From NCBI GenBank assembly GCA_001929475.1, contig LXFE01000257.1, forward strand, positions 1-64,000: DNA of 64,000 bases, in the 5' to 3' direction. Positions 1-64,000 of the stretch are shown piece after piece. The DNA comes from Neolecta irregularis DAH-3 (taxonomy: Eukaryota). The translations under genes were made by a program, and so were the position numbers. Positions within the stretch are counted from its first letter, which is position 1; every line of letters begins with the position of its first letter. Under the pieces are notes generated by a model. It had not been told where the DNA came from, ran no database searches, and worked only from the letters and a program-made list of their open reading frames with translations.

Positions 1-70
1 GCTGCGACGGTCATAAGGCGGCTGCGACGGATAAGGCGGCTGCGACGGATAAGGCGGCTGCAACGGTCAT
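1..70. repeat. GC-rich 18-bp tandem repeat (gcggctgcgacggataag), ~4 copies, may continue past the window start
   Basis: Directly visible: units at 18-35 and 36-53 are identical, with variant copies at 1-17 and 54-70. Confidence 0.9.
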
Positions 71-137
71 GGAGGACGTCCGGTGTTTCTTTCTCTCCCT
101 CCTCCCTCTCCCTTCTCCTTCTCCCTCCACTCCCCCG

Positions 138-1088
138 ATGCCGCGCCTGTCTCGCGTCTGCCTGCTGCAGTGCCCTCCCGCCCGCCTGCTGCAGTTCTCT
201 CCCGCCCGCCTGCTGCCCATCGTCGTGCGGCCTGCGTCTGCCGACTCTGCGCCTGAGTCTGCCCAGCACCGCCCTGCACCCGTGTCTCAGTACCGCGATC
301 AACCCCGCGACCAGCACAGCGACCAACCCCGATCACCCCGCGACCAGCACAGCGATCAACCCCGCGACCAGCGCCCCGATCAACCCCGATCACCCCGCGA
401 CCAGCACCGCGATCAACCCCGATCACCCCGCGACCATGCGTCCTCTGAACACCCTCCCCCAGACCGCGCCAGCCACTTTGCCGGCCGCCCGCAGTACCGC
501 AGCTCCATCCTCCGCTTCATGCCCTCAGTCAAACCCCCCCGCCCAAAGCTCAGCAACAAGCTGCCCCAGGACGCCTACATCAAAGCCCCCTTCATCAACC
601 TGGTCGACCTCGACGGCAAGCTCCACCCCCGCCACAAAAGAGCCTCGGTCCTCTACGACCCCGCCCTCTACACCCTCGTCTGCCTAACCCCCGGCACAGA
701 TGTCCCCACCTGCAAGCTGATCGCAAAAGACCAGCTGGCCCACATCCACGAGGAAAAATCTGTCGAAAGATTAAAGCTCAGACGAAACATAAACAACTCC
801 ATCAAGGAATTCAATCTAACCTGGACAATCTCAGAGATGGACATCAAGCACAAAATAGCTGGTGCTATAAACCACTTGGAAAAAGGCGGTGTCGTCCAAG
901 TTCACTTTGAAAACAAGAAGCGCAAAAATGCTACAGATAGTCAGTATCGACAGAATCTCCTCACAAGAGTTGAAAATATCTTGAAAGATCATGGAAAGGA
1001 ATGGAGAAGCCAGATTGGTACCGTCAGGAGTACAGTCGTCATTTATTACAAAGGTAATGTTCAACCTGTAGAAGATTTAATAGAATGA
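138..1088 (+). CDS. Mitochondrial translation initiation factor IF-3-like protein (Aim23-like), intronless
   Basis: IF3-N-like segment (LPQDAYIKAPFINLVDLDG...PTCKLI) and IF3-C-like segment (IKEFNLTWTISEMDIKHKI...LEKG). ATG 138 begins an Arg/Leu-rich presequence-like stretch; an upstream in-frame ATG exists at 69. Confidence 0.75.
   Translation: MPRLSRVCLLQCPPARLLQFSPARLLPIVVRPASADSAPESAQHRPAPVSQYRDQPRDQHSDQPRSPRDQHSDQPRDQRPDQPRSPRDQHRDQPRSPRDHASSEHPPPDRASHFAGRPQYRSSILRFMPSVKPPRPKLSNKLPQDAYIKAPFINLVDLDGKLHPRHKRASVLYDPALYTLVCLTPGTDVPTCKLIAKDQLAHIHEEKSVERLKLRRNINNSIKEFNLTWTISEMDIKHKIAGAINHLEKGGVVQVHFENKKRKNATDSQYRQNLLTRVENILKDHGKEWRSQIGTVRSTVVIYYKGNVQPVEDLIE
293..434 (+). repeat. Coding minisatellite (24/33-nt units) encoding RDQ(H/R)xDQP(RSP) repeats in the IF3 N-terminal extension
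   Basis: Repeated ccccgcgaccagcacagcgatcaac/cccgatca units, about 5 copies, all in frame. Confidence 0.9.
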
Positions 1089-1120
1089 TTTGATTTGATC
1101 AAACCCTACAAAGCGTGGAC

Positions 1121-1353
1121 TAATTGAATACCACTAGATACTACTATATTACTTGCAAATTAAATGCAAGCGTCATCCTACCCGGCCACGCGCGCGCATC
1201 GCCAGCAGCCATTGTTATGCTAATTGAAATATTATAATTGAATACCACTAGATACTACTATATTACCTTCCAAATTAAATGCAAGCATCCTCCTTTTTAA
1301 ATGCAAGCATCCTCCTTTACTCCAAATCAATACCCATTGTTATGCTATGAAAT
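1121..1353. repeat. Local direct duplication in the gap between two convergent genes
   Basis: taattgaataccactagatactactatattac...aaattaaatgcaagc at 1121-1171 and 1235-1286. ccattgttatgcta at ~1209 and ~1334. Extra taaatgcaagcatcctcct copy at ~1298. Confidence 0.85.
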
Positions 1354-2369
1354 CATCGCTTTTTGCCTTGCTATTGCAAACGCTGCCAGCCACCGATTAA
1401 GCGTCTCTTCGCTCGAAGCTGCCATTCGATAGATTTTCCGATCCGTAATGATTTGGAAACAGTTATCCTTGTGTTTAGCCACCCCGTCAATCTCCACAAC
1501 TTCAGCAATTTCCGCAGTTGGTATTATTTTCTTGACCTTGTATTCCTCACAGTTAAGCTCGCTTTATGACTAGGAAATACCTCCGAATCAGGATAAAAAG
1601 CCAAAGACTTTCCACGAAGTACTATCCATCGTTTCTTCATCTTGTACCGTGATTGGATTTCCAAATGACCCTGCATAATAACTTTATCCTCCTTGGACTC
1701 GGTCGTTTTGTCCGAATTAAATGTAGATCTAATACCCCCAAATCGGGGATGTGAACCCGCAGACGATTTGTTCTCGCTCCCAGAGAGATACCCCCTCTCC
1801 GACCCCGAAATTATGTCCGACGGCGGTCCATCGGCATAATGCGACACATCAATCACTGGAGCACTCAACTGGGTCTCCTCAAGGTGGTCGGTCAATTCGG
1901 CTGTTTTGCGGATGTTATCAACCCAGGAATCAGTATCCGCGCTACTGTCTGCCGAGAAATAAAACGTCCGGTTTCGCGTAAACAAACCAAACACTACCCC
2001 CTTAGCCAGATGCAACTCCAAACGTACCGTTATCCCGCTTCCCTTTAATCCTCGCAGTAGCGGTCATCTCAGTAGTAGGAATAACTCGAAGGACTTTGTA
2101 CTCCTGAACTGTCAACAAACTCTACTTGCACCAGCAATGCCTTTTCATCTTTATAATATGCAAGCTGATGCGGTCTCAGCACGAACCAGCGGCGTTTCCA
2201 CTGCTTTCTCGTCAACCCAACTCACTAACAGAGATACCATCTTCCTTGTTTTTTTGTGCAACCACCCTACATGGACAATCTTTTCACCAGGAAGAATATC
2301 TTCATACAAAACCTCGCCAGCCTCGTTGGTGTCTGATACAGTGCTGGGTAAGGGAGACAGGTGTGTCAT
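1353..2369 (-). CDS. Tandem PH-domain protein (Opy1-like), 5 exons
   Basis: PH1 GWLHKKT..QWKRRWFVLRPHQLAYYKDEK|EYKV and PH2 QGHLEIQ..KKRWIVLRGKSLAFYPDSE|EYKV. Introns include 2204-2237, 2104-2140 (GC-AG) and 1546-1580 (GAG acceptor). Confidence 0.8.
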
Positions 2370-2552
2370 GTGTCGGAAAGGAATTGATCGAGGGATATGA
2401 ACGTCCGAGGTTATATCCTCCTCAGCAACAACACCTTGAATACATAAAACATATATTTAAATAGTGCACTCTGCTTATACAATAGATTAATGCATCTTTT
2501 GCTGCAACATGGCCAAGATGTCCTTGACGCAACTTTATACTTTTCTACTACA

Positions 2553-5500
2553 ATGCCATCACCAGCAGAACTCGCCACCCTGCAATCACATCCCAATGCG
2601 ATTCGCAATATCTGCATCCTTGCACATGTAGACCACGGCAAGACAAGCCTTTCTGATTCATTGCTCGCTTCAAATGGCATCATCTCGGCAAAGTTGGCCG
2701 GAAAGATTAGGTTTGTGTTCAAAAGACAGTGCTGATTACAGGTATCTCGATTCGAGAGAGGACGAGCAAATTCGAGGAATAACGATGAAATCGTCGGCTA
2801 TCTCTTTGTATTACAGAATTATGAGGGCTCAAGAAGATGGTGCGTCTACTTTGTTCTCAACTCAACTGCAGAATCATACAAAGCTTTTGAATACCTAATC
2901 AACCTGATCGATTCTCCCGGTCATGTAGACTTTAGCTCAGAAGTCTCTACAGCCTCAAGATTATGCGATGGAGCTCTAGTTCTCGTAGATGTCGTCGAAG
3001 GAGTATGCAGTCAAGCAAGTCGTTGTTCTTTCCCTCATTAATATCAGACAGTGACTGTTCTTCGTCAAGTTTGGACAGAACGAATTAGACCTATACTCGT
3101 CTTCAACAAAATAGATCGATTGATCACAGAGCTACGATTAACACCCCTCGAAGCCTACACCCATATGACCAAACTTCTAGAACAGGTCAATGCCGTAATG
3201 GGCTCATTCTTTGCCGGTGATCGAATGGAGGAGGATGCAAAATGGCGGGAGAGGAAAGAAGTAGGCGATCTCCATGATGAATTTATCGAAAAGGACGATG
3301 CGGATATTTATTTTGCCCCGGAAAGAGGGAACGTTGTATTCTCAAGTGCAATCGATGGATGGGCTTTCCGAATCGACCAGTTTGCAAAACTGTATTCAAA
3401 GAAAATGGGCATCAAAGAAGCCAACTTGAAAAAAGTCTTATGGGGAGACTATTTCTTTGACCCTAAAACGAAAAAGGTGCTACAGACAAAACATCTCAAG
3501 GGACGAAATTTAAAACCGATTTTCGTACAACTTGTTTTGGAGAATCTGTGGACGGTGTATCATTGTACTGTTATTGAAAAGTAGGTTCGTTGCTACTAAC
3601 TCACTGAGAGCTAATCTCTTAGAAATCAAGAAAAAGTTGAAAAAGTTGTCGAGGCATTGGAATTGAACATTCTTTCACGAGATATAAAGTCAAAGGATTC
3701 TCGAGCTTTATTGTCAACTATAGTATCCCAATGGCTGCCGTTATCTAGAGCAGTTCTCCTTGCAGTCATCGAAGAAATACCCACTCCAAGAGACTCGCAG
3801 AAACTTCGATTCCCTCAAATTATCTCAGAAGCACCTTTTTCCAAAATGCTGTCTCAAGAAATCAAAAAAGCAATGATTTCTTGTGATGGCAGCTCGGATG
3901 CGCCAGTTTCGGCTTACGTTAGTAAATTGATGGCAGTTCCCGAATCAGAACTCCCAGAGAAACAACGAAAGCAAATCACTGCCGAAGAGATGCGAGAACG
4001 AGGTCGTATACGTAGGGAGGCAAAAGGTCTCGAGTTGAAAAACGAATCCACCGAAATCGCCACAAATTCAGCAAATTCCACTCCTGAGGAAGAGCAACTC
4101 GAAGAAAACGAAAAGAAAGACAAGCAAGTGTTGATTGGATTCGCGAGACTGTATAGTGGAGTGATTAAAGTCGGTCAAGAATTGATTGTCCTTGGGCCGA
4201 AATATAAACCCTCGGAACCAGATCAACACATCTCTCGTATAATAGTGAAGAGCCTCTACATGATGATGGGCCGGGATCTACTTTCCCTGGACTCTGTTCC
4301 CGCAGGAAACGTATTTGGAATCGGTGGTCTAGAAGGCAAAGTTTTAAAAAGCGCAACATTGTATAATACTGAAGGAGGTATCAATTTTGCGGGCGTGACA
4401 ATGGGAACGAACCCTATTCTTCGAGTTGCTCTTGAACCTGTTTTTCCGCTGCAGATGGAACAGTTGGTTGAAGGGTTAAAATTGTTGAATCAGGCAGATC
4501 CCTGTGTGCAGGTTTTAATACAGGATACTGGGGAACACGTTATTCTTACTGCAGGAGAATTACACTTGGAGGTTTGTCCTGAGAATAATCACTATACTGA
4601 TAAGATTAGAGATGCTTGAAAGATCTAAGGGAGCGATTTGCAAAGATTGATATCACATCTTCCGAACCTATCGTTTCCTTTAGGGAGACGATCGTTGATG
4701 CAGTTGGTACGTCTTATAAATAAGAGTTGGCACTGAATCTAGATATGACAAAGGACTCGAGAGGAAGAATTGAGGTTTCGATTTCTTCCAAGCAAGTCAC
4801 TCTGCAATTCCGCATCCGACCTTTACCTTCAAATGTCACTGAATACCTAAAAACACATAATTTCCCAGCCAAGGGTGGAGACCGGAGAGCTAACGAAATC
4901 GGGAAAGAAGCAATCGAAGATGTCGAACAAAAGGAACTGGAAATGACACTTGAGAACTTTAAATTAGGGTTGGAGAAGGCTTTTGAAGCCGAAGGGGATG
5001 GGGATTCTTGGGAGGGCGTTGTTGATCAGATATCTGCGTTTGGACCAAGAAAAATCGGCGCAAACATATTGGTCGATCAAACTGGAGTTATTAGGAAATT
5101 GTACGTCTTTAAAATAGCAAAACTAACTAGTCCAGGTTTCCAGCAAGGCTTCCTGAACATGATTTGAAATTCCCAGATTATTGTTCTGGAATCACAACTA
5201 GAGATATTGGAGATCATATCCTCACTGGTTTCCAGCTTTCCGTGTTGTATGGACCTTTGTGCTCTGAACAAGTGGAAGGAATTGCCTGCTTTATCGAGAA
5301 AATCGAACTGTCCATTCCCCAAGACGAGAATGATCGTTCGCGGATATCCCAATTATCCGGGCAAGTAATATCCGCAACTCGCGACGGAATTCGTCAAGCA
5401 TTTCTAGAATATTCGCCACGTCTAATGCTTGCGATGTACACCTGCGACATCCAAACGTCACCCGATGTCCTTGGAAAAGTCTATGCTGTAGTTTCCCAAC

Positions 5501-5877
5501 GACGAGGACACATCGTCTCTGAGGAAATGAAAGAAGGAACTCCATTCTTTACTATTAAAGCGAAAATTCCAGTCATCGAATCCTTTGGATTTGCAGATGA
5601 TATTCGGAAACGTACTTCAGGCGCTGCAAGTCCACAGTTGATTTTCGGGGGATTCGAAATTTTAGATCAGGATCCCTTTTGGGTTCCTACTACTGAAGAA
5701 GAACTCGAAGATCTGGGAGATACTGCGGATAAAGAGAATATCGCAAAGCGATATATGGATTCTATTCGAAAGAGAAAGGTATGTCTCTTGTTCAATGTCG
5801 ACTAAGAAATAAAGGGATTGTTTGTGGAAAAGAAGCTGATTAAGAATGCAGAGAAGCAAAGGACTTTGAAACGGTAG
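2553..5877 (+). CDS. EFL1: Elongation factor-like GTPase for 60S maturation (Efl1/Ria1), 9 exons
   Basis: G1 [28 protein letters not shown]-terminal [14 protein letters not shown]...[18 protein letters not shown]. Introns 2711-2741, 2840-2871, 3015-3047 (GC-AG), 3581-3622, 4572-4609, 4707-4742, 5101-5135, 5779-5814. Confidence 0.95.
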
Positions 5878-6114
5878 GTTTCATCAGCGTCTTTGAGGCA
5901 TTTCAAATTCTGGGCATTGTAGAATAGTTTCTAAAAACATGGGGTCGATAAAATAGAGTCACAATAGTCCTTTGTGTCATTGTGCTCTCTATATCACGGT
6001 TCAAAAGTGAAGGTCGAAAGACGGCATTGATTCATTCAAAAACATGAAAGTATTACTAGATGCAAATTAGACCCAATAAATCCCCCGCAGATAAATAGTC
6101 AGGTATTAAAATTC

Positions 6115-7636
6115 CTAGCCAAGACTAGCCATTTTGGCAGCCTGTCCCAATATCTTTGCCTGTCTAGCAATTTCGCTTAATCGACCAAGTACAATTTCAT
6201 TACCATGAACAAATCCGTATATTTTATATTCAATACCAACTTTTTTGCAAAATTCACGGACAAGGGGTTGAATTCGACGAAGATTGTGGCGTGGGATTCG
6301 AGGGAATAAATGATGAATAGCTTGAAATTGTAGACCGCCGTGGAAAAAATCAAGCCATTCGGGACAATCTACATCCATCGTTGTTCGTAATTGTTTTTGA
6401 GCAAAAGATTCATGGATGCCAAGATCTGCTGTAGACATTGCAAAATGGGACAAGGTGATTTGAACATGCAGTGGCATTGTTATAACATGGCTGATTAGAA
6501 TGTACCATATTCGTGTGTTTGTGTCAGGAAGAGTCTTGTAGAGGAGGAGGTATCCGAACCAGTACCAAAAGGCGATTAATCCGACTAGTTCAATGTACCA
6601 CAACCAAACTGCCTTACCCTTTCGCGGACCCCGGCGAGCGAGAATATGGTCCCAGCTAAGACGGTATAAATTGAACCGACCAAAGCATAAAAGAGGGTAG
6701 TATGTCCAATTTTGAAACGGAACGACGAGTTTTGCAAATGGATCGTAAGGGAGGATTTTATCGTAGTAGGTAGAACGTATTGAATTGAGCAGACTGAGGT
6801 CAATTGCGAAAAAGGGAAGATGTTGGATATCAGGATCGTGTAGAGGGTGATTTGTGACTAAATGATGGACATTATGATTCCGTTTCCACCAACCAAGACT
6901 TAATCCTCCCACGAAATCCGCGACAAAAATCCCAATAATATTATCAATAAAGTAATGGTGCGTGATACCGAGGTGACCGGCATCATGTGCAAGAAAGGTG
7001 AGTTGGTGCCACAGTATCCCGAGAAATAAAGCAGAGAGTTTGTAGTAGTGTAAATGCAAGAATATCATGGAGAGGCTTAGAAACGAGGTATATCGGAGGC
7101 AGTTTTTCAGGTAGTCTCTATACCGACAATTATACCATCCTTCTCGGCGTAAACGGTGGTCTAATGCTCGGTATTCCATTGTAATACGGGATTGTGTGGA
7201 AAAATCAAGCGATGGATATTCGATGAGATCTCGAGCAATTTGGTTATCAACAGCAGAGACTGCGAAAGAAACGTTGGGTTTCGATCGGCCTCTGTCCAAC
7301 ATACTTCGCTCGTAGTTGTCCGGATCATTGAAAAGTCCACCTTGTATGGGAGGCAGAAAGTTTTCCCAAGGTTCCTCAACTGGTCCTATCGAAAAAGCCT
7401 TCATCCGCCAAAGGGTTTCTTTAGAGTGGTAGCTATAATTTAGATCTGTGAGCCATGGGTCCGCACGCATTCATCTCGTCTGTCGCATCTCGTCCCACAG
7501 CATGGAGAATTGCCTTGTCTCCTCCAGGATGATTAACAAGCCACGAATCGAGTTTGAGGACTCGTCCTTGGTAAATAACGAGGACATGACCTTGAGCGAT
7601 TAGATCAGAGACGTATTCTCTGCTGAGAACGGCCAT
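6115..7636 (-). CDS. SLD1: Sphingolipid delta-8 desaturase (cytochrome b5 fusion), 2 exons
   Basis: HPGG b5 motif; His boxes HDAGH, HNVHH, QAIHHLFP. Intron 7433-7466 (34 nt, donor GTGCGG). Confidence 0.9.
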
Positions 7637-8385
7637 AGACGGACAGAGAGTGGAAAGCCAATGGCAGTTAACAGATGGCAAAAATAGATAGTGGCGACGT
7701 TGCGGTAGATTTCATGCGGCTAAAACCCCCATATCATGTGGATGAGTGTTGCTGATTTCTCGGGAGACTTTGGGTTGCGACTGAATAGTGAGGCGTCACT
7801 TGAAGTAACGAATAATTACTAGATACCGTAGCGGGTAGAGCCAGGTTAGTCTGGGAGGCGTCTTTAGGTAGTTGATATTATAAAACCCCTTTCCGTGTGT
7901 AACACGCAGGCTACAGTTGTAGAGCTTTGCAGCCTTAGATGACTGGGATAAACCCGAGAAAATAGATTGTTAGATTCCTTTGCTGGATGAATAGAGCATT
8001 ATTCACTGGCCCTACAAGCAAGCACCTACAGGTCTACTTCTAGGAAACAGAAATAGTCGTGTCAGTTATAGAACCCTAGCCTCTGACCAAAGGAAATTCA
8101 AAATATCCTCCAAAAGATTACTATATCATTTTCGTAACACATGTGGGAGCTCTCCTTATCTAGTCTTTCTGTATTCCGCAACCTTCAATGCAGTTACAGT
8201 TGTCTATACCGCTGACTTGCTCGAGTACCTATACTGGATGTCCATCAAACTATCATATCAAGCATAATAGATGCTCTAATCAGATTATAATATTAAGCAT
8301 CATTCTAATCAAGCGGTCAAACCATTGAATCACACCAATTCACACACCACTAGCTGAATAAAATCGATCTCGGGCAGATAGAGAG

Positions 8386-9565
8386 TCAGCATTGTATCCT
8401 TTACTTACAGCAAAGTCGGAGCTACGGGGGGCGGACATATCCGAGACGTGATAGTCGTCGATAATAGGATGCATCAAGACTGTTTGTTTGTTTATTGTAA
8501 TTACGGCTACAAGTTAGTTTTGATATTCAGGATTCACGACAATTTGTGGGAACTGCGATCCATGGATTTTTTGGGTCCCAGGTCAAGGGTTCACTAGGAT
8601 TAGGATGTATGTTGGGAAATGATACCTGGCGATCATGATTACTTCTTGGCCTTTGTCTTTGCGTTCCATTTTGTATTGGCCATCTGCGATTTGGACGAAT
8701 TTTGATCCACTGATGAAATATAGACTTGCAGCAGTTGAAGTTTTGCTAGAGATGTATCTTGTGCACACGACGCTGAAACCGTCTGTGACGCAAAAGTTCA
8801 ACAGGCTTGGTTCTGGGTTTGTTGTGGAATCATTTATCCAGGAGATGAGCTGTGAGATAGTATCGAGCATTGCGGCGCGGATGACACTGTGGCCGAAATC
8901 TACGCCTTGACGGGAGGGGTCGACGCCTCTGTCTTGGAGTTTCTGGAGGAAGAGAGCAAAGGACTGGGGTTAGACAGAAAAGGAGGCGGAGTTACCCATT
9001 CGCTGTCTGTTCCTCCTTGGACGTGGTCGTAGAATTGATCCGTGAGGGAGGCCTGGAGTTTGCGTTTGATCTTTTTGAAGGAGGCAACGCTGCCGTTGTG
9101 CATCCACATGAAGGAGTTGTATGCCCTGGAAATGTGAGAGGGGGGACAGTACAAGAGAACCATGGATGGCAGTTTGTTTCTGAAAGAGAACCTGGCGGTT
9201 CAGTACCCCGTTGATAACGACGTACCTGCCGTAGAAGCTCTGATGTGGGCAAAGACGAGTCTGCTGCGGGTCTTTTCAGCAAGACGGGCGAGGTTTGAGT
9301 CGTTCCATGCGGGGATGACTGAATTGTATATGCAGGGCGTGAGATGCAGGTGGTTGGTTGTATCATTCGAGTAGTAGCCAATGCCATGGCCATCGCCGTT
9401 GATGGGACGAGCGTGGTCGAGTCGCAGCCGCGCATCGAATGATTGGCTGTCTGTGAGTATAAATGCCTCTTTCTAGGCTTGCTGGATGAGAGAATGCGAT
9501 GGATTTGTGAGCAGATGCGCAAGCACAATGGCGTCGCAGCCTTTATAAAGAAGCAGGCGGCACAT
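8386..9565 (-). CDS. DUG3: Class II (Ntn) glutamine amidotransferase, Dug3-like; 3' end approximate
   Basis: Spliced N-terminus MCRLLLYKG...HSLIHQSFDARLRLD...NGDGHGIGYY, AHIRAST, NCHPW, MHNG, GTDSEW, IASEPLT. First intron 9447-9482 is GC-AG. Confidence 0.88.
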
Positions 9566-9755
9566 AGTAACGAATCGTAAACAGTAGCGAGTCAGTAGTA
9601 AGTGTCAGCCTGAGTGTAATAGCCAATAGTGAATAGTCAATAGTGAATAGTCAATAATCAAGAGTAAGTGGTGGTTAATAGATAGGTTGTCCTCAGTGGT
9701 TACTGGTCTATAATGCCAGCAGTCATCAGGAGAGTCAATAGTCATCTATCAGCTC

Positions 9756-12324
9756 ATGATTCGCCGCTTCCACTCTCTCCTCAGATCCAGATCTGCTATT
9801 CACCACCAGAGAAACACCCGTCTCTATTCCTCGCCCGTCGCTAAAGCTCTTCTCAGGTCGCTGCGCTTTCCCGCGCTCGGTGCTGGTGCCGGCGTCTCAA
9901 TCCTCGTCTGGGCAGACAACAAATTTGCCGAAGCTGCGGGCTACACAAAAGCAATTTGGGACTCAACTGCCGATACCCTGGCTAAAAGCTGGTCGAATAT
10001 CGCAGATGCTGCGGGATGGTTTCGGTTTAATGGACACTCAAACAAAGATCCCAAATCCACAACAACAATCACCGTGGCTGCGGCTACGGCTGCTGCATAT
10101 GCATTGGCAGACGATGACGACCTAGAAAATACCCGCAACCCCTTTGATGCCAACCACGACGATCAGATAATCGCCCTTACAAAAACAATGATCGAAATCC
10201 GTACCCTCCTTCAACAAGCGGGAAACACCACCGCCCTCATTATGCCCAGTATCGTCGTCATCGGCTCACAAAGCTCAGGCAAGAGCTCTCTCCTAGAAAC
10301 GATAGTCGGCCATGAATTCCTGCCCAAGTGCCTGCGTTCTCCTTACATATTCACTAACTCGCTCAGAGGTAATAATATGGTCACCCGCAGACCAGTAGAA
10401 TTAACCCTCATTCACACCCCAGACTCTGCTTCAGAGTACGGGGAATTCCCCGCTTTGAAACTCGGCCGTATCACGGATTTCTCCCAAATCCAGAAAACCC
10501 TCACAGACTTGAATCTCGCCGTGTCAGAATGGGTCACCGACGATCCAATACAACTAAACATATACTCCCCCCGCGTCCCAGACCTTAGTCTCATCGATTT
10601 ACCAGGATATATCCAGGTCACAAATCAAGATCAGCCTGATCGCCTGCGTGAAGAAATAGAACTCCTTTGTGAAAAATACATTAAACCCCCGAACGTTATT
10701 CTCGCTGTATGCGCAGCAGATATCGACCTAGCAAACTCCACAGCCCTCAGAGCAAGTAAACAAGTCGATCCAAAAGGCGATCGGACACTTGGCGTAATCA
10801 CAAAAATGGACCTCATTCCCGCGCAGGAAGGCTTCGAAATCTTATCCAACAACCGCTACCCCCTTCGACTAGGCTACATTGGCGTGATTTGTAAAGTTCC
10901 CCCACAAGGACTAATACGTCGATCCCGCAACATCACAGATCTCGTAACCAAAAATGAACAAGCATATTTCTCTGGTCACCCAGAGTACGAAAGCTGTGTA
11001 GTCGGCTCACTAAATCTCCGCAAACAGTTAATGAGAGTCCTTGCAAATTCAATGGCAAACAGTCTTCAAGCAACCCACAACCAGGTCAAGAAAAGCCTCG
11101 AACAAATCTCGTACCAATATAAAGTAAAATATAACGAACGCAATTTGACTCCAGAATCCTACGTCGCCCAAACAGTGGACCAAATAAAATCCCATTTCAA
11201 ACAAATCTCATCAAACCTCGACCGTCAAAAAGTCCGAGACCTTCTCAAAGAAAGAATTAACGCACAAGTATTAGATTTATTAGCTGAACTATATTGGGAC
11301 GTACAGGCTCATGAACCCAATATGACTGATCTTCCCCAAGCAAAACTCGACGATAAATACTGGAAAGCGAAATTGGAGACGGCGACCTACCGTCTTACTA
11401 GACTAGGCATAGGCCGTTTATCTACAGAAGCAACAGTCGATCGCGTAAGAGAATTAATCACGCAAATATGTAACGATTCATCTATCCACTCCCACGATTT
11501 CGCGAAACAACAAGTCATTCAAGCTTCTGAAGATATAATTGAACCAAAGGCATATCAAGCATCCGATCAAGTTGAAAATTGTATAAAACCTTTAAAATAC
11601 GAGATTGATATCGAGGAACGTGAATGGGACTGTGCAAGAATCAGAGCACTTGATCTTATTTCTACCGAAATTGAATTATTGGATCATGTTTTTGAGAAAA
11701 TTAGGGAAAGTGTAGGGAGTCGGTATCTTGGTAAAGTCACTTCTCTTCTCAGGGAGCATCAAGATGAGGATATTGAATTATTGGAAGGAAAAAGTGGGTA
11801 CAGTCTTGCTGTTTTGGAAAAGGGTAAGAAAAGAAAAGATTAAATGTAGGAGAGGACTAACATTTTAGGAAAGGAAGCTCTTCGGTGGAAACAACGAGCA
11901 GAGTTACTTCATTTTCGTAAAAGAGTGGTGTCTGGAAAACAATGCAAGTCGGTTAAAAACAGCTCGTTATGTCCTGAAGTTTTTCTTGACGTAGTTGCCG
12001 AAAAACTCGTATCCACAGCCGTGATGTTTATCAACGTTGAATTAATCTCTGAATTCATTCATCAGGTACACCTTTCCTTTTTATCTTCTAGGATATCTTT
12101 AATGGTATTTTTAGTTCCCGAGGGAGATTGATCATCGGCTGTTACAATCACTTACCCCTGAACAAATCGAATCATTCGCACGAGAAGATCCAGTTGCGAG
12201 AGATCATATTGATCTTCAAAGCAAAAAAGATTGTCTTGAACAAGCGTTGATTAAAATTGAGGGAATTATGGCTAGAGATCAACTGTCCAGACGGTCGAGA
12301 AGGAATGCAAGATATAGATTCTAA
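9756..12324 (+). CDS. MGM1: Mitochondrial dynamin-like fusion GTPase Mgm1/Msp1, 4 exons
   Basis: Presequence, two hydrophobic segments, GSQSSGKS, VTRRP, DLPG, TKMD. Introns 10328-10366 (in-frame, no stop), 11824-11868 and ~12066-12114. Confidence 0.95.
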
Positions 12325-12625
12325 TTACCTTCTTGAATGAAATGATTGACTTTTAAATACTGAATAGTTTACTCTTACTGTATTTCAATAAACGGCAGCA
12401 TTCGTTTATTCCTATTACAAGACAATTCTGCAGCTCACAAATATTTCTGAATCTTTTCAACATCGATCCTTATCCACTGTGGAGGTTTGAAATAAAATGA
12501 CTGATTCGCTCATATTAACTACATTGCTTATACTAGATTTCCCAATTAACCCGTCCTTGGTGCCATCCGTTTACAATTCTACAGTTTAACATTTCAACCA
12601 ATAAACAATGAACGCACAAATAACA

Positions 12626-14799
12626 CTAAATTCTTTGAATATCAACCCTTGTCCTTTCCCACAGTTTATGTTGGACCTCTTGTTGATTTTCTTCTATTTT
12701 CTGCGGATGAATACTCATCTTGGCCCAAGTACCCGGACCCCGCTTCTTTGTCAACGTACCTGGATTAATCGTAACCACATTTTCCACTACTTTAGCAAAA
12801 TGAAATAGTTCACTTGAAATTATCAAGATATCTGGAACCGCCTCGGAAAATTGTGCTAGTCCGAGAAAAGGCACGTCAACTTGTGAGCACGAAGACCCGG
12901 GAAATAATGGGTAAAAGTTTCGTTGGGCAAGTATATGAGAACACTGCCGTGCCATAATATTCTTATGATTTGGAGCCCTGGGAGAAAAAATAAGTTTTGG
13001 TTATAGTTTTGGATTAAACATGCCTCGTTATTTCTTCTTTTGATAAATGTAATAATATATCATTTGTCGAAACGCCGAGCGCGATCTCGTTCAATGAGAA
13101 TAATGCTGGGTTTGGAAGACACTTAAAGTTCTCCTTTGTCAATTTATTTCATTTGGGAAAACAATACTTTTGGTAATCCCATGTTTTTCCTGTCGAATCC
13201 TTGTTGAGGCCAACATGCATGCTTGTCACATGCATCCCTAGTGCTTGGAATCATGATAACTGTGGTTGAATTCGGTATTTGAGCGAGTTTACTAATCACC
13301 ATGTGTTTGAAGAAATCATCTAGAGTGGTGATGTCGGGGTTATCTATTTGTAAATCCCCGGAGACGACCATCGGGTTGTTTATATCCAGAAAGGGTCCAA
13401 GCTATTAATTCAGTAGGATTAAACATAGACAGAGTTTCACTAGAATTGCAACATCAGGCTTTTCATCGATTATCTTGTTGATTAGATCGGTTAAAGGTTC
13501 AAATTCAAGATCGTCTTCAGTAGTATACGGTCCTGAAGCAATGACGACTGACAAAGGCGTATCCCCAACTTTGTCTCTATAGTTTTTTATTTCTGCGATT
13601 GGAGTAATTGGCATCGGCAACATGGGCGTCTTGAGTAAGTCAAAAATATTTATATAACATACCGAATATATTTCTTTCACAGCAAAGTATCCTCCACCGG
13701 CATCATTACCTCTTAAAGCGACGATTTGTCCTGGAAAGAGAGCATAACTCGGGATATCATCAATCTTTAAGGGAACACGTGCGCCAGCACCTAGTCTTCT
13801 AGAAGTCTCGAGAACTAGCGAAGCAGGATTCAATCGACCTCCTGTAATCGAGTCACTTGCAATTCTCCCAATTGCAATTATATCAGTTTGTGATATTCTT
13901 GACGGATTTCCGAGATCATCCTCCGTAAAACTATGATGTCTTTGAAAGACTTCAGTAAACATCTCAATTCTATCGTCAAGAGCTGGAAATAAGCAAAATC
14001 CAAGGATACATAAGGATTTGTACTTTCTGAAGCGTCCATTAGCTTTTGATGCATTATCTTGAAAGAATATTTTGATAAATCAAGATTAATGGTCATTTTC
14101 ACTCGTGGTTCAGCATGATCCACAGGTTTGGCAATTTCCAGGTTGGGATTCAGGGTGTCGACTACCAGACCGGAATTTGTGCGTTGGGAGTAAGGCGTTA
14201 TTCTATATTATCAGAATATCTTTTGCAAAATAAATTTTGAACGATGTCAATTGGTTCTCTTTAAAGTTGGCAACAGGAGTCAACGGAGTTGTCCCAGTTG
14301 GAGTTTCGTTATTCAAAACCCTGGATTTGGTCTGAATCGGAGTTTCGTTCTGATTATTTTGACTTTTTCGTTTGATTCGTGGTGTGTTTGGACTTGATCC
14401 CTCCAATCTTCAATCAGTCTCATGTATCGCAGTTCCATACATATCATCAATATCCGCAGTCTTCCCAGCCCTCTTCTGGGGACCTTGATTATAATTCTTC
14501 TTGCGTTTATTTTTAATTTCGGTTTCAAGTCGGTTTTGAAGACCTTTCTTGAACATCCTTGCATTACTGAGATCAAGCTGCCGATCGTCTGCCATTTCAA
14601 TGCACCACGATTCCCATTTATAGAACAGTTCTAATGGTGAAATACTATACAGCCGAAGCATAGAAAGACATTCAGCCATGATATCCGGTTGATTCTCGAG
14701 AACTGGACCAAAATGGCTTCGCAATTCTGCTTCTACAGTATCGGATGAATTGACATTGATCGGTCCTTCATCGATTTGCATGGAATCTGCAGAATCCAT
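12626..14799 (-). CDS. POL12: DNA polymerase alpha/primase subunit B, 8 exons
   Basis: ELFYKWESW, LETSRRLGAGARVPL, ALFPGQIVA, ASGPYT, GPFLD, INPG motifs. Last intron 12978-13023 is GC-AG. Confidence 0.92.
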
Positions 14800-15683
14800 C
14801 TTGGATCGAGAAATGAACTGCACGAAGGTCTTGGACTGTGAACAAGGAAAGTTGGTACTGCAGACAAGTTTAGACGTGAGAGAAACGTGACTGGATGAAA
14901 CATGTGCATCGGAAGCGATTCTTCGGCGTTAATGTTGGAATGACAAATGCAACCTTTTTGTCTAATCTTTCTGGCCATCGACTTTTCGGTGAAATCACCG
15001 ATTTACCTTGAACATTCGCGTTGTTCCAAAAAACAATATGGAACCCTGACAGCTATTCGTCTTCTTAGGTCGATGGAAACCACTGTCGTAATTTGATGCT
15101 TCGTCTTGTGAAAACAAACGAGTCTGGAATCCTGACGGCAATTTGTCACTTTCGGTTCCTTTTTCTCCCATGTCCCGGTTTTAGATTGACACCAAAAAGC
15201 TGTCTTGTTCTCTATTTGCGAGAATTCTCAACCTTTACCATCCTTAAACTATAACCATAAACAGCCTCTTAGTATCTGTTGAACACAAATCGAACGGGAT
15301 TTCTTTTCCGGTGGAGATAATACCCATTCATGCCGATTGTGATTTGTTCTAACATCCTTGTTCTGAGCTAATGGAAAAATTGACGATCATGAATTCATGT
15401 GTTTTTCTTTAAGGAATCTCTAAAGGACTTCTCAGCGCCGGTCCTCTTCATGGCCCCGCACTTCACTCCAGCTCGCTTGTTTGATTCGATAATTGGTCCG
15501 AGCCGTGATCTTCTAGTTGGTCTAAGATAGCGCACCGCATTCAGTTTGGAAATCTTCCCCACCCCTATTTTGTCGTAAACTACTCCAGTCTGGGCCGTGC
15601 TGTGAAAAGAAGACGTCACAATCATTCCCTATATCCAAAACTTATATCCATACAATATCCAGCTTGTCCTAACATCCTGAACG

Positions 15684-17102
15684 ATGTCTTTGATAGGTCT
15701 GAATCTCCCAGAGGTAGACTATGCTTTCGATAAGGCATCCACAGAACATAAAGGGATTACCTGGTAATCACAGCCATTTGTCTGCACTACAAACTGACGT
15801 CAATAGGCTTATTCTTTCATACCTGAATAGAGATGCAGTACACCTTGCTGCTGATGGCGTGGGAACTCTAGAGCTGCAGAACAATCTTCTGTGCCATGAG
15901 CTTGCATTTGCCATTGTTCGAATGAAACGAAAAACAATGATAGTCACTTATGAATCTGAGGATTCCACACTTGTTCAGAAAGGTCGATTTCCATTTTGAT
16001 GAATATCTTATCCTACAGTTCGCGCAAATGTCCATCTCCGAGCTATCAAAGAGAAATTTGATGTTCGTAAATTGCTGGCCATCAAGTCATTTGTGTTAAT
16101 TTTGTAAAGCCACAAGCTTCAGCAACATGTCAATGCATCACCGACCTGGACGAAGATTTCTTTCTTCGTCTCCTTGCAACAACTGCACCTGCTTTATCAG
16201 ATATTGCCGAAGAAGAAAATCGTCAATCATATACCTTATCTGAAATGCTTGGAACGGGGTCGAAGAATGTTTCTACACTTAGCGTTACACAAGTCATTGT
16301 TCCTGCCCAATCCTTCCCCACCCCGTTATCACCAGAAAAGGCTCGTTTAATGAAAGCACTCGAAAAGCGACGACAAAATGTCAATAAGGCTTTGGTGGGA
16401 TCACCACCCGAGAGACCCCCGCCAGCAGCACCCCTACCAGAATTGCCGGCACAAAGTTTACCTCGTAGACCTTCAATTCGAGAAGCTTCCGTTTCATATA
16501 CACCGATCCATCCACCGACTGCAGCTTCAAGAAAAGGCTCAATTTGCAGCATTTCCTCTGCAGCATCGATTCGATCCGACACGTCGACTACTGCAACTCG
16601 ACGGAAGATGTCAACCGGTCAATTATTTGCACTGGAAACAGCTGGGAAGCCTTTGTTGTCGGGTTGGATTAACGTACAGTTGTCCACTTCTCCGGTATGC
16701 TCACTCTCTTATGTCAATTGATCTAGCGTAGCTCTGGAGACGCCGATGGGTAAGAATTGATAGTCGCAAGCAGATGATTTTGGATTCTCGGGTATCTACA
16801 GCTCCTTGATATGGGAGCTGATATGATCCAGGATGGCCATACTCGAACATATGATATACCCCGAGATGTCAGAACTCTTCGTGAACTAGCTCTCGACGAA
16901 CAAGAGTTGTCTCACAGTATCCTGTTACTTTGAAATTAACTGATTTTCCAGGTGTTACACTTGAGATGAATGATGGTACGACGCTCTGTTGCGCTTGTGC
17001 GGATGCAAACGAGTTGGAAGAATTGCGACAAGGTAATACTATCTCAGTGGAGTGGATACTGATTTCCAAGTTATTCTTTTCTGTCTTTCAACACCTCATT
17101 GA
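15684..17102 (+). CDS. Conserved fungal protein with N-terminal ADF/cofilin-like domain and C-terminal PH domain, ~8 exons
   Basis: Spliced MSLIGLNLPEV...W|LILSYLNRDAV...TLVQK|VRANVHL, central SPEKARLMKAL motif, and PH-like LLSGWINVQL..|LWRRRWVRI. Family recognised from memory of fungal homologues. Confidence 0.7.
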
Positions 17103-17312
17103 ACCATCGAGAAAATTTCTCTCAGCAATCACTTTTTCTGTGTATCTAGTAATTGAGTGTATTGCTCCTGTATTGGCTTCGTGCAAATTTGATGGGCATT
17201 GGACCCTGTGCGACACGCGACACGGTTATCTTTGGCGGACTTTGTGCACGTGTATCCGACGTAGCTCTTCATAATTCTCCCAGTATTTCAAGCGACCTAC
17301 CCGGATGTTTGA

Positions 17313-17787
17313 ATGAGCAGCGACGAAGCGCGCGTCGATGCCTTGGTGGAAATGTACAAAAAGAGCGGACAATTTGATCAACTTCGACGAGATTTGATGA
17401 GAGAGTTTTACGATACAGTATGTTTAGGCACCGTTATATCCACAAACTGATTGGAAGGAGGGCGTGACGCTTGTGGAAAGGCTAAAGGTACTTGTTGATC
17501 AGGAAGTAGAGAATGATCCATCTCTGTTGACCAGGGAGAAAGGCAAGGCTACGGCGCTGTTAACAGGTGCCATGGAACGGTATCTTCTTTCGTCTAGCTT
17601 TGGTAGGTTGAATTCAAGATCCAAAATTAGCGAGGATGCCCTCAAGCTCATCAAGAGCTCGATACTGGAATCCCCCCAGTTTTGCGAAAGAGTTCAGAAG
17701 AACATAGGAGCAATGTATGAAGAGAAACAGTCCTCTCCGTTAGAATCCGCAAAACACAACAAGGCCCAAGATCAAATGCAGGAATAG
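17313..17787 (+). CDS. COMPASS subunit Shg1/BOD1-domain protein, 3 exons
   Basis: LVEMYKKSGQFDQLRRDL and REKGKATALLTGAMER. Second intron 17580-17618 is in frame. Confidence 0.75.
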
Positions 17788-17936
17788 AGATAAATTACAA
17801 CCATCGTCAGTAATAACAACAGAAGCTTGAGCCTCATCATCCCCTGTTCAATATCGTGCTATGCGGAATCATAGTAAAAAATCCAGACCTTGTTGCGAAA
17901 ACTCCTACTTGACACCAATCCAACCATCATCGTCGA

Positions 17937-19142
17937 TTAAGAACTGTTTGCCAATGCATGCTGGTCCATCAGGGATTCACAAAGGAGCAAAGGCCCCGCA
18001 TCATTGTGAGGAGTCATGCTGAGTGCGATGTCTGGCGCGGCTGTAGTGATTGAGACCGAATTGGAAGAGGAAGAGATTGCAATAGCACTAGAGTCTGCGT
18101 GTCGACTGATTCCGTCTTTATCTTCACCGGTACAATGTCCCCTTCCTGAGCCATTTATCATTTCTTTGCTGAAGCGTTCTGCCATCGGTGTATGATCTGC
18201 CTGTTGAGCGAGGTCTTCCCAGTCTTCACTCAAATCATTCGCTATAGAAGTTTCAAGATCATAACCGGCTCGGCACAATGGACAAAGAAACTCGACATCT
18301 GTGCTGAACACAAGGGGTTTAATGCATTTGAAATGGAAAATATGTGAGCATGGCGACACAAAGAGTGCTTGACAAGGCTTGTATCAGCATAAAGGCGTCA
18401 GGGATGTTTATTACCGCAATATTGAAAAGACATATACAGCATTCCGACACATATGTGGATCCAGAATCGTTATCTGTCTTATTTTTGTGTTTAACAAAAG
18501 ACCGTAGCTTGAGATGCGTTGCAACGCTGACAGTCAGCTTGGAGGATTCAATCAGGACTTATACTTGAACCGGTTTAGACTATGTTGCCATGCTCGATTA
18601 ACCTCGACACGCATCTTGACACATCTATATATCTCTTCCGTTCCTCCTCGAAAATCGATTCCCAATTGAATGATATCGCCATCTTTCATGGGAAAGGGTT
18701 TACTTTCGGCATTGGGGCCTGCCAAGCGGATATGGTTGAGGAAAGTTCCAGAACTGGAGCCGATATCTCTGATGTACCACTACCTCGTAAGCTTCTGCTC
18801 CTTCAGTAGAATGCATACTCTTCCGTCGTCACATTTCATTTCTGCATGGTTTCGACTGACGACCTTGGACTTGAAGGTAATTGCGGTCTTCTGTGCCGCA
18901 GTTTGCCTGTCCGTGAATCTACCGATTTTAATGATCGCCCCCCCTGGGATACGGCGTTCTATAGGTTCAAACTGCAATGCATGCCGTGATGTTGAATCTA
19001 CGTGGGGAACCAAACGAATACAAGGGTAATTCAGTGTGTGTTCATCTTCTGTTTGATGAGCTGCGAGCGACGATATCCCACCGAGTCGCTCGATTGAGTT
19101 CGAATGCGCGAGAACTACCCCTTGACTTGCAACGGTGGTCAT
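17937..19142 (-). CDS. DMA1: FHA + RING-H2 E3 ubiquitin ligase Dma1, 4 exons
   Basis: FHA: IGRFTD, FKSKVVSRNHA, DIGSSSGTFLN. RING: CCICL...PCSHIFHFKCI...CPLCR. Confidence 0.92.
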
Positions 19143-19434
19143 ACCGAGAGCTTGGATAATCAGCAAGCACTATCTCGCCTGTTTGGAACTGAGTGTTACG
19201 CCTCTTACCGCCCCTCACGTGTGTTGTTGCTTGACCAGTCTAGTCTGAATAGACTTGGTTCGATAACTAGCGCTTGTAACCACCACGATTGGCATTAAGC
19301 TGAATCTGTTCTACAGCCAGTGCAGAAGACGAATTCCGTGCCCAACGAGTGCGGATTATCACAGCTGAGCGGAAGCATGCCATGTCTGAGCACCATTTGT
19401 TTGAGGTGATTCTTCAATACGCAGGTTTCTTATA

Positions 19435-22400
19435 ATGGAGGCCATTCAAAAATTGAAATCCGATAAGATCAAAGCCCGCATGGACGGTGTTAAGCTTTTA
19501 CATTCTCTAGTCATTGGACATGACATTCTGCACAAAGGCGATGATACCACCTATCTCAGAATATTGGGTGCATTATTCGACTCTGTCGAGATAGAAAGAC
19601 GCCTTTATGTTCGTGCGCAGAAAGCAGCAATCGAAGATCGTTTGAACGCTCTTGGTCTGACTATACGCGCTACTGTGACAAATGGCTGCCAAAAGTTTCG
19701 AAAGAAGTCAATTCGTCATTTCCTTTCAAACATTATACCGGCCTACGAAGAAGATATTGTTGCGCCACTAAGATCGCATTATATCAAAGCTCTTCGAGTG
19801 TTAATTACATTCGCTCCGCATCTTGAACAAATGGGGAACGAGCAAGTTTTCGTTCTTATAAATTACTGCAGAGATTTCATCAGTAGTCGGATTCGAAGAC
19901 AGAGTGAGATGATGGGTTTTGACGAAGAAGTTCCAATACATAAGGCTGCAAAAGAGCAGTCTCATTTGAAGAAGTTTGATCTAGACAATGTACAAAACAT
20001 CATGGCATGCCTCGATCAAATCATCAAATCCTATGCCAATCGGCTTTCTGTTTTCCCTGACGAATATACCAGACAGATTACTGTCCTCGCGTTTGATTAT
20101 ATTCGCCATTATAAGGCAGATGTGATAGGGATAACACATGCTGTATCAGCTTTGACATGCATCGCAGAATACTTTACCACCAACGATATCTCTAGTGCTG
20201 GCGGCATCTGCGCCGACTTTTTGAGCTTGATGAACTATCTTTGGCCAACGAGATCAATTGTTCTCCGATGCCATCTAGCTGCTTTGTTTCTTGTACTACA
20301 TCCGTTGATATCGATCATTCAGAGAGACGATGAACGAGTGGCCGGATTGTCTGAAATCCTACAATCACTCTTCGATGTTATTTATGATGGCTACATCTCA
20401 AACATCAACGTCGAACGTCTCCAGATGGACCAAGTTGCTTTCGGATCTAGGCCTGTCGAAGCCGAAATATTTCCCGTTATGAAGTTTCCTTCATTTCAAT
20501 TACATTGTGAGGACCCAGAAAAGGCTGAATTGCCCTGGTCCACTGTCTTCATTATGTCACATTTGATGCTGCAGTTGGAGCTCAATTGCGAAACTCTCCA
20601 AGTGCCACCCACGGATGAACGTCCAGCAAAACGACACAAATCATTAACCAATCTGCAAAGCTTAGTTGGCCGCCTTACAGTGGACTCAGAAATCGCCACG
20701 ATTACGGTATTACAAATTTTATCATTTGCCTTCCATATTGATGCAAGATTTTCAGAACGACTAGAATTGGGATCTTTTCTGCATGTACTCTGGCAACTAG
20801 TTGATCATGAAGACATTTCAGTCCAATGTTGGAGTATGTTATGCATCGCCAGTCTTGTCTCATCTTCAAAACCTGAACTACTCACTCCAGAGGTCTCGTC
20901 TCCTTCTACTTGGATGAAACTCTGGAAAGTTGTCCTGCGAAAGTCTTGCCTTCCTGGTACCTGTCGGTTTTCCAGCCATCTCTTGCGAGAACTTCTTCGA
21001 TCGCATGTACTTGATCTTTCGGAGCTTGAGCAATCAATCTTAGGCACTTTGGAGGTAGACCAGATTGGCGCACCTGCCGTACTCTGTGATAACAGTCTTC
21101 GATACTGGGAGATGCTTTTCTGCATTCGCGAATATCTCGGCGGAGAGCTGTCATCCAATCTGCATGAATTCTTCTTGAAATGGTTTGGTAACAAGTGGAT
21201 CCCATCTGAAAGTATTGGTTTTCCGGGTTATCATCACAGATGCTACTATTCGGATTCTAGTACATTCCTTCGAATTCTGAGCTCCTTTGGCTGTTTCGAG
21301 ATCATTCAGTCATCAGTCCCTCCCCTCTCTTTGAAAGGCGTCATTGGAAAAGCTTGTCAGAGGCTGAAGATTCGTTCAAATATCTTTCAGTATCTTATTG
21401 AAGGCCAATGTCCTCACGCGAGTATTAAACGAGAAAATATCAACAGCAAGGATATTCAGATCCCATATTTACGGGTTCAAGGCGTTCCGAAATTGATTCA
21501 GTTGCTCATCAACAAATTAGCCCAGACAATTAAGTTTTGGGAAGAAGCATTGAATTCTAAGAAGACACCAGCTGTCGAACAAATCCAATATTGGGGAGTT
21601 CGAATGTATGAAATCGTTGCATTTACCTGGGCTGCTATTTCTCAGGAAGAACACCAAGAAGGTGCAATGGATCTGCTTTACAAGGCGGATGCTTTCCTCT
21701 CTGTTCTTCGGAATTGTCTCGAAATATCAACCGCTATCAAACCCCATATCAAGACAGAAATATTCGCTTGTATCATGGATTTATCTTTGAAAACTTTCAA
21801 CCATCTTTCGAATATTTCACGAATAAGTATTCGACCTCTGCTGGAAACCCAATTAGAACTTTTCTTTCAGACTATGACATCTCAGAAGTCCGTAAATCCC
21901 AACACAGAATCCCTCATTGATCCAGATTTTCACAGTAGCAGCTCAGCTCTGAGCTCTGATCAAGAGGCGATTCCCTTCGAAGATGAGTTTCGAAAATATG
22001 AAAGTTGTCACTGGTCAATTGAAAAGTGGAATTATTCAGTCATCGAAGACATTCGATATCAATATGACCTCCACCTTTGCAGTCAGCAGTTAAGTCCTTC
22101 TTACATCCAGGAGCGCGTGCGGAGCCTTGGACGAATGCAATCTTTGTGCGCAGCTCAATCATTTCTTCACCATGTGGACCGTCTAAATGCTGCAGACTTT
22201 TCAATGATTATGAAAGCGCTTGCAGAACAATTCCTGGAAGGAAGACATGATCAGTATCTATATGGCCTCTGCGATTGTGTTGTTGTCACTTTTATTGAAT
22301 TTTTGATTGCTTCGGTGCCGACATGGATGTCTTCGCCACCTGAAGAGAAAATCGGCACGATTCTACAGTTCTTCCTAAAATTGATTCTCTCGGGCACCAC

Positions 22401-25400
22401 ATCTACGATTTCACGCATAAAAGCTGTTGATTTACTACTTTGTATCCTTGAAAGATTTCCAGATTTGAGCCTATCGTTTGATGGTTCCCATCGCGAGTCA
22501 ATCCGCTCACTCGTAATTCAGTTCTTTAATGTTCCGGAAATTGGTGTTTTCGCATTCATAGTCGGAAATGCTGCCCGTCTATTTGGGTGCTTTAATGACC
22601 AAGAACACCGCTCCTTATTTGGAGACATCGTTAAAACTTTAGATAGTGATGCACAAAGAGACACTGATGAGAGAATCCAATTCCGTGCGGAACTTTTATT
22701 AAATCTGATCCGCATTTCTGATCAAATCTACCAAACCGCTGTGTATCATTTGTTTGAACTAGCTTCTTTTGCGTCGGCTGAAGATACCGTTCGCCGAGCA
22801 TTCGACACTCTCGCTTCGTCTGTCGGCTTAACTTTCACGGAACTCTTCGAGCGGCATTATGCCTCAAATACATTTCACTGGTGGCTCGGAGCTCACAATA
22901 ATATTGATAACTTTTCATTTAGTATACTAGGTTTTTCTAATTTTCAAGAATTCGTCAACACATGGGGCCACGAAATTTATAGCCAGTTGTTGATCATGAA
23001 CCGAATAGACGAGGCTCACGTTTTCATTCAAAATCATGGCCTGGATGTGAAGGACATGTTCAACAAAGCATTTGTATTCCTCGCGGCGCATGGTTTTTTG
23101 AGCGGTACGCAGTCTGGTCAGCAGCATCCTGCCATTAGTCTTGCAAAGACCACACTGGGTGAATTGGCGTTTCGTCACAATCTTACGCAATCGATGCCAG
23201 ATATCATCTATACTATGACTCGGTGCACAAAAATGGACAAAAATGCCGTGGAGATACTGGGCAAACGAAAATATACCGAGCAAAGTTCCAAATTGGCCAC
23301 AATAATCGCCTTGGGAAGTAGTGAAAACATTATCCCTCAACTCCCTAGACCACCCTATTCGCTTGATGTTACTTTAAGTGCTCTTGAAGAGCTACTTTTA
23401 GTAAGCCATGTCAAAGGTTCTGACATTTGGTCTCCATCTTCATTGGTATACATGTGTCGACGATTGCTGAGAGATGCATTTCACCAGGCCCATCCCTCAC
23501 TGGCCTGTATCGTGTTGAAACAGATACGATTGTTGGTTATCCTGGCAGGCACTGCTGGTTTCGCGGGCTATTCCTATACTATGCTTCTTCGGGGTCTTTG
23601 TGAATTTATTGGGAATCCAGCTGGGTCAGCAGACTCCATGGGATTGTTGCGATATTTGCTATCAGATCACTGCCCGGGGTTCCATACTGAAGTAGACGCT
23701 GCTGCCGCGGCAATCTTTACCATTTATCAACATTTCAAGACTTCGACATGCAAGGGATTGCCGGACAAATCTCTCCCAAAGTCATGGTTTGTTGAATTAC
23801 TCGATAGTTGCGGAAAACGACCAGGTTTGGAAAAGTACGCATCAGTTTTGGACATCTTGTTTAAAAGAATGTTCACTGCCGATAAAAATCTGGATTCGGA
23901 TGCATGGAATAACATAGTTGCTTTCATGAATTTTTATCCTGCAAGTGCCATCACAGATCGAATGAAACTAGAGCTTCTACACGTTCTTTCTGCAGATTTT
24001 ATCACTCCTACTCAAACACTTGATAAACTTCTTAGCTGTGTCACACGGACCAGCATGCTGGACAAACTTCTTAGAACACCAACAAATGCAGATAAGGCTC
24101 ATTCATTCTTTTCCTCACTATCTGTGAGATATATAGGCATCAAGTGTCTCAATAGTCTCTGTCGAAATGCACCAGCCGAAGATATCCTGCAGGATCGGGG
24201 ATTAGAATCATCCGGCCAACATAACAAATTCACGAAGATTTTGGAACTCATTCTCGCTCGTCTTGATTCTCAGAAGAATTCTATAGTAGCAACGACGGAG
24301 AAAGTCTTACGAGTTTGGTACCGCGACAACGCCGTAAAGAAGAACAATAAACGCATTCACAGCCGCGCCATCAATATCATGGAAATGCCTTTTCTCGGAA
24401 AGGCAGACGAACCGAGCAACGAGGCGAGGGTGTATGTATCTAAGTTTACAAACATCCTCAATCTTACCCGTCCACCAGCAGAGACGCGGAAATGGACCAG
24501 ATCGATTGTTTCATACTTTATCTTCTCACTTTTTAACGAAGAACCGGCGATTACGTTAATTGACCTTCTTTTAGTTGACTGCTCTTTTGCCACAACTCTT
24601 ATGCCTCATTTGATCGAGTTCTACCTGTTGCAAGCCTCTACAGAGGACCGAGCTTCCATTGTTAAGTGGTTCGATTCCGTCTTTAGTTGGGAGAATCGAT
24701 TGGAACATCAATCGATACTTTTAGGTTGTCTGGTTCATCTTCGACTACACACACATTCAACTAGTGATAAGGATTGTTGGCTGCCAATTGATTGGGTCAA
24801 TGCTTCTAAAGCGGCCCTCCGTTGCAATTCATTCAATCTTGCAGTAGTGTTGCTCGAAAACGAACGTGCTCAGAAGGGTATCCTGTCAGATGAAGCTATC
24901 CAGACTTTACATGACACATTCGCTGTAATAAATGAGCCCGACTTGTTCTATGCTCGACGGACTCAAATAAATTTAGATACATTAAGAGAAAAATTTGTCA
25001 ACGAATCACGGAACTGGAATCGACTGCAAATTGAAGCATCACAAATCGAGGCTTCTTACAGAGTATCTCCTGAAAAGACATTCCCCTCTCAAGGTCTCCA
25101 GATAACCATGTCTGCTCTCGGTTACAGCGCAATATCAAGCGAACTGGATTCAATCTCCCATCAGTTTCCCCTTGATATCATGAAACAGAAGGATCTCATT
25201 TATGCAAACGCTTTCAAGCTTGAACGATGGGATATACCAATACCTAGAAAAATCGATTCTATCAACATGATGCTTTATAAGGTGTTTCATACGCTTGCAA
25301 ATAGTGACATTCCTGTTGTATTGACTGTAATCGACAACTCGATACGTTTTATGACGACCAAATTCAACAATGGCACCGCCTATATTAGGAACAAAGATTG

Positions 25401-28165
25401 TGAGACAGCAATCGCTACTCTTGTCGATTGTGAGAGGTTCCTAAGCATCAACAGTTCAAACAAGAACCTCTCGAAATGGTTACAAGACATTGAAGAGTGG
25501 ACGTCCAGAGCAACAAAGAATGATCTAAACTATTAAAGGAAATTCTAACCATTCTAGGTTTGATGATATCAAAGAGCTCATATCAACTCGGCGTGTCCTT
25601 CTGTCGATTCTCAATAAATCTGCGTCGTTGCGAGGTCGACTCCACATTAAAGAAGCAGAAGCACAGGTTGCGCTTGCGAAATGGACATCTGATAGCATTG
25701 ACACAGCACTGAAATTCAAAGAACCACAGGCGGCCTTGACAGATCTCGCTTACTTGGATTGTCTAGCTAATATTCCAAGCTATCTAAAAAAGTTTAAACT
25801 TGCAAACATTCTTTGGGAACAAAAGCTAGAACCTGAGGCCGTCAGATTACTGGAGGAACTAGGAGGCATTGATGATAAAGAACTAAAGACTCATGGGGTA
25901 CGAAAATCGAGGATACATGTTCTGATGGTATAACACATCTCAGGAAAATCAGTTAACTTGCAGTCTCGTTGGTCGGCTGAAGCTCGTCTTATGCGGACCG
26001 GAGCGATTTGTGGATACCTTGAAAATGCACTTAATGAATTGAACCAAGGAAAATGTCAGTGGGGTGAGCTTTTTTATACTTACGCAGAAATATGCAGCTC
26101 TCAATACGAGCAGCCAGAATTCAACGACGAAATGAAACACGCACAGGAGATTTTCCTGAAAAAGGATATCGAAGTTCAGGCCTTGAAAGCATCATACCTG
26201 AGAAACACAGATGACATCGAGCTTAAAAGACGCTTCTACATAGCTAACAAAATGCGAAATTCAGATTCACAGGAACTTTCGCGTCTGCAGCAACGATCCC
26301 GTAACTATTTGGAAACTGCTATTCGAATGTATCTTGAGTGTCTCAAGATTTGCGATGACTTTGACGATTGTATATTTCGACTGTGTGCTCTATGGCTTTC
26401 CAAGTACGACCAAACCCTCGATTCATATTGCTATACGAAATTTCGAGACGTTGCATCCCACAAGTTTATCCGGATATTCAACCAACTTTCTTCTCGACTG
26501 GATATTCAGCAAGGACTCTTCCAAGAAGTGTTGGTTCAGTTATTAACTCGTGTTGTTGCCGAACATCCCTTCCATACTATATATGCAGTTTTCGCCATAC
26601 AAAACATGACAAGTTCCTCGAATGCCGCATATGATACTAGTCCCGTTAATAGATCTAGATCCCAAGCCGCAAAATTTCTACTTGATGGTTTCTCTCAAAT
26701 CAACAGTTCCATGGCTTCCTTACGGTCTCGTGTTGAGCGACTTGTCAAAAGCTATATCGACCTAGGTGTAATAAAACCCAACACTCAGGGTCAATCCATC
26801 AAGCTTCCAGAGAATAAACACAGAGTTTTATTTAAGGATCTTCCACGTTGGAAATTTCCCAATCCGACGAGCAAAATTCCAATCAGCATTACCAAGAATT
26901 ATGCACAAATGCCAATCATTCAGAACATAGACCCTAACGTCAAAGTTGCTTCTGGAAATTCAAAACCCCTGGTCTTTAAAGTACTGGATTCAGATGGTAT
27001 CTGGCATCGTCAGATCGTATATTCATTAACCATCCTACTGTTGACGAATTAGGTCAAAAATGGTGACGACCTCCGCCAAGATTCTGTCATGGAGCAAGTC
27101 TTTGATGAAGTAAATATCGTCCTTCAACGTCGAAGAGAAACCAGATATCGGTCACTGACTATCAAGACCTATGTCGTTGTTCCTCTTTATCCACGAGGAG
27201 GTCTCATTCAGTGGGTTGACAATACAACTGCGCTCAAAGAGTATCTCAACAGTCGTCATCATAAATATTACAAACACGACCTCAAATTCATCAAATGTCA
27301 CGAGCTTGTGGGTAATGCGCAGGGCGCACAGCGAATCAAGGCTTTCAAGAATGTTCTCGAGAATTTCCATCCTGTGATGAATCATCTCTTTCTCGAAGAC
27401 TACACCGACCCCGAAGTTTGGTTCTCCACGCGCGTGAGATACGCTAGAAGTTTGGCTATTATATCTATTGTGGGCGAAATCATTGGCCTAGGGGATCGCC
27501 ATGGCTTTAACATTCTTTTTGATCAACAGACTGGCGAAGTCGTCAATATTGACTTGGGAATAGCATTTGAAAAGGTAGCATGTGTCCAAATGTACTGGCT
27601 TGACTCTACTAGGGCAAAACGTTGCCTGTACCCGAGATGGTCCCGTTCAGATTGACGCAGAACCTAGCAAGTGTCTGCGTGGTCGGATATTGACTTTCAG
27701 GTTGATGGTCTGGGTTATCAAGGTGTTGAAGGAACCTTTCGTCGATGTTGTGAAATTACGCTCAGCGCTCTACGAGAAGAGAAAAAGAGTATTATGACGA
27801 TCTTGGATGTTCTAAAACATGATCCACTTTACGACTGGTACACGTTAGCTCATTGAGGCATCATTTAAACACTTTAGGACAATCAGCCCTCTCAAGCTTG
27901 CTCAAATCCAGGATCGGTACAATGTTCAAACCGGACAAATCACCGATCCACATGTGAAATCTGCCAATATTAATTATCCGGAAGCCGAACGAGCACTTTT
28001 CACGGTTACCAAAAAATTAACTAGTACCCTTGGAGTCGAGGCCACTGTCAATGAACTCATTCAGACAGCACAGGATGTCGAAGTCCTTGCCATGATGTTC
28101 CAAGGTATGCTGGCCCGCTTGTTTTATTCATTTCTGATTAAACAGGATGGGGCGCATGGCAGTGA
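19435..28165 (+). CDS. TEL1: ATM/Tel1 PI3K-like kinase; start approximate, ~8 exons
   Basis: TAN-like [12 protein letters not shown] region, kinase [27 protein letters not shown], and FATC-type end LAMMFQGWGAWQ*. Intron 27667-27700 is GC-AG. Confidence 0.93.
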
Positions 28166-28293
28166 TATCCATATTTATATGGCACAGAGAAGTCAAAGCA
28201 ATAAAAACAAGCTTATTTTTAAATATACCCCTATTTTGTATTTACAAATACACCAGAGGACCCCACACGCCCATATAAAGATATAACCGACAA

Positions 28294-31200
28294 TCAACCT
28301 AATTTAGCAATATTCATCATCTCTTGAATGAAAATCTTTTCCAGTTCCACAAGAGGAACTTGGTTGTTAGTTGTGGGGCTTTGAATCACATCTCGAGCTG
28401 TCTGAGCGGGCGAGTAGTTTACAATGCGACTACTGTTTCTCTTATTCGAAAGCAAATAATCACTTGCCACAGTTTGCGCTTCAAGATATCCAATATCAAC
28501 GTTGGATATATTCTCTGTACTCTTGAATGCAGATGTCCGGGGTTCATATGGCCATCTCTTTGACGCAAAGGGAGTTTTTGGGATGATATTTTCATCTAGA
28601 AATGGGTTGGCTTTCGCCAGCAGACATTGTATATCCAATGACTCTCCAGGCAAGATGGGCGTGGGGTGTGAAGGGGTAACGCAGTCTAAATCGACCTCCT
28701 TTCTCAAAACTTTATCGATATCAACGGCTGAGAAAAATGCGCATCCCTGAATTTGGATTAATTTGAGTGAAAAAGAAAGGTGTACCTGGGGAACATCATT
28801 AATTCCAAGTTGTTGACAGAACATGGCTCTCGTCCATAGATTACTGATCTGTAAAGCCATTGCAGCGCGATATTTATCCTCCTCTCTTACCAAATATCTG
28901 ATTTCATCATGAACAGTCAAAGATAATCGAGCGTTAATATTATATCGCCGTATTAAATATTCCATTGAAACAATAAGTAAATGAAGATAATCAACACCAG
29001 ACGATTGAATGGCCCAATTGATCCGGGAAGTCATGAAAGCTCCTTTGCTCAGATTTTTTCGTAGTAAGGCTTCGGTGATTGTACATCCTAAGACGGGTGT
29101 CCTGGGTACGTCTTCCTCAGCTATTTCCTCCAGTTTGTTAAACACGAAACTCTCTGTCCCCCCTCGCCAGAACTTCTTTTTACTATTTGTGGGATTCTTT
29201 GGAGAACCGCAAAGAGATACTAATTTATGACCTTTTGTTGCTTTGTAGAGATTCGCAGCAACCTTTTTAGCGTCGACTTCTGATATTGAAGGATTAAATT
29301 GCTGTAGGAGCTGACAAGCGAATGGCAAGCCGGCACCATAGATCCTTCCGTAATTGAAGATCTGCAGCCTGTAAGATTGAATTGGTGAAATTATGATACC
29401 TTGGCAGCATTACGAGAAATTCCCAAAATGCTTGCTGTTTTCGAGTGCATATCAGTTCCCGCAGACTTTGTTCCTTCAAGAGTCATCCATCCCATGGCGG
29501 TTGCTCCATGGTGTTTGAATTGGGCGTCACCAATCAAACTTGCAATCCATAATTCTTCTGAGCTGCGAAGTTAGCCTTTTTTTCAGTGTCAACCAGTCAT
29601 ACTCGACATCAGCACCGACAAATGTATATCCTTCAGGGGCTCTGACCATAGCTTTCAACTCTGAACCGATCCTATTTTTCTTTGCATTGCTGGCCGTGAG
29701 CCAAGTTTTTTCCACTGCTCGTCGAGTAATAGTTCCCATAGGAATAATCTGAGGTAATATTACACCGATTTCCAAGTTTTCGTCGACTCCTAAATCATGC
29801 TCATGCGACCCCCAAACAACAAACTGTGAAGTGATTCGTTCTCGAGCACATATCCAATATGAACAAGCCGCGTTCATATTTAGAGCGTCGCGAGCATACA
29901 AGAATTCTGATTCCAAGAGCCCATCTTCGAAAGCTTTTATATAATTCTTAGCCATTGGAGAACAACAGCGCGCAGCGGCACCGTCTTTATGAGGAACTTT
30001 GAAATATATTCCTTCGGTATCGAGTTGGAGTTTTTTGTTTGGATCTTCAGAAAAATCACAACGAACAAAATGCTTTGCTTCATAGAGTATCGAGTTAGAG
30101 GAGTCCACAAGGCGGAATGTCCAGCCGTATTTGTCGGACCAAACAAGGGGATTCTTTTCCCATGATAGGCGCAGGAGGAGGGGAGCAATGCGTGTTCGGA
30201 CGGAAATATTTATTGGTTTTGTTGATGTGGGATGTAGCGCTCTGTACCATTTAGGGTAGCCAGGTAGAAACGATCCTTTCGGAGGTCGCAGTTCCTTTGT
30301 TTTTTTGTCCATTACTTCTTGAATCTTTTGGACTGACCAATCGAGCTGGCAGAGCCACGGATCTTTTTCGATCTCATCAGGCGAGTCTTTTAATTTCAAG
30401 GCCTCATTAGCGAGGGTAATTAACCTTTTTTGGATTTCTGTTGACATTTCTTGATAGATCTCTTCAGCCTTTGCAATGTAATGTTTCCAGGATTTGTTCA
30501 CCGGAAGAAAAACGGATGCAAGGCGAGTAAGGCCGACAAAGCTTACTGGATGGGGACAAACTTTCCGAAAGGAAGGGAAGACTGCTTTGTACACTTGGTG
30601 AGTGATTCGGACATCCTCCGCGCAATATTTGATAAGCTCTTGGAACCGGTCGAAAACCCCATCTCTGTCTAATTCACCAAAGAGATCTCGGGTAGACTTA
30701 TCGGGAAGGATGTTGCAATGAAACCGAGCCACTTCAAGGAGACTGTTTGTTGAACTTTTCGAAATCCACGGCTCGTCAAATTCTTCGAATTCAATGACTT
30801 CAAGTATACTAGCCAATTCTGCTGCATTTGCTTCTGCAGTAATCTGTTCCTTTAGTTCTTTATTTTTCCTGTGTTTAAGCCATGTTGGTCGTTGGCGAGA
30901 ACACATTCCATTTACAGCAACGTGAAGAGACATAGTATCGATAAATGCTATTCTATGCTCTTTGAAATTATATTGTTCCCTAATTCGTGCTCGATCGTAA
31001 CCGATATTATGACCAACAATTACACGTTCTTTATCTGAGGAAGGAAGAGGAATCAAATGTTCCGGCTTATCGGAGTGTCCAGTGATCCAAGGGGAAACCC
31101 ATATATACCATGCCTCGCTAGAAGCAGCGCAGGCCATGACAGCGTATTTTGATATTTTGTACAAAACTTCAGTATCAAAGACGAGGCAGTCATCTTGCGG

Positions 31201-31725
31201 ACAATCGATTTTGTCTACTGCAAAGTCTCCAAGGAGGGTCTCCATGGGTCGTTTCACGTTGTTTGGATTTATAGGTGTATAACGGTGCCAACCAGGTTCT
31301 CGCATAAATTCCGCTGGCATTGGAGGGAGTTGAACACGAGCGAAATGGGTTGCTTGGGACAGGTAAGGTTCGGCGATCTCCATCCCGATATTATGGAAAT
31401 GCTCATCGAAAGTAGTTCCGCACAACGGCGGAAGGTTCATTTCGATCGGCGCGGACATGTTTGTGGTTTTGCCATAGAGGCCGTGCAGCGACAAATGCTT
31501 TCGCGACAGGTCTACGAGTTCTCGCGGTGGTTCAGTAACCAGACCGTTAAAGAGCTGGCGATGCAATGACGGAGAGAGCTGTTGAATGCCTGCTTGGTTT
31601 ACTCGGCGCTTTCCTTCAGGCGGCACGGCAACGGCACTCGGGTTGAGTGTACGTACAGGCGAAAAATGGCCAAAGTACCTGCGCAGACTATGGTGGCCAT
31701 TTAGACGGCGCAAAACATAGGCCAT
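28294..31725 (-). CDS. MIP1: Mitochondrial DNA polymerase gamma, ~4 exons
   Basis: Exo FDTE and GHNIGYDR; Pol [33 protein letters not shown]. In-frame intron at 28747-28785. Confidence 0.95.
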
Positions 31726-31899
31726 GTTGTCTATTTCAGCAACAGTAGGTCGCTCGAGGTTGGAGATTAGGCGGCAATCGCCACGTCCGATCAAAGAAGT
31801 CGAAAGCAACGTCTTGGGTTCAGAATACGAGAAGCACGTGCTTCTGTGGCACCGCAAACCTGGTAAAGAGTCGCTTTCTCACTCCGCATAGACTCCATT

Positions 31900-32885
<986 letters not shown>

Positions 32886-32949
32886 AGGCGGTAATTCGCC
32901 AATATAACGTTAGATCATACCGAACGTCCGTTTATAATACATAAACTCA

Positions 32950-34673
32950 TTAAATTTTCTTTGAATCTCTTCCTAGTCCATACCTCCTACAAATAGCCTC
33001 CACATCTCCTATCGCATCAATCTCACCCTGTGCAATATAGACCGGCCTCCCGCTACCCTGTCCAATATTCATCACGGCTCCAGTTAACACCCGTTCTGCA
33101 ACTCTTCGTAGATCGCTGGTTGTCAGAGCAGAAATCTTTTTACACATTTCCCGCGCACCAACTTTATATCCTTGAACTTGAACCTAAAAAATCAGTCTTC
33201 AACTGAAAAAGTTATTACCTGTCTTCCAAGATCCTCAAGTTCAGTCATTCTACTCTCAAGATTCATCAACAAAGAGCTCCGTAATTGATTTTTGGAGCGC
33301 TCGACTTCCGTCTTGGTTAATCCTCCTTTTCCATCATGCATAATCAAGGCCAACTGCTGGCACACAACATCAGCGATACGATGAGCAGCGTCGTGTCTAC
33401 AACTGGCAGAAATTCCAAAAAGGCCAGAATCGACATAACTATGTTGAAATGCAAGACAATTTTCTACCCAACCATACTGATTCAACACTTCTGTAAACAG
33501 ACGGGAGTACATCCCTTTTCCAGGGCCACCGGCGCTGAAAGAGCCGCCTCCACCCATGAGCATTTGGAGTGCTGCAAGGGCATATATATCAGGATCAGAG
33601 ACTGCCAGACTTTCGAATGCGAGGTAAAAATGTGTAAAATGTGTTTTAGGTATTGCTTCGTGTGGAAGCATCCTTGCACCCCCAGTGAACCGTGCAGGAA
33701 TTGACAACGGAGCAAGATTCTCTTCATTTTCTGGGGAGAGAGATGATTGTGATGTAACTGTTGATATATTTTCAGGTAATGGTTTCGACGGTAAATTCGT
33801 TCCATTTACAAGTGAATGCTTCAAAGAATCTGAGCAAGTCGAGGATTTCGGTGAGCCTGTTGTCATATCACCAAAATATTTTCTGGTTAGCTCAAGAGCT
33901 TTGTCGTGAGGAACTCCAGCAAATGCAACGACCAACCTGTCTGGTGTAAAGAACACATCTCGATATTCCTTGACTAGCTCTGGCGTAATCTGTAGTACTC
34001 GGTCCTCTGGACACAAGGTTGGATTTCCAAGTGTAAGACTATTATAAGCGGCCGCATGTAAAATCTCCGGCAAAATCAAATCTGGCTTGTTCCAAATTTC
34101 TTGAAGCTCAAACAATGCTGTTTCTTGTTGCATATTGACTTCTTCGGGAGTGATTAGTGGATCACGAATTGTTTCGCTTAACAATACCATCATTTTTTCG
34201 ACGTCGTTGTTGAACACAGCCGATTGATAGACTATAAATTCGCGTGATGATGAACACATGTGGTTTCCACCTAACGATTCAAGCGATTCGAGCATATTAT
34301 CTGCTGTCCTTGAGCCAGTGCTCTTTTAGGAGGTAAACGAAATGTCTGGGAATGGAAGATACCTTAAATGCTAGACGGTCGACTATATGACTTACTCCTT
34401 CGAGTTTTTTCGATTCATAGCGAGAACCGGCATTTACATATACTCCCAATGCTGAGAAATGACCTGGAAGAGCTTCTGTAGCTACGCGGACTCCATTTTC
34501 TAGAGTTGTGATTTGATCGAGTTCAGTTGTATCCTTGAGGTTAAATTTTGAGTGGAAAAATTTCGTACTCGAGACAAGAGATCTACAGGAATAGCATGGG
34601 CTTTTCGAGCAGCAGATGACCCGGAAAAGGATTTCGGGACGAATTTGGGCGCCGAACGTAGCAACCTCCACAT
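32950..34673 (-). CDS. MAS2: Mitochondrial processing peptidase alpha subunit, 4 exons
   Basis: GVSHIVDRLAFK, glycine-rich GGGGSFSAGGPGKGMYSRL, LMNLESR, EDLGRQ. Confidence 0.95.
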
Positions 34674-34840
34674 GCTGCTGTAGGATTGATTATTCGGTGT
34701 GCAGAAAATATGAAAGTTTGCAGATAACAAAAGTTTACTCGACTGATGACACATTGATTTACAACCTCCTCTACGACAATTTTATGATATTACACCCAAT
34801 TATTGATATGCAGAAATTTATTGTGAATAAAACCCCATAC

Positions 34841-36256
34841 TCAAGTAGATTCAACTTCGCTGGCCTGTGGTATAACCCACCAATATTTCTTTTGGGTGTC
34901 CCGTCGTGTCTTCATCACTTCCAGTATATTATTAACTCTTGCAGCCTCTTGTGTTCTCGCAGAAGCTTCGTGTATTTTAATAATATTTAACAAAGTCGAT
35001 TCAGCAATGGTGAACGTCCCATGATCCTCCTTAAATTTCTCAGTAAATTCGATCAAGAGCCGCTCCGCTGCAGCCGTTCGCATGCCTCGAAGCTCGTCTT
35101 GAATTATTATTAAGTACATTGACCATGAAGGGTCGACGTTGACCTTGGAAGAGCGCATTAGGTCCCATATAGTACGGGCAGTGGAAGGAACAACTCTTTG
35201 ACGATAAGATGTCCAAGCAACCCGGGTGCTTCGGAGAGCCGCCCAGCGGAGAAGCGCGGCCCACACTTCAAACGGGCACTTGATGCGATAATGCCGGGAG
35301 ATCAATTCGACACTCGAGAGTGCAGCTGATATCATGCCGTTGAAGCCATAAGCTACAGCAAGAGCCATGAGGGTATGTGGTGTTGGCGCTTGGGGATGGT
35401 GTCGCGGAAGCAGCGGTTGAACAATATGGGATCCCTCCTCGTCTGGATGAAGCGACAAACCAAATATTTCTTTGAGAATGTCATGAATCCCTTCCGTGTC
35501 TCCCTTTTTTGCTCTAGCAAGGATCAAAGTGTCAAATGTTGCGCTGTTGGGATTGACTTTGTTCTTGATCATCACTCTTAAGAGATTGGTTGCAGCCGCA
35601 ATGTCTTGCTGCCCACTAGTAGCCCTGGTACGAAACTCAAGGGAGTCGATTCCATAAAGAATAGCGATTACGGAATTGTAGCAGTACACGTCTGGTTTTA
35701 CGCCTGATGCAATGAGTTCCTGCCAGATTTGTAGCGCGTAATCATTGAATGACCCTGCACGTGCGCAGGCGAGGATATGGGCATAGTCGTTGACAGAGAG
35801 TCTTTCGACATGGGATGCCAGGGCTTGCTTGGTTTCTAGTAGATTCCTGAAAAGAAGGTCTCGTTTCTCGTTAGACTTTGGCCTGGTTGGAGAGAATTTT
35901 AGATATCTCCGTGGTCTCAAAGAGTGCAGGAGAGCTGAGTAGTCTTCGGGGGTGAGAAATTCTACCTGATGGTGGAGCTTGATCATGTTGTACTCTTGCC
36001 AGAGGAGCTTATATTCCCTTGTCCTTAGAAAACGGCGGAATTTTGAAATTTGACCAGGGTCGTAACGGGGCACATAGCGAAAAGTGCTCGGTCGTGGACG
36101 GGGTGTAATTGACGCAGAAAAGGCGAGTGTAGGACGGAAGTGTTTGTGGGGAGCGCTGGTTGGTGGTTTGGGGGTGGAAAATAATTTGGAGGAGACGCAT
36201 GAGGCGTATTCTCTGTAAAAGAGCCGCTGCATGGGCAGAGGGGTGGGTATATGCAT
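34841..36256 (-). CDS. AEP2: Mitochondrial PPR protein, Aep2/Atp13-like, intronless
   Basis: PPR repeats (GVKPDVYCYNSVI, VNPNSATFDTLI) and ATP13-like PTPHTLMALAVAYG...VELISRHY..VWAALLRW. Confidence 0.7.
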   Translation of the reverse strand: MHIPTPLPMQRLFYREYASCVSSKLFSTPKPPTSAPHKHFRPTLAFSASITPRPRPSTFRYVPRYDPGQISKFRRFLRTREYKLLWQEYNMIKLHHQVEFLTPEDYSALLHSLRPRRYLKFSPTRPKSNEKRDLLFRNLLETKQALASHVERLSVNDYAHILACARAGSFNDYALQIWQELIASGVKPDVYCYNSVIAILYGIDSLEFRTRATSGQQDIAAATNLLRVMIKNKVNPNSATFDTLILARAKKGDTEGIHDILKEIFGLSLHPDEEGSHIVQPLLPRHHPQAPTPHTLMALAVAYGFNGMISAALSSVELISRHYRIKCPFEVWAALLRWAALRSTRVAWTSYRQRVVPSTARTIWDLMRSSKVNVDPSWSMYLIIIQDELRGMRTAAAERLLIEFTEKFKEDHGTFTIAESTLLNIIKIHEASARTQEAARVNNILEVMKTRRDTQKKYWWVIPQASEVEST

Positions 36257-36321
36257 TGTGTATGCGCTCAAGCCAAGACCAAGACGCCGGGGCGCAGACG
36301 TGGCGCGGCTGCTGACTGTTG

Positions 36322-39016
36322 ATGCCGGCTCACCGCCAAAAGACGCTGCCCGAGGCCTGGCCCGACGCTGCTGCTAAACGCCAAAAGACCAGTTTTGCAC
36401 CGGTCAAGATGCAATTGCGCCCTCCACAACCATCGCCGCAAGCAGATCCGGCGCTGCCGCCGCTGCCCAAGCGCAGAATCGCACTCAGACCGGCAAATGG
36501 ACCGGCAAAGCTGGTCATCAAGAATATCCGCCCGCCACAACCGGAGAACCAGCGGATATACCTCGACCAGAGCTTTGACCGCCTTCGTCGCATGATGCTG
36601 GCTGTTCTTGCGGCAGAAGGCATCGAAGACTCGTTGCAGGAAGCGTACAAGGGCGCCGAGGCGTTGTCGAGAGCCAACAGATCCGCAGACATCCAGCATA
36701 TGCTCGAAGCGAGCTTTGACTCGTATTTCAAAGTCTCTGTGAGCCCCGAGATTCATCGGCTGGCCAGGATTGTCGTCCCCTCGACCCTTCTCCAAGAAGT
36801 TAACCGCCTGTGGGATCAGTGGTTGAAGCAGCTGGTATCGATGCCTTATCGTCCTCTCTCCTAACAGCAAGAGCACAATACGTGGCATCCTGCAGTTCCA
36901 CGATCAAAATTACTGCTGGAGCACACCCAATGTTCCTACAATCTGGTAATTTCTCTCTGCGGTTGGCCAGCTTATTGCTAGGGTGTTGGGCACTACCTTC
37001 TTCAGAGATCAAGTCATCACGACCAACGAATTACAACCACACATCATCCAATCAGCAATCGAGCTTTTGAAGGCTCATCGTGACGGCGACCGCTCGGATT
37101 CGTTAATTCTCAAAGCCACTCTGTCAATATTCAATATACTCGGTATATATTCTGAGAAATTATATGATCCTCTGCGTATAGCTACCTCGAAATACCATAC
37201 TCAACTGGCACAAACCGCATTTAGTGAACTTTTGGTTGAGGATTACTTGAAATTTATCGACGACCGATTACAACAAGAGGAAGAGCGATGCGTCTTTTTG
37301 TCTTTCGATAAAGCAACTCGGAACGCTTTTGTCAAAATTATTCAGGACACAATGATCCGCCAGAAAGCTCTCCTCATTCTCGAAGAGGGCTTCCAGGATC
37401 TAATGGAGAGAAAGAAACACGATTCTCTCCACCTTCTCTACACCCTGCTTCAGCGGACTGAGCAAGTCAAACTCCTCCAAGACCACTGGTCCCACTATAT
37501 TCTAGTACGTGTTCTTCCAATGTTTTCACTTATCAGTCTCAGAGCAAAGGGGTAAGGTTGGTCACCAACCCTGAACTCGATAATGAAATGATTGATTCAT
37601 TACTGGCCTTCAAAAAAGAGCTCGATACCGTCATTTCTACGTCCTTCTCCAACACCGTAGATTTTGTCCATACTCTCCGCCGTGATTTTGAAAATTTTAT
37701 CAATAAACGACAGAATAAACCAGCTGAAATGGCTGCCAAATACCTCGATGGAATTCTTCGCCGCGGAAATAAAGCAGGTGATGACTTTGTTGTTGAACAG
37801 AAAATGGATCATGTCATTGAGGTTTTCAAGTTTATTCAAGGTGAGCGATGCTCTACTAATTGTCCTGACGTAACAAAGGGAAAGATGTGTTTGAAGCCTT
37901 TTATAAACGCGATTTGGCGAAACGTCTACTGTTGAATAAGAGCGCAAGCGATGATTTGGAAAAGTCCATGTTCTCAAGACTTAGAGAAGGTATGCTAGTA
38001 GCTAGTATCAAGTTTAATTGCTTCAGAGTGCGGATCACAGTTCACCCAAAATCTAGAGACCATGTTCAAAGACGTGAAAACATCTGCCGACATGATGGAG
38101 CAATTTAGGGTATATTTTGCCTAATTTGAAAAGTTTTGATAGCAAGAATTCGAAGCATAGAGAGACTTCTACCAATATCAATGTGCGGATCTTGACCCAC
38201 AGTTCGTGGCCAGAGTACAAAGAGGTGAAATTTCGGTTTCCCGAAACTCTTTCTCGCGATTTGGAAATTTTTAAGCAGCATTATAAGGAAAAATCACCGA
38301 ATAAGAATCTCGAATTTCGGCATGCCTTGGATTACTGTGTTGTTACCGCAAATCTCCCCCGGGTTTCATTTCCCTCCTCGACTGAAGCTAACGTTGCAGG
38401 GCACGAAAGAGTTACATGTCAGTCTATTCCAAGGGGCAGTGTTGCTGTTATTCAATAACGTGGAAGACGGAAACGTATTGACATATGAAGACATCCAAGG
38501 CGCGACAAGCTTAGGTTTGATCACTAAATATCACCAACAAACTAATCAAAAGCCGACCAAGAGCTCATTCGAACAATGCAATCCCTTTCCTGTGGAAAAT
38601 TTCGAATATTGACAAAATCGCCCAAAGGCAAAGAGGTCAAACCAGACGACACGTTTCAACTAAATGAATCCTTCACTGATAAGCAATTCCGCATAAAGAT
38701 AAATCAAATCCAACTCAAAGAGACTAAAGAGGAAAATGAAGCAGCACATAAAGAAGTCGAACAAAATCGGACATATGAGATGCAAAGTGCAGTCGTCAGA
38801 GTCATGAAAGCCAGACAGCGAGCAAGCCATCACGATCTTGTCCTAGAAGTCATCTCGATTATGAAAGCTAGAGGTGCTTTAAACGTCAAAGAACTAAAGA
38901 AAGTAATCGAAAAGCTGATCGATGATGTACACTGTTTCCGAGAATTTCTAGTTTGGCTAATTTGTTAGGAATATATTGAGAGGGAGGAGGATGGAACGTA
39001 CAAGTATTTGGCTTAA
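36322..39016 (+). CDS. CUL4: Cullin-4, 10 exons
   Basis: KLVIKN N-terminal motif, [36 protein letters not shown], neddylation motif VRVMKAR, end YKYLA*. Confidence 0.9.
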
Positions 39017-39476
39017 GGATTGATGTTCCTGGGGAGTTCTTTTTGGACTTGCATTGTGCATTTATCTATAACAAATATAAACCATTGGTTATCTCTATCA
39101 TATATATTATCCACGATTCCTTCAATAGATATAAAAAGTCACCGTCTATACTAAACTACGAAATAAAATCCATGAAAAACAAAAAACCTATCAAACCAGG
39201 CCAAGAATTTTCTGCATCAAGACCGAAGAACACTTATCCCAATGAATTTGAAAATAAAAACAAACCAGGTGAAAGACATTTCGGAGACAAGAAGGAATGA
39301 TCCACCTCAAGGCGAAATCAAGGTAGTCCCAGGTGGAACCTCAAGATCGAGCATTCAAGCCAAATGTTAAACAAGATATATAAAAAAGGTATCGGGGAAA
39401 ACTGCTTCTATATTCAAATGAACGAGTGAATCTAAATGAATGTTGGTCTATATATCCTAGTCCCAGGGGTGTTCTT

Positions 39477-41512
39477 TTAAAGAATGCAAAGAGAAGCGAG
39501 TAAAAGTGATAAAATGAAAGTAAATGTGCCAACGCCGAAACCAGTAGCGTTGCCTCGGAAAAGAGCGGTACCTACAGGTGAAACTGTTGCATTGAGCGAT
39601 GCGGATGCAGAAGCGACTGCAAACGCGGGGTCTGAACCAGATGTTGGAGAAGCAACTTGGCTTGGGCTGGCCGAGACCGAAGCTGCTGCTACTGCTGCGG
39701 ATGGAACACCTGATGATTGTTGAATGCCAGAAATTGCGTTGATGGATGAATTTGCGGTGATGGAGATTGAATTTGCAGATTGAATGGCATTAGCGCCTTG
39801 TGCATTTGGCGAGGAAGTTGGAGGAGCAAGCGATTTTGTTATTGTAGTGCCCGAGTTCACAACCAGAACGTGAGTAGGCACCACATAGACGACTGGAGCT
39901 ACAGAGGTGGCCGTGCGAGGCAAATTCGAAGAGCTCGAGCTGCCTGCAGGTAGCGCAGCATTATTCAGTGGAAGGGCAGTTGCAACAGCAACAATAATTT
40001 TGGAAGTTGATGTGCGGACTAGGGGATACACAATTGCACCAATTGTGTACACTCCAGGTGTAGCAGCAATGATATTCGAGGTGGTTGTTGCTTGGAGTAA
40101 CGAATTCCAGCATGGAACAATGATCGTCGCAGACGAGTCGATTGTGACATAGACGTTGATGCCTTGCGTGAGGACTTGAAAGACGGTCGTGGTGAAAAAT
40201 GGATTAGCGTTTGTATTTGGAGTCGGGGTGGTTCCGGCGACGGTAAGATCTGTGACTGTCGGGGTAGCGGATGTATCGACCAATAGCGAAGAAGCGATTG
40301 ATGGAGCAACACCAATGGTTCCTTGTGCAACGTTGACAAAGGTGTAGGCCTGTTGAAAGAATGGGAAACCAAGAGTGATGTAGTTTGTTGTTGACAATCC
40401 GACGATAACAGTGCAGGTACCGTTGACGGTAGATGTCAATGGAACCTCGATGACTACACCGCCAATGGATAAAACGAGCTGGTGTGGAAGGCCACCGCAG
40501 AAAGATGGGCTTTTGAGAGCAGAGAGGATGTTTGAGGGCGAAGGTGAACTTGACGGTGATGGCGAGTCGGTCGTAACTGAGGAAACCAGTCCAGAGAGTA
40601 AGGATTCAGGCAAGAGAATATCGCTTGTAGTGGTGGAGAGCACAGCCTGCACGGCGCTCGTCGAAAGTGGAGTCTGAGATGTGCCCGAGTTCCCAGCAAG
40701 AGAAACAGCAGAGATTGGGAATTCCATGGTGCTCATGTCGGTGAAGGCAAGCGAGCAGAGAGATCCCGAGTAGAGAGTGGTTTCGGTATTGCTTCCGAAA
40801 ATGAGTTGAGATCCTGCATGAGGGTTGGCGGGATTGACGTAGATACTGTAGGCTGCGGAATCGATCTTGCCGCTGCTGACTAGGGCCTGTAGGAATGATG
40901 ATGTGCCACCCAGACCTGAGACAATTAGCGACACGGCGGGCATGAGGGGGAGATACCAACAACACCAGGCTGTGCGGTTGAGGGAGCCTGCTGCAGAGAG
41001 GCGGAGATTGCAATGGGAGCATTGAGGACGACACCGACGAGAGCATCAACCTGTACACCTGCGAATTCTACAAGTGAGATCCTTTGTGTTCCGCTGACGG
41101 TGGAGTTGTCGATGGGATTGGTGGTGGAGAAAGCGGAGGTTGCACCTGGCAGGGTTTGGTTGGTCTGGGTCGTGTTGCAGCGGAGCGCGGTACTGTTGGG
41201 GTGGAAGCGGGAGCCGGGGAACAACCCATGGGTGTGTGATGGGGAGGCGGCGGTGGATGTGTTAGCAGCACCAGGCTGCTGCAGGGCACTGCCGGCTCTG
41301 AGAGGCGCGCCGAGGCCCTGGGTTCGGATCTGGGTGACGCTCGCAGAGGACACCCACGAGGCTGCACTCTGCAGATCGAGCGCGAGACTGAGCGACGGAC
41401 CGCCGTCGATGGAGACAGACGTGCAAAGGGACCAGCTGTCAAAGCTGAGACGGGCGATAATCGACTGGGCATTGGCGACCGGCGCAAAGAGTGCAAGGGC
41501 TAGAGCGAGCAT
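39477..41512 (-). CDS. Secreted/GPI-anchored pepsin-fold (yapsin-like) protein with degenerate catalytic motifs, 2 exons
   Basis: Signal peptide; LALDLQS (cf. DTGS); GVV|GLG across intron 40916-40956; YSIYVN; AVLSTTT (cf. DSGT); LGFPFFQQAY; S/T-rich stalk; hydrophobic C-terminus. Confidence 0.8.
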
Positions 41513-41559
41513 GGATGTGAGGGCGGATGGTGCCTGCGGCGCAGCTTATAAGTCCGCGC

Positions 41560-41615
41560 GCATAGCTGGCCATCTCGCGTCTGCATAGCTGCTGGCCATC
41601 TCGCGCAGACGCGAG
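41560..41615. repeat. Overlapping direct and inverted repeats just upstream of the protease-like gene
   Basis: gcatagct(gct)ggccatctcgcg at 41560-41579 and 41583-41605. Inverted arms ctcgcgtctgc (41574-41584) and gcagacgcgag (41605-41615). TATA-like cttataag at 41545. Confidence 0.75.
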
Positions 41616-41942
41616 GACGAGGCGAAGCAAGGCCCGGCACCTTGGTGTCGCGACTCCGAGGGAGATTGTGGAAGGGAAGAAGGGAATGTGTGGTTTCGAG
41701 GCTCCGAGGAGGTTGGGTGGAAGGGAATGTGTGCCCCTGGGCCCCGTCCCATGGCTGGCACCAGGAAGCACAGCCATCCCAACACCAGCCAGGAATGCGC
41801 ATCAAACAATACAGGCATTAGTAGCTTATCTAAATGTTTCTCTGTCCAATCTGTATCAAGAAAGGATTGAACCAGAGCTGCAAACCCTAGCTTCTCCCAA
41901 AAACACCTACTCCCATGTCGGCCCTCTGACAAGGTCGACCAT

Positions 41943-42696
41943 CTAAAAGGTCGACCAGCTCCAGTCGTGCGGAACTGATGCAGTCGGCTCCATCCCGCCC
42001 GTTTCTTTGATTAGAATGCTGCACGCTGTTGCAACGCACCTTGTGGAGAAGACTTGATATTCACATGCCCTGAGCGCTTCGAGAGCTCCTTTGCACTCTG
42101 TGGACGGCATTTCTTCGTTATATCAGACCCGTTGCGCTTCCATGCTTCATATTCCTGCTTGCACCGATTACATGATCGCGATAGTACACCTGCGATATGG
42201 AACCGCGCGTTCTGATCAAGACGCAATGTCTGAGATGTATCCCCTGCGCAAAACACGTCCCCGCACCTTTAAACCTCAACATACATCTAGAGCCGTTTTA
42301 CCTCCGACAATGATGCTTCCTTTCAAACAGGGTAAATGTTTTGGTGCAGCCAGGTGCTGCACATATCTCGGCTTCACTATCCGGCTACACGTGAAATTAG
42401 CCAGATCCTTATAAAACAAAAGGAGCTGATCAAGGGATCAGCTACGTACGTACTTTCCAGTGCCAACGAGCAGGAGGTCCGCTAACAGTTCCAAAGTCCT
42501 CGTCTGCCTCCGGGCTATTCTTTCGCGACAACGCAAACTCGCTTGCCGGTCGTAGAGCTGCTGGTGTATATAATGGTGATCGGGGATTATTCCCCGGGTG
42601 ATGTGGAGGTATGAGAGGCCGGTCCGAAAAGTTCATCGCAGTGCCCATGGTAGGCGCCTGGGGACGAGTTTTCCTGGTCATAGCATAGACGTCCAT
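41943..42696 (-). CDS. FYVE zinc-finger protein, 4 exons (split across short ORFs)
   Basis: SPLYTPAALRP, HWK|PDSEAEIC...FERKHHCR|RCGDVFC...LDQNARFH...SCNRC, and C-terminal SVPHDWSWSTF*. First intron 42385-42453. Confidence 0.88.
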
Positions 42697-42886
42697 ACTC
42701 GCTTTTTGATAAAGGGTTACAAAGAAAAAGCAAAGGGCGAGGGAAAAAAACGCGAAAAAAAGAGGTGAACTGGGTTCGAGACGGTGTTTTAGCGCTGGTG
42801 GAGACAGATGCCCGCCCGCCCTTCCCCGCTTATCAATATCTCTGCCAAATCAATCAGCCAAAATTCGGCAAGAATTTAAATATATC

Positions 42887-44386
42887 TCACAAATCCTGAA
42901 ACACTAAAGCCTGGTCCCTCTTCTCCATCCATGATTCAAAAATGCTTTTCCGGCTGCTTTTACCGCCTTCAGTTACATAGTCGTCAATAAGATCGGCCTC
43001 GACCCATTCAAAATATTTATTCCGTACTCGAGTTGTTGCAGGTAGCGTGTATTTCCACGCTTCAGTCATCTCACTAGATTCGTTCTCTTCATTCTCTTCC
43101 GATTTTTTCTCAACTATTTTATCCTGGCCCGACACTACAACTACTTTGGCTCCGTATCTCCTTCCGAGAATCGCCGCGCCTAGTGAACCAACCTTGTTCA
43201 ATACATCGCCGTCGGCCGAAATACGATCTGCTCCGATAACAACGTGTGTTGCCCTTTGTGCAAAAATTCCCACGCAGGCGTCACTTGCGATTTCGATGTG
43301 AACGTTCTCGTGCGAATCTAAACTTAGGATTTTAGCTAGTTTAACTCCTTCAAACAGAGGACGCGATTCTATGGTATTTAGCAAGCCATCTCTAGGATAA
43401 ACTCGAATACCTAAAACTGTGATTCTTACTTTGATTTCTAAAGGTAATTGGGATAACCAGTGTTTCAAAACTATTGCCGTCGTTGATGAATACGATAAAG
43501 TGAGTATATGTATCTTTTCATACCCATCCAAACAAGCTTTAAACCCCAAAACCTGCTTTTCAAGTCGTAAACACCCGCTACTCTTTTCATTTTCAACTTC
43601 TTGTCGAGTAATTGAAGCCAAATCAAATTTACTTGTAGCAGCAACTAGTCGTTTTTGAATGTTGGTTAATACCCGGGCTAATGAACTCTCCATTGCAGCT
43701 TTCATACTCTGTCTAGATTGAACGGCATAATATCCAACAAGACAAAGTCTACCAAAAGTAATTTGTGACTCTTGGACAGCTTGAATTAAAACATCCAGAG
43801 CCATTTCACTCATCTCTCGAGCTCCCATTTCTCGATCCGTTTGTAAATTTGAGATCAATTTGCAGATTTGTTGAGGTATATATACACGTGCAAATGTCTC
43901 TGATAGTCTAGGTACAGTATCGTATGTTGATAGATCTTTTGGGTTGATCCATTTGTAAGTTGAATGTTCAAAGTCGATGGTGATTGAAACGAGTTGCGAA
44001 TCCTTCATTTCGAAAAGAAATGGATAGATATGCCACTTGTTTATTTCAGTTCCGAAAATATCGTATACCAAACCTCGGTATCTAGATTATCATCTTTGAT
44101 AGCCATTTCCAATCCACTTATGATCAGTGTAATATCTTTGCGATCGAGTCTAGTTTCTTGTTCGATCTCGATATAGGATCGTTCAAGTGGAGACACATCG
44201 TCCTCTTCGATACTTCCGCTGATGCCAGCCCATTTACCTCTGCGGTATAAGTCCTCTAGTACGCAAATAAATTACAAACTGATATGTGTTGACTTTTCCC
44301 GATCTTTGTAATAAAAGTAATTTCACATCATCGCCCGAATTGTGTCGGCCAATAATAAATGAAGTGACAACTCTTTTGATTTTCAT
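42887..44386 (-). CDS. Nudix hydrolase domain fused to an eIF2B-related (IF-2B / ribose-1,5-bisphosphate isomerase-like) domain, 4 exons
   Basis: LLLLQRSGKVNTYQGKWAGISGSIE...EIEQET, WHIYPFLF, FEH..YKW; then ILTLSYSST, LESRPLFEG, VVIGADRI..DGDVLNKVGS, RNKYFEWV. Confidence 0.85.
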
Positions 44387-45702
44387 GGTGTCAAGTTAAA
44401 TGTGGAGCAAGAAATTTCAAAAACGTAATCCATACACCAAAAGAATATAAGAGGGCGTTTTGCAGCCACTTTATTAGCCTTCGGATTTGCGTCTTGCAAT
44501 CACAAAGTAGCAACTATTTCATGAAATTCGAAACACTGGTCCAGACCAGTTTTTCGAAAATGCAAAATGTAAAATTCCCAGAGTCCACCCATCATCGCTA
44601 CCCCCCCAATTCATCTAAAATCGTGAACCCACTCGAAGGATTTTCTATCATAACCAAATTTGGACAATTCCTTAAGTGTCACAAGATGGCCTTGATATTT
44701 GTATCTATCTTCAATTCCTTCAGAAACGCTAACAAAGTCAACATTGATGTTTGCGTGGAAAACTTCATGTTTTCTGATCTCATGATATTATTTTGATTGT
44801 GTAGCAATTTCGGGTAGGTTCGTGGAGACTTTGACTTTTCTTCTCACTTGGAGATTCGATTTATTTGAGGAGGAAGCGTGGTTTTGGTTTCCTCGAGACT
44901 GAGATTAGGAGAGAGAGTTTGTAGAGATTATGAAGGTATTAAAGAGGGTACATTGTGATTATCGCAAAAGACTGGCTCCAGGCCTCTATTGATAGTCCCA
45001 ATGTTCTCCTATCCAGCAGAGGGGCGAGAAAAGTAGTTAAGGAAAGACAAGGAAAGAAGGAAAATATTTAGTGCATAAAAAAAAGAAGAGAAAGAAGGGA
45101 AATGACCGTAGGGTGCTTGGTGCTTACCATTCTGCCAAAGAGACTTGGGCCAGGGATTCGGTAACCCCATCGGTTTTCTGCTAGAAAGGGGTTCCCAAAT
45201 TATGATATTTGCGGGGGAGGGAAAATGGTGAGTATTGTAGTTGATCGCGAGAAGGGTTTGAGAATACGACGATAGGTGAAAAAGGGGGGCAGGTATTCAT
45301 TCGTTTAGGCCGTGAGAGAGAGCGGAAAAGGAGGGGAAATGCAAAGGAGTGTATTATGTGACGGCATGCTAGAACGACTGAGGGTAAAGGCCGAGGGGAA
45401 TTACGGTAGTGAGTTAATAATGCGGTGAGGTGGAGAGTATGGTTACGATGATATTGTGTGGAAAATGTGTCTCGTACCACATGCCAAACGTTGACAAACT
45501 AGATACATGGGTTCTCTAGTTTTAATTAAACCCCGCCAACCGGAATAAAAAGAAATTAAACTTTATCTCTGAACACAAAGAATCTCAAAATCTCAAAAAC
45601 AAAACTCCGGCATTGCCAGAACCTCGAAAATCAAATCCCTCCATTAACCCTAAACAATCCAACTTTTTATACTACAAACAAACAAACAAAAATATACTAG
45701 TT

Positions 45703-48700
45703 TTATTTCCTATTTTCTACCACTCGTTGAAGAGTTGCCATATTTACAGGTTTTGTAAGAAAATCATCGACGCCAGCCGCAAACGCTCTATCACGATCTT
45801 CATTTGCAGCAAGACCAGTTAATGCGATTATCTTTGATCGTTTACCATTTTTACGTTGTGATTCTATTTTTCTAATTTCGGCAGTGGCTTGAAAGCCGTC
45901 CATTACAGGCATTTGGATGTCCATGAGAATAAAATCGAAGCCTAACGGTTCTGTTATGAATGCATGGACGGCTTCTAGGCCGTTGATAGCTTGGACAAAA
46001 GGATATTTCCCCTTACGCATTAAAGTTATTAAAATCTAAAGTTAATAAATCAAGTATTTGGGGTCGAACCATGGCGTTGATGCTGTTATCTTCTGCAAAT
46101 AAAATGTATGGCTTTTTGATTGAACCAAGGGATTCGCTTGATGAACGTGGCAAGTAGGATAATTCAGTAGAGCTGGAAGAAGTAGTAAATGGAGATTCAT
46201 TTGTATATGATGAATTGGTGGGGCTAAAAACAGTTGACGGAGCAGGAGCCAGGAGATTTGAAGTAAGATGATCGACAACCGTAGCTGGTTCGGCAGAAGA
46301 TAATAAACTATTGATCCCATTGGGTGATGTTTTTTGTCGCTTGCCGCCGATGAATGGAGCTGGTTCAGATGGCGATGAGGTACTTTCTGAAGCAACCATT
46401 CCTAATCCTTGGAGATACACCATTGACGTCTCTAACGATCCGCGACGACCACCGATTACAGGAGAAAATCGAACAGTACCATTTGCGACATTTACATTTG
46501 GATAGGAACCATTGCGACTTCGTGCAGCGATGTTATGTTCTTGATTTAAAAGGCAAAACATTATAGCTTTTGCCAATTTTGATGGTCCGCACGGTTTTGA
46601 TACAAAATCTATAACACGACCGAGATCAGCTTGATTGGCCATATTTTCATATCGGGCAACATTCGAGCATAAAACAATCATTGGTCGTGCGACTGTTTTT
46701 CCAGTTTTTGTGGATTCAAGGTATTCGTATAAATAGTGTGGGGAATCGTCGGTTATTATCAAATCAGCGGCTTCGACGTCGTGAACGATGTTTACTCCAA
46801 CCCAGTGAATCAGGTATCTCCGCATAGAGTCTGCAAGTTTCAGAGAGGCTTCGGATTGATCATCTGATGGAGCAATATGTGCGGTAAAAGAAGGTACACT
46901 GCTATTCAGCAAGGAGAGAATATCGATGGTAGGGTTCTCAAAGGACGATTCATTGAGTGACAATCCGTCCATATTGACGGAGGATTTTACAGGTAACAAG
47001 ACAGTCGCTTGGGTTCCATCACCAAGTTCACTCTGAATATCAATCTCCCCGTCTAGAGATTCGACTAATTGCTTCACAATTGAAAGACCGAGACCAGCTC
47101 CGACTTGGAGTGGGTTTTCTTGCATAAAGGGTGCGAAGAGATTTGTTTTGAGAAAACTGCTGGCTATACCTTTACCAGAATCGGATATGACCAACTTGAG
47201 AATCCCCTCGTTACTTTGCTCAGATGCAGTTTGTTTGTTTAGGCTCATGAAAACTCGAACGAATCCTCTGTTGGTGTACTTTAGGGCATTACCCACAAGG
47301 TTCATTATTATTCGTCGAAAGGCGCCTTGTTGGATTGGAAAGACGTATCCATTTGGACGATAATCGACATCAATTATAACCGTGAGAGGTTCCCTTTTGT
47401 TTTCGCTCATACTGAGTACGTCGGATAATCCTTGCATACCCTTGAATTCATAACCAGCATAACAACTCTCGGCGACTTGTTCAACTATTTCCACTAGATC
47501 TACTGCATTCTCTCGAATGGCTAAAACAGAGGCATCGTCTGAATGGGGTTTCATATTGGCGAGATGTCTGAGCTTACTGAAATCAAGAACATGATTGATG
47601 ACGTCTAGAAGAGTCCTTCCACATTTATCAATTGTATCAACGAAACCAGTTTGAAGCAAATTCATTTTGGTATCAGAGAGAAATTCTGCGCTGGCCAGGA
47701 TTCCATGTAGAGGGGATCGAAGTTCGTGGCTGATATTTGAGATGAATGCAGCCTTGGCACGATCTGCGACGATGACTCTGCGTTTGACGACTTCTGAGAT
47801 GATTTGGTCGCTAAAAGCCTCGAGATAACCCTGTTCTTGATCGCCAAATGTAGAACATGTAGAACATGACCAAGCACAGCAAATAGCGAATGGTTGGTGT
47901 CGGTGATCATATATGGGAACCAATAAAACAGACTGCGTGCTCTCTGGAACTAGACCATTCAGTTCTGGAGGAAGACCATCGTCGAACACATGACCGCTGG
48001 GATAGAGTCGGAGAAGGGAGGCAGCGATAGAACAGTACCAGGCGCCATGTGATGCGTGGTCTAGATCAGAGGCTGAAGAAGCAAGGAGCGGAAGAGGAAC
48101 AAGGTTGTCTACAGAGCTGGTTGAGAGTTGTCCATTGGTGGAATTTTCTCCGCTAGGAGAAGATGGCGATGAGAATGGGCAGTCTACGGATTCGATATCG
48201 ACAAAGGAAACACCGTCTATTTCGAGGGTATTGCGAATAAGGTCTGATGCGGACTGGAAGAGGTTGCGGAGGTCGACTTCGTCATAGTCGCAATCGCAGT
48301 CTGAGACGCTTGCTCGCTTGTTCCTGACGGTGCTATTGAAGAAGCCACGGGTGAATTCTGAGATAGAGTTTTGCATCTGAGACTTTACAGAGAGACGGCG
48401 CCTGTCTCTGCGGAGTTCTATCTCGCACATGATGCAGTGGGCGAGGTCTCTGAGGCCCTGCTCGGCGGAGGGGGGGGTATCGCGGGGCCGGGTATCGAGG
48501 GCCTATGTTTGAGAGGGGATCTAGAAGTGGCATACGCAGATTGTGCCGATGTTGTGGCCATCTCGAGTGCGCAGTGGCACGCCACAGTAGAATTTGATGT
48601 AGGTCGGTCCTGTGACAAAGGGATTGTTGTTGAATCGCCAGTCTTGGGAGAGATCGCGAACGGCAAACATGCGGTCTGATTGACGAAGAATTGTGTGTGA

Positions 48701-49158
48701 GCAGATGGCGAGCGGACGGGGCAGCGCAAGGCCGATGAGATTTAACGGGCCGCTTTCCTCGACGACGTGTACAAAGGCGTCGTCGATAAAGGTGACCTGG
48801 TGGTTAATGCAAGGAGACAGCACGCACGTACCAGGACGCTGGCGGGTCAGCAACGCCCTAGCAGGACAACATACGTCTGGGCGCCAGTGATAATGGAGGC
48901 GAGCCGGGAGAAGCGCTGCAAGTCGAGGGCAGGTACTACGGGCGGCGAACGGGCCAAGTGGCCGAGCAGGTCGTAGCGGTACAGCGCCTTGAGCCGCGCG
49001 GCGTCGCTGGGCCCATACGGCGACTGGAAATTCACAGCATCGCCGAGTGCGGGGGGTGGCCGTGTGCCCGGATGGTCAATGTCGCCTGCCGCATAGCGCG
49101 CAAGAAAGATGTCGGCGGCAGCATCTGTGAGATTATCTTCAGCAACAGCAGACTGCAT
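45703..49158 (-). CDS. Hybrid sensor histidine kinase (GAF-GAF-HisKA-HATPase-REC), 5 exons
   Basis: GAF (ICSHTI, DWRFNNNPFV, FYCGVPL), H-box FISNISHELRSPLHGIL, N-box NLVGNALKYT, DSGKGI, GLGLSIV, REC AEDN..ILMDIQMP..FLTKP. Contains a 7-nt exon at 48832-48838. Confidence 0.92.
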
Positions 49159-49332
49159 CGCACTGGGTCGCAGTGGCACGAATCTGGGGCTGAGGCTGGT
49201 TATCTGGTCGCGGCCAGGTTCGCCAGGGCGTTTGGTGGCGATCCCCAAGCATTGGCGCGCGCCATCCAGTGTTCATTCAGCCTTCGCCGTCCATATTCCT
49301 CGCTGCCGCCCGCTTCCCCTGTGGGTGCCCGC

Positions 49333-50866
49333 ATGGACCTGTACATCCGCGGCGCTGCCATTCTGCGCCTGCTCGCCGCCAAGAACGGCTCCCTCAAAGC
49401 CCTTGCCACCTCGTCTCCCAACTCAAAGCGCATGTATGCTCTCCTGTGCCAATCCCTTAAATGTATATATCGGTTTAATAGTCTTGTTCTCATCATCTGG
49501 AGACCAGGATGTCCTCAAGCAGGTCATCTGCTCATCCCGACTGCTCGAACAGGAACAAAGGGTTGCTCTTCATATCCCAGTCGCTGACGCCTCGTAGCTT
49601 TCCCTTGAAATCGCTCTTCTCCTCGTCCACGACCTTCTTCTCTGCAAGAACGGCATTGCAGCAGGCAAGGGGCCCTTCAAAGACGCAGTCCTCCGTCACA
49701 AAACACGTCTAAAGGCAGAATTCGCAAGAGCAAAGATTCGCTCCCGTACAGTCGAAAGCAAGGATTTGGAGAGAAAAAATCACAGTATCTCCCAGGCAGA
49801 CATCTCCCCACTGACCTGCAGAAGTCCTGCCAAGGTGGGTTCGAATAAATACCCTCAAAACAACCTTGCACTCTGCTCTCGAAACCTGCCGAAATGACTA
49901 TACAGAGGTCGAGAATTGGTCCCAGCTCTCTCCTTCGTCATTCTGTATCGATGCCCTCATCCCGAATTTGCTTGCTTTTCATTCTTCCTGCAACCTGATC
50001 ACCCACAACCTATACACGGTAGGTCACATCATCCTTCAAGACAAAGCTTCTTGCTTCCCGGTACACATTCTCAAGTATATCATTGCATATGACTGCTTCT
50101 GACATTTAGTCCACCCTTGGGGGCCTGTGTGATAGATGCTTGCGCTGCCCCAGGAAACAAGACCTCTTACCTGGCAGCCTGTGTCGGAAAGCAAGGTCGA
50201 GTTTATGCATTCGAACGAGACAATCAAAGGGTCCAGACCTTGTCTACTATGATGGAAAAGAGTGGTGCTGACTGTATGTATGATCAACACTCTTCGATAT
50301 TGACATCAGGCGTACATATTCAACATTTAAACTTTCTCAAATCCAACCCTTGCAATTTCGCTAATGTCACGCATATGTTGCTCGATCCGTCGTGCTCCGG
50401 AAGCGGTATAGTCAATCGATTGGATTATCTTGTAGAATCTCAACAACAAATTGATCAAGACCGGTTGGCAAAACTGGCCGAATTTCAAGTCCAAATCATC
50501 CTTCATGCTATGAAATTTCCATCCGCAAAGAAAATATCTTATAGTACATGCTCTATACATCCACAAGAGAATGAGCACGTCGTGATGAGAGTCCTCGACA
50601 AAATCCAAGATTGGACCCTTGCTAATCAACAAGACGTCCTCCCAAGTTGGGAAACACGCGGTATCGCTGAAGAATGCGGTGGTGATAAAGGTTTACTTCT
50701 TCATTTTGGAATTCCTCTTATGATAGATCTCGCCCACAGCCTTGTGAGGTGTAATCCTGGGGCTGATGGTACTATTGGATTCTTTGCCGCGCTTTTCGTC
50801 CGAAAGTCCTCAAATAAACGCACACTACAAGATCCTCCTACTTCCAAAAAGAAGAAACGCAAGTAA
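49333..50866 (+). CDS. RCM1: 25S rRNA m5C methyltransferase Rcm1/NSUN5, 7 exons
   Basis: PRWVRINT, ILQDKASCFP, DACAAPGNKT, DPSCSGSG, YSTCSIHPQENE, GFFAALF. Confidence 0.92.
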
Positions 50867-50963
50867 ATTAGAAAAGATTAGTAAAAGGCCCATTGTAATT
50901 CCAACCATGAACAATATATCATCACCAAAAGCCATCCCTATCCAAGAAAAGTGCCCGCTTTGC

Positions 50964-51337
50964 TCAACCACCTTGCAATTCTAGTTGTATCAAATTCCTT
51001 TGTGCCACAGATCTCCGACAAACCGGGCATGATTTCGATGTCTTCAGAGCGCTCTGGATACAATATCCACAGTATAAATGACCTGCGAATGTAAACTACT
51101 GGTCCTCCCAAATCGCATACCGCAAGTCGTTACAACGGCATCTGTAGGACCTTCTAGACATATCACGCATTGATGGGCAGCCATATTCTTCATTGAAGTA
51201 GGTTTCGGTGTTAATTGGGGTCCAGCTTCTGCCAGACCATCTTCGATAGTGAGATCAACAACTCTAGGTCCTTTCGAAGATGGTCTTCTCCGAGGATATG
51301 GAACTGGGCGATTTTTCGCGGATTCGCCAGCTGGCAT
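50964..51337 (-). CDS. Small SIM + C3HC4 RING protein (RNF4/Rfp/Slx8-like STUbL candidate), 2 exons
   Basis: SIM-like VVDLTIED; RING CVIC...TCG|HLYCGYCI...CPVCRR after splicing. 3' end could be extended by another intron. Confidence 0.75.
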
Positions 51338-51437
51338 GAGGATATCAATGTAGTTGAGGCAGGCGATCGGGATAAACCGGAACCATGCTATTTTTGAGGT
51401 TTAATAGAGTCCTTATTCCGGAAGTATAAAACAGCAT

Positions 51438-52663
51438 ATGCCGCCGTTCCACATTTCGATTGTGAATTGTCGGTCGGATCTTGGAAAACACCTCCGCGAA
51501 GGAGCTGTGGATCCGGAGGATCGATTATGCTATGCTTGTAATCACGAATTACCTTTATCTTACATTTCCTTGATCGACATTTATCTCAAGAGTTGTACTG
51601 TCCATGAACCAGCTGGAAATTCAATTCGACTTCCGACACCTCAGAGTCCATTGGTACAAGACTTTATTTCGCAAAATGCGCCTTCGTTGTCTACAGTACT
51701 ATCCACTACACACCTTAAAGACTCTCTGACCGTCGGAATCGATAAATGCGATCGAAAAGGAGAGATAGTTTCGATACCATCACATGTTCAATGTTCTTTT
51801 ACCACAGAACAAGACTCTTCAACAAATACGAATTTGATAGATGTACCTTTTAGCATCAGATACCTCACTTTCCATGACCGACCAACAGATAACCACAAAT
51901 ACATTAAAGTCACTATCGATCATCATGGATTTTCAGAGTCAGGTTACGTTAGAATTAAACCTACCGCAACGGATTTCTATTCATTTGGCGTATTCGACTT
52001 GTCTAGTATAAATTTCGGAACAGTCCTTCCAAATGAAAATAAAATCCCAGTCAACAAGTACGATCGATATTGTATCAGCAAAGCCCTTGGAACTACCATC
52101 ACTTTTGATTCTCTCGCTATTTCACCGATCCGAGCGTGTCCTTTAAATCCTTCCAAATACCAATATGTTGTTATTAAATATGGTGTATTCCCCGATTTAC
52201 CCTCTGCGCCGGGGAAATGCGGTCTTGTCCTTGATTTAATGAGCAATTTTCCTTCATATCCTCTTCGGGTATTTACAAGTCGGACCGGAACGTTATGGCG
52301 TTATCTCGGTATATACACACCCCTTTCTGGTATACGTCTAGTGTTGATTGAATAGGAGACTATCTGTTTAATATATATGGAGAACTCGATCCTTGTACGT
52401 CTTGGGAAATTTTACCTGAAGTGGAACGCGAGCATTGGATTAAATTCTTTATATCGGGAAATAGAAAACTTAAATTAAGTCGTTTGATCGAGATGGGATT
52501 CACGAGAAGAGAATCTCTTTCCTGTACCCCGGAAGTTGTAAGGACAGCTTTTGTAGAAGGTCGTTTAAGACTACGGTTGGTTTTGGTGAAATTTGTCATT
52601 TACGATCAAGAGTTTACGGAACGGATGGATCGTTTTGTTGTTACGCTAAGAGATGCTACATGA
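51438..52663 (+). CDS. Uncharacterised fungal protein, C-terminal DUF6697-like domain, 2 exons
   Basis: Long ORF with PDLPSAPGKCGL, LRVF and WRYLG|DY after removing a ~47-nt intron. Domain assignment from memory. Confidence 0.6.
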
Positions 52664-53729
52664 ATATTCTTTTATCTGCCACGGAATCTTGGAGATAATT
52701 TAGCGGATCATTGGAAGTTGAGAATGTAACGGCATTTTACTTATCTTTAGCATATTAAAGCATATATATCAAGCAGACTTGGTTTTATCATGTAGCATCA
52801 CTAGATAACTATGCTTATACAGCACTTGCTAGCTTATATGATGCGAGAGTAACAAACGTTTGGGGACACTTGATAGCCTAAGTGAACCAGTCTTTGTTCA
52901 GGGAGTGCAATACAAGATGAACGTAGTGGTACAAAAGTTACATAGTTGTAGAAATCTCCAAGCTGGGATTCTGTCTGCCTTTTGATGATGCCGAGAAAAG
53001 AAACGGGGGTGGGTTATATTCCTCTATCTGGAAAGTGGAAAAGTATTATATGACAGAACAGGCTTTCCTCCACGTCGGCAGGGAGTTAAAATAAGAAACA
53101 GGAAATCATCTACCCCCGAAAGCTACCTAGTAACTCCTCAGGCCCACGCATACTCCTAATGGTCGAGGATACTCCAGGGTAAACGACTGCCATAGGACGA
53201 GGCTCTCCTTTTTCCGATTTGGTGATTAATTCAGGGACTGTAAGGAGCATGGATCCTGTAATTTGTGCGATAAACTTTGGTTGAATGTCCCAGGTTGCAG
53301 TTCGATAATGCTGTGGGATGGTGACAGTGGCAACCCCGTGGATCGCATTACTGTGAGTAACGTTGTGCCCGACAAAATAGAACACATGATAGTTTTGTAA
53401 TGAAAACATTTGCTTAGTACCCAAAGTAACACGATACCCCATATCCGGATAATGAAACAATACGGCACAGTGAAAAGACAGTTGTGAAAGTGATAACATA
53501 TTCTCAAATGCGAACTGGTAGACGATTGCTTGGCACAGATTTTTTTTCGCGCAGGAAGTTTGAAAAGCTGTTAATCGAGTCCGTCAAATTTAAGTGACTG
53601 ACAAAAAGTGAAAAAGGTCAATCAATTGCTTGACGAAAATCGTAAAGTTGGTGTATGATGTAGAATTTTGGCTTTGACCACTAAATGAGAATATATCCGC
53701 ATCGCTTGGACAACGATCCTTGAGAACTA

Positions 53730-54182
53730 ATGAACGACGAAATCAACAAACTCGATGCATCGCTGAAAGGCTTAATTTTACAAATTGCGCAGATTTACCG
53801 GGCACGAGACAAATCTGAAAAGATGTAAAACATGGGATACTATTACTATTTACTCTCCTAGAAATGTTCCCACGTCCGCGTTTGGTCTGCCCGACACATT
53901 ACAAAAGGAATTGGAAAATAGGCTGGGAGAGTTTCACCAGGCGTGTGATGATATTGAGATACGATTGGTATGAATTGAAGTAGCCTCAAGAGGCTGATTA
54001 TTCAGAAGAGAGCAAGAGATACTATCTTGAATGAGATGAATGGTCCTGCAAGTCATTCAACACCGGTTGCAGTAAATGAAACGCCTGGAAAGAATGTGTT
54101 GGATTCCGGCGCAGCTGATAGTGATGTGAAAATGGAAGATTTGTTTGGAGATGAGACTTTGCAATTCGAGACGGGCGACTAG
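53730..54182 (+). CDS. Probable Mediator tail subunit Med29/Med2-like, 3 exons
   Basis: Helical LDASLKGLILQIAQIY and ELENRLGEFHQACDDIEIRL|KRARD, resembling the Med29 EEFYALCDQLE helix. Introns 53825-53861 and ~53968-54005. Confidence 0.55.
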
Positions 54183-54330
54183 TGTTCGCATTGCCAAGTA
54201 CACAAATAATTTAAACAAGATTCCTGCATCACCCATTTCCAATATAAAAGCATGCGGAAAAGACAAATGTAAGAGAATGAAGACGCTTCTGTACAATATG
54301 ACAACATATGTATTTACCGTCCCAACCAAC

Positions 54331-55510
54331 CTAGGAGATAGCAGCAGTACTCGATGCTCGAGTCCCGTCATCGACAGGGAGCGGAAGACCAGCTTCACCT
54401 AATGTGCTAGACTCTGCGGGTGCGTGATGGAGACTTGGGTCTGGTTCTTTGTTGAGGTGAATGACCATACAGGTAAGATTATCAGTAGTGAACTGTTCAA
54501 GAGCATAAGCAACGAGCTTCTCGCTTGCGACAACCGGGTCTTTGATATCCCGGATGAGGTCGATTGCTTGTTGATCTGTGCATACATCCCATAACTATAT
54601 ATGAGACAAGACAAAAATGTTAGACTCACCCCATCGCATGCTAGGACGAGAATATTGTCGTCTTGGTCCAAAACGGTTTCGGTGGTAAATGGTCTGCTGG
54701 TGATGAGGTCTTTCATATACGCATCTCCAAGAGCTCGAGTTACAGCCAAGACACCTGCTCGTCAGTAAACGTATTATATAAAAAGCCTCCCATTAACACG
54801 ATTATTGAGAATTAACCCTCCAGACTCCGCGATTCTCTTCATTTCGTTTTCGTCACTTCCTTTATGATCATAACTCAGTCGAGTAGCCTGTCCTCCACGA
54901 CTTTCATCAATTCTAAACTCTTCGATAGCAGATACCTTAACACAGCCCGTGCATCCCCAACATTGGCTGTATATAGCATCCGGGATTTTGAGCCGTCCCG
55001 TTGTTCCCATCTAACAAGAGCAGTGACTGCAGTACATCCACAATGTTTCTGAGGGATGCTCTCCAAAGCCTTGTCTGTATGATTGAATGCGGCATCGAAG
55101 AGATCAGTGATGGATGCCTCAGGGTTCTTCTGGATGAACTCCTTGAAGAGAATATGGAACTTTTGACCACACCAATCCGCAGCTTCTCGGCCAGCATGTC
55201 CATCAAATATGCCAAAGAAACCCTGATCATCCACGCCAGCATAGTCATATTGATATATATGTGTATCCTCCATCGTCCTTCGGCATTTCTTGTTGGTGTC
55301 CTCTGAGACACCAACGCGAAAGGTAGTGGTAGGACCGGGAAAGCTAAGTTTCAATTTTGGCTTCGAAGACCGTCTCGGAGCTGGGGAGTCTTCCCGGGGC
55401 TTTGCGTCGGGTGATGAGCTGAATGGATTCATTCGAGATATTGCTGCAGAAAGAGAAGAACGGCGGCGAGAGAGCGATTTTTGGACATCGGAAGTGGAGG
55501 CTGAAGCCAT
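54331..55510 (-). CDS. PTC1: Type 2C protein phosphatase Ptc1, 4 exons
   Basis: [56 protein letters not shown]. Intron 54755-54790 has a GG donor. Confidence 0.93.
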
Positions 55511-56784
55511 GAATAAGAATTTGAGGTGGAGGCCGGATTCAGGGATTATTATGGTAGGACTCGATAGCTATGATTAACGGCAGGGAATAATATTTGAGAG
55601 TCATATACACAATGATGAATGTTTGAGGAGAAAAGGAAACAATTACGAACAATCAATCATGATATACGGATGATTTCTCAGGTGACAGAATTGGATGCAC
55701 TACTTACTTTGTTGTCGATAACACAAACACCTTGAATTAAGGCGAAATTCTGGGCCAGCCGAATGCAATCAAACCTGGATATAACAAATGTGGCTTGGCA
55801 GCGTTTCGTCATAAGGAGGATTCGTTGTATGGAGATAGCCGAATAGAAAATAAACAAGATCCAAGCAAATCCAAACCGAATGAATCAGAGAGAAAAATAA
55901 CTTGATTCTACCATCTATATCATGATGATGATGTATATGATTTATATGCCATTTTTGACCACATCTACGTAGAGAAAGTCCAACATCATGTCTTCTATTA
56001 CAACATAACATAACCAGATGTTATCCGTTGAATTCACTTCAGAATCTTTTGCTTGGATTCAAAAAGGGCTACTCCTGGGGCCAGGCCGGGGCGGGCCTCA
56101 GGCAGTGTTGCGGATGGGCCGTGCCACTGGCTTGGCGCCGGTGCTGTCTGATCGTGGGGCCTGATTACATCCCCACAAGCCCACTCATTTGTCAAGTATT
56201 ATGGCAAACAAACACTTGCTGCCCTGAATACGCTTGCTCGTCAAAAAGCTGACGTAGCAGTCCAATCAAAGATGGTAAATGGTGAGCAACCGACGGTCAA
56301 GCTTTATGAATTGTTTTCTGTCTTTCCTCTGATCAGCTTTTTTCTGCACGAAATAAGGCTCTTGTCGTTGTTATCCTATAGCAATGGACCTGGCCTCATT
56401 CTTTCAAGATAGCCAGAATGCAATCTCTAATTTTCTCCTCCATTTTGAACAAAAGCAAGCCTGCTTCCCTCTCGAATTTTCACCTGCCCTTGCCCAAAAT
56501 TTAAAGTCAGCTCAAAAGATATACTGAAATTGCAACCCACGCTGTTTCAGGTCTTGCTTACCCTATCATCCCCAACTGTAGCCTTCTATTTCTCTGTAAC
56601 AAAACACATGTTTGCCAATGATGGATACATTAAGAATTCTATACCATATTAGTCAGATAGTCCACCTCCACTCCCTTTCTAATTGAAAAACGCCCCCAGA
56701 GGATACCTAGTGATTTTCCTGGTAGATATGAGTTGATTCCATGATATCCAATCAATGGGAGTAGGCGGCGCCATTATTCTTGTC

Positions 56785-57558
56785 ATGACTTCCACCCCTC
56801 TAGTCACTCCACAATCTGCGAGATTCTCCATCCCTCAATCGTCTATCGCGTCTTCTGTGCGTGCCTCTCTGTTAAAGCGATCTTCTATCTATGACAAGAA
56901 CCTAAATCGTACCAAGGGAGCTGAAACCAGCTTGTCTGCCTTTTTCTTCCTCTTCTCGGAGCTTATTCAGAATGTCCAACGCCAGGTCCAGGCAATCCCT
57001 GATCTCGAGAGAAAGTAAAACAATGCCTCGCTCTGCGCATGAATTCTGATTAGGCGAGGTTGAACGAGCACGGCTATCGTGTGGGTCAACGTTCTCTCGA
57101 ACTGATTATCTGGAGAGATCGGAATTCAAAGAGGGAAACACGGATTTTGTCACTTCTGCAATTCATACATACCTTTATTTGGAAAAGTCTGTTTGCCAAG
57201 ACTGCAGATGATTTAGAGAGAAGCACGGAGAACGATGACGAATGCATGACAGTATATTATGTATTCGAGTTAATAAGTGCAGATATGATCTATGATAATG
57301 ATCCCTTGGTCAATCGTTTCATCTCGGTGCCCAAAGAAATGTCGAGTCTCAATTGCGGTGCCTTTGTGGCGGGAATCATAGAAGCCGTATTGGACGGTTC
57401 TCAGTTTGTATATACCGTAATCGAATAAGAGAGATGCTGACTTGTAGCCCTCAAGAGTAACGGCCCATTCGTCCCCAACCGAAGCATTCCCGCAACGAAC
57501 AGTGTTCCTGATAAAACTGGATAAATCGGTGTTAGAACGCGAACAGTTCCTCAAATAA
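56785..57558 (+). CDS. TRS31: TRAPP complex subunit Trs31/TRAPPC5, 4 exons
   Basis: [45 protein letters not shown]. Introns 57015-57058 (GAG acceptor) and 57244-57282 (GC-AG). Confidence 0.93.
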
Positions 57559-57595
57559 AACGCCCATTTACATCCTATATCCCTTTTCCCAATGG

Positions 57596-58733
57596 CTAAC
57601 TCCTCCTTCGCTTAGACCCTCGGTCGTCCTTCATTCCACCCATTTTATTCAATGTACGTTTATTGATTGATGAATTTCTATCAAACCACGCACTATCTCG
57701 TTCTGTGGTATCTTGGTCGACCAAATGTGTATACCGCGTTTGACCAGCCTTGCCGAGTTTTGACAAGTCTTTCAACTGCATTGGCTTGGGAAGATTTTCT
57801 TTGTGCAGGGCGTCGTCTTGGACGGTTTCGAGATAGTTCCTGTTGAGAATTTCGTCGTCCTGGATATGGTTTAATATGAATATCATTTATGGGAAATATG
57901 TAAAATACCTGGTAAAACGCTCCTTTGTGCCAATATTTCTGCATGAACCGCATTTTCTCTTTTGGTTTCTCTTTTTGGGCGTCTACCCATTGCATATCCT
58001 CTGCCAATCTTTCCTCCTCGGTGAGATTTTTTCTTCGTTCGGCTTCTTCGATATCTTTCTCGCGTTGGATGAAAAAGTCTTTTTCTCGTTTAATTCGTTG
58101 TAGTTCGCGGAGCTTCCAGGTTGCTCGTTCGGCGGCGGGATCCAGATCATCAGTGTCAAGGATATCCCCGCCTTCGTCATCGCTTGATTCTTCGACCTCG
58201 CGCTTCAACTGTTGATCGATTAGGAGATGGGTATCTTCCTTATTGTTTGAAGAGACGATGGCATGGGAGTTTACATCCACTACAGTGTTTCTTTTGGGTC
58301 TGCTCTAATAAGCGAATAACGGCAAAGGGAGAGACTTGGGTATAAAGGTCGGTTTTAATAAAACCCTAGGTTTCTCCTCTTCACTTTCACTTTCTTCTTC
58401 CTCGGAAGATTCTGCCGTTGTATAGTCATCACTGTGATCTAACGGTGCAGCAGCTATCCTCTGGGATTCCTCGATCCTCGCACGTTCCTCCTCTGCCTGT
58501 TTACTTTGTTGAAACCTCTCATTTAGATCGACGTTCTTCAAGGCAATTGTAGGAGCGGATATTGAAGGTGCAGAGGGTCGTTGGTCTGTTTCTTGCTGCT
58601 CGTCGGCTTGAGAGTCTTCATCTTCAGGGGAACTCTCTCTTTCTGGAGCAGGGGCAACCCCTGGGCGGTAGCGAGGCGCCTTTACGACTTTTGTGAGCTT
58701 GCGATTGGCGCCTTTGTCTGCTGGTTTTCCCAT
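57596..58733 (-). CDS. MFAP1: Spliceosomal B-complex protein MFAP1/Spp381-like, 3 exons
   Basis: RYRPG, LKPTFIPK, WKLRELQRIKR, FMQKYWHKGAFYQ, GKAGQTRYTHLVDQDT. Confidence 0.9.
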
Positions 58734-58996
58734 TTTGATGGGGTAGCGTTGACGAGGGGGGCACAGGAGAAGCAAAGATGGAGGGATATTGGAGGTAGAT
58801 ATTTCTATACAACTATTCGCATGGGTACAGTTCAGAGAGAAGAATACAAAGGGTATCGTCTATCTGTGAATACTATGTGAGGGCGGCGATGACAGCAGCT
58901 GATCCAAACAGGGGCAACGTTTTGTTTTTAAAGTCCGCTGGACCCTAATTAACGGCAGTTGGGGCGCATATTTGTTTTTCCTGCCGGGGCGAGCGG

Positions 58997-59004
58997 GTAT
59001 AAAA
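58997..59004 (+). promoter_or_regulatory. TATA box of the U5 snRNA gene
   Basis: gtataaaa about 35 bp upstream of the predicted U5 5' end. Confidence 0.6.
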
Positions 59005-59033
59005 ATGGCAGGCATGGCCAGTCATGAAGCCCT

Positions 59034-59150
59034 ACCCTTCCGCACGAGGGGACGTCGAACGTATCTCCTTCTTGCCTTTTACCAGATGGAGCCGGGCGTC
59101 CGCTTGGCTAATGCGGATATGCAGTTTTTGGAATCCCTCTCTGAGGGTAA
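59034..59150 (+). ncRNA. U5: U5 spliceosomal snRNA
   Basis: Invariant loop I GCCTTTTAC (59074-59082) in ctccttctt...cagatggag stem followed by CCG. Outer stems tccgca/tgcgga and ggacgtc/ggcgtcc. Sm site AGTTTTTGG (59123-59131). 3' hairpin ccctc-tct-gaggg. Ends are approximate. Confidence 0.92.
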
Positions 59151-59335
59151 TCTTTTTGTCTCTTTTCGGGGTAGAACTCGAACAGAACCAGGGAGATAGT
59201 AGTAGTGTTTGTAGTGATCCTGTCTGTAGAATGCTGTAGTGGTGATAAATCTGCTGCCCTATTTATCTGCTGTCCATTTAATATAGGCATGCCAAGTCTG
59301 AGTTGTGGTATCTGTCACCTCCCCAAAAGATAGCA

Positions 59336-60376
59336 ATGGACAAGAAAGACTTCATCGGCTTCGGTGCTACTCTTTCTCTCCGCGACGGGGCTCAAGTCAA
59401 GGGCAAGATCCGCGATGTCGACCCGGCCTCTCAGACGCTTTATCTGGACGATGGTAGCTCTACCTGTCGTTGTTCCATCCTGATCCCCAGTAAACATCCA
59501 CTATGTCGGCCCCTACAAATTCAGAGGCAGTGATATCCTCGACTTGTCCATGTTCCATATCGAGACTCCCCGCTCGCTCGTCTGCTCCCCTTACCAAATG
59601 CACTAAACACTTATTCTCGCAGGACTCGCCGACCCCTACTCGACCAACCCTTACTGTATCTGTCTGCCGCACTGCCATGCTCAACCCATAGAACACTGCG
59701 AATCCGTCAAAATCTCCAGATCAGCAGTTTTCCAAAACCAACCTCGAGTCTACCCAATTCCGTCCTCGAACCGCTCCTCAACAACAAAGAAAAAAGACTG
59801 GCGCCAGAAAAACCCCCCGTAAGGCTCAGATTCCCTCAGACTCGGAACAATGGGCCCATGATGATGTCGAAAACATCCTCAAAGCTCCAGATTTCGACTT
59901 TGAAAGTAACTTGGAATTGTTTGACAAACAAAAAGTATTCAATGATATTAGGGTGCCTGAATCCCACAAACATTGCACTTTATTAACAATCTCAGGAATT
60001 CGATGATACCGATCCACAATTACGACTAGTAGCCACCAACAAACGTCCTAAAAACTTATCTAACAGAGAAAATGTCATCCAAGACTTTACACACACTCGT
60101 TACCGTTTACAATCCAGTAAAGTCATCCCACAGTCAGAAAATCCTCAAAAAGTCGCTGAAACACCCCGGAGAAGTAATTCAATGTCAAGTATTACGGACA
60201 ACCTCGGGCTCCAGTTGACCGTCTCACCTCGCCCTCGACGCCGAGATATACCTCGCAGAAAGAGACGCGAGGATGATGATGCCGGGCCTGGGTGTCCTGA
60301 TGAGGAATTCGATTTCCAGGCAGCTTCTGAACGCTTTGATAAAAAACGGATTTTTGAAGACATTGCTCGGGGATAA
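59336..60376 (+). CDS. EDC3: Edc3-like decapping enhancer (Lsm + two FDF motifs, no YjeF_N), ~5 exons
   Basis: N-terminal Lsm (FIGFGATLSLRDG..VKGKI..GSDILDL), DFDFESNLELFDKQKVF..DPQLRLVATN, and second EFDFQAASERFDKKRIF at the C-terminus. Confidence 0.75.
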
Positions 60377-60633
60377 ACTAATAAACTATCACACCCAAGA
60401 TCTTGGACTCTTCTCTTTCCATAGGTGATTTATATGCTACTGTAGGACTTTTTCATCTCAATTTATTTCTTATACAAGTGCTATAGTAGTTACACATTCC
60501 CGAGCACATATCTTTCCGTGAACTGAAAACCAAACCGTGACTTGCAGGCTTGAAGTTGGAAACTACCAGTACCCGTTATCACTCTCTAATCTGCGCATTC
60601 CTGTCATCTATCCAATGCGCCAAGGTCATTGAG

Positions 60634-62753
60634 CTACCGAAACTGAAGTTTCCGCTGGCTTTTAGCTTCAGATGGGCTTGATTTCCTTTTACTCAACTTG
60701 ACAACCTGTCTTACTGAAGGGAGAGGCCGATCATCCTTAGATAAGCCTTTCGCGAAATGCCAATCGTCGTGTTCTTCGCGTTCAACAAATGGTATCAACT
60801 TCCCGTTGCATTTGTCGCACCGAAAACAGAACTCTTCGTCATGAAGAGTGGTGTAAGAACTAAGAGGTGATGCGAAACCTTTTGGTGATGCATATCCAGC
60901 TTCAGGGGAATAGTCTTTAGAGTTCTCAGTGTCGCTTGATCCGGCGTTATTTAATCCCTTTGATTTCTGTACGCCATCATGTTTCGTCTCTGATGATTCG
61001 AAAAATCTCTGAATTCCTCCTGTCTTAGTCTTTTTGAGCCCAGGTAGATGAAAAGATTCAGCTGTGCGTTTCGCCAGTTTGGCTTCTTCGCCTTTTAATA
61101 AAAAGGCCTAAGTATCATTAAACAACACCGCCGCGACAATTCTTACGGAAATGCCTCTCACTCCATCTTCAGCGCCTTCAAACCCGGTGAGACCAACGCT
61201 CAACATCGTACAAGGGTAACAACCATTTTCACTTTCAAGAGATTTCATTAGACTGACCGCCAGATAACTCGTATAGTCAGCCGTCAATTCCTTCCCAATC
61301 GGAATTGGTGCTTGACGTGATTTGTTGGCTCTATTAATACCCCGCTAGCAATAAGTATGGCCATGGGGAAGGAATATACATGATGAAGAGTAATAGTCTT
61401 AGGGCGCCTGGATAAGGGATCTTCGAGCAGTCTCGATGCAAGGTCAGCGGTCAATATGCGCATCCAGCGTTCCTGCTTTTAAGTTTTCATTCAAACGGGA
61501 TATTACCGCCTGCTCAATGTTGCCGATATTTGGTCGAAAATTCTTGGCGCTCATCATTGACTTGATCTGTGTTCGCGGGTTGACTAGCTGTCAATTACGC
61601 ATGAGTCCATGACGAACCTTCGGAATAATCAATGCCTCTTGAAATGGAATAAACCCAGGGCCCAGTTTCTAGGCCGAGTTTTCCTCGCAGTTCGTCAACG
61701 GAAAACCTCCTTTCACTGAGTCGGGGTCCGACACCAATACATGTACCAAAGCTCTCGACATAATTCGGTATTCAAAGATTCAGACACTTGCTCCCCCAGT
61801 TTCCCGCCCAAGTTACGAATTTTGGTGAACTTTAAATCAGCCAAAAATCCCATAACTGCTCGATCGCGGATAATGGTCTGCAATTAGCCCGATAATTGCG
61901 AGCGTGCTACCTGTTGATTCGGTTTCCGATAGGCAGAGCAAAGTTTAGCCAGCATTTTGTTCTTCGCAACGCCTGCTGAACAGGTATATTTAAGCTCTTT
62001 GAGAACGTGCAAACGTATATCTCTAACGATTTCGGCGCCAATCTGCAGACAGATATCATCCCAATCAGGAGGACCTTCCTCTGACTCCTCTTGTGACAGA
62101 GGAATTAGAGTGCCATGATCATCGATCCAATTACATGCAAGAGGAAGAGGAAGGTTGCAGGAGGCGTCGCCGTCGGGAGGAAAGGCTAGATAGGGGTACC
62201 TGTCTAGTAATTTTTCCCTAACAAGAGTAGAGAGATCAAGAAAAGATTCTGGGGTGATCAACTCATGTTCAGCGGCTGGAGTATGTACCGTCTACAGAAG
62301 CCTTCTCTGAAAGTGAGATATTGTATTAGCGGAGATGCAGTACCAACAGTATCGCAGTGCTGTCGGAAAATCTCGAGAATCTTCCTTCCCTCTCGGCGAT
62401 AAGGATCCAGAGAGACTACGCATGAGAAAGAGCACGAACCCCAAGGCACCTTTGTGGGTGGCCATATCGGGATTCAGATGATAGTGAGGCTTAACCTGGT
62501 CCTCCTTCCAAGTTTGGACATGCTGAAGAACCAGATGAGGACATTTCAGTAGCGCAGACTCGATGGTCTCATGGCGTGTCAACCCAAAAGCTCGGGCTGG
62601 GTAGTTGACCGCAATTATGCTGCGCCATTGCTGTACTGCCAATGGGGTATCAGGGGATAGCTGCAGGCGAACAAGCTCGACTTGTGAGTAAAAAGCGTCA
62701 AGATCGATATGGGCAATCACGCGCAGTGGCGAATCTCGGGCAGGTGCACGCAT
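60634..62753 (-). CDS. RAD30: Y-family DNA polymerase eta, 10 exons
   Basis: HIDLDAFYSQVE, IAVNYPAR, KVSLDPYR, EKASVD|ESFLD, CSAGVAKNKMLAKL, UBZ (CDKC..EHDDWHFA), PIP-like QRKLQF*. Confidence 0.93.
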
Positions 62754-62989
62754 AGCGGCTGGCGCTAGATGGCGGAACGAAAAACGCGACGTCGCTGTTG
62801 CTGCCCAGCTGGATGGTGGTAAAGACATCGCTGGAGAGGTGTTTGCGACTTGGAGTGATAGGGCATCTATAGTACCTATTAATGCACAGTGAATGCTTCA
62901 CAGTAGACGCGATGAATGCGCACTAAACAATGACAGCAGAACACAGGTATGTTCAGGTAGGTGAGGCCTTGATGAGAATCCTGAGACTG

Positions 62990-63260
62990 GCACCGGTCTA
63001 GTATTGTTTAAATGTGATGGGTTGTAATGGGATAGTGTAGCAGAAGGGATGGACTGATAGTGTGTATATGCAATATGTAGTTGGATTGGCGGATGGTAGT
63101 GGGGATAGGGTCGTGATTCTTGATGGGACAGTCTATGGGATAGAGTAGGGTAGGGTTGTAGGATAAGATACGATGAACAGGATGGTGGATGGTGGATGGT
63201 AAATGAAATAGAATTGTGGTGGTAGATGGTAAATGAGATAGGATGTGGTGGTAGTTGGGG
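62990..63260. repeat. G/purine-rich low-complexity tract with a ~30-nt tandem duplication
   Basis: gatggtaaatga(a/g)atag..tgtggtggta at 63195-63224 and 63225-63254; gatggtg repeats. Confidence 0.7.
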
Positions 63261-63516
63261 ATGAGGTCGTTTGCAGGGGACCATGCAGAAGCTGCATGTA
63301 TGCGCGTGTTGCTGCCCGCGCCCCACTCCACCACCTTTGTCGTTCCTTGCACTGCCCTTCCATTGTCCTTGTCTGCTATCGCTCCCCTCCCCTCCCCTCC
63401 CTTTCCTGCCTGTCTGATTTCTTCCCTCTGACACTCCATCCATTTTCTCTTGCTCTTCCCGGACAACCTTCCTTCGGAGTCTTATCATCAGGCCTCGTCG
63501 ACTCCCATCACCCTCC

Positions 63517-64000
63517 ATGGGTAACTGGTGTTCCAACTGTTGCGGTCGTATTAACCTGCTCGCCAGTTTCATTGCTGACCTTTAAGGACAGTCGCAGTCT
63601 GGACTATACGAACCGCTGCTCCAAGACAACGAACGTGAAGCTGTTGCTGATCTCCTACAATATCTCGAAAACGTATCTCATCCCTTGTCTGTCTGACGTG
63701 TTAATCCTGTAGCGTAATGAGACGGACTTTTTTAGCTCGGAACCTCTGAGAGCCCTAACGACTCTGGTATATTCGGAGAACGTTGACTTGCAACGGAGCG
63801 CTGCACTAGCATTCGCTGAAATCACCGAAAAAGGCATGTCCACTTCAATGTGCCATCTTGAATTGTATAGATGTCAAAGAAGTTACTAGAGACGCCTTGG
63901 AACCAATTCTCTTCTTACTTCAGAGCTCAGATATGGAAGTCCAAAGAGCAGCTAGTGCAGCTCTGGGCAATCTTGCGGTTAACAGTACCCTCGATCCAAA
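63517..64000 (+). CDS. VAC8: Vacuolar armadillo-repeat protein Vac8 (5' part, runs off the window)
   Basis: MGNWCSNCC myristoyl/palmitoyl N-terminus, [16 protein letters not shown]-like segment, [28 protein letters not shown]. Intron 63834-63870 is GC-AG. Confidence 0.95.

Follow-up and report, generated by a model that had tools for sequence, protein, structure and literature searches.

Seven introns that begin with GC and end with AG interrupt protein-coding genes in the window analysed here (64,000 nucleotides of nuclear DNA from Neolecta irregularis DAH-3, positions 1 to 64,000 of contig LXFE01000257.1), and comparison with homologous proteins confirms, at the level of sequence, that all seven are real at their positions. 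By sequence, they are ordinary U2-type GC-AG introns, unusually frequent in the window. Very probably, they are U2-type introns with compensating donors in a genome of tiny introns and loose donors, where a change from T to C at +2 is tolerated, and they make up some 6-8% of the introns of the window. A preliminary description had listed seven GC donors. Each was found where it had been placed and with the hexamer quoted; GC at +1/+2 and AG at the 3' end were verified for all seven, and once the GC...AG segments, 33-46 nt long, are excised, collinearity with homologous proteins is restored at 7/7 sites.

Both of the public proteins from Neolecta itself that the searches returned (P0001 and P0003; 2/2) use the GC donors; such public models could themselves be homology-guided. 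P0003 corresponds to the Opy1-like gene (a double-PH-domain gene), where the intron 2140..2104 on the minus strand (37 nt, aag|GCATTG, phase 0) is flanked in the protein map by exon ends at 2141 and 2103, joining residue 65 to residue 66. Over this junction, QLAYYKDEKEYKVLRVIPT (YYKDEKEYK), homologues keep the same length in 144 of 149 alignments. P0001 uses the GC donor of DUG3, whose intron 9482..9447 on the minus strand (36 nt, cca|GCAAGC, phase 2) splits a His codon; P0001 and P0002 align gap-free over LLTNPSHSLIHQSFDARL.

The other five GC introns were fixed by alignment to solved structures or homologues. In EFL1, the upstream exon before the intron 3015-3047 on the plus strand (33 nt, caa|GCAAGT, phase 0) stops at residue 126 of 5anb_K, and the downstream exon resumes at 127/128, its second residue being 128. 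The POL12 gene (DNA polymerase alpha subunit B) carries the intron 13023..12978 on the minus strand (46 nt, gag|GCATGT, phase 2); the junction is collinear with P0005 by tblastn (EEISRNPTVPN versus EEITRAPNHKN), and with P0004 to within one residue, POL12 being one residue longer than one of the two homologues. In the TEL1 kinase domain, the intron 27667-27700 on the plus strand (34 nt, cta|GCAAGT, phase 0) follows an exon of 18 codons, 27613-27666, which corresponds to residues 2787-2804 of 6sky_A, the next exon beginning at 2805. A search with this short exon gave E 0.06 for 6sky_A, and 19/19 matches were PIKK kinases. The TRS31 intron 57244-57282 on the plus strand (39 nt, aat|GCATGA, phase 1) would, if retained, keep the frame without stop codons, and the read-through product has 119 residues versus 106 over the same span in TRAPPC5 chains (2j3r_B, 2j3w_B, 7b6d_F), that is, 13 extra. 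Finally, the exons that flank the VAC8 intron 63834-63870 on the plus strand (37 nt, aag|GCATGT, phase 1) correspond to residues 30-68 and 70-107 of 5xjg_A, with residue 69 coming from the split codon.

The GC introns fall within the size range of the GT introns (31-61 nt, median 37, n=85). Introns of the U12 type are characterized by the donor RTATCCTT and the branch sequence TCCTTAAC; inspection of the seven GC introns by eye revealed no U12-type donor or branch motif. The 85 GT introns used for comparison derive from a core of 82, from which seven wrong calls were taken out and the VAC8 intron was transferred to the GC list, while 11 checked introns were added, two of them replacing removed calls at the same donor; this set is thus semi-curated and partly parser-derived.

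As a group, the GC donors are compensated. A is present at +3 in all seven and G at +5 in 6/7. The two occur together in 6/7 GC donors versus 22/85 GT donors (Fisher P=0.003), and versus 5/20 in a smaller but cleaner GT set (P=0.009). Matches to CAG|GTAAGT outside +1/+2 come to 4.43 for GC versus 3.01 for GT donors (permutation P=0.0002), the GT value rising to 3.15 in the cleaner set (Mann-Whitney P=0.015 versus GC). Taken individually, only GCATTG and GCATGA fail to surpass the average GT donor. The earlier assertion that several GC donors lack strong compensation from +3 to +6 therefore does not apply to the group, which lies nearer the consensus than the GT donors, with two of the seven excepted. 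The enrichment of +3A and +5G, together with the excess of consensus matches, means that donor pairing still appears to be under selection. A stronger remainder of the donor in GC introns has been described for humans and lower organisms (PMC3167603).

We infer that the GC donors are used in vivo, through a pairing mechanism of the following kind. The major spliceosome would remove GC-AG introns like their GT-AG neighbours, with which they share their size and the kind of 3' end. A C at +2 would lose one pair in the contact with U1 (and later U6), and this loss would be offset by the near-constant A at +3 and G at +5. With tiny introns and very loose GT donors, T-to-C at +2 would be accepted more frequently than most fungi allow, which would account for the share of about 6-8% that GC-AG introns reach in the window.

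The GT donors of the window are indeed weak, as had been proposed: the consensus base is found at -1 (G) with a frequency of 0.62, at +3 (A) of 0.66, at +5 (G) of 0.44 and at +6 (T) of 0.53 among the 85 donors, and the information outside GT is at most 0.55 bit per position. Two of the six odd GT hexamers that had been singled out are borne out by collinearity, while the other four stand on the ab initio parse or on reading. GTTCTC belongs to a second DUG3 intron, 9160..9126 on the minus strand (35 nt, atg|GTTCTC), whose donor is used in P0001, with P0001 and P0002 ungapped over the junction. GTGCCT opens the in-frame MGM1 intron 10328..10366 on the plus strand (39 nt, caa|GTGCCT); compared with 6rzt_A and 6ql4_A, the read-through translation carries an insertion of exactly 13 residues, flanked by FLPK and GNNMVTRRP.

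The window contains 92 trusted introns, or 104-121 when weaker ab initio predictions are included, with which the earlier estimate of about 110 is compatible. The share of GC-AG is thus 7/92-121, or 5.8-7.6% (95% confidence interval roughly 2.4-15%), whereas 130 fungal annotations average 1.009% (PMC7072748, Table 1); the contrast first drawn, of about 6% with a usual 1% or so, is upheld for the window. At a rate of 1%, at least seven GC-AG introns among 110 would be expected with a probability of 1.3e-4. The count of seven is a lower bound, since GC donors in poorly conserved genes escape vetting, and it leaves out the GC candidates that our parser placed at 15662, 16521, 16649, 19842, 21352 and 51116. 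In the searchable literature, an excess of GC-AG introns was found described neither for Neolecta nor for Taphrinomycotina, and no paper links GC-AG introns with Pneumocystis.

From this count in one 64-kb window, a raised share may be extended to the whole genome. It is conceivable, at somewhat below even chances, that N. irregularis has about 5-8% GC-AG introns genome-wide, with recognition of +2 relaxed and introns of about 37 nt read across the intron. If so, GC-AG would be a regular second class of donor in this species, which would surpass all other intron-rich fungi in this respect, with base composition providing no explanation, and in related species with tiny introns many GC-AG introns would be missing from the annotation. 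A sampling outlier, in which the seven introns are real and the genome as a whole has about 1-2.5% GC-AG like other fungi, is somewhat less likely. The count comes from a single window, what gets reported is what stands out, and the lower end of the 95% confidence interval lies at 2.4-3.1%. If the Neolecta genome is taken to comprise about 225 such windows, a rate of 2% would yield some 1.2 windows with at least seven. However, at 1% the chance falls to about 1e-4 per window and 0.02 per genome, and seven is a minimum for the GC donors present.

Other alternatives bear on the introns themselves. If nearby GT donors were used in vivo, the GC models would be artefacts of forced homology. In-frame GT alternatives do exist at 4/7 sites, at +9 in Opy1, -12 in EFL1 and, with another acceptor, at -45 in DUG3 and +4 in POL12, but each of them deletes or inserts residues within ungapped conserved blocks. 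Thus, the EFL1 donor at 3003, the one picked by a GT-only parse, would drop VCSQ, which aligns to vc-q of 5anb_K; the POL12 donor at 13019 with its later acceptor would, as read by eye, shorten the protein by four residues. The Opy1-like alternative, also read by eye, would add three residues and leave an intron of only 28 nt, whereas no trusted intron is shorter than 31 nt. Reading of the TEL1, TRS31 and VAC8 sites revealed no in-frame GT alternative. This explanation is accordingly very improbable, and still more remote is the idea that the C at +2 stands for a T misread in sequencing or assembly. Nothing was found in its favour, and it would take seven independent errors, all falling on +2 of an intron and preferring donors with +3A and +5G.

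The preliminary description had also proposed a lineage-specific spliceosome in which intron length, more than the strength of U1 pairing, defines the intron, which would leave +2 free to vary. The tiny donor information outside GT speaks for it, as do the bounded lengths around a median of 37 nt and a YTRAY branch motif that is present in only 51/85 introns, its A being 7-13 nt away from the exon; short lengths, low donor information and a sparse branch motif fit recognition across a short intron. This much of the proposal stands, but the part that calls for a special machine is doubtful and, on our assessment, has a low probability. Enrichment of +3A and +5G at GC donors would be unexpected if pairing were irrelevant. 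No donor besides GT and GC was verified, and those decoy introns that fell at junctions already checked proved to be alternative boundaries of known introns or to interrupt conserved coding regions. The window contains a single spliceosomal RNA, U5, and its loop is canonical. Moreover, weak 5' sites are no evidence of a lineage-specific machine, because they are regarded as a general rule among intron-rich species (PMC8476143, citing Irimia 2007).

The heavy GC-AG lineages offer a useful comparison. GC-AG accounts for 56% of 241 mapped junctions in Emiliania huxleyi (PMC4028052), 14-17% in Aureococcus anophagefferens and about 14% in Pelagomonas calceolata (bioRxiv 10.1101/2024.10.30.620910), and 4% in Cyanidioschyzon merolae, as cited in the latter preprint. 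In these organisms, as in the Neolecta window, GC-AG introns form a regular class and are no mere exceptions. High genomic G+C has been given as the reason for the excess (PMC4028052; bioRxiv 10.1101/2024.10.30.620910). Those lineages combine high G+C with a larger share, whereas the Neolecta share is lower and comes from one window, in which G+C is 44.7% overall and 40.7% in the introns. The seven introns themselves are of a textbook minority class, with a GC donor, an AG acceptor, no U12-type motifs and a stronger remaining donor; they differ from ordinary U2-type GC-AG introns, which amount to about 1% in fungi, animals and plants, in their density, where the interest lies, and in being only 33-46 nt long. 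Fission yeast splices by intron definition, and the 85 GT introns of the window have the architecture that goes with tiny introns so defined, namely narrow lengths and weak terminal signals. Weak donors, narrow lengths and a branch near the 3' end are also common to the window and to short-intron, intron-rich fungi with loose 5' sites (PMC8476143). Were the share to hold genome-wide, Neolecta would be an intron-rich fungus of moderate G+C in which about one intron in 15 begins with GC, and a natural test of how far +2 can be relaxed in the setting of tiny introns and loose donors.

Intron prediction from signals was of limited use here. Our own exon-chaining ab initio gene finder, whose use was confined to a rough total and the GT comparison set, recovered at one setting 12/21 introns fixed by homology or annotation, and varying the intron penalty moved its total between 70 and 174 introns. 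With a penalty of 4 bits it called no GC donor among 71 introns, and each decoy dinucleotide was called at most once; with no penalty, GC was called 14 times in 114 introns when allowed, versus GA 19/115, GG 8/107, AT 20/114, TT 23/115 and CT 15/112. The parser could not separate GC from decoy dinucleotides, and the case therefore rests on protein collinearity. A scan based on signals alone (donor context, branch, acceptor and length) showed no excess of GC over 14 control dinucleotides, with, for example, 20 GC sites observed versus 32.9 expected at a threshold of 14; even for GT the enrichment was no more than about two-fold, because any start near a true intron profits from the score of its 3' half. 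A count of open reading frames bridged by candidate introns was uninformative, thousands of candidates being obtained for every donor dinucleotide, and a loose regular-expression search was too noisy.

Gene finders restricted to GT mis-model such genes: when only GT donors were allowed, the parser lost conserved residues from EFL1, DUG3 and TEL1 and cut POL12 short. The public protein set may lack the final exon of POL12, a homologue search with it having returned no protein from Neolecta itself. Several further GC calls were rejected. That at 50142 lies, by reading, inside the DACAAPGNKT motif of a methyltransferase gene, and at 9497 and 57330 the parser offered alternatives to junctions already known. 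The call at 61154 is displaced by a true GT intron, 61146..61108, and the one at 29319 took a wrong acceptor in MIP1, where the true intron, 29399..29362, begins with GT.

Seven genes of the window are interrupted by a GC-AG intron, each confirmed at the level of the genomic sequence and its alignments: in each of the seven cases conserved protein sequence is retained by the GC donor alone, or far better by it than by any alternative. These donors had been picked out in the preliminary description, and the hexamer quoted for each was indeed found at its coordinate in 7/7. The junctions were tested against homologues one exon at a time or by read-through translation. In the Opy1-like gene (intron 2104-2140, minus strand), mapping of the public Neolecta protein P0003 to the window places the end of residue 65 at 2141 and the beginning of residue 66 at 2103, so that the public model itself makes use of the 37-nt GC intron. 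Of 149 homologue alignments, 144 show the stretch QLAYYKDEKEYKVLRVIPT of this protein at the same length, and the other five are offset by -2, +1, +3, +4 and +4. A GT donor 9 nt downstream was discarded; it would add three residues within a conserved block and leave an intron of only 28 nt. In EFL1 (3015-3047, plus strand), the upstream exon matches the solved-structure chain 5anb_K through residue 126 (…vegvc-q), and the second residue of the downstream exon aligns with residue 128 of the same chain. The DUG3 intron (9447-9482, minus strand) is present in the public Neolecta protein P0001, where it splits a His codon, and the homologue P0002 aligns across the junction without a gap. The VAC8 intron (63834-63870, plus strand) lies between exons corresponding to residues 30-68 and 70-107 of chain 5xjg_A, with the split codon in between.

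The three remaining junctions were settled in the same manner. An 18-codon exon of TEL1 corresponds to residues 2787-2804 of chain 6sky_A, with weak E-values, yet 19/19 of its matches are PIKK kinases; the exon after the GC intron (27667-27700, plus strand) begins at residue 2805. In TRS31 (57244-57282, plus strand), the 39-nt GC intron is in frame, and its read-through product exceeds three TRAPPC5 chains by 13 residues. Across the POL12 junction (12978-13023, minus strand), the Pyronema homologue P0005 is collinear by tblastn and the Protomyces homologue P0004 differs by one residue; a GT alternative was rejected, its product being 4 residues shorter. The last POL12 exon (12629-12976, minus strand; 116 residues) lies 3' of this intron. 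A homologue search with it returned proteins of Protomyces and Pyronema only, and no identical Neolecta protein; the public Neolecta model of POL12 may end at the GC donor, as does our own GT-only parse.

How large a share these seven represent depends on the total number of introns, which was estimated with a self-written exon-chaining gene finder, trained on the long ORFs of the window and on its own predictions. This program is only moderately accurate (12 of 21 independently fixed introns were recovered), and its total varies from 70 to 174 introns with the intron penalty. A core set of 82 introns common to three settings was therefore curated: seven wrong calls were removed, the VAC8 GC intron was shifted to the GC list and 11 checked introns were added, two of them substituting removed calls at the same donor. 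The curated total is 92 introns, 85 GT-AG and 7 GC-AG, rising to 104 to 121 when weaker non-overlapping predictions are included, so that the figure of about 110 proposed beforehand is reasonable. The GC-AG share is accordingly 5.8-7.6%, with 95% intervals spanning 2.4% to 15%. The probability of at least seven GC donors among 110 introns is 1.3e-4 if the true rate is 1%, and 6.8e-3 if it is 2%. Seven is a lower bound, since poorly conserved stretches hold six further GC candidates.

Splicing signals alone do not reveal this excess. A scan of the window that combined donor context, branch, acceptor and length found GC no commoner than control dinucleotides. Run with zero penalty, the gene finder used 14 GC donors versus 8 to 23 for the decoys GA, GG, AT, TT and CT, and with a 4-bit penalty it used none. 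The case for the seven introns thus rests on protein collinearity and not on ab initio signal. Two further GC calls were false: that at 29319 was due to a wrong acceptor in MIP1 (DNA polymerase gamma), and that at 61154 stands where an ordinary GT intron is found eight bases further on. The MIP1 intron at 29362-29399 (minus strand) carries two AGs 7 nt apart, TTACAG and GCTGCAG, and, read by eye, a conserved block of 11 residues is kept only with the second. In the triose-phosphate isomerase gene, the second intron (32171-32211, plus strand) has the 3' end …GACTAAAG, in which the sole branch-like A stands about 4 nt from the exon, nearer than in the other introns; in place of this intron and the exon that follows it, the gene finder called a single false intron of 123 nt.

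The introns of the window are tiny and their signals loose, as had been described. The 85 GT introns range from 31 to 61 nt (median 37), and their donors carry at most 0.55 bit of information at every position outside GT (-1G 0.62, +3A 0.66, +4T 0.46, +5G 0.44, +6T 0.53). The most frequent hexamers, GTACGT and GTATCT, occur 7 times each. In 51 of the 85 introns a YTRAY motif places its A 7-13 nt from the exon, and CTRAY is present in 33. Two of the odd donors pointed out earlier were verified: GTTCTC in DUG3, which is used in P0001 and lies within the ungapped alignment of P0001 and P0002, and GTGCCT in MGM1, where read-through yields exactly 13 extra residues relative to chain 6rzt_A. This MGM1 intron (10328-10366, plus strand) and the TRS31 GC intron are both 39 nt long, in frame and stop-free; if either were retained, the protein would gain 13 residues and remain intact. 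According to PMC8476143, conservation of 5' sites is lower in intron-rich species than in intron-poor ones, so that loose donors are expected in Neolecta and not peculiar to it.

It had been proposed that a lineage-specific spliceosome defines these introns by length rather than by the strength of U1 pairing, and that several GC donors lack the usual compensation. All seven GC donors have +3A and six have +5G; the two occur together in 6/7, as compared with 22/85 among GT donors (P=0.003, one-sided Fisher test). Outside +1/+2, matches to CAG|GTAAGT, a sequence complementary to the 5' end of U1, average 4.43 for GC and 3.01 for GT donors (permutation P=0.0002). Because the 85-donor set derives in part from the parser, the comparison was repeated with 20 GT donors fixed by annotation or structure alignment (8) or by conserved motifs read by eye (12). 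Here +3A with +5G is found in 5/20 (P=0.009), with a mean of 3.15 matches (Mann-Whitney P=0.015). With a score based on the profile of the local GT donors, the two classes were not distinguished (P=0.18). The GC donors as a group do not lack compensation; two of them, GCATTG and GCATGA, are no better than the average GT donor. In this respect the Neolecta donors resemble GC donors in general, in which the C at +2 mismatches U1 and the remainder of the site is stronger on average (PMC3167603, Introduction). This compensation speaks for a continuing role of donor pairing in Neolecta, against that part of the proposal.

The simplest reading of the sequence is that the seven are ordinary GC-AG introns of the major spliceosome. 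They have the size of neighbouring introns, and U12-type motifs were found in none of them. The sole spliceosomal RNA gene in the 64-kb window, for U5 (59039-59149, plus strand; Rfam RF00020, 65.3 bits, E 1e-8), has the canonical invariant loop GCCUUUUAC and an Sm-like site AGUUUUUGG. The data can be explained without a lineage-specific spliceosome; what is unusual is the density of GC-AG introns, not the introns themselves.

The mean GC-AG share over 130 annotated fungal species is 1.009% (PMC7072748, Table 1), and the available text of that paper names one fungus, Meyerozyma guilliermondii, as far above average. GC-AG reaches 56% of 241 junctions in Emiliania huxleyi (PMC4028052) and 14-17% in pelagophytes (bioRxiv 10.1101/2024.10.30.620910). 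Heavy use of GC-AG has been tied to high G+C in the papers on these algae and in PMC3167603. Unlike them, the Neolecta window has 44.7% G+C and its introns only 40.7%, so that this account is inapplicable.

The GC-AG excess in Neolecta appears to be unreported. In its main text, the paper on the Neolecta genome uses none of the words intron, splice, RNA-seq and transcriptome, and its annotation methods are in the supplement (PMC5309816); GC-AG is unmentioned in PMC8476143, a paper in which both Neolecta irregularis and introns are mentioned, and our literature search returned no report joining GC-AG with Neolecta or with Pneumocystis. Public gene models already contain the GC donors in 2/2 genes checked (Opy1-like and DUG3), so these introns were known to annotation. 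The importance of the finding depends on the genome-wide share. Finally, the spacer that lies 3' of the Opy1-like gene (~1130-1330) has a stretch of ~55 nt (…GCTTGCATTTAATTTG…TAATATAGTAGTATCTAGTGGTATTCAATTA, minus-strand view) in two copies ~95 nt apart.

What the first reader, a model, noticed from the sequence alone, without database searches (positions are those of the whole stretch)
1546..62330. 3' splice site set by a branch-point ruler (6-9 nt), accepting any NAG and skipping closer AGs
Seen: a degenerate branch motif (CTRAY, TTRAY, CTYAY) lies 6-9 nt before the used AG, with little polypyrimidine tract. Frame restoration requires skipping AGs only 3-4 nt after the branch A: EFL1 ctaacTAGtccAG, TRS31 ctgatTAGgcgAG, MFAP1 cttatTAGagcAG, Opy1-like ttgacAGttcAG, RAD30 ttgacAGctAG, DMA1 cttacgAGgtAG. 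Acceptors include many AAG and at least three GAG (1546, 49502, 57058); in TRS31 a GAG is preferred over an upstream TAG. Established: GAG is the rarest acceptor in most eukaryotes. Inference: acceptor choice is distance-based.
Basis: partly seen in the sequence, partly recalled or inferred. Interest (0 to 1): 0.75.

Follow-up and report, generated by a model that had tools for sequence, protein, structure and literature searches.

The report
Branch-anchored 3' splice sites in Neolecta
This fungal window is full of tiny introns, about 37 bases long, whose 3' end lies 6 to 10 bases after a branch-like motif; closer AGs are ignored, which is a compact form of a known splicing rule rather than a new mechanism.

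Summary
The window is Neolecta irregularis nuclear DNA.

All six "skipped AG" motifs exist. Each junction is supported independently:
- EFL1 and Pol eta by exact mapping of the public protein models.
- TRS31 and MFAP1 by homologue alignments.
- DMA1 by FHA-domain continuity.
- The Opy1-like gene by internal paralogy.

Contigs of run X2 skip introns like transcripts. They confirm nine junctions, including the GAG acceptor at 49502.

In 49 curated introns:
- Length is 31-49 nt, median 37.
- The putative branch A lies 6-9 nt from the terminal G in 42, and 6-10 nt in 46.
- Fourteen introns hold unused AGs, with the G 1-6 nt after the A.
- The used AG is the first one at 6 nt or more in 48.
- The base at -3 is C19, T19, A7, G4.

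Branch-blind controls agree.

The data fit the known rule of steric exclusion followed by the first reachable AG, in miniaturised introns. A strict ruler is not shown, and YAG is still preferred. Anchored branch-to-AG distances are known in Yarrowia, Trichomonas and D. hansenii (PMC2483917). An intron-rich genome with degenerate signals is the new twist. Interest is moderate.

The parts
2711..2741 (+). EFL1/RIA1 intron 1, 31 nt, CTGAT, A->G 6, CAG
   Evidence: exact mapping of public model P0095; table
2840..2871 (+). EFL1 intron 2, 32 nt, CTCAA, A->G 7, CAG
3003..3047 (+). EFL1 intron 3, 45 nt, TTAAT, A->G 6, CAG
3581..3622 (+). EFL1 intron 4, 42 nt, CTAAT, A->G 8, TAG
4572..4609 (+). EFL1 intron 5, 38 nt, CTGAT, A->G 9, TAG; skips an AAG whose G is at 4
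4707..4742 (+). EFL1 intron 6, 36 nt, CTGAA, A->G 6, TAG
5101..5135 (+).
   Evidence: an in-frame AG 12 nt downstream exists, but the public model uses 5135
5779..5814 (+). EFL1 intron 8, 36 nt, CTAAG, A->G 9, AAG acceptor
62416..62449 (-). Pol eta intron 1, 34 nt, CTCAT, A->G 7, TAG
   Evidence: exact mapping of public model P0215
62307..62343 (-). Pol eta intron 2, 37 nt, CTCAC, A->G 7
62249..62288 (-). Pol eta intron 3, 40 nt, TTGAT, A->G 9
61878..61910 (-). Pol eta intron 4, 33 nt, CTAAT, A->G 6
61710..61746 (-). Pol eta intron 5, 37 nt, CTCAG, A->G 7, AAG acceptor
61584..61617 (-).
   Evidence: no in-frame alternative AG
61473..61506 (-). Pol eta intron 7, 34 nt, CTTAA, A->G 7; skips an AG whose G is at 4
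61345..61379 (-). Pol eta intron 8, 35 nt, CTTAT, A->G 7
61108..61146 (-). Pol eta intron 9, 39 nt, TTAAT, A->G 10
   Evidence: an X2 piece ends at 61106, within 1 nt
58300..58335 (-).
   Evidence: homologue alignment; X2 piece boundary at 58299; the public model P0335 instead removes 58320-58291
57860..57908 (-). MFAP1 intron 2, 49 nt, TTAAA, A->G 11 (outlier)
   Evidence: public model; MFAP1 profile 165|168; one X2 contig piece runs through it unspliced
57015..57058 (+).
   Evidence: 8 of 8 homologues join ERK|LNEHG; using the TAG gives a stop three codons on (sequence)
57244..57282 (+). TRS31 intron 2, 39 nt, GC-AG (GCATGA), TTAAT, A->G 9; skips an AAG whose G is at 4; in frame and without a stop
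   Evidence: 13-residue insert absent from 8 of 8 homologues
57408..57447 (+). TRS31 intron 3, 40 nt, CTGAC, A->G 7, TAG
   Evidence: homologues join GSQF|PSRV; an X2 piece starts at 57448
10328..10366 (+). MGM1 intron, 39 nt, CTAAC, A->G 9; in frame and without a stop
   Evidence: Dynamin_N profile 25|27 across the junction
11824..11868 (+). MGM1 intron, 45 nt, CTAAC, A->G 8
   Evidence: LIS_MGM1 profile 71|73
37841..37878 (+). Cullin intron, 38 nt, CTGAC, A->G 10, AAG acceptor
   Evidence: Cullin profile 396|398
37990..38026 (+). Cullin intron, 37 nt, TTAAT, A->G 9
   Evidence: Cullin profile 433|435
38110..38146 (+). Cullin intron, 37 nt, TTGAT, A->G 7, AAG acceptor; skips an AG whose G is at 3
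   Evidence: Cullin profile 461|about 466
38363..38399 (+). Cullin intron, 37 nt, CTAAC, A->G 8
   Evidence: Cullin profile 541|about 543
38515..38552 (+). Cullin intron, 38 nt, CTAAT, A->G 7, AAG acceptor
   Evidence: Cullin profile 578|580
52309..52355 (+). DUF6697-gene intron, 47 nt, TTGAT, A->G 8
   Evidence: profile 78|about 79; an X2 piece ends at 52307, within 1 nt
54901..54935 (-). PP2C intron 1, 35 nt, TTGAT, A->G 6, AAG acceptor
   Evidence: X2 joint 54900->54936
54755..54790 (-). PP2C intron 2, 36 nt, CTGAC, A->G 7, CAG; skips an in-frame GAG whose G is at 4; the only placement ending in AG starts with GG
   Evidence: X2 joint 54753->54790 with 2 nt of play; sequence; fills the gap 161|167 in the PP2C profile
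54595..54629 (-). PP2C intron 3, 35 nt, CTCAT, A->G 7
   Evidence: X2 joint 54594->54630; PP2C profile 211|212
34323..34362 (-). MPP (M16) intron, 40 nt, TTTAC, A->G 11 (outlier), AAG acceptor
   Evidence: Peptidase_M16 profile 43|44
13402..13440 (-). Pol alpha subunit B intron, 39 nt, CTGAA, A->G 8
   Evidence: DNA_pol_E_B profile 37|38
13131..13167 (-). Pol alpha B intron, 37 nt, TTGAC, A->G 8, GAG acceptor; an AAG whose G is at 5 would be skipped
   Evidence: profile about 111|115; the in-frame AAG 3 nt upstream cannot be excluded
12978..13023 (-). Pol alpha B intron, 46 nt, GC-AG (GCATGT), CTTAT, A->G 13 (outlier) with an all-pyrimidine spacer
   Evidence: profile about 149|151
49463..49502 (+).
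   Evidence: X2 joint 49462->49503, GT..AG
49562..49597 (+). NSUN5 intron 2, 36 nt, CTGAC, A->G 10
   Evidence: X2 joint 49560->49597, cut +1
50274..50309 (+). NSUN5 intron, 36 nt, TTGAC, A->G 6
   Evidence: Methyltr_RsmB-F profile about 59|62
18780..18818 (-).
   Evidence: FHA profile 2-30 | 33-67; 6ar0_A aligns from residue 1; with the GAG only 27 codons stay open
1546..1580 (-).
   Evidence: the downstream exon starts EYKV, as in the paralogous PH-domain exon; sequence
1994..2027 (-). Opy1-like intron, 34 nt, CTAAG, A->G 8
   Evidence: frame only
2104..2140 (-).
   Evidence: not counted among the 49
2201..2237 (-). Opy1-like intron 1: TTGAC followed by three AGs (G at 4, 8, 11); 2204 and 2201 are both in frame and unresolved
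   Evidence: reading; not counted among the 49
53825..53861 (+). intron of an unnamed + strand gene, 37 nt, TTTAC, A->G 9
   Evidence: X2 joint; sequence
53968..54005 (+). intron of the same gene, 38 nt, CTGAT, A->G 8
   Evidence: X2 joint, cut +1
63673..63712 (+). intron of a + strand gene at the window's end, 40 nt, TTAAT, A->G 8
   Evidence: X2 joint
63834..63870 (+). GC-AG intron (GCATGT), 37 nt, TTGAA, A->G 9
   Evidence: X2 joint 63831->63869 with 2 nt of play; only the +2 placement gives GC..AG
48503..48535 (-). Histidine-kinase gene intron, 33 nt, CTCAA, A->G 7
   Evidence: an X2 piece ends at 48501, within 1 nt
59953..59995 (+). Scd6-like gene intron, 43 nt, TTAAC, A->G 9
   Evidence: an X2 piece starts at 59995, within 1 nt

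Best explanation
These are ordinary U2-type spliceosomal introns of Neolecta irregularis, shrunk close to the smallest workable size.

The anatomy in the 49 curated introns is as follows.
- Total length is 31-49 nt, with a median of 37.
- A degenerate 5' splice site comes first.
- About 24 nt or more downstream comes a degenerate branch motif, Y-T-N-A-Y/R.
- The 3' AG follows 6-10 nt after the branch adenosine.
- There is no polypyrimidine tract.

Proposed mechanism (inferred). After the branching step the lariat holds the branch adenosine at the catalytic centre. An AG whose G lies about 5 nt or less downstream cannot be threaded into the active site, so it is invisible. The first AG that can reach is ligated.

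Because the 3' site is found by proximity to the branch, the usual check on the -3 base is weaker. AAG and GAG are therefore tolerated more often, although YAG still dominates.

Shown here: the intron positions, the lengths, the motif-to-AG spacing, and the non-use of proximal AGs.

Inferred: that the motif's A is the branch point, and that steric exclusion is the cause.
For: IDENTITY. Exons are 100% and 98% identical to N. irregularis DAH-3 proteins.

JUNCTIONS. The 49 curated introns rest on these kinds of support:
- 9 on X2 joints.
- 18 on exact mapping of public protein models.
- 4 on homologue alignments.
- 14 on Pfam profile continuity.
- 2 on X2 piece boundaries.
- 2 on paralogy or reading frame.

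SPACING. The A-to-G distance is 6-9 nt in 42 of 49 and 6-10 nt in 46 of 49, mean 8.1, SD 1.5. In the 23 introns with no in-frame alternative AG it is 6-9 nt in 19. In the 9 introns with X2 joints it is 6-10 nt in 9 of 9.

BLIND CONTROLS. 32 of 78 against 299 of 7703. 29 of 41 by motif discovery without a position prior.

EXCLUSION ZONE. 14 of 49 introns hold unused AGs, with the G at 1, 3, 4 or 5 nt, and once at 6 nt. AG density in the zone is 0.058 against 0.045 intron-wide. The used AG is the first at 6 nt or more in 48 of 49. PP2C intron 2 shows the skip of an in-frame GAG at 4 nt directly in an X2 contig.

LITERATURE (passages read).
- In S. cerevisiae the shortest natural BP-3'SS distance is 10 nt. 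Prp18 is proposed to act as a ruler imposing that minimum. Cells lacking PRP18 use sites down to 7 nt and more GAG and other non-YAG sites. Slu7 and Prp18 are dispensable when the distance is short (PMC10711555).
- In S. pombe the BP and 3'ss are on average 12 nt apart, and a 6-nt spacing is near the lower limit (PMC9508853).
Against: - No branch point was mapped. The branch A is assigned from a degenerate motif. Only 29 of 49 are strict YTRAY; 10 are YTYAY and 10 YTNAR. My assignment breaks ties towards 8 nt.
- In 18 of the first 41 curated introns an in-frame alternative AG lies nearby. There the acceptor rests on annotation or on profile continuity of limited resolution.
- The public annotation is not always right. 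The MFAP1 model conflicts with homologues and with X2.
- X2 is labelled 'DNA?' by the tool. That it derives from transcripts is my inference from its joints. Only 15 of 41 joints were listed. The TRS31 57058 and Pol eta 61584 joints were not among them.
- One X2 piece runs unspliced through MFAP1 intron 57908-57860.
- The sample is one 64-kb window, about 26 genes.
Confidence: 0.75

Rival explanations
1. A true ruler. The Neolecta spliceosome measures a fixed span of about 7-9 nt from the branch and ligates whatever NAG lies there. It skips AGs that are too near and also AGs that are too far, whatever their sequence.
For: The distribution is very tight: 42 of 49 at 6-9 nt, SD 1.5. An in-frame GAG at 6 nt in MFAP1 is bypassed for a CAG at 9 nt. 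Four GAG and seven AAG acceptors are used. The one intron seen unspliced in an X2 contig is an 11-nt outlier.
Against: Distances of 10 nt (4 introns, two with X2 joints), 11 nt (2) and 13 nt (1) are used. YAG is still 38 of 49. A tight distribution also follows from selection for short introns.
Confidence: 0.15
2. The motif is not the branch site. It would be an extended 3' splice-site element, for example a protein-binding site, and the real branch lies elsewhere in the intron.
For: The motif is degenerate, and no lariat data exist. Several introns carry a second, stronger CTAAC or ACTAA further upstream, for example EFL1 3581, Pol eta 62343 and Cullin 37841.
Against: The motif has the form of the U2-pairing branch consensus, with T and A nearly invariant at the expected positions (frequency 0.97 each). 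Introns of 31-37 nt leave little other room: the A sits 25-39 nt from the 5' end. Most introns have only this one candidate.
Confidence: 0.07
3. An artefact of gene modelling. The introns or their acceptors are mis-called, and the proximal AGs are the ones really used.
For: Part of the catalogue rests on my own models and on a public annotation that is wrong in at least one place.
Against: Nine joints are seen in X2 contigs. Homologue alignments have no gaps at the junctions. The proximal AGs shift the frame and soon meet a stop. The branch-blind controls agree.
Confidence: 0.03

Closest known systems
Anchored branch-to-AG distance in Yarrowia lipolytica, Trichomonas vaginalis, Giardia lamblia, Debaryomyces hansenii and Eremothecium gossypii (Irimia and Roy 2008, PMC2483917; passages read)
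   Same: The branch motif sits a narrow, species-typical number of bases before the terminal AG, and there is no polypyrimidine tract. By my count from the branch A to the G, those species lie at about 5 nt (Yarrowia), 7 nt (Trichomonas, Giardia) and 9-11 nt (D. hansenii). Neolecta lies at 6-10 nt.
   Different: Those lineages are intron-poor and have near-invariant branch consensus sequences such as ACTAAC or WCTAACA. Neolecta is intron-rich: about 4 introns per gene in this window, and 4202 introns against 862 in S. pombe at shared sites (PMC7940399). Its branch motif is degenerate (29 of 49 strict YTRAY), as is its 5' site.
Exclusion of branch-proximal AGs, then use of the first AG downstream (mammalian 'AG exclusion zone' and scanning model). 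Gooding et al. 2006, PMC1431707, was seen only in a search listing. Smith et al. 1993 is recalled, not seen.
   Same: AGs too close to the branch are not used, and the next AG is.
   Different: The excluded span here is about 5 nt, and the used AG follows at once. In mammals the branch usually lies 18-40 nt upstream with a polypyrimidine tract between (figure recalled).
S. cerevisiae lacking PRP18, and Slu7/Prp18-independent short-spacing substrates (PMC10711555; passages read)
   Same: BP-3'SS distances below 10 nt, down to 7 nt, and more use of GAG and other non-YAG sites. This is the combination seen as the normal state in this window.
   Different: In yeast it is a mutant phenotype of alternative sites. 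Here it is the constitutive architecture. Whether Neolecta has an altered PRP18 or SLU7 could not be tested.
Schizosaccharomyces pombe introns, another member of the Taphrinomycotina (PMC9508853; passages read)
   Same: Short introns, degenerate signals and a short branch-to-3'ss spacing.
   Different: The S. pombe spacing averages 12 nt, and a 6-nt spacing was near the lower limit in reporters. The Neolecta mean is 8.1 nt, with 6-7 nt common (20 of 49), and its introns are shorter.

Membership tests
U2-type (major) spliceosomal introns | GT (rarely GC) at the 5' end and AG at the 3' end | tested here: met
   45 GT, 3 GC and 1 GG among 49; AG in 49 of 49
U2-type (major) spliceosomal introns | Removal restores a conserved reading frame, and the segment is absent from transcripts | tested here: met
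   9 joints in X2 contigs
U2-type (major) spliceosomal introns | Branch adenosine in a YNYURAY-like motif that pairs with U2 snRNA | tested here: inconclusive
   The motif R-Y-T-N-A was found without a position prior. No lariat data and no U2 snRNA sequence were available.
Anchored BP-AG 3' intron structure (Irimia and Roy 2008) | Branch motif at a narrow distance from the terminal AG | tested here: met
   42 of 49 at 6-9 nt; blind controls
Anchored BP-AG 3' intron structure (Irimia and Roy 2008) | No 3' polypyrimidine tract | tested here: met
   pyrimidine fraction 0.53 between motif and AG, against 0.51 intron-wide
Anchored BP-AG 3' intron structure (Irimia and Roy 2008) | Strong, near-invariant branch consensus | tested here: not met
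   29 YTRAY, 10 YTYAY and 10 YTNAR of 49
Anchored BP-AG 3' intron structure (Irimia and Roy 2008) | Intron-poor genome | tested here: not met
   92 introns modelled in about 26 genes; 8 and 9 introns in two public models; PMC7940399
Steric exclusion of branch-proximal AGs, first AG beyond is used | AGs just downstream of the branch are present but unused | tested here: met
   14 of 49 introns, with the G at 1-5 nt, once at 6 nt; the PP2C case is seen in an X2 contig
Steric exclusion of branch-proximal AGs, first AG beyond is used | The first AG beyond the excluded span is the one used | tested here: met
   48 of 49
Steric exclusion of branch-proximal AGs, first AG beyond is used | Experimentally mapped branch point | not testable with these tools
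   no raw RNA reads or lariat data were available
Slu7/Prp18-independent short-spacing substrates | BP-3'SS distance below about 10-12 nt | tested here: met
   46 of 49 at 10 nt or less
Slu7/Prp18-independent short-spacing substrates | Second step proceeds without Slu7/Prp18, or these factors are altered or absent | not testable with these tools

The most novel reading that the evidence does not exclude
Neolecta may have lost or remodelled the second-step factors that in budding yeast set a minimum branch-to-3'SS distance and check the -3 base. These are Prp18 and Slu7, and perhaps also U2AF35 or the Sde2/Cactin/Tls1 group. Its spliceosome would then be a natural, intron-rich counterpart of a PRP18-deleted yeast. 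The 3' splice site would be defined almost wholly by the branch site plus a reach of 6-10 nt. That would permit introns near 31-37 nt and acceptors such as GAG.
Probability: 0.2. Interest if true: 0.65.

Novelty: new variant of a known kind. Interest (0 to 1): 0.38.

Why it matters
Anchored branch-to-AG spacing has been described as a convergent trait of intron-poor lineages with rigid consensus signals (PMC2483917). Here the same anchoring appears in an intron-rich ascomycete whose 5' and branch signals are degenerate and whose introns are about 37 nt long. In that setting spacing, rather than sequence, may carry much of the information for 3' site choice.

Practical use. The rule 'first AG at 6 nt or more after Y-T-N-A' picks the acceptor that homologues and X2 support in MFAP1, where the public model appears wrong. 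It also reveals in-frame introns without stops, and GC-AG introns, that gene finders miss. It could therefore improve the annotation of this genome.

Testable prediction. The second-step factors Prp18 and Slu7 may be relaxed in this lineage.

My searches of the held library found no paper that describes Neolecta splice signals. The main text of the genome paper contains neither 'intron' nor 'splic'. Its supplements were not seen and may hold intron statistics.

Tried and rejected
- Whole genome: none is held for this window. No genome-wide histogram was possible, and no search for PRP18, SLU7, U2AF or SF1.
- Sequencing runs: no RNA holder was listed. Two runs labelled 'DNA?' were found and laid. 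The joints at TRS31 57058, Pol eta 61584 and several others could therefore not be read.
- X2 record 12: its length between 56863 and 57448 implies 116 nt skipped, against the 123 nt I predict for the three TRS31 introns. This is unresolved.
- Earlier findings of the scan: none.
- PDB search with DMA1 exon 1: no match.
- Pfam at E up to 10: nothing for NSUN5 exons 1-2 or for two small Opy1-like exons.
- My gene finders were noisy. They mis-modelled the triosephosphate isomerase gene (a false 123-nt intron at 32211-32333), the donor of PP2C intron 2, and the 5' end of Pol eta. They missed TRS31, the Opy1-like gene and two + strand genes. For that reason only 49 individually supported introns were counted, out of about 100 modelled.
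- Left out as unresolved: Opy1-like intron 1 (acceptor 2204 or 2201), Opy1-like intron 2 (donor 2140 or 2131), the Tel1 introns between 27582 and 27700, cullin 37505-37542, and all introns of the genes at 15684-17787 and 8245-9565, which have no homology support.
- A stop-codon reassignment or readthrough reading of the same-frame ORF pairs split by one stop was considered and dropped. Those stops lie inside introns of the mapped models.

Full report
WHAT THE WINDOW IS

The window is eukaryotic nuclear DNA of about 45% G+C. It carries about 26 protein genes. Among them are EFL1/RIA1, a cytochrome-b5 desaturase, MGM1, DNA polymerase alpha subunit B, DMA1, Tel1/ATM, MIP1, an M16 peptidase, a cullin, eIF2B, a GAF histidine kinase, NSUN5, PP2C, TRS31, MFAP1, an Scd6-like gene and DNA polymerase eta.

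One EFL1 exon is 100% identical to 'Ribosome assembly protein 1 [Neolecta irregularis DAH-3]' (P0095). A Pol eta exon is 98% identical over its aligned part to the same organism's DNA polymerase eta (P0215). Both lie on a contig of 80,966 nt.

No whole genome is held for the window.

According to passages of the genome paper (PMC5309816):
- The assembly is 14.5 Mb with 44% GC.
- It has 5,546 predicted genes, 99.4% of them 'supported by RNAseq data'.
- The main text contains the words 'intron' and 'splic' zero times.
- Its supplements were not seen.

THE SIX 'SKIPPED AG' CASES

1. EFL1. P0095 maps letter for letter onto the + strand with eight introns of 31-45 nt. One of them is 5101-5135.

2. 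P0215 maps exactly with nine introns of 33-40 nt. One of them is 61617-61584. No in-frame alternative AG exists there.

3. TRS31. In a tblastn of eight full-length homologues, all eight align exon 1 up to ...DLERK at 57015. All eight resume at LNEHGYRVG just after 57058, with adjoining residue numbers. S. pombe even shares the string [10 protein letters not shown]. This requires the GAG at 57058. The upstream TAG would give a stop three codons on (sequence).

4. MFAP1. The public model P0335 removes 58320-58291, a 30-nt intron, which gives ...FIPKSLPLP|NTVV. In an alignment with 40 homologues, the conserved block is KPxF[IV]xK-x-[KR]R. Several rows read 'FIPKS-KRNT'. The public model needs a 2-residue insertion and loses the conserved basic pair. 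A contig piece of run X2 also ends exactly at 58299.

5. DMA1. The FHA profile covers positions 2-30 at the end of exon 1, which ends ...VVSRNHAEMKCDDGR, and positions 33-67 from residue 1 of exon 2, which begins WYIRDIGSSSGTFLN. PDB chain 6ar0_A aligns from residue 1 of exon 2. With the proximal GAG only 27 codons stay open.

6. Opy1-like gene. The exons that follow acceptors 2104 and 1546 both begin EYKV. They align residue 1 to residue 1 (BLASTP E = 2e-6 for the single comparison). The two PH domains therefore carry introns at the same position. The donor of the first of these is unresolved: a GC donor giving 37 nt, or a GT donor giving 28 nt.

TRANSCRIPT-LIKE CONTIGS

No run on record as RNA was listed. 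I laid the two listed runs on 44001-64000.

Run X1 was collinear with the window. Contigs of X2 skip short segments that X1 keeps. Nine of the 15 joints printed are X2-only, skip 35-40 nt and coincide with introns:
- 49463-49502 (40 nt, GT..AG).
- 49562-49597.
- 53825-53861.
- 53968-54005.
- 54595-54629, 54755-54790 and 54901-54935, the three PP2C introns on the minus strand.
- 63673-63712.
- 63834-63870.

The exon parts of these contigs carry zero or one other letter. I therefore take X2 to be derived from spliced transcripts. The tool labels it 'DNA?', so this is my inference.

What these joints show:
- The GAG acceptor at 49502 is confirmed.
- An AAG acceptor at 54901 is confirmed.
- In PP2C intron 2, an in-frame GAG 4 nt after the motif A is skipped in favour of the CAG at 7 nt.

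The spliced PP2C reading gives ...[13 protein letters not shown]. It fills a gap that my own model left in the PP2C profile (161|167).

Piece boundaries also fit acceptors 57447, 58300, 48503, 59995 and 61108, to within 1 nt.

Against a simple picture, one X2 piece runs through MFAP1 intron 57908-57860 without a gap. The joints at 57058 and 61584 were not among the rows shown, because 26 joints were cut from the output.

STATISTICS WITHOUT CIRCULARITY

Gene finder blind to the branch. I ran a dynamic-programming gene finder that used only coding potential, GT/GC..AG ends, a weak donor score and an intron-length prior. It used no branch or acceptor context, and it predicted 78 introns.
- A strict YTRAY had its A 6-10 nt from the 3' G in 32 of the 78.
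- At 11-15 nt the count was 2, at 16-20 nt it was 4, and at 1-5 nt it was 3.
- Among all other AGs of the window it was 299 of 7703. The odds ratio is 17 and Fisher p = 4e-24.
- The histogram peaks at 7-8 nt. A decoy motif of equal degeneracy is flat.

Motif discovery without a position prior. I ran it on the last 22 nt of the first 41 curated introns.
- It returned R-Y-T-N-A, with T and A each at frequency 0.97.
- It placed the A 6-9 nt from the G in 29 of 41, where about 9 are expected (p = 5e-11).
- Most of the others have a second motif in that range.

THE CURATED SET

I counted only introns with individual support: 49 in all (classes counted).

Support:
- 9 with X2 joints.
- 18 in exactly mapped public models.
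- 4 by homologue alignment.
- 14 by Pfam profile continuity across the junction.
- 2 by X2 piece boundaries.
- 1 by paralogy.
- 1 by reading frame alone.

Size and spacing:
- Length is 31-49 nt, median 37.
- The A-to-G distance, counted as in PMC10711555, is 6 nt (6 introns), 7 (14), 8 (10), 9 (12), 10 (4), 11 (2) and 13 (1).
- That is 42 of 49 at 6-9 nt and 46 of 49 at 6-10 nt, with mean 8.1 and SD 1.5.
- The A lies 25-39 nt from the 5' end (SD 3.4).
- Among the 23 introns with no in-frame alternative AG, 19 are at 6-9 nt.

Motif classes: 29 YTRAY, 10 YTYAY and 10 YTNAR.

Base at -3: C 19, T 19, A 7 and G 4.

Donors:
- 45 GT, 3 GC and 1 GG.
- Positions 3-6 are only weakly conserved. In the first 41, A at position 3 in 28, G at position 5 in 20 and T at position 6 in 25.

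Pyrimidine content is 0.53 between motif and AG and 0.45 upstream. It is 0.51 over whole introns. There is no polypyrimidine tract.

Unused AGs:
- Fourteen introns hold an unused AG between the A and the used AG, with the G at 1 nt (3), 3 (2), 4 (8), 5 (1) and 6 (1).
- AGs are as common in that zone as elsewhere in introns: 11 of 190 slots against 64 of 1419.
- The used AG is the first one at 6 nt or more in 48 of 49. The exception is the MFAP1 GAG at 6 nt.

Caveats:
- The branch A is inferred from a degenerate motif, and ties were broken towards 8 nt.
- In 18 of the first 41 introns an in-frame AG lies nearby, so those acceptors rest on annotation or on profile continuity.
- This is one window only.

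HOW IT MOST LIKELY WORKS

These are ordinary U2-type introns reduced to near-minimal size. After branching, an AG about 5 nt or less from the branch adenosine cannot reach the catalytic centre. The first AG that can reach is ligated. Proximity to the branch replaces the polypyrimidine tract and part of the -3 check.

The literature fits this reading.
- In S. cerevisiae the shortest natural BP-3'SS distance is 10 nt. [quoted passage not shown] Cells lacking PRP18 use sites down to 7 nt and more GAG and non-YAG sites. Slu7 and Prp18 are dispensable for short spacings (PMC10711555, passages).
- In S. pombe the branch and 3'ss are on average 12 nt apart. Reporters with a 6-nt spacing splice in wild type but are near the limit (PMC9508853, passages).

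It is not needed either.

COMPARISON WITH WHAT IS KNOWN

Anchoring of the branch site a fixed few bases before the AG, without a polypyrimidine tract, was described for Yarrowia, Trichomonas and Giardia. Narrower ranges were described for D. hansenii (6-8 nt after TACTAAC), E. gossypii and some Candida species. It was interpreted as convergence in intron-poor lineages with strong consensus signals (PMC2483917, passages).

Neolecta shares the anchoring and the missing tract. It fails the other two features.
- Its branch motif is degenerate.
- It is intron-rich. I modelled 92 introns in this window. Two public models hold 8 and 9 introns. Neolecta has 4202 introns against 862 for S. pombe at shared alignment sites (PMC7940399, passage).

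I therefore file it as a new variant of a known kind. It works like the known rule of branch-anchored, sterically limited 3' site choice. It is not a plain member of the intron-poor, strong-consensus class.

My searches found no paper describing splice signals of Neolecta. The search 'Neolecta' plus 'intron' gave 33 papers, of which 15 were listed. The search 'Neolecta' plus 'spliceosom' gave 5 papers.

The classical work on branch-proximal AG exclusion and on Slu7/Prp18 distance dependence is recalled, not read here. This means Smith et al. 1993, Brys and Schwer 1996, Zhang and Schwer 1997, and Luukkonen and Séraphin 1997.

VERDICT

The finding is useful for annotating this genome, and it gives a concrete prediction about second-step splicing factors. 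The mechanism is most likely the known one. Interest is moderate.

Noticed in passing
57244-57282 (+), 12978-13023 (-), 63834-63870 (+); candidate 2104-2140 (-): GC-AG introns whose donors all begin GCATG (GCATGA, GCATGT, GCATGT); the Opy1-like candidate begins GCATTG. They make 3 of the 49 curated introns, which looks high for GC-AG. One is seen as an X2 joint.
   Followed up: partly
54755-54790 (-): PP2C intron 2, as skipped by an X2 contig, has only one placement that ends in AG, and that placement begins GG (GGAGGC). It may be a non-canonical 5' splice site, or a difference between the window and the X2 source.
   Followed up: partly
58291-58335 (-): The public N. irregularis MFAP1 model (P0335) removes 58320-58291. 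Homologues and an X2 piece boundary favour 58335-58300. This is a likely annotation error.
   Followed up: yes
56812-57560 (+): No N. irregularis TRS31 protein appeared among the 94 hits of 67-214 residues; the best hit had 63% identity. The gene may be unannotated or modelled differently, perhaps because of its stopless in-frame GC-AG intron.
   Followed up: no
57860-57908 (-): One X2 contig piece (57448-58299) runs through this 49-nt MFAP1 intron unspliced, although the same contig is spliced at 58300. This intron is one of the two 11-nt spacing outliers.
   Followed up: no
10328-10366 (+), 57244-57282 (+): These 39-nt introns carry no stop in the coding frame, so retention would add 13 residues without any stop. 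Overall 14 of the first 41 curated introns have a length divisible by three, so such introns are not depleted.
   Followed up: partly
57448-58299, 59995-61106, 53168-54936: Single X2 contigs span convergent gene pairs: TRS31 with MFAP1, the Scd6-like gene with Pol eta, and an unnamed + strand gene with PP2C. This suggests overlapping or abutting 3' ends of transcripts (table 8).
   Followed up: no
44800-45500, 52980-53220, 55800-56030: These intergenic stretches have several-fold higher contig depth, many variant letters and small indels in both runs. They look like members of a dispersed repeat family (tables 2-4).
   Followed up: no
1140-1340: Direct repeats of about 30-100 nt lie downstream of the Opy1-like gene; two sequence blocks each appear twice (sequence).
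   Followed up: no
31939-32869 (+): A triosephosphate isomerase gene, with TIM profile hits in two exons. My models handled it badly, so its introns were not counted.
   Followed up: no
45703-49158 (-): A hybrid histidine kinase with GAF, HisKA, HATPase_c and receiver domains, possibly phytochrome-like.
   Followed up: no

Follow-up and report, generated by a model that had tools for sequence, protein, structure and literature searches.

Evidence for a GG-AG intron in a PTC1-like protein phosphatase 2C gene of Neolecta irregularis

GG-AG introns form a rare but known class. The hand-curated annotation of Ganoderma lingzhi reports 20 GG-AG introns (0.0217% of ~92,000), together with 89,855 GT-AG and 1,706 GC-AG introns, and the count given for GG-AG introns in FlyBase R6.04 is 0. 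A human transcriptome survey describes a testis-specific GG-AG site in CPSF3, and it also reports that non-canonical introns are often mis-annotated to nearby false GT-AG introns. For a related departure at the same donor position, Frey and Pucker (2020) report that efficient GA-AG splicing in human FGFR genes relies on a canonical site located 6 nt upstream; their main text discusses GA-AG and does not contain the term GG-AG. The genome paper of N. irregularis describes an assembly of 14.5 Mb with 44% GC and 5,546 genes, for which both DNA and RNA were obtained from fruiting bodies. The words intron, splice and transcriptome occur 0 times in its main text, and its annotation methods are placed in the supplements. 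The alignments of a comparative Pneumocystis study contain 4,202 introns from N. irregularis. A literature search on introns and splice sites of Neolecta turned up no work on non-canonical splicing in the genus.

In this study, we analyzed a 64,000-nucleotide stretch of the genome of N. irregularis DAH-3 (the window), in which a PTC1-like gene on the minus strand is interrupted by a 36-nt segment beginning with GG and ending with AG (Table 1). This segment, hereafter intron 2, is very probably a genuine and apparently constitutive U2-type GG-AG intron of N. irregularis or of a near-identical strain. Like the GG-AG introns reported from G. lingzhi and CPSF3, it departs from GT-AG at +2 only, has RNA support and is easily mis-annotated. 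Unlike the tissue-specific site described in CPSF3, it is apparently constitutive and obligatory, and it differs from the known GG-AG introns in interrupting a motif that is invariant in the catalytic domain of a housekeeping phosphatase and in its length of only 36 nt. With GC-AG introns it shares a single change at +2 that is processed by the U2 spliceosome, although GC-AG introns are far more common, at 1-2% of introns (1.85% in the G. lingzhi annotation, ~85 times the GG-AG figure there). With the GA-AG introns discussed by Frey and Pucker (2020) it has in common a purine in place of U at donor +2, efficient splicing and nearby upstream GT dinucleotides, here 7 and 9 nt away; its +2 base is, however, G rather than A, and the AG|GA..A context of those introns is absent, the exon ending in ATG.

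Table 1. Features of the PTC1-like gene and the evidence on which each rests (positions in the window).
Feature	Positions	Strand	Evidence or remark
PTC1-like PP2C gene	54331..55510	-	ATG at 55510 to TAG at 54331; four exons
Exon 1, 575 nt	54936..55510	-	Sequence; PF00481; X2 joint 54900->54936
Intron 1, 35 nt, GT-AG, phase 2	54901..54935	-	Spliced X2 contig; CT..AC on the plus strand
Exon 2, 110 nt, ends cgt gtt aat g	54791..54900	-	Sequence; PF00481; X2 joints
Intron 2, 36 nt, very probably GG-AG, phase 1	54755..54790	-	X2 joint; in-frame stops; homologue profile
5' splice site of intron 2, GGAGGC	54785..54790	-	Unusual +2 G at 54789 (C on the plus strand)
Putative branch site, TACTGAC	54761..54767	-	Read from the sequence
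3' splice site of intron 2, CAG	54755..54757	-	Sequence
Upstream GT, donor in the deposited 354-aa model	54798..54799	-	45-nt intron 54755-54799; unsupported by the spliced contig
Exon 3, 125 nt, begins gt gtc ttg gct	54630..54754	-	Sequence; PF00481; X2 joints
Intron 3, 35 nt, GT-AG, phase 0	54595..54629	-	X2 joint 54594->54630; CT..AC on the plus strand
Exon 4, 264 nt including the TAG stop	54331..54594	-	Sequence; PF00481

With the GG-AG intron removed, the coding sequence is 1074 nt long and encodes 357 aa. By its match to the whole-domain profile, the predicted product is a PP2C/PPM phosphatase that is PTC1-like. All four exon pieces match Pfam PP2C (PF00481; gathering cut-off 20.3 bits), with scores of 76, 33.5, 42.3 and 22.9 bits over positions 3-126, 130-165, 167-211 and 212-254 of the 255-position profile, respectively. 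Given that exon 2 ends at profile position 165 and exon 3 begins at 167, one position is left for the Gly codon that is split as g|gt. With the exon-1 translation (191 aa) as query, 1963 proteins were found at E<=1e-10 among 3234 candidates, and all counts of homologues given here refer to the best 120 of these 1963. Homologues with 33-56% identity are named "protein phosphatase PTC1" (JGI) or "Protein phosphatase 2C 1" (NCBI) in their sources.

On the minus strand, intron 2 (54790..54755) reads GGAGGCTTTTTATATAATACGTTTACTGACGAGCAG; it starts with GGAGGC and ends with TACTGACGAGCAG. The first-pass annotation of this DNA had given the same coordinates and letters, which agree with the sequence, and had argued that the segment must be removed because it holds an in-frame TAA. 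Translation through the segment (minus strand, 54821 to 54741) shows that TAA at 54776-54774 and, beyond what was first noted, a second in-frame stop, TGA at 54764-54762. The same annotation had held that only a phase-1 cut at GGAGGC restores the conserved PP2C motif. The motif R-V-N-G-x-L-A-V-[ST]-R-A-L-G-D is indeed intact only with the GG-AG junction, that is, with the removal of 36 nt, and it is present in 119 of the best 120 of the 1963 homologues. The sole exception is P0001, the deposited model of this very gene. In P0002, P0006 (Saitoella) and P0091 (Pneumocystis murina), the motif appears as NNRVNG[V/I]LAVTRALGD.

The junction was also scored against a profile built from 119 homologues, from which P0001 was left out. 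Every in-frame and stop-free junction with the end of exon 2 between 54830 and 54771 and the start of exon 3 between 54775 and 54726 was included (n = 678). The 36-nt removal obtained the highest score of all 678, 388.7 bits; four registers lead to this removal, all with one and the same protein, and three of them are compatible with the RNA evidence described below. Only three GT-AG (or GC-AG) options exist among the 678 junctions. The best of them, a 42-nt intron yielding ...NNPGVLAV..., ranked 151st with 370.9 bits, followed by the 45-nt intron of the deposited model (rank 164, 370.2 bits) and a 66-nt intron (rank 457, 337.0 bits).

The deposited model, P0001 (354 aa, "Protein phosphatase 2C 1 [Neolecta irregularis DAH-3]"), is the closest match in the search, being 100% identical over exon 1, and the second-best match to exon 1 has 49% identity (best 120 of 1963). 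Its start, introns 1 and 3 and stop are all identical to those of the corrected 357-aa gene. It differs in using the donor GT 9 nt upstream (54799-54798), which makes a 45-nt intron and leaves out three residues of the motif. This is exactly what the first-pass annotation had foreseen for the nearest in-phase GT (c|gtgtta, 54755-54799), namely the deletion of three residues. The deposited model thus forced a GT-AG intron onto the gene, at the cost of three residues of a catalytic-domain motif, and this is the type of mis-annotation described by the human transcriptome survey.

Contigs of two runs were aligned with the window over positions 44001-63000 (19 kb). Run X1 (labelled "DNA?"; 1.00 of the sampled words) may be the window's own source. 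Run X2 is also labelled "DNA?" (0.77 of the sampled words) and carries another organism label and another sample label under the same study code. The X2 contigs omit twelve short segments of 35-40 nt, 11 of which are GT..AG on the coding strand, and X2 is therefore taken to be spliced, RNA-derived sequence that is cDNA-like despite its label. One X2 contig with a depth of 455.6 contains the joint 54753->54790, in which exactly 36 nt are skipped and the shorter side is 111 letters. The same contig also lacks introns 1 and 3, as well as two GT..AG introns that belong to the convergent neighbor. The joint 54753->54790 contradicts the junction of P0001, and the joint 54754->54800 that the 45-nt deposited intron needs is absent among the 15 joints listed, of 36, for X2 and X1. 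The first-pass annotation had named use of the upstream GT in cDNA as the outcome that would speak against its reading; in the X2 contig exactly 36 nt are removed instead.

The convergent neighbor is a small gene on the plus strand beside the PTC1-like gene, with GT-AG introns at 53825-53861 and 53968-54005. Given that a single X2 contig (depth 455.6) runs through both genes in the stretch 53168-55872, their convergent transcripts overlap or abut in the 146 nt between the two stop codons.

The depth of X2 was 412.5 in the bin 54145-54778 and 422.6 in the bin 54779-55412, and the values expected if the spliced contig alone were present, with the introns bare, are 413.2 and 421.8. This close agreement indicates that there is no sizeable unspliced or alternative form in the contigs, which lose rare variants, so that minor isoforms or alleles could escape the comparison with X2 and X1. 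The depths also bear on a technical explanation, in which the joint is an artefact of template switching by reverse transcriptase or of contig assembly and the true mRNA retains the segment or uses the upstream GT. Template switching is described in the literature consulted as a known source of false non-canonical junctions, and the two ends of the joint have two letters in common; the joined form alone, however, accounts for the depth, and the shared repeat is just 2 nt. The segment moreover has the length of an intron, a branch motif and a CAG end, while retention would bring in the two stops and the GT option would delete three residues that are present in 119 of the 120 listed homologues. 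We regard an artefact as highly improbable.

The two shared letters (a "both" value of 2) allow the cut to be read as GA..GG (54789-54754), GG..AG (54790-54755) or GG..CA (54791-54756). The RNA cannot separate these three registers, and the mRNA and the protein are the same in each. The GG..AG register is preferred because it is the sole one with a standard acceptor and is one base off GT-AG. A removal in one of the other registers (54754-54789 or 54756-54791), with an acceptor that is non-standard as well, is very unlikely: it would depart from GT-AG at two or three bases, not one, and would neglect the CAG that lies at a typical distance after TACTGAC. Among the non-canonical U2-type pairs annotated in FlyBase, moreover, each is one base off GT-AG, with an invariant donor G.

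The donor base in the DNA was examined in X1. Record 6 of this run spans 53168-55872 at a depth of 431 with one other letter listed, and no alternative letter is listed in the X1 contigs at 54789, where the window has C on the plus strand. An A at this position, which the first-pass annotation had linked to an assembly error, is thus not seen in X1. Because X1 may be the source of the assembly, this agreement excludes an assembly slip but does not prove the genotype independently, and a difference between strains would leave it unchanged. At 53412, X2 has A in place of G (455.6 of 455.6) and X1 does not (0 of 431). Across the unique part of the 19 kb compared, no further difference of X2 from the window is listed, and no other letters are listed in X2 between 53413 and 55839. 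The G>A change may mark two strains or two alleles, or may have arisen at the RNA level. Together with the other organism label, it suggests that the RNA and the DNA may stem from different individuals.

It is therefore conceivable that intron 2 reflects a strain polymorphism or mutation at +2, in which the individual that supplied the RNA has GT and the individual that supplied the DNA carries a T>G allele that is unspliceable or mis-spliced. No X2 contig covers the letters of intron 2, so that the +2 base of the RNA source is unseen, and the differing organism and sample labels of X1 and X2 and the difference at 53412 are in line with two individuals. Against a polymorphism, the exonic kilobases covered by X2 in the 19 kb show a single listed difference, and a second one falling exactly at donor +2 is improbable from the outset. 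The T>G allele would also truncate a conserved phosphatase at two stops. True GG-AG introns, at about 2 in 10,000 in the curated fungal annotation cited above, are by our estimate at least as frequent as a coincidence of this kind. On balance we consider a polymorphism quite unlikely, and a GG-AG intron that is spliced in the organism itself remains the reading that we adopt.

Three other joints in the comparison, 45119->45448, 53025->53113 and 55801->55926, were rejected as introns; their sides are 24-25 letters, they also occur in the DNA run and they lie at repeats. High-copy repeats are found immediately upstream of the PTC1-like gene, at about 55800-55970, and at 44800-44930, and these two segments were not reported as repeats of each other. 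The summed depth of X1 contigs reaches ~6,700-19,800 in the repeat segments, against ~431-454 in the unique flanks, with many diverged contigs, loose ends and small indels listed. Every contig compared at 55878 (13 of X1 and 5 of X2) has A, where the window has G, and no locus-specific X1 contig covers 55873-55933. A tRNA scan of the window found none, which rules out a tRNA as the high-copy element upstream of the PTC1-like gene.

The anatomy of intron 2 was compared with that of other introns in the window. The RNA-supported introns (n = 12) are 35-40 nt long. A wider set of 44 entries, comprising these 12 and the predictions of our own gene finder in genes scoring >=30, ranges from 33 to 61 nt with a mode of 36, at which intron 2 sits. 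Among the 43 introns of this set that start with GT (11 RNA-supported and 32 predicted, one of the latter being the 45-nt option that the RNA contradicts), the donor consensus is GTATGT, with A at +3 in 27/43, T at +4 in 25/43, G at +5 in 21/43 and T at +6 in 20/43. Donors are thus weakly conserved from +3 to +6 (47-63% per position). GGAGGC agrees with GTATGT at +1, +3 and +5 only. The first-pass description of the donor as GTAGGC-like with T>G at +2 was right about the G at +2; the label itself is loosely apt, the local consensus being GTATGT. GC donors usually compensate for their departure with a strong consensus at the other donor positions. Compared with them, GGAGGC shows a strong remaining consensus only in part.

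The 3' end of intron 2 is, by local standards, typical or better than typical. Local branch sites are CTRAY-like and lie 6-12 nt before the AG, and intron 2, with TACTGAC 8 nt before its CAG, is the sole entry of the 44 with a full TACTRAC when inspected by eye. The putative branch A would be 54762, at a distance of 8 nt from the intron's 3' end. With respect to the features of U2-type introns, intron 2 is precisely removed, has a YAG end with a branch motif and is of suitable length; its 5' end is neither GT nor GC. U12-type introns, which are removed by the minor spliceosome, are characterized by the donor [A/G]TATCCTT and the branch site TCCTTAAC. Neither of these rigid motifs is present in the 36 nt, no complementarity to U11/U12 is visible, and the size of intron 2 is like that of its U2-type neighbors. 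Although a review notes that U12-type introns tolerate unusual terminal dinucleotides, assignment of intron 2 to this type is rated as extremely improbable because neither U12 motif is present.

How the U2 spliceosome may recognize such a donor can be proposed from these features. Given the ultra-short introns and the weak conservation of donor positions +3 to +6, recognition is probably of the intron as a unit. The near-perfect TACTGAC branch site, along with pairing to U1/U6 that may persist at G+1, A+3 and G+5 of the donor, could offset the missing U at donor +2. GT dinucleotides are located 9 and 7 nt upstream of the donor of intron 2, in GTGTTA and GTTAAT, respectively. By analogy with the GA-AG intron of human FGFR, we speculate that these upstream pseudo-donors might help to recruit U1. 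Inspection by eye of U1 pairing in shifted registers at the donor of intron 2 found nothing better than the normal register.

The window also contains a U5 snRNA gene at 59039-59149 on the plus strand, which matches Rfam RF00020 over its full length (1-117) with 65.3 bits, the gathering score being 40, and has the canonical loop 1 GCCUUUUAC and the Sm-site-like AGUUUUUGG. It lies 4 kb from the GG-AG intron, which is a coincidence as far as we can tell.

The first-pass annotation had extended its reading to the organism, concluding that its spliceosome tolerates variation at +2. Intron 2 is the one intron for which this is seen, the other 11 of the 12 intron-like joints being GT-AG. We consider it unlikely that the GG donor is not a one-off, that is, that the spliceosome is generally relaxed at +2 and that introns are defined mainly by their length and by the branch and 3' sites. 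Our ab initio gene finder, which used dynamic programming and scored either codons or a 3-periodic Markov model, recovered 3/12 and then 6/12 of the RNA-supported introns. At penalties of 7 and 3 for non-canonical donors it proposed no non-GT donors. The true GG-AG intron was missed every time; since a GT alternative was always taken there, its blank is uninformative about the frequency of such introns. At a penalty of 1.5 it proposed one GC-AG candidate, a 45-nt segment at 41534-41578 on the minus strand, which lacks RNA and homology support and may be spurious.

A metagenome scan for relatives of the PTC1-like gene returned 7 loci, of which one (L001) is fairly close and the other six are ~25-29% identical. 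L001, at 3142-4185 on the plus strand of a 38-kb metagenome contig, encodes a PTC1-like PP2C that is 65% identical to P0002 over 144 residues (tblastn). It has no intron across its RVNGVLA motif (SRVNGVLAITRALGD) or at the ACDGLWD junction, both of which are uninterrupted, and L001 thus looks like an intron-poor, yeast-like relative.

Intron 2 adds a well-supported case to the rare but known GG-AG class. For the public gene model, the consequence is a correction to 357 aa with an intact PP2C motif in place of 354 aa, and the case illustrates how pipelines that admit only GT-AG conceal such introns as three-residue deletions. If the spliceosome of Neolecta were relaxed at +2, G[A/C/G]-AG introns would be hidden across the genome, systematically mis-drawn by GT-AG-only annotation as small in-frame indels in the way that intron 2 was. 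Intron 2 itself offers a clean example from nature of a conserved enzyme whose production depends on the splicing of a GG-AG intron, and Neolecta, with its introns of ~36 nt and its weak donors, invites the question of how much variation at donor +2 is allowed once an intron is defined by its branch site and its length.
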